From Oikopleura dioica (taxonomy: Eukaryota; Animalia; Chordata), in assembly GCA_907165135.1 (NCBI GenBank), contig OU015568.1, forward strand, positions 2,728,001 through 2,792,000: a stretch of DNA of 64,000 bases. The letters run 5' to 3'. This document shows, in pieces, positions 1-64,000 of this stretch. The notes beneath the pieces are model-generated. The model was not told where the DNA came from. It did no database searches and was given only the letters and a program-made list of their open reading frames with translations. The translations under genes were made by a program, and so were the position numbers. How positions within the stretch are numbered: the first letter of the stretch is position 1; each line of letters opens with the position of its first letter.

Positions 1-1447
1 AAAATTCCACGCTGGATTGTCGTCGTAAAAAACATTTTGAAGAACAGTCATATCGGTCTGACTGTAATCTAACGACTTCTCCCCATCTTTCGGATCGAAC
101 TGGACGCCATTTTTGAACATCCATTTTGTGACTTCAAGAGAAAGTTTACTCATCGGCATTCCCGGTGTTGACAGATCGATGGAGCAAACTTGAACATCAA
201 AAGGGTAAAGGGCGGGGTCCATCGAGCAAGAAGTGCTGAGTCGAAGCTTTCGAGACATTTTTACTTCTCCGCGGTAGTTAACTATGCAGCCGTATTCTTG
301 GATCTAAACAATTTCTTCACTAGGTGCCTTTTTGAAATCGAACTTACCTTAGCAAAGTTACCCCAGGTGTCCAGGTTGACAATCTCAATTGGGGGAGTCC
401 AGATTAGATTTGGGTCGACTTCGATCTTTTGTGTGTCATTGTAATACATTCGATCCCATTTCAGCCTATCGTCTTAAAAAAGATGTTGGTAAAGATAGTG
501 TATCTTCAATAAGGACCAAAGTTGGGTTTAGAGTAAACAGATACCTGTCCATGAAGAAAATACGACAATGGTCGTATCCATGGCGCTATCTGCAAGTTCC
601 AACGCATTCAAGCTCACCAGTTCTACTTCGACATTAACTTTCATCGCGTCGGAAGTCATAACAGTTAGAACATCGTCAAGGAGATCAAGATCCTCAGCAT
701 AAGCGAGACGTTGCTCCGGATTTTCTCCGGTTCTTGGGGACTTGGTCGACGTTGCCGACGAAGTTGACGATTGAGTTGTTGAACCATAATCTTCATATTC
801 AACGGGTCCGTTCTTTGGATCGCAGGCGCCATTATACTCAACATTTTGACTTCCATAGTCAAAACCAGGGCTAGCGAATTGGTGCCACACTATCCGCAAT
901 TACTTGGCTTAAGACTCCACTTATTAATTTTGATCTATTTTGATCAAATAAAGCGGTTGGAGACAAACCGCACCAACTCGCTCAAACTACTTTTTGGGGG
1001 CCCAACCATTGTTTTTTTGTAAGTACGGCCAGCGGGGCACCATTTTGCCAGCCCTGGGCAGGACCGTAGAAGATGTTCATAAGCCAGCCAACACAGTCGT
1101 TCTCTCCATTTTTCTTCCAGGTCCAGCCTTCCGACGCTTCCCATTCGCAGTTGAATGCATAATTTGCAATTCGCGATTCTTCGTAATCTGATGACCAAGT
1201 TTGTTTCATCTTCTTAAACCATTTTTTACAAATTGCTGGAGCATCAAATTTTTCATGGGATGGATCTAACCATGTGAACCTGAAATAATACTCATTATAA
1301 TTTTCCTGCGTCCAGTTGTACGTACTCTGGGTTGAGAGGGCTGACACTCTTCATGTATCCCGCATCGTACAAAAGTTTTTTGGCCAAAACCTCCTCAACG
1401 GATTTCGCATTTGCGGAGATGAGAAAATACAAAAGAAGTTCTCTCAT
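1..1447 (-). CDS. Cys-loop (pentameric) ligand-gated ion channel subunit, 5' part; runs off the left edge; long N-terminal extension
   Basis: Hand-spliced minus-strand exons give ...KVNVEVELVSLNALELADSAMDTTIVVFSSWT/DDRLKWD...IWTPPIEIVN and the Cys-loop CSMDPALYPFDVQVC (C-x13-C). Signal-peptide-like MRELLLYFLISANA at 1447. Whether exons at 982-1447 belong to this gene is not proven. Confidence 0.85.
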
Positions 1448-1723
1448 AATTTTGTTTCTCTGTTCTGCAAAGCTGCTGATACCTCGGTGGCTTTGCCCGC
1501 TGAAGACATAAAATTTTACTGACAATTTTTACGAGTAGGTCTCCAAGAAGTCGAGTTACGGCAAAAGTTTTATGTGATTACATTTCAAAAACAAATTAAA
1601 CCTTCGTTCGCCGACAACATAAAACTGCTCCCAATAAAAAATTTCTGCTTCGGATTGCATTTTTTTTTATAACTATATTATTTTAGTCTATAATTGTACA
1701 TATAAATATCACAGAGGCAAACG

Positions 1724-3477
1724 TCAGCTCTCGTTTCCGAGTTGAGCTATTTTGTAGTTGAGCTGACTGTATCCAAGTCGACCTTCTGTCGTCCAAAAGT
1801 ATATCCTCTTCCTAAAACTAATTTAATTTTCTGGTGAATAATGAAAACTTACGTTCTCGTATCGAAATAAGCTTGTGAGATCGAGAAATTCCCGAAGATT
1901 TCTGAAACTTGATCGACTTTGAAAGTGTGGCTGTTGAAAGCATACTTGACAACGACAGAGTTGTCTCTTGCAAACGACCTGAAGCCGTAGTAGACACCAC
2001 AAGCGATGAAACTCTGCATGAGCCAGTTTCTATGAAGCGTCGAGTGGTATGTTCGGCGGTTTTCCAAGGAGAAGAGGTCGAGACGGGTGAGGACAATATT
2101 CCCATGTGATTCTAAAAAGACTTGTGATGAAGGAGAATAATGGTAAAAGAATGGCCAGTACGGGGATCGAACCTGCGACATTCGCGTTATTAGCACGACG
2201 CTCTAACCAACTGAGCTAACCGGCCTGACCTCGCCTGTTTTCTAGAGGATATCTGTCAGGGACCATTACATCTGTTTATAATATTCTAATAGAAATTAAT
2301 CAGCTTCCTCTGATATGAAAGACATAAGCTTATCAGTATATTTCTTCTTCAAGCGAGCTTTTATATCAAATCTTAGCTGGAGTACCTGTATTGCAGTAAG
2401 TGACCCAGAGGCCAGTCTCGTCCACCGCCAGCTCTACTCCTCCAAGCTCACTGTCTTCATAAGTACACTCTTCTATCGTCGCATGATCCAGCTCCTTTTG
2501 CTTCCTCATTCTTCTAGCAGCGAACTCATATCTGATGATTCCCAGGGGCTTCTCTCTCACATAATACAAAACTCCGTTGTAGACAACGTGACCAGTTCCG
2601 TACCAAGGGTGAGGAAGGTTAAATGTTTCTGCGATTTTGTCAGCGATGAGATCTTCTGTTGAGTTGAATTTCAGGACAGACTTGGACTTTCCTTGTTGCT
2701 GAAAGACATAGATTTCGGAGCCATTCGAGGCGGAATCGGTCAGCCAGGCGCCTTCAGGGACAAGGGAGAAGTTGGCAACGAAGACGGGCTGTTCGAATTC
2801 TAGAGAACAAAGAATGACTTTCTGAAAAAGTAACTGATTCTTACTTGCAATGCCCAAGTTGCAGTCTTCCGGTCTATCAGGATCCATTGTCGTTCCATAC
2901 GGTCGATTATCAATCACTTTCATTCCTGCATCTTTCTCCGCCGAAGCATGAATCAGCCTTCTTTTGACATCATTATCACCGAGGTAGACGATCGTTGCCC
3001 TTGGATAAGCTTTTTGAAAACCCCCGACTCGGTCGACAGCTTCAACGTCCTTCGGCCCAAGTTCGATTTTGAGAAGACTTGATGAGAGATTTCGGAAATT
3101 TTCTTCGAGAATAGTGTCTGTTTCGTTTACTGCTTCTGGGATGCCAAAAACCTTTGAGAAAAATGATTTATTTCGACGGTTTCAGAGATGATTACCTTGA
3201 TTGTCCTTTCATGCGGAACAGATGCGTCCAAGCTCCTTATTTTCCTATTGACTAAAGTCAATTTGTCCGAAACATGGTCCATTCTTTTTGAAAGCTCCAA
3301 AACGCCGTGAACAAGTTTATTTTCCCTTTCAGCCACGTATGTGATGTTTTCAATTAGATCAGCCATTGTCTTTGAATATTTCATGTGCTCGAAACTTATA
3401 AACGTCCCAAGAGCCGCGATACAAATGCAGAAAAACCACCATTTCCGACGCTGGCAGAATTGAAAAAGCAAACTCAT
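1724..3477 (-). CDS. Type II membrane protein: signal-anchor, coiled coil, L1-ORF1p-like RRM, C-terminal olfactomedin domain
   Basis: Exons joined by GT-AG introns (3152-3195; a 45-nt in-frame intron near 2800-2845; ~2110-2394; ~1815-1853). Olfactomedin motifs GAWLTDS, GTGHVVYNGVLYY, VELAVDETGLWVTY, SFIACGVYY and YFDTRTKRIYFW. Stop TGA at 1724-1726. Confidence 0.85.
2152..2225 (-). tRNA. tRNA-Ile(AAU): tRNA-Ile, anticodon AAT
   Basis: Reverse complement GGCCGGTTAGCTCAGTTGGTTAGAGCGTCGTGCTAATAACGCGAATGTCGCAGGTTCGATCCCCGTACTGGCCA: cloverleaf, A box, B box GGTTCGATCC, anticodon loop CT-AAT-AA. Confidence 0.97.
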
Positions 3478-4050
3478 CGTTGAATAACTAATTTAAAAAA
3501 TAAGACTTTTCGATCTTTCGTTTCGTCTCTTCTCTTTTTCATATTCTCATTTTAAGCCGTTTTATCGATTTTGACAGAAAAAAAATGTTTTTGCTCTTAT
3601 TCGAATTGATGCGCCCGTCGGCGATGTCAGAATTCGAAAAAAGGGTTGACCGCTGAATTAAAACACAAGGACGATTCTGTCCTTGGCGCGTATCAAATAA
3701 ATGGTTTGTTTTGATAAATAAAGAATAAAGCGACATGTTCTTCTCCGAGAAGATACCGCTCTTTCAATAAACCCGATGTTGGAATTAAATAATTAAGTGA
3801 GTTCAAGACAATTCAACTCAATAACCAGATTCGAACGGTGAAATGAATGAATAAAAAAAATCAACAGTTCTCGATAAGACTTCTTCTTCTTTGAGTAACA
3901 AAGTGTATTTGTTTATGCAAAAGATATGAGCTGATAAACATTTCCGGTTGTGACAATATCTGACAACAGTGATGATCTTTATTGAAGTTTCAATTCTGAA
4001 ATTCAATAGTGACAATTTTTCTTTGTACTGATTCAAGAAAAAAGAATAAA

Positions 4051-5083
4051 ATGTCGCGGAAAAGAGATAAATGCATTTTTATTTTTGGAATAGTCGCTGC
4101 TTTTTTGTCGCTTTCATTGCTGTTTTCGGCTCCCATGTTTCTGACAAAACAGGATTTTGTTCAAGGACATGATGACAGCAACGTAGACGGTGAAATAAAT
4201 AAATATAAACGTGCTTTCTAATTTTTAGTAACAACTGATGCTACAACGTATAGGACGGAAGAAGCCACTTATATTTTTGACCAAGACAATGATTCATCAA
4301 CTGTTTCTGGCAGTACTTCTTCCGTTGAAAAAGAAACGACCGATTTTCAAACAACTGATAAGGCGGAAGAAATCACTGATAATTCTGAGCAGGTCAATGA
4401 ATCATCAACTGTTCCTGACGGTACTCCTTCCGTTGAAAAAGGAACCACCGATAGCATAACAACTGATATGACGGAAGTAGTCACTGATACTTTTGAGCAA
4501 TTCAGTACACCATCTACTCTGAAAGCCGAATCCACAGAGCCTTCACAAATCGTTCACAAAACGACTGACGCCGAAAAGACAACAACTATTTTCGAGACTG
4601 AATATTCTTCAACTCAAAAGATTCTGTCAACAGTCCCAAAATATTGCGATGGCATCACATGTCTCAATGGCGGAACTTGCAATGAAATGGAAGAAAACTT
4701 TTCTTGCGACTGCATTGACCCTTTTACTGGAGAATATTGTCAAGATCATCCGTGCGATGGATTTTGTCAAAATCATGGAGTTTGCGCTCTTGAATCTGAA
4801 ATCCCGACATGCTCTTGCCGGGACCCATATAAAAGGCTCTAAATTTAAAATTTTTCTTACGTTAGTTATGACAAGTTTTAGAGAGCCCTGATTATAAGTT
4901 GGGGAAAAATGCGAAGATGATGTTTGTAATGGAATCATTTGTGAAAATGGCGGAATCTGTGTTGCCCAAAAGGGACATGCAGCCATTATGCTGCATAATG
5001 GTTATTTTATGAATGATCTGACTTCAAATACTCACAGAAAGTTCACCTGTCAAAAATCACAAAATTGCTTATTCTTTCAATAA
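4051..5083 (+). CDS. Short paralogue of the EGF/C-type-lectin membrane protein (signal-anchor, Thr-rich stalk, 2-3 EGF repeats, lectin domain deleted)
   Basis: MSRKRDKCIFIFGIV... N-terminus, CDGITCLNGGTC EGF repeats. Last exon ends in frame with RKFTCQKSQNC, homologous to the C-terminus of the 5405-7640 gene. Confidence 0.75.
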
Positions 5084-5164
5084 ACAGCAACAAGAAAAAT
5101 CAAATTATTAGTTGCAAGTTTGAATGCTGAGATAATTATTATCTTTATTTTGCGAAAGGAATTT

Positions 5165-5245
5165 TCCTTGTGGCCTGACGATCGGCTTTAAAGCATCCGA
5201 ATTCGATTGAGCCTGAGCATAGCCAGTTGTCGGATCATTTTCTTC
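5165..5245 (-). pseudogene. Duplicated fragment of the penultimate FREM exon
   Basis: About 85% identical to 8155-8235; encodes [21 protein letters not shown] versus [21 protein letters not shown] in FREM. Confidence 0.8.
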
Positions 5246-5404
5246 ATTCAATTTTTTTTTTCAAACTGTATTTGTCTATGCAAAAAGATAACGTTTGATG
5301 CTCCGTTCCGATTATGACAGTATCTGACAATTTTGACGTTCACATTCGAAGATGATACCCTTTTTCTAGACAAATTCGACTCTGACTGTAGCAAGAGAAA
5401 GAGA

Positions 5405-7640
5405 ATGACACGAAAAAGAGATAAATGCATCTTTATTTTTGGAATAATTATGGCTTTTTTGGGGCTCTTGGTGCTTTTCATGGCTCCTCTGTTTCTGACG
5501 AAAAAAGATCTTTTACGCGTTGAAACCCCTTCTTATGACGGTGTGAAAAATTATTTAGAAAAAAGCAATAAATATTGTTTTAGTGACAACTGATGCTTTC
5601 AAAACGCATGATACAGAATTGGTCACTGATATTTTTAAAGAGGACGATGCATCATCTACCCTGAAAGCTGAGTACACAGAGGCCACAGAGATTGTTCTCA
5701 CAACTGTTTTGCCTTGCGCTTATGTTTCTTGTCAAAATGGTGGTAATTGTGTTGTTGAAGCAGCATCTTTTCTGTGCAAGTGCCCGGAGCCTTTTCACGG
5801 AAGCCTCTGCGAGCTCCATCCCTGCGATGGAGTAGATTGCGAGAACAAAGGAATCTGCATCAGTGAATCTGGTAATGCCACATGCTCTTGTCGGGACCCA
5901 TATAGAGGGCTCTTGGATTTCATTTTATGCAATTCTTTAATATATATTAAAAGAGCCCAAAAAATAAATAGGCGATAGATGCCAAACTCATGCTTGCGAG
6001 GCTTTTAATTGCGAGAATGGCGGAACTTGTGTTGTTCAAAAAGGAGCTGGTCGATGCATTTGCGAAGAACCTTTTTCTGGTCAATCCTGCCAAGACCATC
6101 CTTGCGATAACATAACCTGTGAAAATCACGGTGTTTGCGTTATTCAAGCTGGAATTCCAAAATGCTCTTGCCGGGACCCATATAAAGGGCTCTCAAATCA
6201 TATTTTATATAAAGATTTTCGATGAAATGAGAGAGCCCTGGTGATAAACTGGCGACAACTGCGAAACTCATGGTTGTGATGGAATAACCTGCGAAAATGA
6301 CGGAACCTGTGTTGTTCAGAAAAGCAACAGTAAATGCATTTGCAAAGAAAATTTTACTGGTACTCTTTGCGAAGATCACCCTTGCGATGACATTACATGT
6401 GAAAATGGTGGAACTTGTGTTGTGGAAGAGGGAGCAGTAAAATGCAGCTGCGAAGAGACATTTTTTGGTGATTTTTGTGAAAAACATCCATGCGATGGTT
6501 TCGATTGCCAAAATAACGGAACTTGTGTTACCGAATCTGGAGATGCTAAATGCTTTTGTCCTGATCCATACCTAGGGCTCTCTTCATTTCTTTGCATCAT
6601 TGATGCAGCATCAATGACTTTATTATATCGTTTAGAGCCTTTATATGGCGCAATTTATGATTTTTCTTAGCAAAGCCAAGTGAACCCTGATATCAGACAG
6701 GAGATAAGTGTCAAACTCATCCTTGCGATGTAATTTATTGTCAGAACAACGGAAAATGCGAGGTTCAAAATGACGCCGGTTTATGTCTTTGTGAAAAGCC
6801 GTTTTTGGAAATGTCTGCGAACATCATCCTTGCGATGGTATCAACTGTCAAAATGGTGGAACTTGCGATGATCAAAATGAGGTCGGTAAATGCAATTGCC
6901 CAGAGCCATTTTTGGGTGATCTCTGCGATAAACATCCATGTGATGATCTTGAATGCGGTGATCATGGAGACTGTAATGTTGAATCTGGAAATGCTCAATG
7001 TTCTTGTCATGAACCATATGAAGGGCTCTTATCATTTATTTTTGAAAGGCCGTTATTACTAATAACTTATTAGACATGAAACACTACATAAATATTGTCT
7101 CTTATCCTTGCTCGATATGCATATTACTTTGAGCCCTTATATAAGACAGGAGATAAATGCCAAACTCATCCTTGCGATTTAATAACCTGTCAAAATGGTG
7201 GAAACTGTATCGTTGTAAATGGAAACGGTCAATGCAGTTGCTCTGGTTCATTCAGTGGTATATTCTGTCAATGTCCGCCGAATTTTGTACGACCAGCGGA
7301 AAGTTTGAACTGGCAATCGGCAAAAACTTACTGCACTCAAATTGGAGGTTTTTTGGCATTCTTTCGGGACGAGAACGAGTTCAGCATTTTTAAAAACGCT
7401 CGACACGATAATAATGAAGAGTGGATCGGATACCACCAAAAGTACCCCAATAATAATGATATCTACGAAACAGTTGACGGAGAAGAGGCAATTTTCTTCA
7501 ATTGGGATAAGAGTAGCGGTGAACCAAGTAGTGCTGATGAACAATGCGTGAAAATCAAGCCAGCCGAGCAGTTTGTTATGCATGATTCGGGTTGCAACGC
7601 TCTCAGAAAATTTACCTGTATGAAATCGCAAAATTGCTGA
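5405..7640 (+). CDS. Type II membrane protein with ~11 EGF repeats and a C-terminal C-type lectin domain
   Basis: MTRKRDKCIFIFGII... N-terminus; repeated C-x4-C-xNxGxC-x8-CxC-x5-G-x2-C units across exons; lectin motifs LNWQSAKTYC, WIGY, FNWDKSSGEPS, CVKI. Confidence 0.85.
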
Positions 7641-8059
7641 AACTTTTGATATGGAAGAGTTTTTTTTGTGAAAAATGATTTTGCAACACTAATTCAAAAT
7701 AAACACTTATTTCTTTTTTGCCAACAATTTGTTCAGAATTGAAATAATGAAAATACATCTTGAGATATAAAAATGAAAATTCCGAAAATATTTCATATTT
7801 TATTTACAATATTTGAACTTGCATAAGTCGGGAACTAGATACTTTCTTTTGTACAATAATAATGCTGTTTTGACAAATTTTCAAAAAGTAACGTCTTGTG
7901 TGTTTCAGGTTTCTGGGTTGTTCGGGTTCGAATTTGATAGAAAATGAGTTTCAGTAACGATAACTTTTATGATAAGAGGTTTTGAGGTAAAGTACTGAGG
8001 CTTGAGAGGGGTTCTGGTCTTTTTCCCTGGCGAGGAAGACAGGTCGTGTTTTAGAAATT

Positions 8060-11000
8060 CTAGACTTCGGTACCAGATGGTATCGAGGAGTTTGATGAGC
8101 TTGATCCTTCTGAAATTAATACATAAGCTCATTTAATATTTGAAGAGGGATATTACCATGTGGCCTGACAATTGGCTTGAAAGCATCAGAATTCGATCTG
8201 GCCTGGGCATAACCAGTTGTCGGATAATTTCCATCATTTCTTCTTCGGAAGACAACGAGGACAAAGATCGCTAGATTTGAATTAATGCTCTTATTCTAGT
8301 TTCTCTTTCATACCAATAAACAAGATACCGCCAGCAGCCAGGATAATCATCCAGTTAAATTGCGCCTTTTGAGTCTCCATTTCTTCAAATGCTTCTTCTG
8401 ACATCAGACGAATTGGCATCATGTTGGTTCCTCGATCGAAGCCGATTCCGATGTCTTCGGGTGAGGCAGCTCGTCGAACAATTGAGTGTCGTCGGACTCG
8501 TTTAGTCGAAGATCGGACGGTGTAAATTGTGTGGAGGTACCATTCTGCCCCGACATTCACCTGAAAAAATAGAAATAATATCAATAGTTATTTCACTAAA
8601 AACCGAACTAACCTGAAAAAGCGGAGTAGAATCCATTCTGAAACCATCAGATCCTGGCTGCTCGGTCAATCCTTTAGCCGAAGGATCATCGACGGCCAAA
8701 ACAGCATTGAAGGGAACTGAGTTCAAGTTGTCATCTTCTGTGTCTGGCTGCTCTTTATCCTGAAAGCAGTTATTTAGACCACGATAACCAGATTTAATGA
8801 CGTACGATGACTTTGAATCGGTAAAGAAGGAGGTGAGAGTCAGCTAGACATCCATATTCGCTGTTTGCTGGGTTGTATTTGGGAATGTATCCTTCAGATC
8901 CGGAGCACAAGAAGACTTTTTCGATGTTGACGGTAAATCCTTCGCCAAGAGACTGGACGGGATCGACTTGGACTCGCCCATAAATTTGCGCACCTAAAAT
9001 ATCAATAAGCCGATTTCTAGAATAATCGATACATTACCTTCTGGGAAAGCAACATCAGAGCTCTCAGTGACTTGGATGGCCGAGTCGGCAGTCCAAAGAT
9101 CTTTCTTGGAGAGAAGCGAGAAAGTAGTGTTCAAGGAGAATTGTTCAGCAACTGGATCGGAGACTTGTTGGGCACGGAGAGGAAGGGCGAATTCGACTGG
9201 CTCCCTCGGATTGCCTAAAAAGACCATATTAGAAGGATTTTTTCGGGAAATATTTAATTTCAGAAATTTTCTTCCGTTGATTTCTTGTATCACTCTTTTT
9301 TACTCTTTCAACAAATGTGAACTGAATAGGCTCGGGAAGTAAAAATTTAACTTACACTTAGGAGGATCGGAATAAGTCTGATCATGCGAAACTGTGCAAG
9401 GAATCAGTGAAATCTTGTAGTCGCCAGAGTAATCCGTGATAGCATAGTTCGACACGAAGCTCCATTGCTGCTCGGGAGTACTGTAGGTCTTATCGGATCG
9501 AATGAGATTCAGAGTAAAGCTCAATTCAGGGTGCTGGACAGATGTAACCGTCGATTCAGCAGCGCTAGAAAAAAAGTGAGTATTTTGTTGGAGAAAGAGT
9601 CTATTAATAAGAGATCAAGGAGTAAGAATTGTGTGAGTGAGTGATTATTTAGCACCAATGTTATGGAAAATGAACTTACGTGTATCCTACATCAGGATCA
9701 TCCTCGCTAAAAATGAAATGATGAAATGATCATAATGAACGGTGAACTTGAGCTACTAAATGACAAAGAACAAGTGTGCTTCACACGTGAGTTTTCGACT
9801 TTTCTAGAATAATACCTTCCAGGATGTTCCAGGACAAACATTCCAGTGAATCGAGCTACAGTCTTGAATCGGACAACGAGTCGGCCATCAGGTCTGATTT
9901 TCATCGACGTTGGGTAGAAAGTGCCTAAAAGGATGAGAAAATGAGAATTAAGAACTGAACAAACCTGGTAGAGTCGACTCTGGAGGAGTGCCGATTCCGT
10001 CCGTCCACATTTTTGCGGTGTCATAAACGAAAGTCAATCGCAAATTTGTCTCGAGGTCGAAATGTCTCCATGGAATTCTCGTCGGCGAGTGGGAAATGTA
10101 CGAAACATACAGCGGCACCGACAGAGTAACATACGAATGAATCAAGTTCAAGACCTAACAACTATTATTCCTTGTCTATTTGAAAAAGAAAACCTGTCCA
10201 TCTGTTGTGATTTCGCCTCCACAAGCTTGCTGAAGCTCAGACATGTCGTACCATGACTCGAACTCCCAAATACATGCTTCGAGATTGAGGTTTTTATAGA
10301 ATTGAAGAGTTCGCTCAGATCGTAGGTTTCGATCGAACTGGTAAGGCATCAGGTCGTTGTCAGAGTAGATTTTGGGATTGGAGGTAGCATTTGTCAGGAA
10401 GCCAAAATTAGTACGCACTTCTCGCGGAAGAAGCAAATTTGAGCAACTAGAAATATTGTTCAGGGGAACGAAAAAGTGATTCACTAAGGAAGGCTAGCAT
10501 GCAGTTATCGTGCTTATCCTATCAATTTTTGGTTAAAAATCATGGATAAAAGAATTGATTAGTTGAGTTTTGAGCATTTTGATATTAGATTTATGACTAC
10601 GATTTGTCACCTATGCATTTGTGCGAGGAACCCACTGAAATATTTATTATTTTCAGTTCATTTTGTTGTTATCAGCTATGCTGGAGTTCTGCTAGTGAAA
10701 CCCTATGCATACTTAAAATTAAGCAAGTGGATACCTATGCTGTGAGCTTCGGGTGGAATCTTCAGACATTGTGAATTCAAAGTTGGTAAGCTGTTTTGTC
10801 GAGATAAGAGGAATAATGCCATCAGTGTGAGGTAGAATCACAGAGACCTTGATGGTGTTTGGATGATGTTCGTCGTCTCCGTCGATGTATCGGATTTTAG
10901 CGCTGAATGGATCAGCTCCCATGACACCTTAAGGCCAGATGAGTTTCTAGCTTGAATAGAAGAGGATACCTTCTTGTCTTGGAGGACAAATTCCTTCGTT

Positions 11001-14000
11001 AGAAATCTTGACAACTTCAGAAGCAGACTCTCGTCCCGGCTCGCCATTATTTTTGACAGCTCTTGCGTGGCACTGGATTCGAGAACCGACGCCAAAGTAA
11101 ATTGAGTCAAGTGTGATTCGATTAACTGTCGTCATAAAAGTTGTTGCAGACACGTCCTTTATAAATTTTTAACAAGAGAAGAGAGACTTAGATTTACCTG
11201 AAGAGGATGAGTGGCTCCGTTTTCGTCGCTTGGCGCGCTGACTTGCCATCTGTACTCAGTCATTTCATTGTCAATCTGCTCGTCTTCGCAGAGGCTTTGG
11301 ACTTCTTCAAAGACGTCAGATTTCGGGTCGCAAGGGGTGACACAAACGACGGGGTATCCACTCTTTGGCTCTGGAACAGTAGCCGCGGCATTCTTCAACT
11401 TATCGTAATCAGCCAAGCTGATGACTTTAGGACTCGTCGGGAATGTAACGTCCGCGAGGATATCTCGCTGCTTTATGTAAACAATTGTTCGGGGCTGAAT
11501 TATCTCCGGATCGACGCCATTTTCTGGGATGGGATCCTTGATCCAAACGGTAAAGCTTTCCCTGATTTCTTTTCTCTTGTCGTGGAGAATGTCAACTTCG
11601 AAACAGCACTTGTCATCGTCCCGTTCAATTTTGATCATTTTCGAGAGCGGAATGTAGTCAAGTCCAGAATCGGCATTGCCATCCTTAGTATGTATCCGGA
11701 GCTCGAGTTCGCCAGCAAGATCACCAGTTCTGACGACGCAGATTCTCAATCGCTGGGTATTTCCTTCCGCTGGCTCGACAACCTCGTACAGTGGCTTTTC
11801 GAAGCCAACAGTTGGCTGGTCTCCATCATCCTTGATTTTCACGAGGGTGTCAAATCGCTCACCAAGTTTTGCTCCGACTGGCGAGAGAGGAGTTCCGAGA
11901 ACAAGTCGAAAATCTTCAGTGGATTCGAAGCTCTCGTCATTAACGAGCTCGACATCGCATTTTGCGACAGTTTGTCCAGGGACAAATCGAACGATGGAAA
12001 CATCGGTGTTTGGTCGCTCAATGTAATCCTTAGCCACTTGAGCTCCAATTTGCCGGGTGTAGCAGCGGACAGTCGTTTCCTGGTTCAAGTCTCCTTGCCG
12101 GATGATCAGAGCGGTTGCGTGGGCTTCGCTCTCCGAAACTTCTACATCTGGCTTTTGGAATTCGACAGAGGGCTTGTCGTCCTCTCGGTCATCTAAAATT
12201 CACTTTAACCCTTGTTTAAATATCATTTTGAGTCAATCTCGGCCGAAATGAGCTGACCCCTCTTAGATTGAATTCAAAGAAATAATGCAAGTCATAAAGT
12301 AAAATAAAATGAAGTGCACTTAAACTACGATCGTAGACATCCATTTGGCGGCATGAATTTCTTATATTCCTGCCGGCTTCGAAAGTAGATCATCTATATA
12401 AAAGGAAGAAAAAGAAGAAGAATGTTTCGTCTTTTTCTACGAAAATGAGAATCACTTTCGTCCCGATTTTCTTCTTTTTTGTCTTTGTAAGTGCCGACCG
12501 AAAATTGGACGCAGATGGATATCTTGACGTAAGTTTAAATAATTACTCATGAACTAGAGATACTTTCTAGAGAAATTTTGGAGGAGCGAACTGGAAAAGC
12601 ATCAAGGAATTTTTTCGGCATCGACTCGGCGGACTCACAGATCCGATTACCTCTTCTGCTTTTATTTAGTTCTTGATTAAAACTCACCGATAGTAATCTT
12701 CATTTCATTTGGCTGTCCGATAGCACAGTCCTCAGGCATGCTCAAATACACTTCGAATTGTTCGAGTCCTTCCATGACTGGGTTGCCTAGATCATCTAAG
12801 ATTGTTACAGTAACGGTGGCGCTCACTGCTTCCGGCTCAAAAGTTACGACCTTGCTGATTGCTACGTAGTCAGATCCGGCCTCGGCTGCGTGATATTTTA
12901 AATCAGCAATGATGTCATCAGCAGATCTTCGTCTTCTATTTGCACTTGCAAGAGAGGTAGGGATATTTGGAGATCGAGAGCGAACAATGACCGACGATTC
13001 TCCGGTCAGATCGGATCCGCTTCGGAGGACTTGGAATTCTACTTGTCCGACGTTTTCCTCAACATCGATATGTTTTACGTTAAATTTGACAACTGGAGTA
13101 TCAGCGGGGTCCTTGAGAATAACCACTTTTGTTTCATTCATTTCTTCGTCGATTCGACCACCGGTTGGTTGAGACAAGACGACTGTAAAGTTTTCTTCTG
13201 GCTCGTAAAGCGAGTCATCAATGATTGTGATTTCGCAGAAAGCTTCCTTCTGACCAGGACCGAATCTAATGACGCTTTGGTGCGATTCCGGTCGAGAAAT
13301 GAAGTCGAAATACGATTCAAGTGGGATTGGCCCAGTTCCGCCGGCTGAACCAGAAACAGTGCTGCAAATGACGGCTAGTTCCATCGAAACATCGCCAACT
13401 CGTTGGATGGGAACTCGAAGGATACCGACATTCTCGACAGTATCAATTTGTGGTTCAGGAAGGAAAACGGTCGATTCATCATCTGGGTCGATAATTTCGA
13501 CTGTCGCTCGTGAAGGTTCCTCGATAATTGTCATGATTGGATCAGAAAGTTGAACCTCGAAGTTTTCGGCTTCTTCATAAATGTCGTCGTCGAGAATGCG
13601 AATCTTCCAGACTGCATCGGTTTGCCCTGGATTAAGCTGAACTTGGTTCGAAGAAATAGCTTCGTTCTTGAAATCCAGGAGTTTTTCAGCAAGAACATCG
13701 ATCGTATTGACACTGACGAAGGCTGTCTCACCGAGATAGCCTCTTCTAGAAACGGTGACAATGAGTTCTTTGTCAGCTTCGTCGACAGTGATCATTTCCT
13801 TGGCAAGTGAGGTGAAACTCCAGCGGCAGATAAATTTCAGATCTTCTCGCTTGTTTCCACCTTGGTCGACCAAATCGAAAATGATAAAGTCCTCTGTTTC
13901 TTGGACATCATCGTCAAGAGCGTATCGGATTGCCTTGTCATCAATATCTTTTTGTGTGAAGTAATCGACTTCTTGAGGAACTTGCGCAGGAAGAGCCTTG

Positions 14001-17000
14001 AGAATTCGGCCATGTCTTGGGAGTTCTTTGATCTGGTATTTGAGGTCTGGATTGAAACTGTCTCTGTCTGTGGCTCTTAGATGCTTCTTTGTTATTGTGA
14101 AGGTTTTGGTTCCGTCCGCGTTTTGCTCGACGTAAGAACCGGGTTTGTTCACCACGAGTTTTGGAATTTCATCATCAACTGGGACAATGTCGATGGGGAA
14201 AGTCACCGCTCCACGATGAGTGTCTTTGAGTTCAGGGAACAAATAGAAGTCATCGTGAGTGCCGTCGGTAACAAGGAATCGGAATTGGTCTTTCGTGCTT
14301 TCGCTGCCGTCATGTTTGTAGGTGATCTTGTTGTTCTTCAAATCCGCAAGAGTGAACTCAGATGCGATAAAAGATCCGTCAAAATTGAGACTTCCATGGA
14401 TTGGGTCACCAACGATTGTGACTCGAACTTGCGAATCATCAGTATCTTGGTCTTCGATGGAAACTTCAAAGGGAGAAATAAGTTTCTCAGCGCCTTCATT
14501 CAGTCTGATTCCGTCGACTTTGACCACTGGAAGCTTGTTATCAATGGGCAGAATATTTACACGGAATGTTCGGTAAACAGTATTCGTTCCATCAGTCACG
14601 GAAAATTCAAAAGCGTCCATTCGAATCTCATCATCTGCCGTGTGAACGTATCGAATCTTTGAACCGACCAGTTCTCGCATCGTGAATGTCGTTCTTTTCT
14701 TGCCGGGGCTGTCAGTAGACTCAAGATGGCCCTTGATCGGCATTTTGTTCACCTTGAAGATCAGATCCAAATCGTTGGAATTCAAGTCTGAGGCCTGAAG
14801 AAGATCAGTAGTGATCGTTCTTCGTCCATCTTCAGGAAGAGTAAGTCCCTCATTGAAGACCATTGGGTACAATTTGTCCCCAGACTCGATTTGGATGAAG
14901 AATTTTCTGTCAATAAGTCGATTGAGACCATCGGTGACTTCGAAAACGAAGTAGTCTCGCTGTTCATCAAGCGATTGAAGCGAATCTAAATTTGTTATCA
15001 AATCGAAATTCCGGATAACTAAGAAATTTCACTACAAAAGACTGGCAAGCAAAATTTTTCTCGGCAGACTTTACAGATGTAAGCGAGCAAACAGGATAAT
15101 ATAAACTACAAGACTATGAATTTTGGTCAAAATCCAAAATTTGGGATGAAGGAAGAATTTAATCAAATGACGAGACTCGGATTCAACAACAAAAAGAGAT
15201 ACTATTACCCGTTGTTGAAGATGACGTAAAGTCACTAAAATAGTCCGCCGGCGACAGGGCGTCTGGATAAAAAACAGTGTTACATAAAGAATATAAATAT
15301 GCGCGTATACTTGGCAGAGCAAGTATACAAAGCTATTCTAAAAAACGAAAAAAGAAGACTCACCTTCTCCACGTTTGTAAATCACTCGATTTTCCCAAAG
15401 TCGGCGCATTTCGAATACATCTCCTTCTGAGAGATATCGACCGTCGGGACTTCCATCGTCCATTCTTAGAGTTCCAAGTCGAGGTGGATGAGTGATGATG
15501 ATCATGAGGTCTTCATCTACACTGTCCAAGTCAGTTACCTTGAAATAATATTAAAAGGCCATAAAATAACTGGAAAATTTTAGAAATAAACTGAATGATC
15601 TGAATTTATAAAACAATACCCTCCTGCATATGGATTGTACATTGCGAATACCTTCAAAATATCAGCTCCGATTCTAGCGCTTCTATCTTCATGAGCCATT
15701 TGAAGTCCTCTGTTGATCTCAACTCTTGGCGTCTCATCATCCACAGGGATAATATCAATTGGGATAGTCTCGTCAGTCACATGTTTTCCATCAGTTAACT
15801 GAAGCTTGATCGAGTCTTCGAAGTTTTCAGAATCGTCATGTTCGAAAGCGATTTCATGAGCCTTGAGCTGCTCACAAGTGAAGGAGTCGATCGATTCTGT
15901 CGATTCAAGGGTGTTCATTCCGAGGTAAATTATCTTTCCAAATTTCGGTGGAGAAGTGACGATGAAGGTTAATTCGTCGAAAGGAATGTCAAGGTCGCGG
16001 CAATTCAAAATGCTTTCGTCCAAATTGAGAATATCGCCTTCGCGAACTCTCCATCTCGAGTATTCAATTTTTGGTTCCTCGTCGTTGACAGGATTGATGA
16101 TCACAGTGATCTTCTTCTGGATGCTCTCATTATTCTGCTTGTCTCTGCAACGGATCCAAAATTCATCCGCAGTCGGCTCGTATCCCTTGTGAATGGATTG
16201 GACGTAGTTGATAAACTCGTTAGGAAGATCGGCTGCTCGGAAATCGGTGATGGCTTCTCCCGCTCTTGATTTCTCGCTGCCGGGGAGAGGAGAGATGTTC
16301 TCAAGGAAACCAAATTCTGGCTGCGGGTCGATTCGGCAAATAATATCTTCTGGGCTCGTATCTGCATCATTGATCTCCAAGTGCGATGGATTCACGGAGC
16401 TCTTGCTTCCTTCATCGACAGTTATGCTTTGAAGGACAGTGACAAGTGGGAACTGATTGTCGACAGGGATGATACGAACATGAGTTATGATTTCCATACT
16501 TTCTGCTCTTCCGTGAATGTCTTGAGCCTGAAGAATGAAGAGATCTTGCACCTCTTCTGGTCCAATTTCTTGGTTGTTGTGCTGGTACACGACTCGTCCA
16601 TTCGCCAAATCAGCGGTTGTTACCGGCTGGGTCATTGCTGGCAGAGCAAGGCCATCTTTCAGCAACTGGCCCTTCTCAGGCTGCTTGACAATTGTAAATG
16701 AGAGGTCCTTGTCAGCAGCTTCTGGTGGTCCCAAGAAATATTTAGCGAGGGTCAGCTCGGTTTGGGATCTTTCAGGAACGACAAGAGTAGTTTCAGACGG
16801 GTTTCGCTGAGTTGGCTCTGGAATCACGGGACGAGGGATGACGACAACGTCGACATTCACAGGGAAGGAGTGCATACCGTCGGTTACTTCGAGTCGAATG
16901 ATGTCTTATTTGGCTAGTCATTGTAAGTGTTATTATTTTCATTGAAAACCATAATTTATTTATTGAGTTGGAGGAAGGAAATATTTTTAAAAAGATTTCT

Positions 17001-20000
17001 TAGACGGCTTATGATTTCAATTTTCAAATAATTCAAATTTCAAGAAATAATAAGATAATGCTGATTCAAAGGGTGCATAAAACATATTTGGCATGAACTT
17101 TCAAGCTCTCCCCTAATTACGTCCGCTGGCATCATGACTTTGCGCGCAATTATGGCAATAAAAGCGCACGCACCTGATTCTAACGCTTATGATTACCTTC
17201 ACTCAATCGCCCTAAAACATCCAAAGACCGTATCAAAAATGATTAGCCAGTTTCCTGAAATATCATCATCACCGTTGTTTGCATATGAAATGTCACCAGC
17301 GACAATATCAAGCTTGAAAAATTCTGATCCAACTTCAATCTTTATATCTGCGATTCGCAGCTCTCCGTGAGCAGGCTCCTCGAGCAGCATAAATGCTAGG
17401 ATCTCATCGGCAGTGTCCATATCCGTTACGTCCAATTTATCTTGCGTCACGGTCACAGACTCGCCCTGCATCACCTGCAGGCCCATGTTGGTAACGACCG
17501 GCTCGGCGTTGTCCATTGGCATGAGTTCGATGGTGAAGCTCTGATCATAGAGTGTATTTTGCATGGCGTCGGACACGTGATAGTTAAACTGGACAACGCG
17601 GCGGACAAGCCCCAAATCTCGGTTCGGAGCTTCGTAGACGATTTTCAAATGGTTGACCATTTGCTGGGTGAATTGCTGAACCTCCTGGTTTGTATCTGCC
17701 CAGAGAAGGCGACCCATTGATTGGCCGGTAGCGACATCGTGAGGTTTTGTCGTGATGTCAATCACAACTTCTTCTGGTGGAGATACATTATCGACAAAGT
17801 TGAAATTTGATTTTCGAAGCGGCGCTGTTTCGTACTCATTCACCCTCATTCCAAGAGTACAGGGGTAGAAATTGCAGCGGGGTGGATCATCATCACGTGG
17901 GTGGATGAAAATTGTGTAGTTGAATGACAAGCCTGTGTTGCCCCGAATGTCTGATGCTGTCAATTCGAGCTCTTCGATTTCAACATTCAGTTGGTTTACT
18001 CCTGCGTTGTGCATGTACTCGACCTGCTTTCTCTGCACTTGCTCGGATGTGAAGGTTCTTGTGACAGTCCATTGCCCCTCATCGTTGAGGACGAACAATT
18101 CTCCTTTGGTGAGAGGATTCTGAAGAGTGTAAAGAGTGGGGCCATTGCTGTCAATATCGACATCTTCGAGGTCAATCGTGACATTGGAATTCTTGTAAAT
18201 TTCAGCGCCGAGATTCTTGATGATCTGAGGAGGTTGATCATCGATTGGAACGATCCAGATAGGGAAAAGAATTTCAATCGAGCTTTCTCCATCCGAAATT
18301 TCCATAATAATGTTGTCAACAAATGTATCAGAATCATCGTGCTGATAGACAACCGAGCATGATTCAATGTCGCTTCCGGAGAACATGTCAATCGCCATTG
18401 GTCCAACAAAAATTTGGCCGTGCTTGGTTCCATCAAGGACACGAAGATTCAAATTTCCCGTTGGAGTGTCTTTGTCTGTCAATTTTAATTCATCCGGACC
18501 GATGCATCGACGACTTCCTTCGTAAAGAATGAGACCATTGTTTTCCATGGCGAATGGTGTGTCATTCTCCATCGCCTGGATTTTGATGTAGAAAGGGACC
18601 CAAGGAGAGGTTCCTCCATCTTCGTCGTGGATCCGGAAATTGACCTAAGAATGAAGCTGATTATTAGATTCAAAAGATCTTTTTTTGAACGAGTTTTTAT
18701 GTTAAATGGATGGTTTTTGGCATATTTTTAACTTGGCGGAATATAAAATGATGTTAATAAAGTGTCAAATGGGATGGCAATGGTCAGGTGTGTGTCCTAA
18801 GGCTTGTGCCCCGGGGCGTTACCTTCATTGTCGACTGTATTTGGGGCTATATTGAAGACTGTTAATGACAATATAAAATTGACGAAAAACACAGGACGGA
18901 AACGAGGGCGCGATAGGGTCAAAATGGGGTTGTTAACCCTACTATGGTCTTTTCCGCCCGATACTTCAAAAAAAAAGAAATGTCAAAACATTTCAACTCG
19001 AAAATTTTTGAAGAAAATTTCTTACAGAAAGGAGTCGGTCAAAGGCAGAATCGGCCGCTGGAGGTTGGAAGGCAATTTTGTTGTCAAGCAGTTCCGATTG
19101 GTAAAAGCTCAGAATTGGTCTCGTTCGATCATCAGTGGAAACAAAGAAGCCGGATTTCGGTTGATCATCAAATTCCACGACAAGTAGTCTTTCGTCTGTT
19201 TCGTAGTCTTTTCCGAATAGAACGTCTCGTGTCAGGGCAGTAAGGATAAATTGATCGACGTAGAGTTTCAACTCCGCTTGAGGATCGACATTTGGCGGCT
19301 CGTTTTTCGCAGCAGCGCGAATGTTGATCTGGAGGTCGAACCATTCTCGCTCGTGAACGAAGCCGGACTTGTCTTCAATCTCGATCAGAAGCGGTTGATG
19401 ATCCTTGTCAGGAGTGCCAGTAGCGCCAGAATGCCTGTAATAGATGCCGGAATTAACAAAATCGTCGCAGGTAGATCTGACAGGAGCGTAGGCCAATTTT
19501 CCGTATTTGGGCCAGATTCCAATTTTCGGATTATCAGACAAAAAACGCCGGTCGAAGGGCGGCGATCCTTCGAAAATTGGATAAACTTCGCCGAGCAATT
19601 CTTGATTGTCGATGTAAACTCGCTCTGTTGGGCGGTATGCCTCGGGAATTGTGACGAAGCATTCGAGCTCGGTACTGTCGGAGTAACTGTAATCATCGGA
19701 GGAGATGAAGGAGGTGATCGATTTTGTCGGGTCGAAGTCGATTTTGAGGATGGTGGAGTCGATTGCTTTGGATTCTCCGGCGAGTCGTGTTACTTCTTTT
19801 TGAGAGTTCTTTTACTTTTTAACCGGCAATTCCGGGCACTAATTTACTGAAATATCTTGAGACATCATACCCTAAGCTGCAATAATTCTCAAAAGAAGGT
19901 CCTTAACGGAGCCCACCAGGGTGGCAAATCCGTAGTTATTGATGAACGTGACACTTTTTAACGACCGTAAAAATGTCCCTTTTGAACTTACTCGGCTGAA

Positions 20001-21027
20001 CAAAAATCTCGTAAAAATGCCGAAAACGGTCTTTGTTCCTGACGGCTTTCATTTCTAACAAAATTAGAATTCTTAAGAACTCTTCCTAAGTCATTAAAAT
20101 CTTTAATCAAATCGTGCGGCGTCAGCAAGACTTCAATTTCGATTTGAAGTGGTAAAATTTTCTTCGTCGTCCTCGTTTCATAATGAACTTGTAAAGATAT
20201 CCTGTCGCTTCTGGGCTCTGCTCGCCCGTAATGCTGGTAAAATACTTCATCTTCGGTGAAATCGCATGGGAAGCGATCGACGTTCAATTCTCCAACAACC
20301 TGTTCGATGGGAGAGGGGAGGACGCGAACTTCGCACGTGTTCCCTCCTTCCGCAGAAATTTGTAGATGGGGCCATAAGGGGCTTGATCGGCCAATCGGAA
20401 CCTGAAAAATTTGATTTGAGAAATTTTGGGAACCATAAAAGAAAATCGAAAATTTTGTGTATTGTTTTTATGTCTTAACTGATTTGATTGTTAAGACTCT
20501 AGATTTTGAAGAATTGGACAACCAATCATTGCTGTGTTATGAGAATTCTTTACTAAAACGATTTTACAGAATAAGTGAACTGAAACACTTGTCAATGGGA
20601 CGCTTCAAGAAGCCCAAAAAGCTCCTTGAATGCCTCTCAAAATCTTCCGAAACAGGACAACTTGAACCTGCTTTATTTGACAATTTCGATATGAATCAAT
20701 GAAAGAGTACCTGTATTTTTTCATTTTTGGTGACAATTCGGGCAGGCGCGCGGTCCGGAGGTGCAAAGCCTGTTTCAGTTTTGAAAATGTAGTCTTTATC
20801 GCGACGATCAGGTGACTCACAAGGCGATTTAGAAAAGGCAAAAGTGATAAGCTCGATGCGATAAAAAATTATGGTCTGGGAAAAATCTGTACTCAAATAC
20901 CTAAATTCGCTTTTTTTGAAAAAAAAAAGTTCAATTCAAAATGAAGCCGCATGCGGCTTTTATATTTTATTTTCAAAACCATTCCTGTCTCGGCTGCGGC
21001 CAGTCCAAGAAGACTGAGCCACCTCAT
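8060..21027 (-). CDS. FREM2: FRAS1-related extracellular matrix protein (FREM2/ECM3-like): signal peptide, CSPG repeats, Calx-beta domains, TM, PDZ-binding tail
   Basis: [14 protein letters not shown] signal exon at 21027; N-terminal VPIGR...CEVRV...FPCDF; CSPG repeats (IVYQHDDS, DSFxFxVTDG); Calx-beta (F...V.E..G.v.v.v.R.G, GLDYI); TM segment near 8250-8340; C-terminus SGTEV* at 8060, like FRAS1/FREM2. Confidence 0.92.
12445..12675 (+). CDS. 62-aa secreted peptide precursor nested antisense in a FREM intron
   Basis: Exons 12445-12528 and 12571-12675, GT-AG intron of 42 nt. Product [62 protein letters not shown]. Confidence 0.6.
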
Positions 21028-24000
21028 CGTCGGTGGCTGCTTATTTTCTGTTCAAAAATCATCAATCTTTCAAGTTCCTCCTTTTCGTGTAAATTGATTA
21101 TCAATAAATCCCTTGACCGGAAGCAGGTGCGCTAAAACTTTCTCCGAAAACTTTCAAGCATCCAAAATTGATCGAGCTTGAAAGTTGGAGCTCACTTTGC
21201 GCTCGCGGTCAAAATTCACGCCTGAGCGATTTCCAAAGGGTTCCTGAAAATAAAATGCGCGCGGACAACAACTGCCTAATTGGTGATTATACATAACGGA
21301 GGAAAAAAAAGAAGAAAACTTCAAGGGCTTTTCTTTTTTGAATTGATGGGGCAATATTTATGAAAATTTTGGCGCGAGATTTAAAAATGAAATTTCGGCA
21401 AATTTTTAATTATTTCAAAAAAGTCACTATGAATTTGATTTTATTTTCGACTAAAAATACAAATTTACGCCGGCATTTTTATGAATAAATAAAGTAAGCG
21501 GATCATTTTGTCTTTTTTATCTTTGATGATGAAAATTACCGTTTGAACTCGAAGTTTGATTCTTTTCTTCATTTTTATTTGAGTCAGATGTGCGTTTTAC
21601 GAGCATTTTGAATCGAGCTATTTAAATCATTAGTACAACCTCGTTAACATTTAAAAGTTGATTTTGCTTTGTTCTAACAGATTTATGATCTAAGAAAAAA
21701 GAATCTTCCCTCTGATGAAATATTCGCCTGAAAATAATAACCGTTCATTTGCACCCCACTTGGCCACCTGAAAATCCCACCCGGGCGAGTAGCCTTTACC
21801 CACCAATCTTCCACATTCCAAGGCCCTTTCAAAATGTAAAAAAGACGAGCCTTCGAAAATTCACGGCCATCTAAAAGGACAAAAGGCGGGCTTTTCAAGG
21901 CTTTTGAAAATAAAGAACAATGCTTGACGAAGAAAAAAAGTCCGGCAAACGATGGACAGAAAAGACGCTTTACGGGTTATTGATAATCAAATAAGTTTGA
22001 GTGTGAAAAACATTCATGCTCAAATCGGACTAAAATGCGATTTTGGACTAATACGAAGGATTTGGGTCACGAGACAAGTGACCAAAACTTGATAAAGGAC
22101 CTAAAGAGCCTAACAAAATAGCCGAGTAGCGGCTTTTTTAAACGAAGCCGCAAAGCGGCTTTGCCAGATATAGGAACTTACCCTTGCGAAGCCGTTTTGC
22201 AGCTTTTTTTCTCAAAAAAGCCGCTTTGCGGCTTATCGTTTTAGCCCATTTTTTGCTCTAAGAGATAGTATCCGGGAAAAATGCTTTTCTGCGAAGCCGC
22301 AAGCGGCTTTGTTTTGAAATTTATTCGTTAAAATTACTTTTTTCAATTTTATTTTTGAACAGTTCCTAATCTTCTTGAATCTGTTTTCGCCTGTTTTCTT
22401 CTTAGTTATCTCTTGATTTTAAACTTTCTCTGGTTGAAGAGATCTAAGTTGCCATAGTTTGTTATTAATGTGTTTTGAGATTGAGCGATGAGGTAGTAGA
22501 GTTGAGTATTTTTTTTTTCAAGCGACGACGTTGCGCACAAAGGTCGCTTTTGGCAAGAGCGCCGCCGCGGTGATACGCGCCACGCGCAACACGGGGGCGG
22601 CAAAACTCCCTTTTTTATTTTTAAAAGTGATTTTTATTTGGTTTATTATTTATGCTCATTTATTTAAAAATAAAATAAACACAGCAGAATTATGAATCCA
22701 AAAGCCATAAGAGCACTATCTGTATTTTCGACCTCACATTTTTAAGTTAGCGATATTTGAAAAAATAAATTCTTCACCAAGAATTTTGCTACATTAGAAT
22801 CATCTTAAAACTCCGGATTTACTTGAAGGAACATTTTCGTTATGAAAAAAGATGATGAAAAAAGCTTATAAAACTCTTCCCGTTATAATTTATCATTGAT
22901 AAATCAACATCAAGTTCAAAATCCCAGTAAACCTTTGATTCCGGAGCTCGTTTCCGGATTGAGCCGCCACGTGACTTGCCGGCATTTCCGACATAACCTT
23001 GAGGAAGCATTTATCATTTATCACCAGCTTATTCATTATTCATCAACCCGCTTTTTTCTTGAAATTTTTGTAAAAGACCTTTGAAATTTGCGCTTTGAAA
23101 AATGTTGCTTTCCATCTTTATCAATATAATTTGAATTTTTTTATCGATTGCCAGATTTTAATAGATTTAAAAATTAAAGACGTAGCGCCTTAAAAAGTAC
23201 CTTTTCGAAGAAGAAATCGAAAATCCAAAGTGTCAAATGAAATAACGAGTGGGCCGCTAATCCGAGAAATAAAGCGCGACTCAATCAAGAAAAGGGATGA
23301 AAGGGTGTTTGATCCACGTCAACTGTGTGTCCTTTTTAGGGGCTCATAAATCTGTTTTTCTTGTTCTTTCTTGTTATGGCTTGTAATTATGGATCAAGAG
23401 TGAATAAAGGCGCCCGGCGGCGACATTAATCATTCCCGGTGTTCTCGGCGCCGGATCGAATTTAATCCGGAAATTGAATGGAGATTATATCCAGTCTTTT
23501 TCTGAAGGAAGATCTTTATTTCATTTTTTGCTTATCACAAAGACCTTGCAAGATATACAAGTCCCAGTGCTCGACTTATTTTGCTCTATTAATTATTGAG
23601 AATTAATGTATTGAGACATTTTAAAGTTATAAATTCTCACAAAATGAAGAGTTTATTGTTTTCCCTGATTTGACGATAAAAATTAATAGCAGAATAGAAA
23701 CGTTTATCAGGAGCGCATTTCAATCAGTTTTGACTTGACGATTCTCTTCCTTGATTCCATTTCCTCGATGAAAAATGAATCATGTCGAAGCCTTCGACTC
23801 GAAGCTATTGAAGAGCTTATTAGAATTTTTATGAAAGAAACAGTTATTTATTGGTCCTGTTAGTGGCAAGAAACTTACGATTGCAAATTTATTATCAATT
23901 AGATTAGAAAGTAAAACTGTATTAACATTTTATAAAAATCGGACTTATGGTTTTTCGGACGAATTTTTCTGCCGAAATAGTTTTTTTTCGAGCACTGAGT

Positions 24001-24516
24001 ATTTGAACCCGCCAACCCAATGACTTCTCTACCAGAAAATGCATGTATCCTTGCAAGTGCGTAGTTCCTTTTAGTGGACTATTCTTTGAATATGACTTTA
24101 TTTGATCTGTTGTTTACCGCTCTTGAACTCATCCAAATTATCAAGGTCAACGAGCCGGATCATTCGAAAAGAGGATCAAGACGAAGATCCAGCTCTTGAA
24201 AATTCCAAGCTTGCAAATTCGCCCTCCGGCATCTTATACACTACAATCTTTTTCTCTCTAGGGGGCCTCTTTCAATTTCAAGAGGACCATATCTTCGATA
24301 CTTTATTCGATTTTCCCAGAGTTTGTTTAATTACTGATCGAATGCTTGTTCTGCCTCGATTACAGTAACCGAGCCCAGGCCGAGAGTGAATAAGCAAAAG
24401 AACGCAAAATGGAAGCTTGAAAAAGCGGTAGATCAAATATTGGGATAAAATTGACAAACCGCAGTATAATTTTTAAACAAACGGATTTGAGAAGAGAAAT
24501 TTGAAAGAGGACGAAC

Positions 24517-26669
24517 ATGAGTATTCCGGCTTTTGCGGCAGCCGCGGCTTACAAGGAACTGGATATTAATTAACAAAGTGACGCCCTTATGGAAGACCAT
24601 GAAATAATGCGTTTTGTATCCAGTGGCAGGCAACAGAAACGCTCCAACAAAAGAAATCCCATGTCACCTTGAACCCTGTCTTCAAAAATGACCGATTTAT
24701 AACCACTCTTCTTACCGTAGCTCCTGTTATGGCCCTTTCGGTTTTGCTGGTAAGCGTCGTTTTTACCATGAGAGTCCTGAAAACATAAATTAAATCCTCT
24801 TTTTACAAACTTGATTAAGGTCATTGCGCCTGCAGGTTTCACGCCAGAAATTCTAACTTGCTCCTTGCGGACTAAAAAAGTCAACGAAACGGGCTCAACC
24901 TGCGACACTTTTCACGTCGCGGATCACAATTTCATCAATAACTACTGTTTCTCCCGAATGGCGCATTACGAAGTCGACGAATTCGGCAACGTTGATTTGG
25001 AATCAAAAACGACACTTAGGTTTTTGAAGCTTTTTCCTTATATTTTGTTGGCTTTGACGACCCTTGGAGCTTGGGTAAGTGATTTTTCTGCAGAGATAAG
25101 TGGGTAATTGATGGGCTATTCTTCAGACTGGTATTTGCTGGGAAATAACGAGCATTAAAAGAATAGGGCAAGGTAAGAAATGCAATCAGAAAATGTTGAT
25201 ATGCTCAAAAACGAGTTTTATATTTCCTCAAGCAAAAATTAAGCCGAATATCTGATGGACGGAATAGAAGAAGCAACAGGAGAACTTATCGCTGGCCTGA
25301 AAGCTGTGTCGAATATCTTGAACAAGCCAAAGAAAAAGATCCTCCAAGAACAAAACTTGGAGAAAAAGTCCATTTACGGAAGCATGATGTCGATCAACAA
25401 AGCAGGGCCAGAACAGAAGCAAGCGATGCGACATAATCGGCAAGCTCGAGCGTCTGTCAGACAGCGAATCGCATCGAATTTGACAAGAGAAACTTCCAAG
25501 TGTCAAGAAAAGCCGAATGGTTTGGCGAGAAAGCGATCCATTTCTGGAACTGAAGACGATCCTCTCAAGAAAAGGGCTGAATATCTTAACTGAAAATATA
25601 GCGCCCTGTTTTGTTTAGCGACAATTATTTTCGACAGCCCTTGAGAAGATTGATATCCGGATAGAAGACGAAGTGATAAGCCTAAAAGGCGACAGCCCTC
25701 AAAAACCTCCTCTCGGAACTCTGGCGATCAAAGAAGTCACTAAAAACCTCTCCTCATCCATCTACGAGTCTTTAGAAGAGCACTGGAAGAAAAACGACAC
25801 TCGAGCAAAATTCATGGAATTGGAAGATCTAATGGAGGCGCGAGCTGGATCATCAGATTTTCTGACGACGATTTATTTGAATCGGGTGAACTGCTTGATT
25901 GTTAATATTGTTGCGGGAGGAGTTTTGTTCCACTGGTTTGTTTATCGAATCTTTGACTTGAACTCTTTCAATTGCTTGTTGCCGGAGTATTATCACTATC
26001 AAAGTAAGTCAGATTTTATGAATTAATGAAATATTTATGAATGAGATGAAATATTATTAATGAATACGCTTTCGACCAGGCTTGTAGCCATCGTTGAGCT
26101 GACTAGAGATTTTCAAAATATTTGAAGCATAAATTTTTAATACGAAAAGAATTTTTGATATAGTTATGGTTTTTTTATTTCCGAATTTTTATCGTCTATT
26201 CATGAGCATCATTTTTAGCTTCGAATGGTGAATTCTGGCAGACAACAAGATGTTATTTCAAGCCGCTTGGATCCTGGCTTTTGGTTTCATTCCTGACATT
26301 TACCCTCTATTGTTTCACATTCCTGCTCCAAATCTACTTTTGGTACATCAGCGTCAACAAATGGAAGAAAGCCTACACACTTATTCAATATCTGCCCATA
26401 ACATGTGCCATGGCTGAGGATAGCCTATCAGATTTGCATGTTCTGATGGCGAAGATTTCCGAAAACGACGGCGCTAGAAAGGTTAGTCTCAAAATAATTC
26501 AGCGTCAAAAATAATTTCTAAGACCCTGTCAATGTGTGATAAAGTCCTTTCCGCTTTGAACAAAAGCGAACACGAAAAATTCCTGCTTGTTCTTCTCGAA
26601 GTCATCGTCTGGGGAGAAACAGATGAGAAAGTCGACGGACTCGTCAGTAAAATACTTCGCGCCAAATAG
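24517..26669 (+). CDS. PANX: Pannexin-family channel
   Basis: Spliced MSIPAFAAAAAYK/ATET...NDRFITTLLTVAPV; HNFINNYCFS...LRFLKLFPYILL (pannexin FVDSYCW...LHKFFPYILL); FNCLLPE; LIQYLP...DLHVLMAKISEN. Stop TAG at 26667-26669. Confidence 0.85.
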
Positions 26670-27281
26670 AAAAGATGCTTTCATGAAAATCCTACAAAAG
26701 TTCCTTGCTCAAAATATTCCAAGTTTCACTTCTAGCTACTTTTTGTTTTAATAAATTTTACACAAAAAAAATTTTTATCGAAGTAAGTCATTGATAACAT
26801 GAGTTCGAGTTTATTGATATTTTCGGATTGCAGGAAATTTCAAGCTCTGTCGAATCTAGTTTTTGATAAATACGATGATAAAAATGCCATGAACTACCTG
26901 AGTAAAGAAACATTGCCATTTCTAGCGTGTCTGCCCGTCGGTTCAATTTCAGCTCCTTATGATTCATAGTAAATTAGTTTCACAGTATTTCTTACTGGAT
27001 TCGATTTAGTCCAACAGATAGGAGAACTGATTGTTAGAGGAATCCTATCAGAGCCAAAGACTGCAGAGCATTTGTCCAATAAGATTTGAAATAGATGGTC
27101 TGAGGCTCCCTTTTTTCGAGTTTTCGACAAATAATTTTATAATCGTGAAAATTTTCAAAAACTCTTTTCGTAAAGGAGACTTCAAAGGTTTTCCCAAGTT
27201 TGACTTTGCTCGGCGCGTTGAAAGTCCCCGAAAACGGTCCTAGAATGAGAAAATTTAAGCTTTCTGCTTAAATTAAGCGTT

Positions 27282-27770
27282 TCATTTTCTACTTGTGATC
27301 TTGATTCCTTCAGTGATCTTGCTTTTATGACAGACAGCATAATTCAGTTGATTTCCACAATCTCGATCATCCCACTTCATCGTATTTCTATTTATTCCAA
27401 GCCACGCACAATCCTGGTTCCTCATATTGTCCGGCTGACCCGCGGACCAGGGAAGATAAGTTAGGTCTTCGCCCTTCACATTCCTCCATGTTCCCTCTTT
27501 TTCTATATCATCAGCACCTATCCAGCTTGCATGTCTACCTTCGTTCAAAAGACCTCTCAGCTTAATCCCATCATCATCATTTCTTCATAATTATTATCAG
27601 CTGAATTTTAACAAATCTTGCCTCGGGTAGCTCAAATAGGACCCATACTGATTGCATTTTGTCCTTGCCTGAGTAAAGGTCATTCCCGCAGTATCTTTTG
27701 CAATCGCAAAATCATCAGTTACGGTAAGACAAAATCCCAAATTCATGAAAAATGAGCAAGTCAAAATCAT
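27282..27770 (-). CDS. Secreted C-type lectin (QPD, galactose-type motif); may extend to ~27040
   Basis: Signal-like MILTCSFFMNLGFCL; MTFTQARTKC; WIGADDIEKEGTW, WSAGQPDN, DCAWL, KWDDRDC. Internal splice not fully resolved. Confidence 0.85.
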
Positions 27771-27927
27771 TTTTGTTCTCTTGTGACACTTTGTCAAGAG
27801 TTTTTCTACGTCGAAAAGAACCATAATGACTGCCTCATTATATTTTCTTTACATGAGGCTTATATCGCCAAATTTGTGAATCAAAGCCTTTTTAAAGAAA
27901 GAAAAAAAACAGACACAAAACATTTAT

Positions 27928-28585
27928 TCAGTCGTAAATTCGGATTTGATTGACAAGTGGAGAAATTTCTGATTGTAACTCCGACAAATACTGTCTCATA
28001 TCTTCAAACAGCTGCATTTCTTCTTTTGAATTTGTTTCAATTTGCTTCGCTTCTTTTTTCGCTGCATCTTTGAACCACTAAACATCGATCTTTATCGAGT
28101 TTCTAGCGAAGACTTACCTGAAGAAGAACATTTTCGGTATTTCTGAAGTCAACATCAGGATTGGTCTTCGTTTTCTTTAGCTCCGAAATTTGCTTATGTG
28201 GCGGCCCAAAAAGTGGAATCTTATGATCATAATGAGGTTTATCTTGATTTTTTACGAACCTGTGAATATGCGTTTTTCAAGGAGTAATTGAGCAAATCGT
28301 TGATATCAATTTCATGCGTCAAATGTAACAATGGTCCTTCATTCTTATGCGCCTCCTAAATTTTGATTGTTCACACCGAATTTTTCGCTGAATCTAGAAT
28401 AAAGATACCCCTTCTTTAGATATGTCCGCGTATTTTTGCAGCGCAGCGAAGGGATCTTCCGGAGATCGTCGCATAAAAAGACTTGGTACACGTGACTTGA
28501 TTTGATGAGCTTCTTGATTCGGCTCTAGAATCCTCCCTCTTGCTACTGGAATGCAAAAAATAAAACAAAATAGTAGCTTCTGCAT
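27928..28585 (-). CDS. Orphan secreted protein (~142 aa), possible prohormone
   Basis: Three hand-spliced exons with GT-AG introns: MQKLLFCFIFCIPVARG-RILEPNQEAHQIKSRVPSLFMRR-SPEDPF...KEG/IPLFGPPH...VLLQ/WFKDAAKK...QIRIYD*. Confidence 0.6.
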
Positions 28586-28769
28586 TTTGACTTTTAGAGC
28601 ATGTTCAATCAAGTGAGCAAATTGGAACGACGGTCTTATGTATATCTTATAAAGTTTTGACAGATTTATTCAGAAATGATGCACATGGATGGATATTTAT
28701 ACAGCGCGGTGGAGCTCACTCTCCTTCAGCATCATATCGACCTTAATAGGCGTAGATTATTGAATATTC

Positions 28770-29273
28770 ATCATTCCATTAACACTTCGTTCCATGAGTA
28801 GTAAGTCAGACGTAAACAATAATCAGTTTTCCGATATTGATGACAGCCAAATGAACTTCAAATTTTGACTTACGCTTCGGTCAGAAAACTCTGATTTCGG
28901 CGACATTCGGGGAGTCTTAGGAAGGGTTATTCGACGATCGCTCGAGGAACTGTCTCTAGAAATTCAGTCAGCTAAACAATCTTTGAGACAAACTCACTCT
29001 AGCTTGTCGTTATTCTGGAAAGCAAGAATAACCTCTTTTTGCTTTCGAGCATGTCTTCTCTTCGCGGCTTTGTTTTGTAGGAGTATTCGATGGTCTTAAA
29101 ATTTGAACTTTTTTCAAACAAAAAAAATGCTTACTTATCCATCTTCTATGCCAAAGCTTCATATTCGCCAAAAAGAAGGCCCAAACCACGACTCCAAAGA
29201 AAACAACCACCGTTCCTCCCACAATTACCCAAATCGTCGCCGCCGACAAATGTCCGATTCGGTTTTGCTCCAC
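28770..29273 (-). CDS. Small single-pass membrane protein, unknown family
   Basis: ORF with a strong hydrophobic segment TIWVIVGGTVVVFFGVVVWAFFL followed by a basic stretch; downstream exons uncertain. Confidence 0.4.
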
Positions 29274-30046
29274 TGAAAAACATCTCTATTTTTGAAGGAA
29301 AAGTCTTACTGATACAAATCGAGTTGCACTCTTTTTTCTCATTAAAAAGTTTCATAAACAGCCTAATGATTTGTTTGATTAATTAATTAATAACGCCAGT
29401 AAAAATGAATAAACTGTCGAAAAATAGTCAGAACACAAATGGCTGCTGATGTAAAATCAATGGGATGCATATTCTGCTGAGCGAATTATGATGTAGCTAT
29501 AAGAGGATTGGATTTACTGAAAAATACGTCAAGAGGAGCAACTTGAGTTTCTATTCAATTTTTTGTCCTTTGAAAAAAGAAGAAAATTGTCCTACTTACT
29601 GATATCTCGTTTTTCAAGCTCTCTGACTTCAGCATCATGTAGTACTTTCATCTTTTGCGAGATCTCAAAAGCACATTCGAAATTCTGACAATTGGTGTTT
29701 ACCGATTTACGTGCTCGTCTAATGTTTTTCATGACGCCTCGTCAGTGTGATTTATCGATTCAGTTATAACTGACATGCTCACTAAATGGAGGTGCAATGA
29801 TCTTAGACGTCTTTCAGCCCATCAATTTCTCTCGCCTATCGATTCAGTTAAAAGCCCACTTGGCTTTGTCATTATCAATAAGAGTCGAGGTCAAAGTTTT
29901 TTCAAAGGATCGATTTATTATTGGCTGGAGTCGTCGGAAAATGGAGAAAGATGGAAGGATTCTTGCTCGGATTTGTAGCAAGAGTCGTTTGAAGTTGACT
30001 GAAACATAGATAGCGATTTCGTGAAAGGAAAAGCTTACTCGCTAGT

Positions 30047-30168
30047 GGTTAAGGTTAGGGTTTGGGAACTCTTGACGAGGGACTCCGGGGGCGAAGCCCC
30101 TCGTTTAGGTCATAGGGGGCGGGGTGTAGCCCCTGCGTGAGGGTTAGGCTTAGATTTAGGGTTAGGGA
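30047..30168. repeat. Interstitial telomere-like (G)GTTAGG blocks flanking GC-rich hairpins
   Basis: ggttaaggttagggttt...ggggcgaagcccc...ggggcggggtgtagcccc...gggttaggcttagatttagggttaggg. Confidence 0.55.
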
Positions 30169-30368
30169 CAGCTTGAATGATAAGTTATCATTGATAACCT
30201 CCTACTATATCAAAATACCTTGTGTGAACTTGCTATGCTTGTTGTTATTCTCGCCACGGATGAAATTTCAATTTCTATGTTGCTTTCTTCTTTAGATCAA
30301 GAATGTATTTATAAACTAGTAGAATCGGTAGGCATTTAAATTAATTAAGAAAGCGTTAGCTGTCTTTA

Positions 30369-31626
30369 TCAATAATTGATCTTTACACCCTTCTTCCCCC
30401 TCCATCTCTTGTACTGTAGCCAGGTCAAGGGAGACTTTAATCCGCGCGTTGCTTGAAATTGAGTTAGATTCTTCCGCGTCAATTTTAATAATACCTGAAC
30501 TGAACGTTTCGAGTTCGAATGACTTTTTGCATTTCGGAAGCAGAGGAGACTTGAGAAGCGGTTCTCTGTATGTGCGAAATTCTAGAGTCGAAAGAGTGTA
30601 ATCAACATGGACTGGAGTTCTACCGTTTTAAGGGTGTGTGGTGTTTGAAAAGCAGCCAAATTGAACAGGAAAAGAAAAGAAGAACGATCATCTAAAATAT
30701 TTTTAGATTTGAAAATGGCGACAGGACTTACGATGATGGTAGAATACGCAGCAACGAAAATTGTTTCCTTCCTATTGCAATAGACAAAATCATGAGCATT
30801 CTCGTCTTTTTCTGTCGACTTCGAGATGCAGTTAGAGAAATAGTCCCTCGATGATGAAGAAGTATAGTTGTTCGATAAAATGACTTTTGAGATTAAACAT
30901 TTGGGCCGAAAGTTATGAGGGGTTTCAAATGTTCAAATCTCTTCCTGAGAGAATGATGATGCTCAAGAACTTTGTCGTAATCGTGTAGCACCTTATTTTC
31001 TCCGCAGTTTTCATCATTGCTCGAACATCTTCTCGAACTTGAAGAGTAACACAAAGGGATGAGCTAATGTAGCCAGTAGATATTACTAAAATGAAAATTC
31101 AGCAAGTTATTGATTTTTCATTTTTTACCAATAACGATGAGCCTCAAAAAGAAAAATCTCTCTTCCGGATTATTACCCAAAATCGTCGTCTCCATTCCAT
31201 AATAACTGATGATCGTCAATTTGATAATACAGTCGAAGATCAAAGTAATCATCTCTATCAGACTGTGCTTTGGATCGACACAGTGTTGGTACAAGAACAG
31301 AACTCGAACCAAAAGATGAACCATTGAAAGCCAGAGGATTGTGTTTCCAGTTGTTTTTGGGTTTTCGACTTCGTAAATTTGAAAATGATAACTGGTATAG
31401 TAGAAAACCACTGCGCAAACGAATTGAAACTGGACATCGAAAATTCGAAGAAAGCTGACGATTTTCTGTCTCTCTTTATGCAAAATACTCCAGCTTAGAA
31501 AAAATAATCATCATTAAAAAAGACACTTCTTGTCCTTTGATACCTTTTGACGCATAAGCTGACAGACCAAATGTAGATGAATATGTGAAGGAAGAGTGTA
31601 ATTTCTCTCAAAAATAATTCTGCCAT
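30369..31626 (-). CDS. Divergent multi-pass membrane protein (orphan, possibly 7TM-like)
   Basis: Several short hydrophobic minus-strand exons (MAELFLREITLFLHIFIYIWSVSLCV; ILWLSMVHLLVRVLFLY; MITLIFDCIIKLTIISYY); no family motif recognised and splicing unresolved. Confidence 0.4.
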
Positions 31627-32659
31627 CTTTTTATTAAAATAAGGATAAAAACTAATATCGGAGAGCGTCCGGAGAGACCGGATACTCGGGTATTGATTTT
31701 CGAGAACTGGAACTTTTTCCATTTTCATGAAAAGCTCTCATCGGCACGAATTTGAAAAAGAATATCTAATGGAAATTTTAAACAAAATATTACTTTGGAA
31801 ATATTACTTGGAAATTCGATATGGGCCATATCACATGGCCCTTATCATAAGAGAGATTTCGATAGATAAAAAAATTTTAGGCCATATGGATAGTCTTTCA
31901 GTAATCGAACTAAGGCCAGCTGACTTGAATTTCACAGCTGATTTTCAGCTTTTTTAGGCCCATATAAGCGGAGTTTATTGAATTTGAAACAGAATATCTT
32001 GAAATGTTTCTTTACACTCAATATATTTCTGCTGATAGTAGTTTGCACCTTACTTATTTTTAAAATGAAGCAGTTTCCACAATAGATTTTCCATGTTTGG
32101 GCGTTTTTGAATGGTATAACAAGCTCCATTACACTGCATATTGATTATTCTTTTAAATGTTCATGGGAATAAAATCTCCTTGGAAAGAATAGTTTGAATG
32201 CACTTATTTCATTTGCTACCGCGTTTGGCATGTCTTCCCGAACAAAGCTCTAGTAGTTTGAATTATGATTAATTAAAACTCACAAGCATGGATTTACACG
32301 CAGAATGTTTTAAACAACTCGTCAATGTACAAGTTAACCGTTCAATTCTGCTCACGTAATGATATTTTCAAATTCTTGTCGCGAGCCGGTTCCAAAACAT
32401 TTCCAACACTGGTACGATTGATAACATAATCCGATAAAGTAGGGACTGACGTGGGCAGTATTTGTGTACGCACCAAATAGCTTGCTGGGTTCTATTTCGC
32501 GCGCTTTTTTCTAATCGCCCAGAAAGCAGCTTTGCAAATCGGACACGTAAAATCGGATGTAGCTGTTGATCGTAAGATAATCAAAAAAGTAAACATAAGA
32601 ACAAGCAGAAATTAGTAAAATGCATCTCGATTTGGATGGTCAAAACAGGCTCCATCACT

Positions 32660-33677
32660 CAGAGTTGCAAATTTTTGAAATTTTTTTCTGAGCTGAGCTA
32701 GCTGAGCTGAGGTCGAAATTGAGCTGAGCTGAGCTGAGCTGGCTCCTTATAAAAAACAACTGAGCTGAGCTGAGCTGAGCTGGTTTTTTTCAAAAAAATT
32801 GAGCTGAGCTGAGCTGAGCTGGGGCATATTTGAAAATTTTTGAGCTGAGCTGAGCTGAGCTGACGATCTCTCAAACTGAGCTAGCTGAGCTGAGCTGACC
32901 ATAATTTTTATGCTGAGCTAGCTGAGCTAGCTGAGCTGAGCTGAGCTGAGCTGAGAAAGCTGATTTTTATTTACTATAAAAAATGGCAAAAAAATGCGTT
33001 GAAGCGAATTTCAACCTTCTTGAGTAGATGGACAAGGAGCCCCTGCCCTCACACACCCCTTGACCAGCATCTCACTCGCAACATAGCACTTTTTTGACAT
33101 AAAAAAATTTATTCTGTCATTTAACAATAAGGAATCCTCCAAAATATTATACAGTGGTATCATTTATGTGGATGAGCCAATGTTTCAACCTTCTAGCGTA
33201 GATGGACAGGGAGCCCCTGCCCTCGCACACCCCTAGACCAGTCTCTCACATTCGCAATCACATATTTACCATCTGTACTTTATTATTTTTTATTGGAAGC
33301 CCTTTTTTATTTAATTTCTCTCTTGTTTCAAAGAAAACTCAAATTATTTCTATCTAAAATTGACCAACAGGAAAGCATGAATAGAAAATACGTCGAAGTT
33401 TTTGAAATAAAGACCAATCAAAAGTGGTTCGATCTTTGTCAGCTCAATAGACTGAGCTGAGCTGAGCTAGCTGAGCTGAGATTAAAATTGAGCTAGCTGA
33501 GCTGAGCTGGCTCTCTTCGAAGAACCATTGAGCTGAGCTAGCTGAGCTGAGGTCAAATTGAGCTGAGCTGAGCTGAGCTGACCCTCACCTCAAAATTGCT
33601 GAGCTGAGCTGAGCTGAGCTGTAGCTCAGCTAGCTCAGATAGCTCAGCTCAGCTAGCTCACAAAATTTGCAACTCTG
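32660..33677. mobile_element. Non-autonomous hAT-type element (MITE) with (GAGCT)n subterminal arrays
   Basis: Perfect 16-bp TIR CAGAGTTGCAAATTTT at 32660 and 33662-33677; exact 8-bp TSD CCATCACT at 32652-32659 and 33678-33685; no transposase ORF. Confidence 0.93.
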
Positions 33678-34429
33678 CCATCACTTGAAAATCCCAATGA
33701 ACTTGCTCAAGATCATCTTTCGATGAAATTTCGAGGATTTTCTGGACTATGATATTCCAAACATCCTATTTACCATCGATCACGTGATGAACTCACTTCA
33801 CTGAAAAACGTAAAAAGTTTTCTAGACAAGAGAAGGGTATTTCCAAGTTGTTCAAAAATTTTGAAAAAATCTCTAGAAAAGACATTATTGTGAGGCCTAA
33901 TTGAATCATTTCATCAGTCTTCGACTTTTGAAAGTCCGAGCGAAGCAAATATAAGGTGAGTTTTAGAGACTTTGTCTAACGTAGAGATTTGACATTCAAT
34001 TCTTTAGATTTTAGAGAAAGACATCAACGAGTATGTCCTGAGAAGACTGATCCTGATCCTTGAAATGGGATCAAAGAGATCAGAATATGAGCAGCTAAAA
34101 AGCTTGTCGCCTTCTTTTATTTGAAACCATTATCAATGAAATAAAAACAAATCTCGATCAAAAAATTGTCGCATGGGATTCATTGCAGCAAGAAAGATGA
34201 ATAGACATTTCTTAACAAGTACTTCAATGAAGTTCATTTAGCTATGTTTAGCATTCAGACATTGCAAGCGCGTTTTGAGCATCCTGGTCGTTTGGATATT
34301 ATTTTGGTTGATGAATAAAATTAATCGTGGCGCGCCACCACCGCCCTTTATAATCCAGCTTCATTTTCATTTCCGCATCAAACTTCGATAAGAAGTCAAA
34401 GTCAACAGCACTTTCCAAGAGTCCAAAAA

Positions 34430-35248
34430 ATGAAGCTTTTTGCCTTTTTCGCCGCCGCCACTCTCGCCGAGATAGAAGACGACACCTGCTACTCAAACGG
34501 TGAGGAGGTCTCCTGCAGCAATCTCGCCAGAACCGGGGGTCGAAGCATCGCTGTTTCGACCGAAGAGAGTTCTGAACGAAGATATACTGATTTGAAGGCG
34601 ATCGCGGACAAAGTGTGGAAACTCAACGGACTCGCTGGAAAGAACAAATTCGATGAGAGAAAGTACTGGGCTTACGGCTGCCATTGCTACCTTCTCGGTG
34701 ATCGACCCCTCTCTGAAATGGGCACTGGAGCTCCCAAGGTGAGAAAACGATAGTAGACCCTATTTTCAACATAAGCTTTCAGGACGAGCTCGACAACAAG
34801 TGCAAAGCCTACAAAGATTGCCAAAAGTGCGTCCGAGACAAGCACGGTGACCAGTGCATCGGTGAATTCGTCAAGTACACCTGGAAGTATGCTTCAAAAC
34901 GAGGCCGATTTGAGGGCATCAACAACGAGGGTTCCTGCGAGCGAGAGCTCTTCCAGTGCGATCTCAAATTCGCCCAAGACACCTTCACCGCGATGAACGT
35001 CTTCAGCGAGGACAACCACTTCTTCTGGGGCGGCTTCGACAACCGAGACCCCGACAACTGCCCCTCCAACGGAGGCATTCCAGTCGAGCACCAGTGCTGC
35101 GGCGGTTATGATCGAGAATAGTGAGTCATTTTCCCTCCCTTCATGTTCTAGCAATTTTAGCCACTGGATCGGACTCAACAAGAAGAAATGCTGTCCGGCT
35201 TCTGATGGAAATAGCGGTGTTGTGACGGATCTTACTGAAGAGTGCTAA
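34430..35248 (+). CDS. Secreted PLA2-fold protein, catalytic residues substituted (paralogue A)
   Basis: Signal peptide MKLFAFFAAATLA; YWAYGCHC...GTGAPK/DELDNKCKAYKDCQKC; CERELFQCDLKFA; three exons with GT-AG introns. Confidence 0.85.
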
Positions 35249-35562
35249 GACCCGAAGAATAACTGTATTCTCTTTGTTCAAATGAATGTTCATTTGTGTA
35301 AATTTGAAAAATAAACTCATCTTTTTATAATACTTTGTCTTTCTTCTGCTTTCAAGAAAAAAGTCTCCTCAAAAAATCATAATCTTGACGAAAAACAAGC
35401 GATTTTTCGAAATCCTCTTATCAAACAATCGCACCAGCGCGGTAAAATCCCCTCTCGCGCGCCCTCAAACAATTCTAGAACTCTCCATAAAATCTCCATC
35501 GCTCAATTAGTGCTCCATCAAACTTCGATAAGAAGTCCAAGCCTAAAACAAAAAGACGAGAA

Positions 35563-36383
35563 ATGAAGCTTTTCGCTTACCTCGCTGCCCTCGCTGTCGC
35601 TGAAGAGATCAAAGACGACACTTGCTACTCAAATGGTGAGGAAGTCCCATGCTCTGCTCTTGCTCGATCTCGAAATCCGACTGAGGTGGATCGAAGCGTC
35701 TCTGGTGAGCGAAGATATGCTGATTTGAAGGCAATCGCGAAGAAAATCTGGGGCGTCAACGGACTGAAAGGCAAATACAAGTTCGACGAGCGAAAATACT
35801 GGGCCTACGGTTGCCACTGCTACCTTCTTGGCGACCGACCACTCAGCGAAATGGGCACTGGAGCACCAAAGGTAAATTTTGAGATGTTAATTGTTTCCTT
35901 ATTTTCTCTTCCCAGGATGCTCTTGACAACAAGTGCAAAGCCTACAAAGACTGCCAAAAGTGCGTCCGGGAAAAGCACGGCGATACCTGCATCGGAGAAT
36001 TCACGAAATACACCTGGAAGTATTCTGGAAAGCGTGGTGCGTTCGAATCTGTGAATACTGAGGGTTCCTGCGAGCGTGAACTCTTCCAATGCGATCTTCA
36101 ATTTGCCAAGGATACCTTTGCCGAGAAGGATATCTTCAGCGATGAATACCACTTCTTCTGGGGCGGATTTGACAACCGAGATCCTGACAACTGCCCCTCC
36201 AACGGTGGTATCCCAGTCGAACATGAGTGCTGCGGTGGTTACGATCGAGAATAGTAACTTTTTCCTTCTCGGAATATTTTTAATCGCAATTTTAGCCATT
36301 GGATCGGACTCAATAAGAAGAAGTGCTGCCCAGCTTCAAATGGCTATTCCGGAGTCGTTGTCGATAAAGACGAATCATGCTGA
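35563..36383 (+). CDS. Secreted PLA2-fold protein, catalytic residues substituted (paralogue B)
   Basis: Tandem duplicate of 34430-35248 with the same intron positions and the same YGCHC/DNKCKAYKDC motifs. Confidence 0.85.
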
Positions 36384-36738
36384 AAAATAATGCTCAATCG
36401 CGATGATTTATCCTTATCGCAAAAGCATTTCTGTCCTCTGTATATTCGGATGTAATAAAGATCTTGTTCTTTTTGTAAAACATCTCTTGTACCATGCGTG
36501 TTGGGTTTTATGTTTCCACTGACTGGACTTCCTCAACCGTGTTGGTGACTATTTTTTCCAGCAAGTGTCAATTTTTAACAACTCCCGCGCCGCATCCTTT
36601 GCGAGTTCCTTACAACCTGTTCTGGGCCGAGCCAGCTGTTCGGGGGTACTAATCTCTCCTCGGAATAAAAGAGGATGCTGTTTCCTCTTTTCCCCAGTCC
36701 TTGGAGAGATAGAATCTTTTTTTATCTAGCCTGCAAAA

Positions 36739-39700
36739 ATGGCGTTATACGATCCCGAGGCTGCGGGAAACGCCGCCCAGTACCTCCGACTCAAGCCCGA
36801 GGAACTTCTCGAGATCCGTAATGCTCCTTTTATCGGCCGAGATGCCGTCTGGGTTCCTAACAAAGAGCTTGGATATGTCAAAGGTGTCGTCCAAGGCCCT
36901 GGTGATAAACCCGGAACGAAAAAGGTGCAGTATGGAAAGGAAAACAAGGTGAAGGACTTTCCTGAAGAGCAAGTCGAGCCGCAAAATCCGCCAAAGTATG
37001 AGCTCCTCGAAGATATGGCTAACATGACTTATCTCTCCGAGGCTACTGTCATCAACAACCTGAACACTCGATATGAGAGATTCATGATTTACACCTACTC
37101 AGGTAAAACTTTCATCTCGCTCTGTAAATTAACGATTTGACCTAGGTTTGTTCTGTGTCACCGTCAATCCGTACAAATGGCTTCCCGTCTACGACAATCA
37201 TGTGGTCGGCTGCTACAAGGGCAAGCGACGAGATGAGATGCCCCCTCATGTCTTCTCTGTCTCCGACAACGCTTACAACAACATGATCATGAATCGCCAC
37301 AACCAATCGATGCTCATCACAGGCGAGTCTGGAGCCGGCAAAACCGTCAACACCAAACGAGTCATCCAGTACTTCGCGATCGTCGCCGCCCTTGGCGCTG
37401 ACAAAGACGCACCTTCTGATTCCGGAAAGAAGGGAACTCTAGAAGATCAGATCGTCGCCGCCAATCCTGCGATGGAAGCCTTCGGTAACGCGAAAACCAC
37501 GCGAAATGACAACTCATCCCGTTTTGGTAAATTTATTCGAATTCACTTCGGCCTTACTGGAAAACTCGCTTCTGGAGATATTGACACATATTTGCTCGAA
37601 AAATCACGAGTCATTTTCCAGATGAAGGCTGAACGAGATTTCCACATCTTCTACCAAATCTGTTCCGGCGGCAAACCTGAAATCAACGAGCTTCTTGTTG
37701 TCTCCAACGATCCGACAGAGTACAAATACTGCTCTCAAGGTGAAGTCAAGGTCAAATCCATCAACGATTCAGAAGAACTCAACGCTACCGATGAATCATT
37801 TGATATTCTCGGCTTCACTCAAGAAGAAAAAAATGCGATCTACATGATCACTGGCTCTATCATGCACTCTGGAAACATGCTCTTCAAGCAAAAACCGCGA
37901 GAAGAACAAGCTGAGCCTGATGGAACTGAGCACGCTGACAAGGCTTGCTACTTGATGGGCATCAATTCCAACGAGTACCTCAAAGCTTTTTGCAGCCCGA
38001 GAGTCAAAGTCGGCTCGGAGTACGTAACCAAGGGTCAAACTGTTGACCAAGTCTACTATGGACTCGGTGCTCTCTGCAAAGCTATCTTCGAGAAGCTCTT
38101 CAACTGGCTTGTCGGCGTCGTCAACCGAGCTCTTGCTACGAATCTCCCTCGAAACTTCTTCATCGGTATTCTCGACATTGCCGGATTCGAAATTTTTGAC
38201 AAAAACACCTTCGAACAGCTTTGCATCAATTACACAAACGAGCGGCTCCAGCAGTTTTTCAACCACCACATGTTCATTCTCGAACAGGAAGAGTACAAGC
38301 GAGAAGGAATCGACTGGGTCTTCATCGATTTCGGAATGGATCTTCAAGCTTGCATCGACTTGATTGAAAAGCCTCTCGGTATCATGTCCATCTTGGAGGA
38401 AGAATGCATGTTTCCCAAAGCTACCGATATGACTTACAAGGACAAACTCTACCAAACTCATCTCGGCAAAAATCCCAACTTCATGAAACCTCGACCTGGA
38501 GTCAAGCGAGTCTTTGAGGCTCATTTCGAACTAAAGCACTACGCTGGAATCGTCGGCTACAACGTTATTGACTGGCTCACTAAAAACAAGGATCCCCTTA
38601 ACAACTCTGTCGTTGCGTTGCTGAAAAAGTCAAGCCAGAAGGTGATGCACGAAATTTGGTCAACTTACATGTCTGCTGAAGATGCCATGGACCAGAAAAA
38701 AGCCGGAAAAGGTGGAAAACGGCAGAAAGGTGGTTCGTTCCAGACTGTTTCTGCTCTTCATCGAGAATCTCTCAACCGGCTGATTACAAATTTGAAATCG
38801 ACTGAGCCTCACTTTGTACGCTGCATCATCCCGAACGAGATCAAAAAGCCTGGCTACATGGATAACAACTTGGTCCTCCATCAGCTGCGATGTAACGGTG
38901 TGTTGGAAGGCATTCGAATCTGTCGAAAGGGCTTTCCTTCGCGAGTTGTCTACAATGAGTTTCTTCAGCGATACAAGATTCTCAACCCAAGCGTGGTTAC
39001 TGAGGATGAGCTTGATTCCAAGAAAATTTCTTCAAAGCTGATGAAAGACTTACCGATTTCCGTCGACAACTACAAGTTCGGCCACACCAAACTCTTCTTC
39101 AAAGCTGGTATCATCGGTCAGTTGGAAGACTTGCGAGACGATCGAGTTGCTGCCATCCTTACATCGATTCAAACCGAGATGCGATACAGACTGGCGCTCA
39201 AGACCTACCAGAAAATGGTGGAACGACGCGATGCGTTGGATACAATCCAGTCGAACATTCGCGCGTTCATGTATCTCAAAGACTGGGAGTGGATGAAGAT
39301 CATCTTCAAGATCAAACCACTCATTTCTCAGGCCGAGGATCAAAAAGCCCTCCAAAACCTCGAAAAAGAATTCGACGAGGTCAAGGCAAAGCTCGAAAAA
39401 GAAAAGAAGCGACGAGTCGAGCTCGAAGAACTTGAAATCAAAGTTCGCCAAGAGAAAAATGACCTGGAAGATCGACTCAAGGGGCAAAATGAACTTTTGA
39501 ACGAAGCCGAAGAGCGATGCGAAGCGCTAATCGAGCAAAAGATTGAGATCGATGGCCGTCTTCGGGAACTGCAGGAGCGACTTGAGGATGAAGAAGAAAT
39601 GAACAATGAAATGGTCGCGAAAAAGCGAAAACTCGAAGATGAGACTTCCGAGTTGAAAAAAGACATTGATGAAATCGAAGTCGCCCTGGCAAAGATCGAG

Positions 39701-42677
39701 AAAGAAAAACATGCGACCGAGAATAAACTGAAAAATCTCCAGGAAGAACAGCAACTTCTTGATGAAAAAATTCTCGGTTATCAAAAAGAGATCAAGGGTA
39801 TTTCAGAAGCGGCAAAGGCAGCCTTGGCAGACTTGCAAGTTGAGGAAGAGAAAGTCACTTCTATGACGAGAATGAAAGCGAAGCTCGAGGCCCAAGTCGA
39901 CGATCTAGAAATCACACTCGATAACGAGAAGAAGACGCGTCAAGACATGGAGCGAGCAAAGAGAAAGCTCGAAGGTGACATTCGATTGGCTCAAGAAAAC
40001 ATCATGGATCTAGAAACCGACAAGCAAGGTCACGAGGAAGCGCTCAAAAAGGCCGAATTCGACATCAGCCAGAACAACATGAAATTCGAAGACGAGCAAA
40101 ACAACTCATCAAGCTTGCAGAAGAAAATCAAAGAGCTCCAAGGGCGCGTTGAGGAAATCGAAGAAGAGCTAGAATCCGAGCGAAATGGGCGAGCACGCTC
40201 TGAGAAAACCAAGAACGATCTGTCTCGCGAACTTGAGGAGCTTTCTGAAAGACTCGAAGAAGCTGGCGGAGCGACTCAAGCACAAGCGGAGCTCAACAAG
40301 CGCCGCGACGCAGAAGTCATCAAGGCCCGAAGAGCCATTGAAGAGCAAAACCTGGGCCACGAAACGGCGATGAATCTGCTGCGAAAGAAACAGGGCGATC
40401 AGAGCGTATCACTCAATGAAACTGCCGAGGGTCTTGTCCGAACAAAACAAAAGCTTGAAAAGGAAAAGTCTGAAATGCGAACGGAAATTGATGACATGCA
40501 AAGCAATGTCGAGCAGTTGACCAAGTCCAAGTTAAACTTTGAGAGGCAGATTCGATCCTACGAGGAAAACAAGAGTGACGTCGGTACAAAGTACGAAGCC
40601 AACAAGCGAATCTTGTCCGAACTCGCCATTGAGAAAACCAAGCGAGACAAGGAGGTTGCTGATTTGAAGCGGCGAATTGAAGAACTCGACGCGAACAACA
40701 GCCAGATTCTCCGATCCAAGTCTAACAGCCAACAGCAACTTGATGATCTCAAGCGAAATTTGGACGAAGAGCAAAAGGCGAAGGCCGCTCTTGCCCAAGA
40801 GCTTGCCAACCAGAAGAGAGATAATGACATGCTCCGAGAACAGATCGAAGACGAGCAAGAAGGAAAATCTGAAGTTGGCCGAACTCTTGGAAAATCCAAC
40901 AACGAAGTCAATGTCTGGCGAAACAAGTACGAGGTTGACGCGATTCAGCGAACGGAAGAACTGGAAGAGGCGAAGAAAAAACTCGTTGGAAAGGTTCAAA
41001 CTTCTGAGGAACATTTGGAAACGATCCAGGCGAAGGCCGCTTCTCTCGAAAAGACAAAGATCCGACTTTTGGGAGAGGTAGAAGACCTGACTGCTGAATT
41101 AGAGCGAGCTCAGGCGCACGCGGCTAATTTGGACAAAAAGCAACGTAACTTTGATAAACTTCTCGCCGAACACAAGTGCAAGATTGAAGAGCTTACTGTG
41201 GACCTAGCTGCTGCGCAAAAAGAACTGCGAGAAAACGACGGTGAATTATTCACGCTGAAGAACGCCACCGACGAGGCACTTGATCAACTTGAATCTGCTC
41301 GACGAGAGAAAAAGATTCTCGAGGAAGAAGTCGCCGACGCTCAAGATCAACTCCACGAAGCTCAAAAGGTCATTCACGAGCTTGAAAAGTCCAAACGAGC
41401 CAGCGACTCTCGTCGAACAACTCTCCAGACTCAAATTGAAGAGTGCGAGGCTCAAATTGAAGCGGAAGAAAACAAAGTTATCCGGCTGCAAGTAGAACTC
41501 AACCAGCGCAAACAAGAACTCGATCGAAAATGTGCCGAAAAAGACGAAGAAGCTGACAATGTACGCCGCAATGGTCAAAGAACCATCGAAACTCTTCAGG
41601 CGCAGCTTGATTCTGAGATCAAAGCTCGAGGCGAAGCCGTTCGCCAGCGAAAGAAAATGGAAACTGACTACTCCGATCTGGAAATTCAGCAGAAAAATGC
41701 CGCGCGACAAGCCGACGAGGCTCATCGAAACATCAAAACACTCCAGCAAGACCTCAAAGAAAAACTCAACAAGCTTGATGATGTCTCCCGAGCGCAAGAA
41801 GATCTGACTGAAAACTTGGCCGTCAGCGAGCGGCGCATCCAGCTTCAATCTGCCGAGATCGACGAGTTGAGAGCCGTGGTTGAGCAAGCTGAGCGAACTC
41901 GAAAACAAGCGGAGTCTGAACTTCTTGAGACCAGCGAGCGAGCTTCCATGCTTCACGTTCAAAACACCGCCCTTATCAACCAGAAAAAGAAGGTCGAGCA
42001 GAGTCTTGACGTCTTGCGAACTGAGGCTGAGGAAACTATGACCGCTGCAATCGAAACTGAGGATAAGGCGAAGCAGGCGCTAACCGAGGCAGCTATCATG
42101 GCCGAAGAACTCCGAAAAGAACAAGATCAGGTCAACCATCTCCATCGAATGAAAAAGAACATGGAAACACAAGTCAAGGAGCTGCAGCACCGACTTGATG
42201 AAGCTGAGCAGGTTATGCTCAAGGTGAGATTTATAAATCATCCGATTCTGATCTGATTTTCAAGGGCGGAAAACGACTGGTCAAGAAGATGGAAAGCAAG
42301 GTCTCCGAACTTGAGTCGGAGCTTGAAACCGAAACAAAGGTAAGTGTCAAAATGAAACGAATAAATGTATTTTCAATCTTTTCTAGAAAAACGCCGAGGT
42401 TATCAAAGCCCAGCGCAAGATCGACCGACGACTCAAAGAAGTAATTTACCAAGCTGAAGAAGACAAAAAGTCCGTCAACCGACTCCAGGATCTCGTCGAC
42501 AAGCTCACTGCTAAGTCCAAGAACTACAAGGTCCAAGCCGAAGAAGCCGAAGAAAATGCCTCGATCAACCTCGGACGATACCGAAAGATCCAGCACGAGG
42601 TTGATGAAGCTCGAGAGCGAGCCGAGATTGCTGAGAATAATCTCAACAAGATTCGACTTCAGCACACTTCTAAATAA
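36739..42677 (+). CDS. MYH: Class II (sarcomeric-type) myosin heavy chain
   Basis: P-loop [42 protein letters not shown], coiled-coil rod. Exons ~36739-37102, 37147-42223, 42261-42339, 42386-42677. Confidence 0.97.
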
Positions 42678-43348
42678 TTATTTCTTACTTTCTTTAATAA
42701 ATATCGCGTTTCTTGAATCAAGAAAAAATTTCGTCTCTTCTGTAAAAAAACTGATAATTTGCATCTCATTCCGCAAAACATGTTGAATTTTGAGTGTTCT
42801 CTCTTCATTTTAGGGAGAAATTCGAGAGTAAGGTACTTACTTCGGTCGTTCTAAAAGGCTTTTCGCACGAACATCAACCTACAATTTGGAACCTCTTGCT
42901 TTATAAAGAGGCGTCTTGCTGTTCTTGTATTTAGATCTTGTTCACGAAGGCAGAAATCAGCGGAAAATGAAGTTATTTTAAATAACTTATTTACTAAATA
43001 CCTAAGGTAATTTACATCAGCTTTAAGCTGGCTAAGAATTTAGAAGATCACTTTTACCTCTTTTCTAACATTGAAATGAGTATTTTTTACAAACAACAAT
43101 TGCATGGTGAAAATACTCTGGATTGCTTTTTTTGTTTTAGAAAAAGCTGCTTACATGACTGGCTTTCTATCATGCTTCCGCAACAAAAACTTGTTACGAG
43201 AGATAATTTGTAATCCAAAACGACGATTAATTCATAAAAATAACTAGATGGCGCCTTTTTGCTTTAGAAGGAACTCTTTATAAAGAACTCTTTTTCCTCT
43301 GCCCGCATTTTAATTTCAACAAGAGAACCAAGAGACTGATTTCAAATA

Positions 43349-43926
43349 ATGAAAATTTTCAGGTAATTTTGAAAGATATATTTTTTTCTTCATTAATTGA
43401 GCCTAGGGCCTGTCCTATTTTGACGGCTGCACTTGCTGTGAGATTTGAATTCGGGGGACAAGGTTACAATCAGCTCGACGCTAAGGCAAGATGCGAGGAG
43501 CGTGGTGGCACACTGCCCTATTTCAACAACGAAGCCGAATACGAGCAATACCTGGAAGCCTACTACGAGGACAGTCCAAAGTGGAACAGACGAGTTTGGC
43601 TTGGCTACGAGCGAGTTCCTGGAACTGATACGTTCGTAGCTCCAAACGGCCAAACGGAGAATTTATTCTTCGATTGGCATTCGGGCGAGCCAAATAATGC
43701 AAACTACAACGGAGGAACGCATATTAACCCAACCTTCGCACCTCCGAAAGACCCCGATGCACCTTGGGGGACCAAAAAGCAAAGAAATAAATGGCCAAAG
43801 GGGGAGAATTGCGTTGAAATTTCTTCTTGGGGCCGCAATAAAAGAGGCATGGGAACCTACAAGATGAACGACAACAACTGTAGAAGACCCCGCTACTTTC
43901 TCTGCAGATTCGAAGACGAAGTTTAA
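43349..43926 (+). CDS. Secreted C-type lectin (EPN motif) with a loop insertion
   Basis: Spliced MKIFR/ACPILTAALA signal; ARCEERGGTL, VWLGY, WHSGEPNN, ENCVEI, MNDNNC. Confidence 0.88.
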
Positions 43927-44044
43927 GTCGTCAGAAATGCTCGATTTCTCCGATAATTATGCAAAATCATAAATAATCGTTTCACCTAACAGAATTAATA
44001 AAAATACAAATGAAAATTAATTTTGTGATTTTTTATTTAATAAT

Positions 44045-45470
44045 TTAATCCGCAAGGTCTTTCGCTGCTCGAATGCATTTTATGCATTCTATCAGTTTTA
44101 AGAAGAGCTCTCCAATTTGAGTGAATAGTACTAGACTAGCTCGGACCCATTCGTCGGGATGCCATGATTCTTCTCCATCGTTTACGATATCATTAAGCGT
44201 CTTCCATAGGAGAATAACGATTGTAAAAACGATGAAAGCACTATAAAAAGTCAATTGCGGATTGTTGTGGTTTTTCAGCCTACCAGAGGAAACAGCAGTA
44301 CCACTCCAGGGGCATGATCCACATTCCGATAAAAGTGCAAGGAAAGAGCAGGATGCAGAAGATTATCGCTACTCGTTTTTGTGCCTTCAGTGGGTCTTTA
44401 AGAATTTATTAAAGAGAGTGAAGATAACTCATTTTTACCTCTCTTGCAGAGTGTGAGAAGCAATCCGATACCAATGACCACCAAAATGATTAAAATAGCA
44501 ACGAGCATACTTCCGGCGGCTCGACCAACGCATCTGTCAGCAAGGGTGCATGAACCAAGGGGCTGTCCCCAACACGCGTACTCTTAATTATTTAAATTCA
44601 ATTAAAAGCCTCTTTATTTCATCACATACTCTCTTGCTTTCTGATCTCCTTGTGGCAATAGACTTTCTTTCCGTTTACTTTTATATAGCCACCAAGTGCC
44701 CAAAGATTCGCAGCGACCGCATAAGCAAGTGACATAATTGTTGTCCAGGTAAGTAATGTGATGATATTACAGGGACGTTGTTTGGTTAACGTGTCTGATA
44801 GATAGATTACTCCACCAACGACTGGCATGAGCGGAATGAAGAAGTAGTACATCCATTTTTGGTAGTAGTAGATGTTGTAGGCAATGTTGTAGTCGAAGAG
44901 GAAAAGAAAAGTGAAGCCCATCATGACTGTCATCATGAGAAAGACTGACATGAGCACTTTCATGGTGAAGGAGCGTCTTGATACCTCGTCGAAGCCTACT
45001 GCTTCAATTTCGTGCTCGCTTTCTTCTTCACATTTTTCAAGATCTTCTTCGTTTTCTTCCTCTTCTGGCTCCTCTTCCTCTTCGCATATCTCTTGCTCCT
45101 CTGGTTCTGGTTCCGGCTCTTCTTCTTTCTTTTCTTCTACTGGAGGTGCTGGAGCGGCTGGTGGAGCAACGATGATTACTGTTGGAGGTAGAGCTACTGG
45201 CTGCGGATGATATTGAGGTGGCGCAACGGGATGATATTGGGGAGGAGGAGGCGGTGGCTGAGGATACGGTTGTGTTTGAGGATAAGCTGGTTGTTGATGC
45301 TCTGGGTAGGGATTTGGCAAAGTTGGAGGAGGAACTGGAGCCGGAATTGGCACTGGCTCCGGAATCGGGACTGGCACTGGGTCTGGGAGAGGAAGTGGCT
45401 CTGCAATCGGGGCCACATCCTCTGGTTTGACGACATTTATCTCAACGGAGATTTTGTTCGACTTCATCAC
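44045..45470 (-). CDS. Lifeguard/TMBIM (Bax inhibitor-1 family) membrane protein with Pro-rich and acidic N-terminus
   Basis: GFDEVSRRSFTMKV, KQRPCNIITLLT, several TM segments, C-terminal SWHPDEWVRASLVLF (cf. SPEEYIFAALNLY). Confidence 0.75.
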
Positions 45471-45780
45471 GAAAAACTTTTTTGTTTCTGGCGTGAGAAT
45501 CCCTCGATCTTTGGAATATATGCAGTTCTTCGAGGACGGTCATATTTGGCAAGCAGTAAATGGACGTTCGTTACCTAGTTTCGGCATTGGAAATTTATCT
45601 TGGAAATGATGACTTGGTGATTTTCCTACTCTTTCCTACTGGAAAAGATAGAAAGAATCTGAAATTCGTCACTTTGAAAGGGAAAATGATGACTTTTATT
45701 AATGAAAATCTGCAAAAACAAAAAAAACTATTTGCTTATTTATCATTTATTTCAACAAAACAACAGTCAAAAAGGCGGAG

Positions 45781-47669
45781 CTATAAATTGAACATTACAA
45801 TTCTTCTATCTGTCGGACTCCAATTCTCTTCCGCCGAAGAAATATTCGGACTCAGCAAAACATCTTTTCTGTAACCGAATATCTTCATCAGGACTTTGCA
45901 TCTTGCTTCAATTTGCGAAATCTCCGTGGCATTGAATTTCTCAGCGTCGAGCCCTTTTTTCCAGCCGTCAAAAAGCTCGGCTTCTGTTTTTCCTTTGTTG
46001 ATACTAAAGAAGGATTTTCTTACTTATAAGATTGTTAACACAAGATCTTAAAATATAACAACTTAACAATTTTCCAATCTCTCCTGAATGTGTTGCTTCA
46101 TAAAACTTTTCAACAAACTCTTTGCTCATCTCGACATCAAGCTTCTTATAAATCTGGGCTGTCAGTTCAGCCGGAAATCTGGATATATCTTCATAGCGAA
46201 CAAAAATGACATTTTGAGCAATTTTGGAATCAAGGAAGAAATCAAGTGTTTTTTCGCAATCGTCGAATACTTTCTCGACAGTCTGCTCGGCCTTGTAAAA
46301 ACTCCTTAATTTTCGCCTTGATAAGAGCATGCTTCTTGGATCCCGGACGAGTCGGATGATTTTCAAATTGATTTTTGGCTTCAATAGGTGATAAAGATCC
46401 TCCGGACCGTCCAGACGAAATTCTTTTATTGCGACGCCTTTTTTCTCGCCGCAGAACCGGATAAGTTTTTCTTTTCCTACTTCGGTTTTAAACGGGTCGG
46501 AGCAGTTTTTGCACCACATCTTTGCTTCTTGACAAAACGGCGGGCTGCAAAGCGTTTCTGAACCGAGCCAATGGCCAATAGTGTGAGAAAATTGAACACG
46601 ATCTTTTGGGTTGTTTTTGCGATTTCTTGGCACTTGACAACTGTAGGCTTCCTCGAGGATTTCTCGGCGTTCTGTTAGACTTCCGGTTAGAGGCTCGAAA
46701 TACTTTCATTATGGCTTTGAAGGGGTAAGATAATTTAAGAAAGAGATTTATAAAAAGCCTTTCATAAAGAAAATCGGGATTCTGGTCAAAAATTGAGCCA
46801 AGAAACGAAGACCCAGAACGGAAGGAAGCTGAAATATAAATATTCTTTCTTAAAGTTCGCTCATCCACCATAAACCCCGTCGAAGAGATGATGAAGTCAG
46901 AGATCTCTTTTGTTTTCCAAGAATACAATCCAATAAAAGGTATCTTTCAAAGATTTGAAATTTCTCTTGAAAAAAATGTCTCAATACTGTTCAAATCAAT
47001 TCCAAAAGAAACATAAAAAGAAAACAATGTTCAGACGTCATTTCTCGAAGTGCGACAATCTTTGATGCTAATCGACAGAAATGTTGGCAAAAAATGGCAG
47101 CTTTTATAGCTAAGTTAACTGTCTCTGAACTGCGGACATAAACCAGGATGAATAAAAAATAATTTAAGGTAAAGTAAGCATGACGGTCAAATATGGGCGA
47201 CGTTTTTCAAGAATGGTTCTCTGGAAGTTTGATTTTTGCCTGACCAACTTGAACTCTCTTACGCTTCGATATGAATTCGATTTTCTCTATCATAATTTTT
47301 TTGATATGACCAGTACTCCGAAAAATCATTTTTCCGGAATCTGATTTGAACAAATACTGCCTTGTTATTCAAGATTGCTCGAAAAAATATTTTCAAATCC
47401 TTTCCAAAAGAAAAACCAAGGAAAAAAATTTTGGAGTAATCTGTTGAGACGTCATCTCTGAAAGTTCGAATATAACCTACCTTTCGACCAAACACGTCGT
47501 TCATAAAATAGGCGCAATAAAAATTTATTACTTTGGCCCGTTGATACTTTTGCCCAGTCTGAACAACCTGAGCGAATATTAAGAAAAGTACTGTTTTGAT
47601 AACGTTACCTGTAATGATACGTGTTTTAATCCCAAACGAAAGTTTTTGCTGTTGTGGTATTTGATACAC
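45781..47669 (-). CDS. Carbohydrate (Gal/GlcNAc/GalNAc-6-O) sulfotransferase, copy 1
   Basis: 5'-PSB motif IYISASFRSGSSFLGSIFDQNPDFLY/YFEPL; 3'-PB motif KIIRLVRDPRS; FVRYED. 5' end approximate. Confidence 0.85.
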
Positions 47670-47838
47670 AAATTTTATACATATTATACACTCGCCAAAA
47701 AACCCTTTTCCAGAAAGAATCTGAAATTCGTCATTTTGAAAGGGAAAATGATGATTTTTATTTACGAGAATTTATATAAACAGAATAACTTACTCATTTA
47801 TCATTTATAACTTAAAACGATCAGTCAAGAAGGCGGAA

Positions 47839-49768
47839 CTAAAAATTTACGGTTACAATTCTTCTATCGCTCGGACTCCAATTCTTTTCGGCCGAAGAAA
47901 TATTCTGACTCAGCAAACCATCTCTTCTGTAGCCGAATATTTTCATCAGAACTTTGCATCTTGCTTCAATTTGTGAAATCTCCGTGGCATTAAATTTCCC
48001 AGCGTCGAGCCCTTTTTTCCATCCGTCAAAAAGCTCGGCTTCTGTTTTTTCTTTATTGATACTGAAGGAGGTTTTTTTCACTCATAAGATTGTGAACAGA
48101 TGATTATTGAAGACCTATCATCATTACCACTTTATATTTATTCAATCTTTTCCTGAATGCGTCGCTTCATAAAAGTTGGTTGAGAACTCTTTGCTCATTT
48201 CGACATCAAGTTTCTTATAAATCTGAGCTGTTACTTCAGCCGGAAATCTTGATATATCTTCATAGCGAACAAAAATGACATATTTAGCAATTTTGGAATC
48301 AAGGAAGAAATCAAGTGTCTTTTCGCAATCGTCGAATACTTTGTCGACGGCCTGCTCGGCTTTGTATACTTTGCTTAGTTTTCGCCTTGATAAGAACATG
48401 CTTCTTGGATCTCGCACAAGTCGGATGATTTTCAAATTGATCTCTGGCTTCAATAAGTGATAAAGATCCTCCGGACCGTGCAGACGAAATTCTTTTATTG
48501 CGACGCCTTTTTTCTCGCCACAGAATTGAATAAGTTTTTCTTTTCCAACTTTGGTTTTGAATGGGTCCGGGCATTTCTGGCACCACATCTTTGCTTCTTG
48601 ACAAAATGGCGGGCTGCAAAGCGTTTCTGATCCGTACCAGTGGCCGATAGTGTGAGACAATTGAACACGATCTCTTGGGTTGTCCTTGCGATTTCTAGGG
48701 AGTTGGCAACTGTAGGCTTCTTCGAGAATTTCTCGGCGTTCTGTAAGACTTCCCGTTAGCGGCTCAAAATACTTATCATGGCTTTTGAGACCGAATAAGA
48801 TGAGTCTGATAATGGGTTTTTTAATCAAAAGTAAGGGGGGTTCTGAAAAGCCTTTCATATAGAAAATCAGGATTCTGGTCAAAAATAGAGCCAAGAAACG
48901 AAGAACCAGATCGGAAAGACGCTGAAATATAAATATTCTTTCTTGAAGTTCGTTCATCAAGCGTAAACCCTGTCGAGGAGATGATGAAGTCGGAGATCTC
49001 TTTCGTTTTCCAAGAATACAGTCCTATGAAGGGTATCTTTTAAAGATTTGAAATTGTCAATTTCTCTTGAAGAAAAAGCAGAATAATGTTCAAATCAATT
49101 CCAAAAGAAAAATTGGGAGGTAACAATGCTTATGCTTAGACGACATCTCTCTAAATGCGACAATTTTTGTAATAATTGACAGAAGTGCTGGCTAACAAAT
49201 GGCAGCAAAAATGCTCTTGACTTATGCGGACGTATATCAAGATAAATGAAAATAATTGAGGGTAAAGTAAGCATGACGGTGAGACCTGGTCGAAGAATGG
49301 TTCTCTAAAGTAAAAATTTGATTTTTGCCTGACAAATTTCCATTCTCTCTCTTGCTTCGAAATGAAGTAGATATTCTCTATCATACTTGTCTCGGCCATG
49401 GAAAGTTTATTTTCACGACTTTTAGCGGACGTCTGGAGATAGAAATAATTGATATCATATCAGCACGTGTGAAATCATTTTTCTGGAATCTGATTTGAAC
49501 AAATATTTCCTTGTCATTCAAGATCGCTTATTAACAGTAAGTTCAAATCATATAACCAAAGCCTTTGGTGCAAAGGAAAAAATTTTGGATAAATTTGTCC
49601 CCGGTCAAGACCAATTTGAGTCATTTGTTTATTTATAATTATATTCGTATGTACAGATAAAGCAACGATTACATAATAGAAAGAAACAGAAATATTTTTA
49701 CTTATATTTTTCCAATTTTTCTTGAAGTTTTTTGATTTGAATCGCTCTCTCTGCATTATGCAATGCAT
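47839..49768 (-). CDS. Carbohydrate sulfotransferase, copy 2 (tandem duplicate, ~2.06-kb offset)
   Basis: Same motifs as copy 1 (SASFRSGSSFLG, YFEPL, LVRDPRS, VRYED); 5' exons more divergent and start uncertain. Confidence 0.75.
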
Positions 49769-49823
49769 TTTTATCGAAGCTCGATTGTTGGACAGCTTTG
49801 AGGTCCTTATTCGCCCGTGAAAC

Positions 49824-51200
49824 CTAAATATCAAACTTACGCGAAAAAGAATTAAAGAGGAATGATAACCTTTTGGCTTCGAAGTTGAAGCTCTTCTTTT
49901 TGCTGTCGCCGCTTTCTTTTTTCTTCTTTTCGTCGTTGGCGATGCTCGTCGTAAGAATCGAAGGAGGAGAACGAGCTGTTAGAATCACTAGAAAAAATGC
50001 TGAAAAATATATTTGCATTAATGGTTACCTATTTCTCTGAATTCTTCTTTTGACCTTTCTCTCTTTCTTTGTCATATAAATCTGAAAACCCGCCGCAATC
50101 AAGCTCAACAAGCAAAGTCCACCCGCAGCGACTCCAATTATTTTCGGCACAGTCCAGCCACTCTCTTCTCCCTCCTCCCAGAGGTTCATCAACTCAAGCT
50201 CTTCCTTGTTTTTCTCGTAATTGGGAGTGATGTAGCCAGTTGAGCCACCAGGAAGATTCGATTTGATATCTGGAGATCTTTTTTCTGTTAAATTAAGGTA
50301 TTCTTGGTATAAAAGCTCGTAGCTACGCATTTTCGGAGAGAAAAATCGAGCAAAGTCGAACTTATTTTGCCCGAAAAAGACGGTGCCGCTCGTCTTTTTT
50401 ATAGTGGGTTTAGCATCATATATCGAAAGAATATTGTATTTAGGGCTATTATCTATTCGGTAGGTCGTTTCGGTTTCACTTTCGAATAATTAATTTTCAA
50501 TGATTTCAAATTGAAGAATAATTCATACTCATATATGAGAATTCCCGTTTTCGAGTCAAAATTATCAACAGTTCCTTGGCTCACTAGAATCCTTCTTCGA
50601 GTAAATCGTCGCTTGCTGCCCGGATGGCCCAATCATCGGTACTCCATTAGCCATAACTCTACTTGGCTCTTGGAAAGTCCCACTACTTTGAGAATTGCCA
50701 GGAGAAAAAGCTGGAGGAACTGAATTGCTGAATGGGCTTTGAGGATAGCTTGGATTCGCCCCTGCTGGGCCCGGGTTGAGCATGAACATGCCTCCATTGC
50801 CAAATGAATTTGTTGAGCTGGAAATTGGAACTGGCTGAATTGCTTCTTCTTTTGGCACTTTCCAGTAGTTGTACATGAATCCCTCTGTATCGATGTCACC
50901 GCTGTTTGCGCCGGTGAATGTTTTGATGCTGATTTCAGTGCTGTCAGAGACAAACTTCAACGGTAAATCTGTTCCGCAATACGGACCAGCTTCTCGTTTA
51001 CTTTTGACATCCGTGATGGTTAGGTTTTGAACCTCGCAGCTTGGATGCATTGAAAAATGCTGGAACTCGATGATGATTCGGTCGTTTGGGTCAGAAACGT
51101 AGATTTCATACTCGCAGTTCCAGCCGACCTGGATCGCGTTGGGGAAGGATTGAGAAACGACGATTCGCTGGTTTGTTTCTGCTCGGAGTTTATTTTCAAC
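49824..51200 (-). CDS. CUB-domain, probably single-pass membrane protein (5' exons may extend to ~51620)
   Basis: CUB pattern C...SQSFPNA...CEYEI...IIIEFQHFSM..SC...GPYCG......FVS....GF; downstream exon with TM IIGVAAGGLCLLSLIAAGF and a basic tail. The join between these parts is unresolved. Confidence 0.7.
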
Positions 51201-52673
51201 GCAAGCTAAGAAAGAGGAAGGTATAATTTATACCATATACCGTATAAAGCAATGGTGCAAGTAGTTATTAGAATTGATATTATTATTTTTTTCTCGAATC
51301 AGTTTCTAATTGAAAATTATTTATAAAAATTAGATATAAAGCTTTTATGGTTTTTTGCATCAAAAACTTACATGAAATATCCCAACGCATTGGTGGCAGT
51401 GAAGAGCATAGCTCTAGAATAAACAGAAGTCTCAGCATAATCATTATTTCTCTGTTAAAAATTTGTACGCGAAATTATGTCATGAAGTCAAAAAGCAATC
51501 TATTTCCCCGAAATGTTACTATTTCAGAGGGTGAACGATTCTAGCGCAGCACTTGAATCTGCCGCGGGGCAGGAAGAATGTACTCCCGTGTATCTGAATG
51601 GATGAAATAGCCCTTTTCAGGGACATGAAACATTTCTAAACAATTTTTCGCATAAATCAAGATTTTGAGGAAAACCATAAAATGAGAAAAATTTTATCAT
51701 TATTGAAATTTTCTCGATATTACAACTATGAAACTGTCCAAAAATGTGATTTAAGAATTGAGTTGATACTTCTTAAGATAATAAAAAATTCTCTCAAAAG
51801 ATTATTCCCAAAAATCAAAAATCCCCCTGAAACAGAACAGTCCTGAACCCCTGAGGGCACAAAATGATTTACTCTTGTGAGTTGAAGGATCCTTCTAAAA
51901 TCATCAGACAGCGCCTACCAGAAAAAAAAAGTTAGAACAAGAATTTTCTTTCTTTTGAAATGAATGAATCAGGTAATCTTTCATTTTCCGTCGAGGAAAA
52001 GAGCCCAACATGGCCAGAGTACAAAGACAAGAAATCGAGAGAAACGTGGATCATGGAAGTGGCGATTATTTTGAGCTTCGTAGGACTGGAGCTATCCGAT
52101 TTAATTAAAAAACTATTGAATTATGAACCAGAAATGAAAGCTCCGACAAAGGATCGTCAATTTTCGGCTTTTTGATCTGGACCTGCAGAAGGTAATTTTA
52201 CGCACAATCATCGGCGAAGGCAGCCTCTTTTTCAGAGCTCTGTTCACGCCTTCCGTTCCATCTACAGACAGGAGGACTCCCTTACGATTTTCCCCGCGGA
52301 CTTCCTTTCGGAAAAAATCTGATGCTGAATAAATTACGCTCAAACACGATGTCTGTTAATTTCAGCGCGTTTTCTTCAAAGGTCATTTATGTTATTTATT
52401 TTTTTCATTAAAATGTGAACTTGTCAAAAAGTTTATTTACGCTTGATTCAAAGTGAACCAAGCCTAAGTTTAATGAAAGAACGTCAACCCTTCATGAGCT
52501 TTGACTTTTCATAATTTCTGAGAAAATGAGGTCATTGCAAAATTAATGCACGTCAAGTCTAATTTGCTTTATTGGATTTAGATTTTCTCAACTCTCAAAG
52601 GATCGTTATCACTGATAATCAAGAAAAAGAAGGAAGAAAAAATTTTTTTTTCTGAATCAGAAAATTTTTTATT

Positions 52674-52949
52674 TCAAAATCGAGTTCTCAAATTGAGGGA
52701 ACAGCAGGATGGAAGATCAAGGATAATATTGCAGTGTTGGCGAAAAGTCATCATTTTCGCGGTCGGTTTCTTGGAAGTGAGAATTTCGCATTTGGAGCAA
52801 ACTTGGGCGTTGCAAATTTTCGATGCATCGAAAAGAGGAGGAGTTTGATTTCCGTGGTATCGTTGAAAACTCGCGAATCGGGCGCTTCTGATTTGGTTTC
52901 GTGCGGAAGCGGAAGAGACGAAGACATAGAAGAGGACGAGAAAATTCAT
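52674..52949 (-). CDS. 91-aa secreted Cys-rich peptide, unknown family
   Basis: Single ORF with signal peptide MNFLVLFYVFVSSASA and six cysteines (C-x4-C-x2-C...C-x8-CC). Confidence 0.7.
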   Translation of the reverse strand: MNFLVLFYVFVSSASARNQIRSARFASFQRYHGNQTPPLFDASKICNAQVCSKCEILTSKKPTAKMMTFRQHCNIILDLPSCCSLNLRTRF

Positions 52950-54026
52950 TCTTCGGTTTCTAATTTACGATCTTTAAAAGATGTTTAAAATCTTATTCGA
53001 GTTCTTTTTATACTTACGCGTTTATATACTTTTTGAGTCGAGGGCGCTCTCGCGAGCTTTCCAAGCTCAACAACAATTACGTTCGCCTTAATTTGAATAA
53101 GTTGACGCAAGGTGAAGACGCGGAGAATTTCTAGTCTGAAAACATTTCAATCATTAAGGATGGCTGTCCGTGAATGACATCACTTCTTGTTACGATTGAG
53201 AGCATGCATGATCTTTTAAGGTAAAAAGAAAATCTTCGTAAAAATAACTTTTCGGCAAAAATAAACGAAGCTTTCTTTGATTAAGCGTTCTGTTGATAAG
53301 AATTAATAAGGGCGTCCTTATGTTTATTTTTGTGCAAGATTTCTACTAATTTTTCATAAGCAAAATATTTAAAATTCTCAATTATTGTCCGGAAAAAAAT
53401 TATTTTCTTGTTTTATTCAAAAAAATATTTCTCTTACCTCAAAACACAAAAACTCCACCCTCTCTCTTTCTCTCTCTTCCCCTGATCCAGACTGTGTTAA
53501 AATGATCAAGCCGACTGTTAGAGTAAGCTTGGTTCAAAGCCGTTATTGTTCTGGCAAATCCGACTTGCCCGCCCGACAGTGACTGTCGCTCTAATAAAGA
53601 TTTATTAAAAATCCCCATAATATACTTTTCCCAATTTTCTCCCGGGGGAGGCTTTCATTTTTCCTCTTATTTGAGTTATTTTCTAAGATGACGCTTTTTG
53701 TATGCATGTAAATGATAATAGATAATGTCAGTTTCTATCAAATAAGTCAAAGAACTAATGCAAGGAATGCGGTTTCTTCTGATAAATGAACGCATTTGTC
53801 TTCAATAAGCAAATTTTATGCAGTTGGTACCCATTTTAGAATCTCGAAAACTGATGATTTCATGAAGTTCTTAGTTTTTATTGTGATCATAAAAATCAGA
53901 TTGGCGTAAACAGTATGAAGTTGAAAAAGTAAAAATATTGTACAGGAGTAAAAAGTATTTTCTTCTGTTATGTAAACAATCATAACATTCGTTCAGTATC
54001 AAAAAGAAAGAAAAAAATAACTATCT

Positions 54027-55162
54027 TCACATTTCATTTTCTGATTGCGCTGGAATATATTCGTTAGGGTTGCCTTGCACGCTGACGACTACTTTTCCTT
54101 GGCAGGTGTCTTTTGGGACCAATTTGTATTTGAACACTTCGAAGAGGCTTAAAAAAGGTAAGGAGTTGGAAAGAAGAGGGTAATCTTACTCTGTCTGGCA
54201 GCATTCTTGGACCTCTTTATCGTAAGATCTCCTGTTGGGATAGATTCCACAGCACTGGTCTCTCTCCTGACCCTGGTTTGCTCTAAGTCGGCACGAGGCA
54301 TCGTAGTCGAAATTTCCATCGAACTTGGAGTAAGGAGTGTAGTATTTTAAGTCAGGGCAGCTTTCTTGATTTCCTGCGTTCTAAAAGAAAGGATTATTGA
54401 CGCAAATAGGTAAGTTTCATTTTCTTACGCATTCAGATCGAAGTTGGGCGATCGACTCGGCAAAATCAACGTCACAGCGGCAGAGGTTTTCGGAGCTTGT
54501 TTTTCCGTTGAATTCACAGTTGATGGATCTTTCGTTGACTTGATCGCCGATGAAAATAGCGGTGTAGCCAAGTTCGGCAAGGGCGCCTTTGTTGTTTTTG
54601 TAGTCGAGATTGTAGTCGACGTCGATACATTTGTAACATCTAAAAGGGACGATTATTATGTTGTTTTCAAGGCTGGAACATGTCAGGATTCAAAGAAACA
54701 TTGATAATGAAGGAGGAAAGTACGATTACGTAAGACTAAGAGAGGTTAAACCCGGAGAAAGGTCCTTCACCTGTATAATTTGGAGCAAACAGAGTCAATT
54801 TTATCCATATGTTGGCCTCCACCAAGCTCTTGAACATTTTCGACGCCTTTGTTCCAGCAATAGCATCCGTAGCTCGTTTGGTCATCCTATCAATCGATTT
54901 ATCATAAATTACAAATGTTCGTTTTTTACCTCAATTTGTTGAAGATATTCCTCCGTCGGCTCTTTTCCTTCCAAGAATGCAACCATTTTCGCGATCTGCT
55001 CAAATTTCGTTGACGAGATTGTGTCTGGAAAGTATCGCTGCCCCTTTCCGAAATTTTCGTCTAGCCATGCTCCGGATAGATTACGCTTGATCGCTCCGTT
55101 GTAGTTTTTGGCGAAACCAGTGCTGGCGAAGGTTGATGTGAAGATTGTTGCGATGAGCTTCT
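54027..55162 (-). CDS. Third secreted PLA2-fold pseudoenzyme (divergent); start codon not located
   Basis: Hand-spliced exons: KLIATIFTSTFAS..., SYGCYCWNKG...GGGQHMDKIDSVCSKLYR/CYKC, LCRCDVDFAE, QCCGIYPNRRSY...ECC. Stop TGA at 54027-54029. Confidence 0.8.
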
Positions 55163-56962
55163 GAAAAATTTTGTTATTTCATCATTTCATAATTTCAAGA
55201 ATCCGAAATGACGTCGTAAAGCTCAAATAGTAGCAAGTGACATTTATTCTCATGAAATCTTGACTTCGGTTATTTCTCGAAGACCCTGAAAATTACATAA
55301 TTTTCAGAAACAAATTTCCTATCGCATAATTATGAAAAAAGATCATCATATATTTTATCTTACCATTTTCTGATCTCTTAGCGGCTATATTTGTTGGATC
55401 ATTTCTTACCGCATCGCTATTTATACGAGTTCGTTAATCCGTCCACCAGTCGGCTCAGGTTGTCCGTGAAATTTCGTGCCCCAGCTGTCGGTACGCGACT
55501 CGTGCCCCTCGCGAGCGCCCCCTGAAAAATTATGAAAAGGGATTTACGATTACGTCTGATCCGTTGTCGAGTTAGCTTGGCGGGGTTGTATTCCATCGCG
55601 GAAAACAATGCCTTTGCGTTTAAAATCGAGTTAAAAATGTCATGACTTTTGACTTTGATTTTGATTTAGAAAAATTCTCTTTAGAAAAGAAAATTAAATA
55701 AGTATGACGAGCCGTGAAAGCTGTCAAAAATGCAGGTTCTCATAGAAATGATAAGTTTTTACGATCTAAATAAGGAAATTTAAACATTGTCTGCTAGATT
55801 TTTTTACTCATTTCAAATTTATGGACGGCGCTGATTTTCGCCGGACAAATAATACTGACACTGGGTTCATGACGTTTTTTTTCATTAATTTTCAAGACGT
55901 GTCAGTGAAGGAAAATCTACGGCACGAATTCTCAATTCCATCAAATGGTTTATTGAAGCCCTAAAAAGGGCTACTGGAGCGTTATTGTGTCGCTGCTGTG
56001 AATTCTTCTCCTGGTCTGGAAGTGTGTTGGTTTCCCGCATATCGAGGATTTTCCCATGCTGATCTTTCTCAGCCTCATCAATTAATAACTTGACTCCACT
56101 TTATACCCATCGCCTGGATATACCAGACGAAGAGGTACCCCTTATGCAGGGTTATCTCAAATGTGACAAGACCGAGATTTTCTGCTGTTTATATACGGCC
56201 AGGTGAGAAGCACAATTCTTCTAGAGAATCTATGTCTCTTTTTGCTCTCGCTTGATCATTTTTTTTCTCTAGAGATGGTCGAGTTTCTCAGCTACTGCGC
56301 CGATGAGAAAGAAACACCTCCATCTAGAAAAGAAAATTCCCCGCGTTTCTCACCTGGGCGTATTTAAAGAGCGGGAATGCAGAAATTCTTCATTTTTGAG
56401 AAGCCTCGAGTACGGGGTGCTCCGTTTTCTGGAGCACCCAGGGAGCGACGTATGCAACGCGAAGTGCAATGGGAGATGTAAAAAAAAATCTTCCCGACAG
56501 CGAAGAAGATAAGGATCGATGCTACAAACGCGCACTTTCAATCGGCATTAGCCAATAACGACGACAACGTCAGCCCTTTTTAGGGCTGCAACTAACTGGT
56601 CAATCCAGAGTTCGAAATCCCGCGTTTGCCCAGGGGAAGATACGGGCACGGGCAAGAAAGTGAATATTCCCGAGGGCAAAAGCGGTCACGGGCAAAAAAA
56701 CGAATTTTCCCGCGGGCCAAGCGGGCACGGGCACAATAAAAAATATTCCCGCGGGCAAATTCGGGCACGGGCAAGATTCCCGCGAGCTTAAACGGGCACG
56801 GGCAGATTCAATGCACCTTATGAAAAAGTGTTTAAACTATTTAAATAGCAAGGAAATAGACACCAAATACTTGAGGGAGTATATTGAAAACTAATTTGCA
56901 TACAGAACTGTTATGACGTGCTTTTTTTAAAGTTAACGAAGTTTTCCAGCCCATTTCCGCCT

Positions 56963-57449
56963 TATAGACCCCCGAACATTATACCTTTACAAATCAACAG
57001 AAAATTTTAAGAACTTTAACGGTTCAAAATTTTAGAAAACTCCACTTCCGTTCGGTTCTAGAGCCGGAAGTTGACGTAATTTAGGTGTTATGGTGAAGTG
57101 TGACCTATCAAATTGATGCTCAGAGGATTTCCTATCATTTTTGACCAAGAATCAAGACCAACCGCGTTAAAATAAACCGGAAAAAAATGAAAAAGAATTC
57201 ATCACTTTATACCTTTTTTACATAATTTTAACGGTCGGTTTGACCAGGTTTGGGACTGTTTCTTCTGAAATATTGATTTTAGGATGACTCGAAAATTTGA
57301 TAGGTCACACTTTACCATTTTAACTAAATTTCGTCAACTTCCGGCTCTAGAATCGACCGGAAGTGGAGTTCTCTAGAATTTTAAACCGTTTTTGAAGTTT
57401 TTGAAATTTTCTACTGATTCTAAAAAAATATGGTGTTCGGGGGTCTATA
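56963..57449. mobile_element. MITE with ~170-bp imperfect inverted arms, TA/TATA target
   Basis: Termini TATAGACCCCCGAACA / TGTTCGGGGGTCTATA; internal inverted match ctagagccggaagttgacg...gtgtgacctatcaaatt versus aatttgataggtcacac...cgtcaacttccggctctag. Confidence 0.85.
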
Positions 57450-57689
57450 TTATAGAATAGGGTCGGCCAAAAAAAAATCGACCTCGTGTTTCAATTACGA
57501 ATTACACATCATTAGAAAGAGGAGAACGAGACGATTCGAATGGTACTAACCATTTGTCTGTGCGAGTTGGGGAAATTTTTTTAGAATTTTTTGAAAATCG
57601 CGATTTTTGTCACTAAAAACGTGAATCTTGGACGTTTCTAAATATCAAATTTTTGGCTACGCCAAATATCAAGCCTTGATTGGCAAGTG

Positions 57690-58030
57690 ATTGCCGACTT
57701 CGGTCAAGTTTGGCCACTTATTGCCGGAGGACCTTCCGGAGGACCCCTTACTGGAAGAAAAACTACTGGAGGACCAATAATAGAAAAAAATAAATAGCTT
57801 TTGAGGGCGACATACTGCCAATGTTGACCAATTTCGGTCACTTTCTGCCGGAGGACCTCCCAGAGGACCCCCTTACTAGAAGACCAACTGCTTGAAGACC
57901 AATATTCAAAAAAATATATAAAAAGCCTTGCTTGGCCTCAAACTGCCATATTTGACCACTTTCGGTCACTATCTGCCGTAAACCTTCCGAAGGAACCCGG
58001 GTGAAAGACCAACTCCTTGAGGATTTGTCT
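57690..58030. repeat. ~125-bp tandem repeat, ~2.7 copies
   Basis: gccggaggacct(t)cc motif recurs at 57723, 57847 and 57975. Confidence 0.8.
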
Positions 58031-58214
58031 CTTAAGCCCGTCTCTTAAATTCAGTCAGGTACTGTCAGTGGGTTGCGCAGATAGTGCACCTCTAAAGAGC
58101 GGGTAAAGGGTGCACCAGTCACGCAATCACTTTGAGCAAGTCTAGAAATAAACAATAGAAAAAGTGCGGGCGAAGAGTGCACCAACGCCTCAATCTTGAA
58201 TCATCAAATCTCGA

Positions 58215-59560
58215 AGCGGACCTCGGCCCCCCTCTTGAATTCAGTTAAGTAAGGCGCAAAAACGACCCGTTTAATTAAATTAAGTCAGGTAAGGGGTAAA
58301 GCCGACCCGAAGGGCAGGAAAGCCCCGTCTCCTGAATTCAGTCAGGTAAGGAGCCGAGCCGACCCGAAGGGGAGGCCAGCCTCGTCTCTTGAATTCAGTT
58401 AGACTCGAAGGGGAAGCGAGCTTGAGCTGAGAAACTGAAGTTTCTTGAATTCAGTTAGGTAAGGGGCAAAGCCGACCCGGAGGGGAGGCCAGTCCCGTTT
58501 CTTGGATTCAGTTAGGTACGGGGCCAAGCCGACTCGAAGGGGAGGCGAGCCCCATTTCTTAGATTCAGTTAGGTAAGGGGCCAAGCTGACCCGAAGGGGA
58601 GGCCAGCCTTGTCTCTTGAATTCAGTCATGAAAGAGGCCAAGCCGACCCGGAGCGAAGGCAAGTCCCGTTCCTTGGATTCAGTTAGGTACGGGGCCAAGC
58701 CGACTCGAAGGGGAGGCGAACCCCGTTTCTTGGATTCAGTTAGGTACGGGGCCAAGCCGACCCGAAAGGGAGGCGAGCTTTGTTTCTTGAATTCAGTCAT
58801 GTAAGGACCAAAGCCGACCCGGGGAGGCAAGCCCTGTTTCTTGGATTCAGTTAGGTACGGGTCGGCTTGGTCCTTTACCTGACTGAATTTAAGAGACGGG
58901 GCTGGCCTCCCTTCGAGTCGGCTTCGCCGCTTACCTGACTGAATACAAGAGACGGGGCTGGCCTCCCTTCGGGTCGGCTTTGCCCCTTACCTGACCGAAT
59001 TCAAGAGACGAGGCTGGCCTCCCTTTGAGTCGGCTTGGCCCCGTACTTAACGGAATCAAAGAAAGGGGCTGGCCTCCCCTTCGGGTCAGCTTGACGCCTT
59101 ACCTAACTGAATTCAAGAGATTGGTCTTGCCTCTCCTTCGGGTCGTTTTCGCGCCTTACTTAACTTAGTTCAAAAGATGAGGCCAGCCTCCCCTCAGAGT
59201 CGGTCTGGCTCTGCACCTAACTGAATTCAAGAAACGAGGCTTATTTATATTGCGTTCTAAATAAGCCTCCGTACTATGGTAACTGGGCGTTAGCTTGGAA
59301 TTTCATTTTAACAATATTTATTGGCCCCGTCTCAGACTGAAATGCATGGACGGTGCTATCTTCCCCTTCGGGTCGGCTTGGCCCCATCTCAGACTGAATT
59401 GCATAAACGGAGCTGGATCGCCCTTCGGGTCGGCTTGGCCCCGTCTCAGACTTGAATGCATGAACGGAGCTAGCCTCCCCTTCGGGTCGGCTTGGCTCCA
59501 TTTCAGACTAAATGAACGGCATTACATAAACGAAGCTGGGTTGCCCTTCGGGTCGGGATA
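58215..59560. repeat. 57-bp minisatellite in two oppositely oriented arms, switch at ~58860
   Basis: agttagg/agtcatg recurs at 58510, 58567, 58624, 58681, 58738 and 58795; reverse-complement units from 58860 onward, with a variant subfamily at 59320-59560. Confidence 0.92.
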
Positions 59561-59860
59561 TCTTTTCGACCATAGCACCTGAATTACAAATGACAGAGAT
59601 AAACTAAAAACTGTAATAGAAAGAAAAGCGTCTGTAGATCATTTTCGCAGAAAGAATTTTTGTAATATCTAAGATCAAAAACAAATAAAGCGCTCGTAAA
59701 CTCGTGCCTAAGCAAGCTCGCCAAGGTTCCTTAAGACAGTTAGGAAAACGAAAAAGTCGTTTAGAAAAAAAATGAGTGAACATGAGTCAGCAGGAGCAAA
59801 TGAGAGAAAAGTAGTGGCGATTCTCGGTTGTATTCATGTGCTCCGAGTGAGATTCATAAG

Positions 59861-60760
59861 AGGACTTCTGATTCTTTGAGGATTATTCAAAAAGACATTT
59901 TGTGCATCTTGAACCCTGTGTATGACTGTATGCAATTTCCAAAATCATTTAGTAAGCCTTTCTAATACAGACACTGACTTACAGATGATAGGTATCAGTT
60001 TGAGGACTTCTGATACTTTGAGGATTATTCAAAAAGACAAATTGTGCATCTTGAACCCTGTTAATGACTGTATGCGATTTCAGAAGTCATCGACTAAGCC
60101 TTTTTAAAACAGACACTGACTTACAGACAACAGGTATCAGTTGGAAGAATTCTGATACCTTGAGGATTATTCAAATAGACATTTTGGGCATCTTTAGCCC
60201 TGTTTATGACTGTATACGATTTTCGAAGTCATTGACTAGGCCTCTCTATTACAGACACTGACTAACAGATGATAGGTATCAGTTAGAGGACATCTGATAC
60301 TTTGAGGATTGTCCAAAAAGACATTTTGGGCATCTTTAGCCCTGTTTATTACTTTATGCGATTTTCGGAGTCATTGACTAAGCCTCTCTTTTACAGACAC
60401 TGACTAACAGATGATAGGTATCAGTTAGAGGACATCTGATACTTTGAGGATTATCCAAAAAGACATTTTAGGCATCTTTAGCCCTGTTAATGACTGTATG
60501 CAATTTCGGAAGTCATTGACTAAGCCTTTCTAATACAGACACTGACTTACAGATGACAGGTATCAGTTAGAGGACTTCTGATACTTTGAGGATTATCCAA
60601 AAAGACATTTTGGGCATCTTTAGCCCTGTTAATCAATGTATGCAATTTTCGGAGTCATTGACTAAGCGGTTCTAATACAGACATTACCTAACAGATCATA
60701 GGTATCAGTAGCAGGACTTCTGATGATGTCAGCATAATTCAAAAAGACATTTTGTGTAAT
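59861..60760. repeat. 142-bp tandem satellite, ~6.3 copies
   Basis: aggac(t/a)tctg anchor at 59861, 60003, 60145, 60287, 60429, 60571 and 60713. Confidence 0.95.
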
Positions 60761-61496
60761 TTGAACGACTAGAAACTACATTTATAGTGCTTAAGGTCAT
60801 TCAAGACCTCTTAATGATACAGATAGAGACCAACAGATCCTCTGTTATTAGAGTCTCATGAATATCACTGATGATATCCACACAATACTTAGTTAATAAT
60901 TTCTTATCAACGTTCAAACATATAGATAAGAATTTGAACCTTTTTGTCCTCTTAAAAGATTTTTTCTTCAATTTTAAGGCTTCGTAAAAATCCAGTAGTT
61001 TTATTTAAAAATTATTTTAAAAAATTCCCCAATTCATATAGATATTCTGTAAGAGCAAAGTAATTCCTAAGTGTTTAATCTAACTTATGAGCAAAAATTT
61101 GGAACTGAAACATCTCTCTTTATTGATTTATGAATGAATGAATACCTTGGTTATCCATATAAAAGGGTAATTGGAACAAAACACCCTTCCATAAAAATGG
61201 TACATGAGTTTTCTATTTCTTTTCTGTTTACTACCTGTAAACTTTAAACCCTGCTCTATTATCTTCTGTCATCAAATATATGATTTACCTTATATATATA
61301 GCGAATTTATTTTTTAAAGCAAGTATGTCAAATTCAAGTCCCAATTTTTGGAAAAAATGCCCTTCAGTGAGACCTGAGCATCGGATCTCGGCAATTTTTG
61401 GGTTATAAAGGTTTTTGAGCACCGCGAGTCCACTGAAACTGGTTTCGAAAGGATTGGAGATCAAAAATTTTTTTTGGCCGACCCTATTATAGAAAA

Positions 61497-62212
61497 TCGC
61501 CGTTTGCCCAACTTGGAGAAACGGAGATCTTGGGCAAACGGCGATCTGAAAAAGTTTATATTAATTGATCATTAGACATTATTTGGCTTTTTAATGTCAA
61601 TCCTGGCTTCTTCAACGCCAATCCTGGCTTCACCAACATCAATCATGTTTTCTCCAATATCATCGACACTACATCAATTATGGCTTCTCCATCGCCAATT
61701 CTCGCTTCACCGACTTCAAATATGGCTTCTCCAATGTCCATCCCGGGTTCTTCGACGTCAATCCCGATTTCTCCATCGTCGATCCCGACTTCTCCAACGT
61801 CGATCCCGGCTTCATCCATCTTCATCTCGGCTTTTTCAACGCCAATTTTATCTTGAAGAAGCCATGATCGACATTCGAGAAGCGATGATTGACAACTGAG
61901 AAGCCGGGAGTAACGTTTGAGAAGCTTGGATTGAAGTAAGTGACGCCCGGATCAGCATTGAAGAAGCCGGGATTGACGCTGGAGATTCCAGGATTCAAGT
62001 TTGAGCCACCAAGATTGACGTCTGAAAAGCTAGGATCGAAGTTTTTGAAGCCGGGATTGAAATAAGTGAAGCCGGGATTGACTGTGAAGAAGACAATAAA
62101 AGAAAATAAAAATATAATATAATATATAAGAGAAAATAAAATCAATCAATTTAAACTAATTCACATCGCCGTTTGCCCAAGTCGCCGTTTGCCCAACTTG
62201 GGGAAACGGAGA
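61497..62212. mobile_element. Foldback-like element with inverted 21-bp minisatellite arms
   Basis: 16-bp IR ttgggcaaacggcgat (61530-61545) / atcgccgtttgcccaa (62165-62180), bracketed by 31-bp direct repeats (61497-61527, 62182-62212). aatcc(c/t)ggcttcttcaacg(c/t)c units flip orientation near 61855. Confidence 0.75.
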
Positions 62213-63057
62213 CCATTCGGTCGTAGTTTCTAACTAGCTCCTAAAACTTGCGATTTAAAAATCCGAATTGATTCAGGGTCGTTTTTATTTTATTTTCTTA
62301 TTTTGAAAAATAGGCTTGAGATTTAGCAGTAGAAAAAATGTTCCCCGGGCTGCCCTCGGGAATATTTCGTGCGGGAACGCGGGCAAACCGCCCGTGCCCG
62401 TTTATGCCCGCGGGAATCTTCTCATTCATGCCCGTGCCCGTATCTGCCCGCGGGAAAATTTGTTATAGTGCCCGTGCCCGCTTGGCTCGCGGGAAAATTC
62501 GTTTTTGTGCCCGTGACCGTTTTTGCCCCCGGGAATCTTAAATATTCTGCCCGTGCCCGCCCGCCCGCCGCCCCCTTGCCCGGGAGCCGCAAAATTTCGA
62601 ACTCTGGGTCAATCAAGCCTAATATTCTAAGAGAAGTGATCGCTTCTTATTTTTCTTGACCTTTTGTCCCTCGCATTTGACCCCGTTAAAATTCGACGCA
62701 ATTCGGTGCGCTTGACATTTGCTCTACTTCCCAGTCACTTCAGTCTCGTAACTTCTCATATTATTTCGCCCTGACATAACATTTTGCATATTTAATCGAC
62801 AGTCTAGCCATGGAGCTCATCAAAAAACCGTTTTCCAATACAAAAAAATATGAAACTTTTGAGTCTTCTCGCCATCTCCTCGACCCAGGGCCAGCTTCTT
62901 TCCCGAGAAGCGTGTCCTGAAATCCCAAAAATTGCTGATTTTGATGCTGAACGATACTCTGGTCAATGGTGAGTTGTACCGGGGTATTTTCTTTTACCGA
63001 AATTATTTTCGTAATCCGAAATGACATAGGCGGATTTCCTCCAAAAGCCGGAGAATT

Positions 63058-63872
63058 GGGTGGAAAAATATAAATTTAACGAAATTACAAAATCTTTTCT
63101 CTCTAAATATTTTCAAACTTTGACTAGACGTGTTAATAGAACAGGTCAAGTTTCATATTCTCCGAGGAAAAAATCTGAAATTGAAAAGTCCTAAAGCTGT
63201 CTAACGGCAATTGAAGTACATTTCTACTGACGGCTCTAGCGTAAAAAGTATTCGTTGGACCGGCTTATTTTTTGACGGAAATATATTCTTGAGCGTCTGA
63301 AGTAAGACGCCAGCTATTTTTATTTCGTTTTGATTACGCAAACCTTCTCTTATCAGCGATCAAAGTCAGACGAAAATCGTGATGAGACGGGGAGCGCGGC
63401 AGTGACAATGCGGCACGGTGACGCTGTGGCGCACCCTAGCCAGGCACGAATGAAAATCTCATTCAAGCGATCTCGTTTTGAGCAACAGGGTAGGGTGGGC
63501 AACAGCGCCACCACGCCGCTTAGTCACCGCCACGCTCATCGCCACAGCGAAATTCTCACCTAACTTTGATTGCTGATAAACCGATGAAAAATAATCAGAA
63601 TTGTCAGGAAAATAGCTGGCGCCCTAGTTCAGACTCTCGAGAAAATATTTCCGTCAAAAAATTGGAGTCCCTAATGGGTACTTTTTGCACAATCGCTGTC
63701 AGCAGAAATTTACTTCAATGTCCTCTAGACGGCAAAAATACTTTTCGATTTCGATATTTTTTCTCGGAGAATATAGAACTTGACCTACTCTATCACAACA
63801 TCCAGTCAGATTTTTAAAAAATTAACGTAGAAACGATTTTGTAATTTCGTTAAATTTATATTTTTTCCACCC
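63058..63872. mobile_element. MITE with ~37-bp TIR and 3-bp TSD (PIF/Harbinger-like)
   Basis: GGGTGGAAAAATATAAATTTAACGAAATTACAAAATC and its reverse complement (one extra T) at 63835-63872; ATT on both flanks. Confidence 0.85.
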
Positions 63873-64000
63873 ATTAGAAATGATCCTTTATCCTCAAATA
63901 TCCACGTCATTGGGGGAATTCCGGAAAAGGTCATGTCCACTGTCAAAGCCCTACTAATCCGTCATGGTTAAGGTGGGAACAAGCTCGCTACCCGTATGCG

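Follow-up and report, generated by a model that had tools for sequence, protein, structure and literature searches.

The minus strand of the window, a 64,000-nucleotide stretch of Oikopleura dioica contig OU015568.1, raises the question of how sequences resembling the coiled coil and RRM of the LINE-1 protein ORF1p come to lie in front of exons for an olfactomedin (OLF) domain, and whether these parts form a single host protein or a chance assembly left by a retrotransposon. Our analysis makes it likely that the window gene is an ordinary, expressed and conserved host gene of O. dioica, that it belongs to an appendicularian gene family, and that its RRM derives from a LINE ORF1.

Direct reading of the sequence places the start codon of the gene at 3477 on the minus strand, followed by five exons and four spliceosomal introns. 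In exon 1 (3477..3196, 94 codons, phase 0, from sequence reading), a short, basic N-terminal stretch leads into 17 hydrophobic residues of the signal-anchor type (residues 13-29), after which a heptad-rich helix runs to the final HERTIK. Intron 1 (3195..3152, 44 nt, phase 0) had been proposed in the first-pass annotation as a GT-AG intron at 3152-3195, and its boundaries are exact when the minus strand is read (GT at 3195-3194, AG at 3153-3152); translation of the downstream exon from 3151 likewise returns the peptide that had been quoted for it. The end of this exon, initially placed at 2915, had to be corrected: exon 2 extends to 2845, and is followed by a 45-nt intron and three OLF exons. 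At its full length of 102 codons plus 1 base (3151..2845), the exon carries the RRM of LINE ORF1p type (about residues 1-80) and a short linker that ends at residue 97, the first of the conserved OLF cysteines. Beyond intron 2 (2844..2800, GT-AG, phase 1), exon 3 (2799..2386) covers the N-terminal half of the OLF domain (Pfam OLF E 2.8e-30, profile positions 7-138), exon 4 (2111..1853) the middle with the second conserved cysteine (E 5.1e-9, profile positions 143-214), and exon 5 (1811..1727) the end of the domain, with a TGA stop at 1726-1724. The last two introns are intron 3 (2385..2112, 274 nt, boundaries from sequence reading) and intron 4 (1852..1812, 41 nt). A complete OLF domain is encoded by the three exons after the RRM exon. 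The neighbourhood of the gene consists of cellular genes, and a tRNA-Ile(AAT) gene (2152..2225, ARAGORN) lies on the same strand within intron 3.

The joining of the RRM exon to the OLF exons, on which the proposed architecture depends, is supported by transcripts of orthologs. In mRNA contigs from related Oikopleura, the anchor, coiled coil, RRM and OLF domain form one ORF that is colinear with the five window exons, and no intron is present at the position of either the intron 1 or the intron 2 junction. These contigs start with a 40-nt spliced leader, which is present 51 times in the O. dioica genome, and one of them has a poly(A) end. The natural full-length ortholog P0023, the protein encoded by such an mRNA, was used to stand in for the whole window protein, and the window exons were searched singly: exon 1 corresponds to residues 1-94, exon 2 gap-free to residues 95-200, and exons 3, 4, and 5 to residues 206-338, 342-426, and 428-449. 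Genomic sequences agree with the transcripts, as the orthologs P0005 and P0002 are intron-less at the position of intron 1 and the ortholog P0004 has a single ORF across the intron 2 junction. In a close relative (L023), the codon boundary at which intron 1 of the window gene lies is likewise interrupted, by an unrelated GT-AG intron of 98 nt. Expression of the window locus itself is predicted from these orthologs.

The gene is one of a small appendicularian family with at least five members of this build. The genome contains five OLF-linked genes, including the window gene, with the same order of anchor, coiled coil, RRM and OLF domain, as well as one OLF-less gene that retains just the anchor, coiled coil and RRM; introns are found at differing positions among them. 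Two genes of this genome, a canonical CXC/coiled-coil/mucin/OLF gene and a latrophilin-like one, are without the RRM. Purifying selection on exon 2 is strong, with a pN of 0.10 against a (saturated) pS of 0.77 in comparison with a relative. Protein and metatranscriptome searches detected the family solely in Oikopleura-type sequences; a search with residues 1-200 of P0023 returned two metatranscriptome proteins alone and, within the range of lengths covered, no annotated O. dioica protein with this architecture at full length.

The OLF domain of the full-length ortholog P0023 matches the Pfam model (PF02191) with an E-value of 6.7e-56 over profile positions 7-242. The two OLF cysteines occupy the expected positions, residue 97 of exon 2 and residue 37 of exon 4, and recur in all paralogs read; the pair may correspond to the intradomain disulfide C245-C433 of myocilin. 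Collagen G-X-Y repeats, through which type II proteins such as gliomedin and colmedin trimerise between membrane anchor and OLF domain, are absent from exons 1 and 2, and the coiled coil and RRM are found in that place instead. The order of the exons and the ortholog mRNAs agree in placing the RRM between an N-terminal hydrophobic segment and the olfactomedin propeller, as had been suggested for this locus.

How the protein is held at, or released from, the membrane depends on that N-terminal segment. All family members have one, with a positive N-flank, and its sequence points to secretory targeting ahead of an N-terminal coiled coil, with which an anchor or a cleaved signal peptide would both be compatible. 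In the paralogs, the apolar runs measure 19-25 residues, with Kyte-Doolittle values of 1.9-2.3 and basic N-flanks as signal anchors typically have. A gliomedin-like type II layout is plausible. The run in the window protein is short and borderline (17 residues, best 19-mer 1.55), and olfactomedin-family proteins are mostly secreted; both points would suit a protein whose signal peptide is cleaved and whose coiled-coil/RRM/OLF portion is secreted with no membrane anchor. Against the anchor-like segments of the paralogs, we give this secreted form a modest chance of being correct. For the anchored form, the short basic N-terminus would be cytosolic and the remainder lumenal or extracellular, since OLF domains are all extracellular and the putative disulfide cysteines are kept.

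The resemblance of exon 2 to the ORF1p RRM had at first been recognized by eye, and proves to be beyond chance. Searching 177,635 PDB sequences with a profile (A2) built solely from the family of exon 2 and its relatives gave four LINE-1 ORF1p entries as the best matches (2w7a, E 1.3e-6; 2ykp and 2yko, 2.6e-6; 2ldy, 4.2e-6), followed by the next match at 0.038. Among 5.8e9 proteins the profile picks up P0015 (E 2.3e-3), a genuine LINE ORF1 located 213 nt upstream of an RVT_1 ORF, which hhalign aligns with the family profile at a probability of 96% (E 3e-9). In the reverse direction, the best matches of P0015 on the O. dioica genome are three loci of the family. The exon 2 family and ORF1p have the GIPE/GxPE and PR motifs in common. 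In human ORF1p, the salt bridges E165-R215 and E169-R202 link the beta1-alpha1 and beta2-beta3 loops (PMC6428221). By alignment, all four columns are kept in window exon 2 (E6, R51, E10, and R41), and the residues are conserved across the family with the exception of L021, in which both E10 and R41 are changed. The alignment also bears on the N-glycosylation sequons of the window protein. As first described, these are NIT at residue 44 of exon 1 and, in exon 2, NET at residue 9 and NLS at residue 21, but NET is not evidence of extracellular adaptation: its Glu falls in the alignment column of E169, a salt-bridge residue in human ORF1p, and a real LINE ORF1 has the motif too.

This relationship is easily missed with less sensitive approaches. 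A single-sequence phmmer search with exon 2 against 1.8e9 representatives returned six family fragments and no LINE proteins, so that the family profile was needed to detect the LINE link. Scoring against Pfam Transposase_22 (PF02994), which had been put forward as a check, gave the sole Pfam match of exon 2, at 12.9 bits (E 0.14) below the gathering cut-off of 22.4; the family members tried reach 12.9-14.4 bits against the same cut-off, or, for several of them, have no match. The exon is therefore not a Pfam member in the strict sense, and Pfam alone would leave the RRM module unannotated. A feature search of the ESM Atlas with exon 2 placed bacterial DUF2103 first (0.90) and Transposase_22 clusters at ranks 9 and 26.

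Structure comparison leads to the same proteins as the profile. With an AlphaFold (AF2) model of exon 2, the top 10 Foldseek matches are all ORF1p chains, and with a model of the P0005 ortholog the top 11 are, with a best E-value of 3e-5. The P0005 model (pLDDT 78) consists of a helix followed by beta1-alpha1-beta2-beta3-alpha2-beta4. In an exhaustive VIA-align search it matches 2w7a (Z 11.3, rmsd 2.4 Å, 88 residues), 2yko (Z 10.6, 128 residues with the coiled coil included) and 2ldy (Z 10.1), with the next unrelated match at Z 7.5 and canonical RRMs at or below that value. We conclude that the RRM is homologous to the RRM of LINE-1-like ORF1 proteins; both the profile and the structure matches uphold the idea of a domesticated retrotransposon RRM module.

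A heptad coiled coil directly before the RRM, as in ORF1p, had also been noted, and the P0005 model bears this out: one long helix spans residues 3-90, beta1 begins at residue 93, and the 2yko alignment covers residues 49-192, that is, coiled coil and RRM together. Window exon 1 is colinear with this helix region, and the helix leading into the RRM is probably homologous to the ORF1p coiled coil as well. A three-copy prediction of P0005 residues 33-190 scored 0.09, compared to a mark of 0.32, a result that counts neither for nor against trimerisation. Nothing corresponds to the C-terminal domain of ORF1p: about 15 residues lie between beta4 and the first OLF cysteine, the models have no extra fold before the OLF domain, and the domain is missing from all family members, with the paralog product P0010 ending directly after beta4.

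For the anchored protein, we infer a role of the coiled coil and RRM in trimerisation and as a stalk. The coiled coil would oligomerise the protein, and the compact RRM could form a rigid adaptor at the base of the coil, holding several OLF propellers in position to bind ligands in the matrix or on the cell surface. The RRM probably does not serve to bind RNA with high affinity, since the C-terminal domain that partners the RRM in forming the RNA cleft of ORF1p is missing. The same gene, of the same origin, might nevertheless retain its RRM as a putative binder of nucleic acids or polyanions, making the protein a surface or matrix receptor for extracellular RNA/DNA or acidic glycans. Selection on the RRM core is strongly purifying, all members keep an invariant Lys and, except for one pair in L021, the structural salt bridges, and the persistence of the OLF-less paralog, with anchor, coiled coil and RRM alone, suggests that selection can act on the RRM module in its own right. 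We consider such a receptor unlikely: ORF1p needs its C-terminal domain in addition to the RRM to bind RNA with high affinity (PMC6428221), and all members lack this domain; most of them also have an RRM of neutral to strongly acidic net charge (range -11 to +6). Net charge was itself rejected as a proxy for lost RNA binding: the genuine LINE ORF1 P0015 is also slightly acidic (-3), so that charge does not discriminate. The more specific proposal, in which an extracellular, trimeric ORF1p coiled-coil/RRM module beside the OLF propellers on the cell surface has kept an affinity for nucleic acid or some other polyanion, appears distinctly unlikely; if true, it would be the first ORF1p derivative acting outside the cell, and might serve as a receptor for RNA outside the cell or for the larvacean house with its matrix of acidic polysaccharide.

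With regard to origin, the RRM most likely stems from a LINE ORF1 that was captured in an appendicularian ancestor, after which the family would have spread via gene duplication while LINEs were largely purged from the genome. Loss of LINEs in O. dioica has been described (PMC8008620, PMC4402516). In the assembly, a PF02994 search of the whole genome gave one sub-threshold match at an unrelated place and no Pfam-level ORF1, and in tblastn with a LINE ORF2 query, neither the window nor the paralog loci showed any similarity to reverse transcriptase. The direction of transfer, most likely from transposon to host, is suggested by the taxonomic distribution: the family is seen in Oikopleura-type sequences alone, and ORF1-bearing LINEs with such an RRM were found in corals, a tick, and vertebrates (our search; see also PMC3905857). 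This distribution speaks against the view that the likeness to ORF1p arose without transposon capture, either by convergence on a ferredoxin-like fold or through an old host RRM that was the source of the LINE domain. Such a view could draw on an identity to human ORF1p of just ~18-25%, on the sub-threshold Pfam scores and on the fact that no donor LINE with such an ORF1 is left in the genome. It is highly unlikely in light of a profile match (E 1e-6) that is specific to ORF1p with canonical RRMs far lower, the shared motifs and four salt-bridge residues, and a coiled coil at the equivalent position. A chance neighbourhood of an olfactomedin gene and the decayed remnant of a LINE ORF1, wrongly joined into one chimeric gene model, has practically no probability, given four other loci in the genome with the same order, genomic orthologs crossing both junctions in single ORFs, spliced-leader mRNAs (one with a poly(A) end) that encode the whole protein, and purifying selection with no reverse transcriptase nearby.

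Among solved proteins, LINE-1-like ORF1p (human L1 ORF1p; 2w7a, 2yko/2ykp/2ykq, 2ldy) is the best match to the module in both sequence and structure, sharing with the family of the window gene the GxPE and PR motifs and both pairs of loop-loop salt bridges. In contrast to LINE-1 ORF1p, the window protein has no C-terminal domain and scores below the Transposase_22 threshold; its gene is not the first ORF of a retrotransposon, with no ORF2 reverse transcriptase in the window, and adds introns, a putative N-terminal signal anchor and an extracellular-type olfactomedin domain after the RRM. With the olfactomedin family (noelin/OLFM1, myocilin, OLFM4, gliomedin, colmedin) it shares the complete OLF propeller, probably the cysteine pair, an N-terminal targeting signal and, upstream of the OLF domain, a coiled coil that would likewise oligomerise. 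It differs from this family in the RRM inserted between coiled coil and OLF domain, from gliomedin in the lack of collagen repeats and from noelin in the lack of CXC motifs. Within the literature surveyed, no paper links olfactomedin with ORF1p, in line with the initial impression that no protein of such architecture has been described.

Retention of LINE ORF1 coding sequence as a host protein, or part of one, under purifying selection is likewise known from L1TD1 of mammals, the sole gene wholly derived from ORF1p named in the literature surveyed, from the vertebrate fusions Lyosin/MYL4, L1-RFX5, NUP42-L1, and USP4-L1 described in 2025, in which ORF1 also forms a coding exon of a host gene (PMC12129022), and from the EKA effectors of powdery mildew, a fungal ORF1p-derived effector family (PMC4641428). 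The Oikopleura case is an independent event and not an ortholog of these co-options. In the vertebrate cases, the proteins are cytoplasmic or nuclear and the ORF1 part is an alternative first or last exon, whereas the window module is internal and constitutive. The family is new in that its host is a tunicate, in that the module is not confined to an alternative isoform, in its expansion to 5-6 genes, and in the position of the ORF1p coiled coil and RRM behind a putative signal anchor and before an extracellular-type OLF domain.

Co-option of LINE ORF1p is rare, and the animal cases in the surveyed literature are all intracellular; the window gene is apparently an undescribed instance of its reuse in a protein predicted to face the cell exterior. 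As this RRM is missed by standard Pfam annotation, similar cases may hide elsewhere. Behind a putative signal anchor and before an OLF domain, the module cannot do its ancestral job on cytoplasmic L1 RNA, and thereby offers a natural experiment on the ORF1p scaffold apart from RNA packaging. It would also provide a new oligomerising stalk for comparison with the coiled coils that noelin and myocilin use and with gliomedin's collagen. For O. dioica, the family indicates that a genome purged of nearly all LINEs can still retain a piece of a LINE as a host protein.

The gene lies on the minus strand and comprises five exons, the first two of which (3477..3196, 94 codons, and 3151..2845, 102 codons plus one base) are separated by a 44-nt GT-AG intron (3195..3152). 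After a 45-nt second intron (2844..2800), exon 3 (2799..2386) and exon 4 (2111..1853) match the Pfam olfactomedin (OLF) profile with E-values of 2.8e-30 and 5.1e-9, respectively, and together span its positions 7-214; they flank a third intron of 274 nt (2385..2112). A 41-nt intron (1852..1812) precedes exon 5 (1811..1727) and the stop codon at 1726-1724. The peptide that the first-pass annotation proposed for exon 2 is its exact translation, but the interval it assigned, 2915-3477, ends inside exon 2, the true end of which is 2845. The third intron is about six times the length of the others and holds a tRNA-Ile(AAT) gene (2152-2225, minus) on the same strand as the olfactomedin gene. The next gene downstream (1-1550, minus) resembles, by eye, a Cys-loop ligand-gated ion-channel subunit (…NLIWTPPIEIVNLDTWG…). 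The plus strand at 4000-7700 appears to carry genes duplicated in tandem. A type II-like anchor (MSRKRDKCIFIFG... / MTRKRDKCIFIFG...) opens each of them, regions rich in Thr/Ser and cysteine repeats of EGF-like type come next, and the last copy seems to end in a C-type-lectin domain.

The likeness of exon 2 to the RRM of the LINE-1 ORF1 protein (ORF1p) had been noted by eye. In Pfam, the family then named, Transposase_22 (PF02994), is indeed the sole match, but its score lies below the threshold (12.9 bits, E 0.14, cut-off 22.4) and is insufficient by itself. Scanning 1.8 billion representatives with the exon sequence alone returned no more than six relatives, all of them short and of marine metagenome origin. 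We combined these with exon 2 and the genome's own paralogs, leaving out transposon sequences, into profile A2, which was searched against all PDB sequences, as was a smaller profile preceding it. The best four matches of A2 are the four LINE-1 ORF1p entries (2w7a, 1.3e-6; 2ykp and 2yko, 2.6e-6; 2ldy, 4.2e-6), the next match being at 0.038.

Structure comparison likewise ranks ORF1p first, which bears out the by-eye alignment. The AlphaFold model of exon 2 (pLDDT 63) has the order beta-alpha-beta-beta-alpha, and its best ten Foldseek matches in the PDB are all ORF1p chains. A better model (pLDDT 78, 85-94 in the RRM) was obtained for the ortholog P0005, whose anchor, helix and RRM lie within one exon; in it, one helix at residues 3-90 is followed by beta1-alpha1-beta2-beta3-alpha2-beta4. 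The top eleven Foldseek matches of this model are all ORF1p (best E 3e-5). Exhaustive alignment of the P0005 model to 48,161 representative chains places 2w7a first (Z 11.3, rmsd 2.4 Å over 88 residues, model 91-186 on ORF1p 155-252), 2yko second (Z 10.6, 128 residues, coiled coil included) and 2ldy third (Z 10.1), with all other chains at 7.5 or below.

Human ORF1p has two highly conserved salt bridges in its RRM, E165-R215 and E169-R202 (PMC6428221), and in both HMMER and family alignments these columns are occupied by E6, R51, E10 and R41 of exon 2. The four positions are kept across the family, and the sole paralog without E10, L021, also lacks R41: both partners of that bridge are replaced (Glu to Arg, Arg to Trp), in what looks like a coupled loss. 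The family profile, searched against 5.8 billion proteins, also matches P0015 (E 2.3e-3; hhalign probability 96%, E 3e-9), a genuine LINE ORF1 on a 219-kb contig, where an ORF with a reverse-transcriptase domain begins 213 nt after it. Searched back on this genome, P0015 finds three family members as its best matches and nothing else credible. The NET sequon had been listed among those of a putative extracellular stalk; its Glu is the salt-bridge residue E10 and an identical VNET is present in P0015, so that the sequon is inherited and does not point to adaptation for secretion. Relatives of the LINE encoding P0015 (L014:8001-10585; proteins P0016-P0132) number in the hundreds; those with a named source come from scleractinian corals, where they are common, and from sea anemones (Oculina, Montipora, Pocillopora, Actinostola), with one from a tick. 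ORF1 of this type also goes undetected by Transposase_22, indicating that this ORF1p lineage is under-annotated.

The proposed joining of the RRM exon to the olfactomedin exons is supported by ortholog mRNAs, a close relative, more distant genomic orthologs and four further loci of this genome. Three ortholog mRNA contigs (L025, L026 and L027) begin with all or the 3' end of a 40-nt leader, ACTCATCCC...CTAACAG, and L026 ends in poly(A). In each, a single ORF (453-454 residues) encodes the anchor, the helix, the RRM and a complete OLF domain (E 6.7e-56 in P0023), and the five window exons are colinear with P0023 (1-94, 95-200, 206-338, 342-426 and 428-449; 49-65% identity), so the join of exons 1 and 2 is exact. 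The leader occurs at 51 places in this genome and at none in a reversed control; 49 copies are exact and two have one mismatch (e.g. C1:7555039-7555078), and the copies frequently form close inverted pairs with 450-2000 nt between them. The taxonomic range is based on unlabelled metagenome and metatranscriptome contigs bearing this Oikopleura spliced leader. In the Tara metagenome scaffold L023 (protein 81% identical), an intron of 98 nt, unrelated in sequence to window intron 1, lies at the same exon 1/2 codon boundary between conserved exons; in exon 2 the two genes differ by 0.10 non-synonymous and 0.77 synonymous changes per site, the latter saturated. The more distant genomic orthologs P0005 and P0002 run from coiled coil into RRM in one intronless ORF, and P0004 runs without an intron from RRM into the start of OLF, the remainder lying just downstream; L024 has the same order.

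This genome has seven OLF loci. Besides the window gene, four (L002, L007, L008 and L021) show the anchor, coiled coil, RRM and OLF layout; L020 is latrophilin-like and L022 is a canonical CXC/coiled-coil/mucin/OLF gene without RRM. A sixth RRM gene, L003 (G000:C2:1164328-1167501), encodes P0010, an O. dioica protein that NCBI lists as unnamed; it comprises anchor, coiled coil and RRM, stops right after beta4 and has no OLF domain, so the ORF1p-derived module is found on its own in a membrane protein as well. The intron near the RRM varies by paralog: in the window gene it precedes VFGIPE, in L007 it interrupts KG|IPE, and L002 has none. The genome-wide profile search did not pick up the L021 paralog (2467-2844, minus; G000:C5, about 9.628 Mb). 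Non-canonical G-start introns are reported for O. dioica, and at L008:1416-1515 (G000:C2, about 4.366 Mb) a predicted GA-AG intron (...GAAAAG|GATAGT...AAAAG|GTTTCC) is the sole splice keeping the RRM colinear with L007; a later GT donor would add 15 unrelated residues. We found no reverse-transcriptase similarity near family loci and no L1-type ORF1 in a genome-wide PF02994 search, in keeping with the near absence of LINEs reported for this assembly (PMC8008620) and with O. dioica having lost non-LTR families (PMC4402516). The taxonomic distribution suggests transfer from transposon to host.

All family members start with an apolar segment of 16-25 residues, preceded in most by three or four basic residues, which fits a type II signal anchor. 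In the window protein this segment is short (17 residues, KD 1.55), and a cleaved signal peptide is a possible alternative there. With either an anchor or a cleaved signal, the coiled coil, RRM and OLF domain are predicted to be lumenal or extracellular, in keeping with the conserved cysteine pair, one at the start of the OLF domain and one in its middle.

Like ORF1p, the window protein has the RRM, its salt bridges and a coiled coil ahead of it; unlike ORF1p, it has no C-terminal domain (CTD) or transposon context and falls under the Pfam threshold. It resembles the first two-thirds of ORF1p, yet is not ORF1p. Among vertebrates, the known co-options of ORF1p are L1TD1, Lyosin (MYL4), L1-RFX5, NUP42-L1 and USP4-L1 (PMC12129022); outside them, the powdery mildew EKA effectors are known (PMC4641428). 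In contrast to the window gene, none of these is from a tunicate, fused to an extracellular domain or preceded by a signal anchor. Our literature search found neither a link between olfactomedin and ORF1p nor a description of Oikopleura olfactomedins.

As to function, a residual polyanion-binding role for the RRM is the main rival reading. RNA packaging is unlikely, since the CTD, which in ORF1p forms the RNA-binding cleft jointly with the RRM (PMC6428221), is missing and the module would lie outside the cytosol. The window gene family encodes a conserved host protein, transcribed as its ortholog mRNAs demonstrate, that places an ORF1p-type helix and RRM before an OLF propeller. The helix would oligomerise the protein, possibly as a trimer by analogy with ORF1p (PMC3905857), and the RRM may serve as a compact adaptor linking the coiled coil to the propeller, with ligand binding probably the task of the OLF domain.

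Follow-up and report, generated by a model that had tools for sequence, protein, structure and literature searches.

Background

Fritillaria borealis is, like Oikopleura, a larvacean without U12 spliceosome, and its non-GT introns, too, occupy lineage-specific positions and carry inverted repeats at both ends. These introns are described as introner- or MITE-derived (Henriet et al. 2019, as cited in bioRxiv 10.1101/2025.08.15.670264 and PMC11282704). They form multi-copy families with target-site duplications, account for more than 90% of introns, and use the terminal repeats themselves as splice sites, the ends being mostly AG-AC or AG-AT (same sources). The introns analysed here differ in their G(A/G/C)...AG ends, in arms that lie 0-5 and 5-13 nt away from the cuts, and in arm sequences specific for each gene; neither general duplications nor, in the DNA examined, family copies were found for them.

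In teleost bridged introns, complementary (AC)m and (GT)n tracts at the boundaries form a helix that pairs the splice sites, and splicing is independent of U2AF2 (Lin et al. 2016, PMC4691745). A pyrimidine tract is likewise missing from the introns described below, but their arms are unique 6-11-mers in introns with non-GT donors, not dinucleotide repeats in GT-AG introns. Nonconventional introns of Euglena, which dominate its genome, require pairing for excision by an unknown machinery, with spacers of 3 nt at the 5' and 5-6 nt at the 3' end and a CAG/CTG motif (PMC12501133). Non-GT ends, pairing just inside both ends and short spacers are common to both systems, whereas in the introns described here the motif is absent, the first G and the terminal AG are mostly retained, and the spacers vary. 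In non-canonical introns of Amoebophrya, inverted repeats of 8-20 nt link the two ends, and the predicted hairpin would join the exon boundaries; their direct repeats of 3-5 nt over the boundaries and their introner families (PMC7789003) were not seen here. In yeast, as cited in PMC4691745, helices within introns bring together 5' splice site and branch point (Goguel and Rosbash 1993). According to this secondary account, they similarly shorten the effective distance between splicing signals, but they occur in long GT-AG introns and connect sequence following the 5' site to sequence preceding the branch point, and not the two ends of non-GT introns.

Results

Introns in the window

The window, i.e. 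the whole 64-kb stretch of Oikopleura DNA analysed, contains 35 GT-AG and 16 non-GT introns (Table 1). A preliminary description had listed 14 of the latter. All were located, the outer coordinates 4835 and 48856 agree, and two hairpin introns, one per sulfotransferase gene (intron 0), were added. Since the five EGF introns are paralogues, and likewise the sulfotransferase introns, the 16 introns represent nine independent families, and the 14 listed earlier represent eight. Their lengths range from 59 to 350 nt. Most start with G|GA, fewer with GG or GC and possibly one with AA, and most end with AG; the 3' tails are A-rich and devoid of a pyrimidine tract. GA, GG or GC starts had been noted earlier for the 14 introns; in combination with AG ends they were confirmed apart from 6188..6251, which ends with TG, and pannexin intron 5, for which homology to an intronless relative favours AA-AG or GA-AA over GC-AG.

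Table 1 Non-GT introns of the window, their terminal arms and the basis of their ends
Intron	Position	Strand	Ends	Length (nt)	Arms (5' / 3')	Stem (bp)	Duplex (kcal/mol)	Fold z-score	Closing helix in minimum-energy fold	3' tail (nt)	Basis of ends
EGF-A	4835..4898	+	GG-AG	64	GGCTCT / AGAGCC, or CTCTAAA / TTTAGAG	7	-12.0	-2.4	present		EGF consensus CxCxxxYxGxxC
EGF-B	5908..5971	+	GG-AG	64	GGGCTCTT / AAGAGCCC	8	-15.5	-2.55		13	EGF consensus
EGF-B	6188..6251	+	GG-TG, no AG acceptor	64	AGGGCTCTC / GAGAGCCCT	9	-20.0	-3.3			in-frame stops
EGF-B	6576..6700	+	GG-AG	125	3' arm degenerate (GAACCC)	4	-10.3		UAGGG/CCCUG		EGF consensus
EGF-B	7024..7149	+	GG-AG	126	AAGGGCTC / GAGCCCTT	8	-14.8		absent		EGF consensus
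FREM, first	20984..20770	-	GA-AG	215	GTTTTGAAAAT / ATTTTCAAAAC	11				8
FREM	20085..19793	-	GA-AG	293	AGAGTTCTT / AAGAACTCT	9				10
FREM	17254..16905	-	GA-AG	350	TGGCTA / TAGCCA		-13.3			6	intronless relative L001
Pannexin 1	24556..24629	+	GA-AG	74	ACTGGATA / TATCCAGT			-2.3	present	5	orthologous junction
Pannexin 5	25576 (GC-AG) or 25570 (AA-AG) to 25648	+	see Position	73-79	A(A)GGGCTG / CAGCCCT(T)				present	6-7	acceptor: L008, P0039
Sulfotransferase 1, 0	47002..46944	-	GA-AG	59	GATTTGAA / TTCAAATC	8				8	reading frame, flanking stops
Sulfotransferase 1, 1	46763..46703	-	GA-AG	61	GGCTTT / AAAGCC	6					intronless relative P0011
Sulfotransferase 1, 2	46083..46023	-	GA-AG	61	AGATTG / CAATCT					6	reading frame, paralogy
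Sulfotransferase 2, 0	49101..49037	-	GA-AG	65	GATTTGAA / TTCAAATC	8					reading frame, stops
Sulfotransferase 2, 1	48856..48772	-	GA-AG	85	GGCTTTT / AAAAGCC					8	P0011 homology
Sulfotransferase 2, 2	48152..48081	-	GA-AG	72	AAGATTG / CAATCTT					5	reading frame, stops, paralogy

Position of the intron ends

The earlier statement that homology and reading frame fix every boundary goes too far for between four and six of the 14 introns. The ends of four, two FREM introns and the 3' introns of the sulfotransferase genes, are not independently fixed. Only reading frame, stop codons and paralogy define the 3' sulfotransferase introns; alternative donors are possible in gene 1, and in gene 2 a stop codon directly following THSGKD makes an upstream GT donor impossible. 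The first FREM intron and 20085..19793 are both missing from L001, which has a continuous ORF at the site of the first. Homology did not fix the ends of the first intron, and for 20085..19793 the homology score puts the chosen ends no higher than 16th among 85 candidates; the hairpin thus helped in their selection. For the third FREM intron, GA-AG is the sole option ending with AG within the best-scoring shift class. The junction DFLY|YFEPL of intron 1 in sulfotransferase gene 1 agrees with P0011. In EGF-B, in-frame stops force the 3' end of 6188..6251 into ACTG|GCGAC. Because this gene contains a frameshift besides the non-AG intron, it may be in decay.

The junction orthologous to pannexin intron 1 (...AYK|ATETLQ...) is found in CBY24725.1 (Bergen) and in L010, a metatranscriptome contig of a sister lineage encoding protein P0039, which supports a GA-AG junction. 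A second GA-AG hairpin intron, at 2714..2772 of L008, is supported by the same transcript; the transcript originates from a third lineage with about 78-83% DNA identity to L008. Three RNA runs from a diverged lineage gave no usable junction. Pannexin intron 5 is missing from both L008 and P0039, and therefore its acceptor is fixed at 25648; an alternative acceptor at 25618 was rejected by this comparison.

Pairing of the intron ends

The ends of the non-GT introns pair with each other and those of the GT-AG introns do not. In the nine non-GT families, end pairing comprises 6-11 bp with duplex energies of -8.1 to -14.8 kcal/mol; in the 35 GT-AG introns, the best end-to-end pairing is 3-6 bp with -0.2 to -7.0 kcal/mol. 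The energies do not overlap, and P = 2.4e-6 was obtained for stem length and duplex energy alike (Mann-Whitney), bearing out the difference between the two classes noted before. The difference persisted when non-GT introns were compared with the 14 GT-AG introns of at least 59 nt (P = 4e-5). It also persisted in the subset with ends called independently of the hairpin (P = 0.004 for stem, 0.0013 for energy). The hairpin played no part in placing FREM 17254..16905, sulfotransferase intron 1 (P0011), the acceptor of pannexin intron 5 (L008) and the introns defined by the EGF consensus. A stem of at least 6 bp together with a duplex energy of -8 kcal/mol or lower is present in 14 of the 16 non-GT introns and in none of the 35 GT-AG introns.

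Pairing of 6-12 bp had been claimed for all 14 introns listed earlier. Contiguous Watson-Crick stems of 6-11 bp are present in 13, the exception being 6576..6700, where just 4 bp are contiguous; its perfect partner sequence, AGAGCC, is found further inside, some 65 nt upstream of the 3' end. The 5' arm starts at -3 to +6 relative to the 5' end, and between the 3' arm and the 3' end there are 5-15 nt. As already noticed, the structure is common and the arm sequences differ between genes. Combining 5' and 3' ends from different non-GT introns yielded at least 6 bp in only 17% of cases. Shuffle controls agree with these cross-pairings, but lone 6-bp stems are marginal against shuffles (P = 0.06-0.15). 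When short non-GT introns were folded with RNAfold, 12 of 13 had the closing helix in their minimum-energy structure, and no comparable helix was found in 13 GT control introns. The sulfotransferase introns are AU-rich, with z-scores of about zero for the fold of the whole intron.

Conservation in paralogues and relatives

Paralogues and three relatives (L005, L007, L008) have kept the arm cores unchanged, while loops and tails diverge. The arms of sulfotransferase intron 0 are identical in both paralogues and L005; those of intron 1 in gene 2 are retained in L005, where the donor is GC instead of GA, and in L007; the L005 orthologue of intron 2 retains 6 bp. The tails vary in sequence but not in length. 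Across three to five paralogues or orthologues the arms are identical and 34% of adjacent loop positions are invariant, a comparison that is partly circular as arms were defined as the common core. Among the five EGF paralogues, the loops have diverged beyond alignment, yet both arms are retained. True covariation, proposed earlier as a check, is almost nil with most pairs invariant. The inner EGF pair varies between copies (T:A in one, C:G in a second), and the helix of pannexin intron 1 is rebuilt in L008 with partly different bases.

In the comparisons with L001 or L008, every hairpin intron tested was either lineage-specific or confined to close relatives, and the 11 intron positions that the window has in common with L001 include no non-GT intron. 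Conversely, L001 contains two private non-GT introns with 10-bp stems at sites where the ORF of the window is continuous. Both are long with MITE-like folds (-52 and -54 kcal/mol), and one is flanked by a 10-bp direct repeat with eight of ten matches. For the window introns, the search for target-site duplications was negative overall (1.68 versus 1.64 matches of six), and no family or repeat copies were found in the DNA examined.

Discussion

Pairing by chance, or boundaries drawn towards a hairpin in otherwise ordinary introns, is a very improbable and largely refuted explanation. The FREM and 3' sulfotransferase boundaries that are not independently fixed would permit it, and AT-rich six-base end matches occur in six of 35 GT-AG introns; scanning the window for hairpins first gives hundreds of chance matches. 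Nevertheless, duplex energies remain fully separated in the strict subset with ends taken from intronless relatives, both controls are concordant, stops exclude a GT donor in several cases, and two GA-AG junctions are supported by transcript. It is extremely improbable that the elements are removed from somatic DNA rather than spliced from RNA. The inverted-repeat architecture alone would fit such a process, but genomic and metagenomic assemblies from several lineages contain the elements, most start with G and end with AG like spliceosomal introns, and we know of no programmed DNA elimination in Oikopleura.

The arms could also be leftover terminal inverted repeats of transposon-derived introns, without a role in splicing, the elements having supplied the non-GT ends. 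This origin had been offered as an option from the outset; the two long folded introns of L001 and the lineage-specific positions fit it, and terminal inverted repeats of introner transposons serve as the non-canonical splice sites of Fritillaria (bioRxiv 10.1101/2025.08.15.670264). As purely neutral scars, however, the arms are unlikely to have outlasted the loops of the EGF paralogues or to persist in L005, L007 and L008 amid changes of donor, tail and loop; moreover, neither general target-site duplications nor, in the DNA examined, family copies were found for the window, and no arms were found in its window-specific GT-AG introns. Quite unlikely, in our opinion, is an Euglena-like excision in which the helix sets both cuts at fixed spacers and the terminal dinucleotides are secondary, whether by a modified spliceosome or something else, as may be the case. 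For three introns placed by homology or the domain consensus, a G?-AG reading would require extra residues: 6188..6251 (GG-TG), 6301..6534 of L001 (AA-AG or GA-TA) and pannexin intron 5. L008 uses a GA four bases before the stem and bypasses a GT six bases downstream within it, the tails lack a pyrimidine tract, and spacers of 2-5 and 5-10 nt recall those of Euglena (PMC12501133). Taken over all introns, however, the spacers vary (0-5 and 5-15 nt), a G...AG reading is possible for 11 of 12 families, most starting with GAA(A)G, close to the normal GUAAG, and the transcript is from a third lineage, in which the bypassed GT may be absent.

We therefore favour, as the probable reading, real introns of a distinct class that arose from elements with terminal inverted repeats, in which selection keeps an end-closing helix aiding the pairing of weak splice sites. 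The earlier interpretation along these lines is partly supported. Arm cores that stay unchanged while loops, tails and the donor dinucleotide change argue for selection on the helix and against a neutral scar. Judged from sequence, the helix may function in splicing, including the offsetting of weak U1 pairing. In the pre-mRNA it would bring a weak 5' site next to a 3' site that lacks a pyrimidine tract, and a permissive larvacean spliceosome of the U2 type could then join the correct ends despite poor U1 and U2AF signals; by aiding the pairing of the right ends, the helix would be retained by selection. The class probably originated from small insertions with terminal inverted repeats that were spliced out and later shrank until only the arms were left. 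A transposon origin is plausible for the two long MITE-like introns of L001 and conceivable for those of the window. As the region from +3 to +10 must also contact U6, a stable helix at this place could be a hindrance as much as an aid. End hairpins may account for the splicing of the many non-GT introns of Oikopleura.

Genes and introns in the window

This larvacean window is gene-dense, and the genes analysed are listed in the table below together with selected introns and other features. From reading frames, paralogues and homologues, 51 introns were rebuilt, 35 of the GT-AG type and 16 with a non-GT donor. All 14 non-GT introns of the preliminary description, which had been placed in the EGF (five), FREM (three), pannexin (two) and sulfotransferase (four) genes, were recovered with identical outermost coordinates, 4835 and 48856. 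Two additional GA-AG introns were detected near the starts of the sulfotransferase genes. Therefore, the three introns of each sulfotransferase paralogue all belong to one class, non-GT introns closed by a short helix between their ends (hairpin introns), and GT-AG introns are absent from these genes. One match for a sulfotransferase paralogue bears the name Oikopleura dioica OKI2018_I69. Among the proteins searched, no full-length model matching either sulfotransferase gene was found, and automatic annotation may miss genes of this kind. For the pannexin gene, exon comparison with the Bergen protein CBY16423.1 gave 80% identity. A non-GT donor with G at +1 is combined with an AG acceptor in 15 of the 16 non-GT introns, the exception being the GG-TG intron at 6188-6251.

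Genes, introns and other features (window positions unless a contig is named; descending coordinates denote the minus strand)
Feature	Position	Strand	Remarks
EGF-A and EGF-B, tandem EGF/C-lectin genes	4000-7640	+	EGF-A at 4000-5080
FREM-like gene	~21030 down to 8290	-	
Pannexin gene	24517-26665	+	
Two PLA2 genes and myosin heavy chain gene	34400-42700	+	
Two tandem sulfotransferase genes	45787-47040 and 47845-49145	-	
Additional sulfotransferase introns (intron 0)	47002..46944 and 49101..49037	-	GA-AG; 8-bp stem each, arms GATTTGAA/TTCAAATC
FREM hairpin intron	17254..16905	-	GA-AG; stem TGGCTA/TAGCCA
FREM hairpin intron, contig L001	1910..2093		GC-AG; perfect 10-bp stem
FREM hairpin intron, contig L001	6301..6534		AA-AG or GA-TA; perfect 10-bp stem
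Pannexin hairpin intron, contig L008	2714..2772		GA-AG
Five-T run in EGF-B	6802-6806	+	frame shift
tRNA-Ile gene	2152-2225	-	anticodon AAT
Candidate C-lectin gene intron	27583-27612	-	GT-AG; 30 nt
Tandem arrays	58266-59513 and 59859-60754		
GC-rich repeats	56643-56774 and 62390-62560		40-nt repeats, inverted orientation

EGF-A, a tandem copy of EGF-B in shortened form, consists of an EGF-B-like signal/transmembrane start, one EGF repeat with a hairpin intron and the final residues of the C-lectin domain. In EGF-B, the reading frame shifts at the five-T run, and one added T restores ...PFFGNVCEHHPCDG...; an assembly error in the homopolymer or a genuine frameshift could account for this. In view of the shift and of the non-AG intron at 6188-6251, one may ask whether EGF-B is decaying.

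Pairing between intron ends

For every intron, two end regions were compared, positions -3 to +18 around the 5' splice site and the terminal 30 nt, with half the intron length as the upper limit, and the longest contiguous Watson-Crick match as well as the RNAduplex energy were determined. The 35 GT-AG introns showed stems of 3 to 6 bp and duplex energies between -0.2 and -7.0 kcal/mol. The non-GT introns were grouped into nine independent families, whose medians ranged from 6 to 11 bp and from -8.1 to -14.8 kcal/mol. The two classes differed in stem length and energy (Mann-Whitney p = 2.4e-6 for both), and the energies did not overlap. The difference was also found when the controls were limited to the 14 GT-AG introns of at least 59 nt (p = 4e-5), and in a strict subset with ends determined only by homology or domain consensus (p = 0.004 for stem, 0.0013 for energy). 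When the 5' end of one family was paired with the 3' end of another, at least 6 bp were obtained in 17% of the combinations; with their own partners, that value was reached by nine out of the ten families then under analysis. Lone 6-bp stems are marginal in comparison to shuffled sequences (P = 0.06-0.15); what makes the result strong is that the families agree.

Complementary arms of 6 to 11 bp are present in 15 of the 16 non-GT introns, the 3' arm being degenerate in the intron at 6576-6700. In RNAfold minimum-energy structures, the closing helix appeared in 12 out of 13 short non-GT introns; the fold of 7024-7149 is not closed. Thirteen GT-AG controls exhibited no comparable closing helix and at most weak AAGG/CCUU contacts. 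The end-pairing first noticed in 14 introns is real and, if anything, stronger than originally claimed, extending to 16 introns of nine families with complete separation from 35 controls. An ORF-bridging census and a hairpin-first scan were too noisy, producing hundreds of chance 6- to 7-mers over spans of 200-500 nt, and the codon model was weak for AT-rich genes; these scans yielded only three extra GT-AG controls.

Determination of intron ends

The main risk in these analyses is that intron boundaries were chosen by means of the hairpin, and sequences of relatives were therefore brought in as an independent reference. A continuous reading frame in one species fixes the intron ends of the other to a shift class; information on splice sites or hairpins is not used. 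The 27-kb metagenome contig L001 carries a FREM orthologue with 70% protein identity and an intron map unlike that of the window. By this comparison, five GT-AG introns and the GA-AG intron 17254..16905 were fixed in the window gene, and two GT-AG and two non-GT introns in L001, the latter with perfect 10-bp stems. Joint unconstrained solving of introns at shared positions dragged intron sequence into exons, and these junctions were read directly instead.

That all ends were fixed by homology, as had been stated initially, holds for part of the set. The five EGF introns are located at the identical point of the repeat, and their ends are determined by the consensus CxCxxxYxGxxC. For the intron at 6188-6251 an AG end is excluded, as the cut is confined to ACTG|GCGAC by in-frame stops; a homologue search with the last exon of EGF-B returned nothing, so that no orthologue was available for checking this GG-TG intron. 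For sulfotransferase intron 1, the intronless relative protein P0011 reads DFLYYFEPL, which confirms the GA-AG solution. The statement also holds for the FREM intron 17254..16905 and for the acceptor of pannexin intron 5, but not for two FREM introns and the two 3' sulfotransferase introns. With FREM introns 20984..20770 and 20085..19793, the homology solver did not fix the ends, the sequences being too diverged. The 3' sulfotransferase introns are based on reading frame, paralogy and a stop that directly follows THSGKD in three sequences.

The JGI contig L008, the Bergen proteins and the pannexin P0039 all lack pannexin intron 5. The L008 and Bergen sequences fix its acceptor at 25648 and rule out an alternative acceptor at 25618. 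At the 5' end, homology favours AA-AG or GA-AA over the GC donor proposed at first.

Transcript data

Three bulk RNA runs bearing the same species label (X4-X6) yielded no usable junction in window positions 5300-11299. Their reads match only in short patches with 90-99% identity, indicating that the runs are from a diverged lineage; such cryptic-species divergence makes the choice of runs critical for this genome. Indirect evidence at the RNA level is given by P0039, a 513-residue pannexin encoded on the 1802-nt Logan contig L010 from run ERR1719223, which is considered a transcript because 1802 nt are too short to hold the introns. P0039 and the Bergen protein CBY24725.1 both read ...AAAAAYK|ATETLQ..., the junction orthologous to GA-AG intron 1 of the window pannexin gene. 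The sequence ...SMKE|PQKP... of P0039 corresponds on L008 to the hairpin intron 2714..2772, and not to a GT six bases downstream: the transcript-supported donor GA is located four bases before the stem and the bypassed GT inside it. This intron lies 45 nt downstream of the window's pannexin intron 5 site and is the sister lineage's own. The transcript represents a third lineage, with DNA identities of about 78-83% to L008 and 74-96% to the window exons; it supports the positions of the junctions rather than their exact genomic context.

Sequence features and conservation of the arms

The 5' arms begin 0-5 nt inside the intron, except for the EGF family and one register of pannexin intron 5, where the exon contributes 1-3 nt to the arm. 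From the end of the 3' arm to the cut there are 5-15 nt, mostly 5-10 nt, and a fixed '2+6' register is not supported by the data. Most non-EGF families start with GAA(A)G, the usual GUAAG with an altered +2 position. By eye only, the tails of 5-13 nt from arm to cut look A-rich in the non-GT introns (..AAAG, ..TAAG; AAAAAAAG, TTTGAAAG, AATAAG) rather than like pyrimidine tracts; GT-AG introns, by contrast, have the usual T-rich tract at their end. The non-GT introns are also longer, with a median of 72 nt versus 47 nt (p = 0.03). A GGCT...AGCC core is present in four of 12 families (EGF, FREM 17254, sulfotransferase intron 1 and pannexin intron 5), and GGCT was found in the corresponding region of none of 42 GT-AG introns.

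Among the five EGF introns, mutual Blast matches are confined to the arms, and in four of these copies, the non-AG one among them, the cut follows the CCC of the 3' arm at a distance of 13 nt. In sulfotransferase intron 1, GGCTTT(T)/(A)AAAGCC is kept in both paralogues and two metagenomic relatives, while positions +2 to +4 (GAAA, GCAA, GAAC) and the loop vary. The 8-bp stem of intron 0 is kept in three sequences, and its 8-nt tail varies in sequence, not in length. Loop columns beside the arms are 34% invariant, a contrast to the arms that is partly circular, since these were defined as the shared core. True covariation is scarce: the inner EGF pair, T:A in 5908-5971, is replaced by C:G in 6188-6251, one EGF copy has lost one inner pair and gained two outer pairs, and the helix of pannexin intron 1 in L008 is made from partly different bases.

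Origin and possible function of the closing helices

It has been known since 2010 that 11-12% of Oikopleura introns are non-GT and that a minor spliceosome is missing; for the sister genus Fritillaria, U2AF paralogues and methylation of snRNAs have been suggested by recent work. The abundance of G(A/C/G)-AG introns in O. dioica, 11-12% of all introns, is documented (PMC8008620, PMC7072748), and a closer examination of these non-GT introns was called for (PMC8008620). With their +1 G, non-GT donors and AG acceptors, 15 of the 16 non-GT introns of the window conform to this class. None of the full texts searched, which did not include Denoeud 2010 and Henriet 2019, describes a closing helix for the non-GT introns of O. 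dioica. Helices bridging intron ends are known from fish (PMC4691745), Euglena (PMC12501133) and Amoebophrya (PMC7789003). The non-GT introns of the window share with the structure-bridged AC/GT introns of fish a predicted boundary-to-boundary helix, and their seemingly A-rich 3' tail, which is not a pyrimidine tract, could be an indirect hint of helix-dependent, U2AF2-independent splicing. Nonconventional Euglena introns differ by CAG/CTG and spacers of 3 and 5-6 nt; the non-GT introns of the window do not possess CAG/CTG, and their spacers are 0-5 and 5-15 nt. A mirtron reading was rejected, the stems of 6-11 bp around large open loops being too short.

The paired ends could also be a trace of transposition. 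In Fritillaria, introner transposons supply the non-canonical splice sites through their terminal inverted repeats (10.1101/2025.08.15.670264; PMC11282704). Similar to these introner/MITE introns, the non-GT introns of the window have terminal inverted repeats and lineage-specific positions. All hairpin introns for which a comparison was possible are lineage-specific or common to close relatives only; L001 lacks the three hairpin introns of the window's FREM gene, the sulfotransferase introns are absent from the relative proteins P0010 and P0011, and all 11 intron positions common to the window and L001 are GT-AG. The two L001 hairpin introns, 184 and 234 nt long, fold over their full length (-52 and -54 kcal/mol); 6301-6534 holds internal TTGTCTAAA / TTTAGACAA repeats, and 1910..2093 is flanked by a 10-bp direct repeat with 8 of 10 matches. 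Full-length folding and a flanking direct repeat are what a MITE would look like. Unlike the Fritillaria type, however, the arms in the window are offset from the cuts, and the test for a target-site duplication was negative overall: non-GT introns averaged 1.68 and GT introns 1.64 matches of 6, the only hints being L001 1910..2093 and three EGF copies (3-4 of 6). Blast revealed no repeat copies of hairpin introns in the window or the relatives' contigs L001, L005 and L007 (less than 100 kb). Since the L001 introns are MITE-like but neither a general duplication nor repeat copies were found for the window introns, an origin from transposons followed by shrinkage with the arms kept is a reasonable story, though an undemonstrated one; for the young examples in a relative it is plausible.

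Based on association and conservation, the structural interpretation is the best supported. That it amounts to a structural splicing code for about one tenth of Oikopleura introns, in which the closing helix rather than GT and a pyrimidine tract selects the sites to be joined, is possible but rather doubtful. Under such a code, the 5' cut would precede the helix by a few bases, and the 3' cut would be made at the first site that is usable 5-13 bases beyond the helix. Transposon-like insertions would then become introns at once, and GA, GG, GC, AA and non-AG ends would be explained together. A simple, checkable rule linking a non-GT start with a closing helix would supply a cis-acting explanation for non-GT intron recognition, connect Oikopleura introns with the transposon-derived ones of Fritillaria as well as with the splicing of fish and Euglena that depends on structure, and improve gene prediction in larvacean genomes.

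Additional features

The tRNA-Ile gene is located within a GT-AG intron of about 260 nt of an olfactomedin gene on the same strand. The candidate intron in the C-lectin gene, seemingly needed to span three in-frame stops, would lie at the lower limit of intron size. The tandem arrays consist of about 20 copies of a 56-57-nt unit, whose orientation flips at about 58861, followed by 6.3 copies of a 142-nt unit, and are bracketed by the GC-rich repeats.

What the first reader, a model, noticed from the sequence alone, without database searches (positions are those of the whole stretch)
4835..7149. Five homologous GG-donor introns with a fixed 13-nt ruler, two apparently ending in TG
Introns 4835-4901, 5908-5971, 6188-6251, 6576-6700 and 7024-7149 all interrupt EGF repeats at PY[KRLE]G. 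All start GGCTCT and carry (G)AGCCC (GAACCC in one) near the end. In all five the EGF frame resumes exactly 13 nt after the CCC, although intron length (64-126 nt) and interior differ. Three end in AG; 6188-6251 and 4835-4901 end in TG at the same position. For 6188-6251 I found no in-frame AG alternative (an in-frame TAA precedes it). This suggests the hairpin, not the AG, positions the 3' splice site.
Basis: seen in the sequence. Interest (0 to 1): 0.8.

Follow-up and report, generated by a model that had tools for sequence, protein, structure and literature searches.

The report
Stem-closed odd introns in Oikopleura
Five related short introns in two neighbouring Oikopleura dioica genes keep a small RNA stem joining their two ends. 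One of them cannot end in the usual AG, but no RNA data could be obtained to show where any of them is actually cut.

Summary
The sequence observation is correct. The window is Oikopleura dioica (Okinawa assembly OKI2018_I69, PAR chromosome). Two tandem genes encode type-II membrane proteins with EGF repeats and a C-type lectin domain.

Five homologous introns sit at the same EGF position. Each pairs GGGCUC(U) at its start with (A)GAGCCC 13 nt before the resumed frame. A sixth homologue on a Tara Oceans scaffold keeps the arms, the 13-nt spacing and an AG. The loops are randomised and the arms nearly invariant, so the arms are under selection. There is no covariation.

The TG reading is not established:
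- Intron 4835-4901 has an in-frame AG 3 nt upstream, and its downstream exon is a deletion relic.
In that register the "T" of TG is a codon wobble base.
- Intron 6188-6251 has no AG 3' end in any register that keeps its intact downstream exon.
- Gene B also has a 1-nt frameshift in exon 5.

The RNA runs laid on the region gave no coverage. This scan has already noted stem-closed non-GT introns on other pieces of this genome, so this is a further, well-conserved example. Splice positions remain unproven.

The parts
4051..5083 (+). Gene A, a truncated paralogue. Exon 1 is 4051-4189, a GT-AG intron is 4190-4228, exon 2 is 4229-4834, then intron i1, then a relic last exon up to the stop at 5081-5083.
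   Evidence: The public model (222 aa) ends at the stop at 4840-4842 inside i1. The last exon lacks most of the lectin domain and has lost a Cys and the original stop, compared with L002.
4835..4901 (+). An alternative GG-AG reading is 4835-4898. The 5' arm is GGCTCT at 4835-4840 and the 3' arm is AGAGCC(C) at 4882-4888.
   Evidence: The stem is part of the minimum-energy fold. Only 15 of 300 shuffles gave a stem as good.
5405..7640 (+). Gene B (public model OKI2018_I69.PAR.g9191). It encodes a signal anchor, a stalk, about 11 EGF modules and a C-type lectin domain. Exons by frame logic are 5405-5540, 5584-5907, 5972-6187, 6252-6575, 6701-7023 and 7150-7640.
   Evidence: Pfam EGF and Lectin_C. 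The first intron, 5541-5583, is GT-AG and agrees with the public model.
5908..5971 (+). Intron i2, GG-AG, 64 nt. The arms are GGGCTCTT at 5907-5914 and AAGAGCCC at 5951-5958.
   Evidence: The 8-bp stem is in the minimum-energy fold. Only 1 of 300 shuffles did as well.
6188..6251 (+). Intron i3, GG..TG, 64 nt. No AG 3' end is possible in any register. The arms are AGGGCTCTC at 6186-6194 and GAGAGCCCT at 6231-6239. An in-frame TAA lies at 6245-6247.
   Evidence: fold z-score -3.1; 0 of 300 shuffles.
6576..6700 (+). Intron i4, GG-AG, 125 nt. The terminal 3' arm is degenerate (GAACCC at 6682-6687). A perfect internal copy of the arm (AGAGCC) lies at 6634-6639.
   Evidence: The internal arm plus the start of the spacer resembles the i5 end (9 of 500 shuffles).
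6799..6818 (+). Site of a 1-nt deletion that shifts the frame of exon 5. The exon is 323 nt, where its sister exons are 324 nt.
   Evidence: The site lies in a run of short homopolymers, in an assembly built from Nanopore reads (PMC8008620).
7020..7149 (+). Intron i5. The arms are AAGGGCTC at 7021-7028 and GAGCCCTT at 7131-7138.
   Evidence: One search shows that the public protein maps only to 7020-7145.

Best explanation
These are real, homologous, short nuclear introns of two tandem Oikopleura dioica genes. One ancestral intron was copied along with the EGF module.

They belong to the animal's class of non-GT introns. In this family a 6-9 bp helix, GGGCUC(U) with (A)GAGCCC, ties the donor to a site about 10 nt before the acceptor.

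Shown here: the two arms have been kept by selection while the loop sequence and length drifted freely.

Inferred: the helix makes up for a donor that cannot pair with U1. It does so by holding the donor next to the branch and acceptor region (a CUGAU/CUGAC-like motif directly follows the 3' arm). The cuts are then made at usable nucleotides within a fixed total of about 13 unpaired bases at the foot of the helix.

The exact register is not established.

The TG ends are unproven. Intron i1 can use an AG 3 nt upstream. Intron i3 must either use a non-AG 3' end or be removed together with exon 4.
For: - The organism and gene are identified.
- Arms and spacing are the same in 5 paralogues plus the Tara scaffold L002, which shares only 51% protein identity in the lectin exon.
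- The loops are no more alike than shuffled sequence, yet 6 core pairs are intact in 5 of 6 copies and 83% of cells are paired.
- The stem is part of the minimum-energy fold of the three short introns, and stems beat shuffles.
- The donor GGCUCU matches the U1-complementary consensus only at +1 and +6 (read from the sequence, against established knowledge of the consensus).
- Other non-GT introns checked here also carry stems. These are two sulfotransferase GA-AG introns and the GA-AG and GC-AG introns of paralogue P0002, which score highest among its 11 introns.
- The unpaired bases at the foot of the helix add up to 12-14 in all of these.
- Exon 4, downstream of i3, is an intact 108-codon EGF exon.
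Against: - No RNA was obtained. The four RNA runs gave 2-4 partial reads each, all outside the two genes and only 90-95% alike.
- There is no covariation, so a helix cannot be told apart from two conserved sequence motifs or transposon-end relics.
- In i4 the perfect arm is internal and not next to the splice site.
- The public model skips exons 3-5a.
- Gene B carries a frameshift, so part of the gene may be decaying.
- The control set of GT-AG introns is small (9).
Confidence: 0.55

Rival explanations
1. The hairpin acts as a strict 13-nt ruler that sets the 3' cut whatever the dinucleotide, so TG is used in i1 and i3.
For: - The 13 nt after CCC is found in 6 of 6 homologues.
- i3 has no AG.
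- i1 and i3 are sister copies by their flanking exons (83% and 76% identity). Both have YTG|G although their loops are randomised.
Against: - i1 has an in-frame AG at 4898, and the TG reading there destroys the invariant Gly.
- The public model cuts i5 9 nt after the CCC.
- The internal perfect arm of i4 is not followed by a usable cut.
- Other stem-closed introns have spacers of 7-10 nt.
- The spacer sequence, not only its length, is conserved, so equal length may be inherited.
Confidence: 0.2
2. Register shifted 4 nt upstream for all copies. The cuts would lie 3-4 nt before the helix and 9 nt after it, with no fixed terminal dinucleotides (AA-AA, AG-AA, AA-AA, CT-AG, GA-AG). This would be a Euglena-like structure-guided intron. 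The 'TG' would then be Thr/Val codon wobble plus the first base of the Gly codon.
For: - The public model uses exactly this register for i5. From my knowledge of AUGUSTUS, it accepts GA-AG only with an RNA hint, which suggests read support.
- The junction residue becomes V, I, T, T, T, T. This matches I/V at the same EGF position in the intronless paralogues P0007, P0008 and P0010, and it restores the Gly in i1.
- The third base of the upstream codon is A in 6 of 6 while its first two bases vary. That is the opposite of a coding pattern.
- The geometry then resembles the other stem-closed introns.
Against: - It needs non-G donors in 5 of 6 and AA acceptors in 3 of 6, which is unknown for O. 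dioica in the papers I could read (G*-AG only).
- Whether the public model rests on RNA hints is my inference, not a tool result.
Confidence: 0.2
3. The TG ends are dead acceptors. Gene A's 3' part is a relic, and in gene B exon 4 (or exons 3-5) is skipped or the gene is decaying. All exons are phase 1-1, so skipping keeps the frame.
For: - Gene A's last exon has an internal deletion of the lectin domain, a lost Cys and a shifted stop compared with L002, whose matching intron ends in AG.
- Gene B has a frameshift in exon 5.
- The public models end gene A in i1 and skip exons 3-5a of gene B.
- No listed public RNA run holds the stretch.
Against: - Exons 3 and 4 are intact, with all Cys kept.
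- The arms and spacer of i1 and i3 are as well kept as in the AG copies.
- The 927-nt intron of the public model breaks two EGF domains and looks like a gene-finder's way round the frameshift.
- The frameshift sits in short homopolymers of a Nanopore-based assembly and may be an error.
Confidence: 0.25
4. The arms are only relics of the terminal inverted repeats of a small DNA transposon that became an intron, and they play no part in splicing.
For: A 368-bp element with 14-bp perfect inverted ends beginning AAGGGCTC sits in an EGF exon of a related gene. It is present in two independent metagenome samples (L007 and L009).
Against: - Neutral relics would have decayed as the loops did.
- No target-site duplication lies next to the arms.
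- All window copies are explained by tandem duplication.
Confidence: 0.1
5. The T of TG is an assembly error.
For: The assembly is Nanopore-based, the region is repetitive, and there is one likely homopolymer error nearby.
Against: Two separate sister introns carry the same T, and substitution errors are rarer than homopolymer indels.
Confidence: 0.05

Closest known systems
Oikopleura dioica non-canonical G*-AG introns (GA-AG, GC-AG, GG-AG; 11-12% of introns; PMC8008620 citing Denoeud 2010; PMC7072748)
   Same: Same species. The introns are short, have a G plus non-T donor, and end in AG in 3-4 of 5 copies. They are presumably removed by the only (U2-type) spliceosome.
   Different: The papers I could search do not describe end-to-end stems. 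One copy here cannot end in AG.
Euglena nonconventional introns (code N3-CDG ... CHG-N5-6 | R; PMC12501133)
   Same: A short helix joins the two intron ends at fixed distances from both cuts. The terminal dinucleotides may be free.
   Different: The arm sequence and offsets differ, and the lineage is unrelated. In Euglena the code was shown by knock-in experiments, whereas here nothing is shown at the RNA level.
Transposon-derived introns (introners): Fritillaria borealis, Amoebophrya, Micromonas (PMC11282704, PMC7789003)
   Same: Inverted-repeat ends that can form a hairpin. The Fritillaria case is in a related larvacean. A transposon-like element with the same end motif occurs in a related gene (L007).
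   Different: The copies here arose by tandem duplication, not by dispersal. There is no adjacent target-site duplication, and the copies are old (loops randomised).
3' splice-site choice through secondary structure between branch point and AG in yeast (from memory: Meyer et al. 2011, Mol Cell; not checked here)
   Same: RNA structure near the 3' end changes which acceptor is reachable.
   Different: In yeast an AG is still required, and the structure does not involve the donor.

Membership tests
O. dioica G*-AG non-canonical spliceosomal intron | The donor begins with G followed by A, C or G | tested here: met
The public model has GA for i5. Both rest on reading-frame logic only.
O. dioica G*-AG non-canonical spliceosomal intron | The intron ends in AG | tested here: inconclusive
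   i2, i4 and i5 end in AG. i1 does so only with the alternative end at 4898. i3 cannot in any register.
O. dioica G*-AG non-canonical spliceosomal intron | The intron is removed from the mRNA at these positions | tested here: inconclusive
   The reads laid from 4 RNA runs gave no coverage of the genes, and no RNA run was listed as holding the stretch.
Stem-closed non-GT introns of this genome (the class noted earlier in this scan) | The start of the intron pairs with a site about 10 nt before its end | tested here: met
   A 6-9 bp helix is present in 5 of 6 homologues. The spacer is 13 nt, or 9 nt in the upstream register.
Stem-closed non-GT introns of this genome (the class noted earlier in this scan) | The stem is kept through compensatory changes | tested here: not met
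   Four pairs never vary, and only one outer pair changes on both sides. The support comes from conservation, not covariation.
Euglena-type nonconventional intron | CAG/CTG-type arms at +4..+6 and -8..-6, with 3-nt and 5-6-nt spacers | tested here: not met
   The arms are GGGCUC and GAGCCC. The offsets are 0 and 13, or 3-4 and 9.
Introner / MITE-derived intron | Terminal inverted repeats flanked directly by a target-site duplication | tested here: not met
   Inverted arms are present. The only direct repeat (NNAG) lies 9 nt from the 3' arm.
Introner / MITE-derived intron | Many similar copies dispersed in unrelated genes | tested here: not met
   In 64 kb the copies occur only in this tandem family. 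The whole genome was not searchable.

The most novel reading that the evidence does not exclude
In this chordate a short helix, not the terminal dinucleotides, sets both cuts of a class of introns. The true junctions of this family would then lie 4 nt upstream of the apparent GG..AG/TG boundaries, and the ends could be almost any bases (AA-AA, CT-AG, GA-AG). That would be a Euglena-like structure-guided mode of splicing working alongside ordinary GT-AG splicing in an animal.
Probability: 0.2. Interest if true: 0.85.

Novelty: new variant of a known kind. Interest (0 to 1): 0.5.

Why it matters
How O. dioica splices the 11-12% of its introns that lack GT is unexplained in the papers I could read. 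A variant U1 has been proposed, and no structural explanation has been given.

This family is a compact test set:
- six homologous introns have the same helix but different loops and lengths;
- one has a degenerate arm plus an internal decoy arm;
- one has two possible registers;
- one cannot end in AG.

A few RT-PCRs and minigene mutations would show three things: whether the helix is needed, whether it fixes the cut positions, and whether an animal spliceosome tolerates a non-AG acceptor when the ends are clamped.

Tried and rejected
- **RNA reads.** My single read-laying run (X4, X5, X6, X1 on 2300-7800) gave 2-4 partial reads per run. All were 90-95% alike and lay mostly in the neighbouring olfactomedin gene. 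I take these runs to be from another lineage, so they say nothing about splicing or expression here.
- **Protein searches.** Exon 4 alone found nothing. The public model P0001 found only itself and P0005. A lectin-exon profile found only intronless or unrelated environmental relatives. No OdB3 or other-lineage orthologue was reached.
- **Metagenome scan with the lectin profile.** It returned 2 loci, neither with the same intron.
- **Relics of exon sequence inside the two long introns.** Not significant, apart from the duplicated 3' arm in i4.
- **Rfam.** No known RNA family in 4000-7800.
- **Frame-logic survey of FREM introns in the window.** Too unconstrained without homologues, so I abandoned it.
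- **Search for the L007 transposon end in the window.** No match.
- **Denoeud 2010.** The paper could not be read.
- **Joined spliced model.** I did not build or search one.
Full report
**What and where**

The window is Oikopleura dioica, Okinawa assembly OKI2018_I69 (GCA_907165135.1), PAR chromosome OU015568.1. The best database match to the last exon is the public protein Oidioi.mRNA.OKI2018_I69.PAR.g9191.t1, encoded on that record.

The region holds two tandem paralogous genes. Each has an N-terminal signal anchor, a Ser/Thr-rich stalk, EGF modules and a C-terminal C-type lectin domain.
- Gene B runs from 5405 to 7640.
- Gene A runs from 4051 to about 5083 and is a shortened copy.

Both genes have an ordinary GT-AG first intron of 39 and 43 nt.

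- Five intervals interrupt EGF modules after C-x-C-x-x-P-Y-x. Each starts GGCTCT and carries CCC exactly 13 nt before the frame resumes.
- Three end in AG. 4835-4901 (i1) and 6188-6251 (i3) end in TG.
- The motif pair is far above chance and is confined to this locus.
- All flanking exons are phase 1-1. All have lengths that are multiples of 3, except exon 5 of gene B.

**The arms form a conserved helix**

The exon's last G plus GGCUC(U) is the reverse complement of (A)GAGCCC.
- In the three 64-67-nt introns this stem is part of the minimum-energy fold.
- The stems beat shuffled controls: 0-15 of 300 shuffles do as well, except for the degenerate terminal arm of i4.
- The loops between the arms are no more alike than shuffled sequence in any pair.
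- In contrast, six core pairs are intact in five of six homologues.

So both arms are under purifying selection. GGCUCU matches the U1-complementary donor consensus only at +1 and +6, so donor recognition by U1 does not explain its conservation. There is no useful covariation, because four pairs never vary. The helix is therefore inferred from complementarity plus conservation. It is not proven.

**An independent homologue**

A 685-bp Tara Oceans scaffold (L002, protein P0005) shares 51% protein identity in the lectin exon. It carries a 91-nt intron at the same place with the same features:
- the same start (CTAG|GGCTCT);
- the same 3' arm (GAGCCC);
- the same 13-nt spacing;
- an AG end.

Its 3' end is closest to gene A. 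Related genes without this intron exist in the Bergen genome and in metagenomes (L003, L004).

**Why the TG reading is not secure**

1. *Intron i1.* The AG at 4897-4898 is in frame and gives a 64-nt GG-AG intron. The TG reading turns the invariant Gly into Arg.
   - Gene A's last exon lacks most of the lectin domain.
   - It has lost a Cys and its original stop.
   - The public model ends gene A at a stop inside i1.
2. *The public model of gene B.* It maps uniquely to GT-AG 5541-5583, GT-AG 5872-6798 and GA-AG 7020-7145.
   - From my knowledge of AUGUSTUS, non-GT/GC donors are used only with RNA hints, so this junction probably has read support. That is an inference.
   - The 927-nt intron breaks two EGF domains and neatly bypasses the frameshift. 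I take it for a prediction artefact.
3. *A second register.* The same 4-nt-upstream register is in frame for all six homologues.
   - The "T" of TG is then a wobble base.
   - Intronless paralogues have I or V at this very position.
   - In this register i1 keeps its Gly.
   - Against it, the introns would begin AA, AG, AA, CT, GA, CT, and three would end in AA. That is unknown for this species.
4. *Intron i4.* It has a perfect internal copy of the 3' arm at 6634-6639. No in-frame splice follows it, and the arm next to the real acceptor is degenerate.
5. *Other stem-closed introns checked here.*
   - The two sulfotransferase GA-AG introns (46763-46703 and 48856-48772, minus strand) have the 3' arm 10 and 8 nt from the cut.
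   - The GC-AG and GA-AG introns of paralogue P0002 have it 9 and 7 nt from the cut.
   - What these share with the present family is the sum of unpaired bases on both sides of the helix, which is 12-14.

**What remains robust**

Intron i3 has no AG 3' end in any register that keeps exon 4, because of the in-frame TAA at 6245-6247. Exon 4 is an intact 108-codon, three-EGF exon.

i1 and i3 are sister copies by their flanking exons. They share Y-T-G|G although their loops are randomised.

So one of two things is true:
- a non-AG end (TG or AA) is used; or
- exon 4 is skipped. All exons are symmetric, so skipping keeps the frame.

**State of gene B**

Exon 5 is 323 nt, not 324. One base is missing in a run of short homopolymers at 6799-6818. 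This is either a residual error of the Nanopore-based assembly (PMC8008620) or a real lesion. I could not test which.

**RNA**

No public RNA run was listed as holding the stretch. The four runs I laid on it gave only 2-4 partial reads each. All were 90-95% alike and none lay in the two genes. These runs appear to come from another lineage. The result says nothing about splicing.

**Origin**

A related EGF/lectin gene on two independent metagenome contigs (L007 and L009, 99.3% identical) carries a 368-bp element in an EGF exon.
- The element has perfect 14-bp inverted ends beginning AAGGGCTC.
- Removing exactly 375 nt restores the reading frame.
- None of the seven equivalent cuts ends in AG.

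The shared end motif suggests that the arms of the present family descend from such a transposon. This rests on a 7-8-nt match only.

**Literature**

- O. dioica has 11-12% non-GT/AG introns (PMC8008620). GA-AG introns are abundant and unexplained (PMC7072748).
- I found no paper describing end-to-end stems in them.
- The closest mechanistic parallel is the Euglena code, with fixed spacers around a short helix (PMC12501133).
- Transposon-derived hairpin introns are known in Fritillaria and Amoebophrya (PMC11282704, PMC7789003).

**Earlier notes of this scan**

Unchecked AI notes report the same class of stem-closed non-GT introns on other pieces of this genome. One RPL7 intron is said to end in TG and still be removed. 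I used them as leads only.

**Verdict**

- The helix is well supported.
- The "13-nt ruler" and the TG acceptors are unproven and depend on the register.
- One intron truly lacks any AG option.

Noticed in passing
window 6799-6818: A 1-nt deletion shifts the frame of exon 5 of gene B (323 nt against 324 nt in sister exons). It lies in short homopolymers, so it may be an assembly error or a real lesion.
   Followed up: partly
window 5872-6798: The public model g9191.t1 uses a 927-nt GT-AG intron that cuts through two EGF domains and skips three intact EGF exons. It is probably a gene-finder's way round the frameshift and the non-canonical introns.
   Followed up: partly
window 4902-5083: The last exon of gene A fuses the start of an EGF to the last ~30 codons of the lectin domain. 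It has a lost Cys and a read-through of the original stop. The Tara homologue L002 has the full domain.
   Followed up: partly
L007:815-1182 and L009:1-117: A 368-bp transposon-like element with perfect 14-bp inverted ends (AAGGGCTCCAAATT) lies inside an EGF exon of a related larvacean gene, in two independent samples. Removing exactly 375 nt restores the frame, but no equivalent cut has a G*-AG form.
   Followed up: partly
window 46703-46763 and 48772-48856 (minus strand): Two paralogous sulfotransferase GA-AG introns start TAT|GAAAGGCTTT, very like TAT|GAAGGGCTCT of i5 in the public register. Their 6-7 bp stems end 10 and 8 nt before the acceptor.
   Followed up: partly
L005:8437-8497 and 8751-8848: In paralogue P0002 (same chromosome, about 175 kb away) the only two non-GT introns of 11 have the best end-to-end stems. 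The GC-AG intron pairs GUGCUC with GAGCGC, again a GCUC/GAGC core.
   Followed up: partly
window 6631-6646: Intron i4 holds a second, perfect copy of the 3' arm plus the start of the spacer, 64 nt from its start. This suggests that a 64-nt ancestor was lengthened at its 3' side.
   Followed up: partly
window 4882-4888, 6231-6238: The 3' arm (G)AGAGCC contains AGAG, as does the conserved ACAGAGA box of U6 snRNA that normally contacts the donor. This may be coincidence.
   Followed up: no
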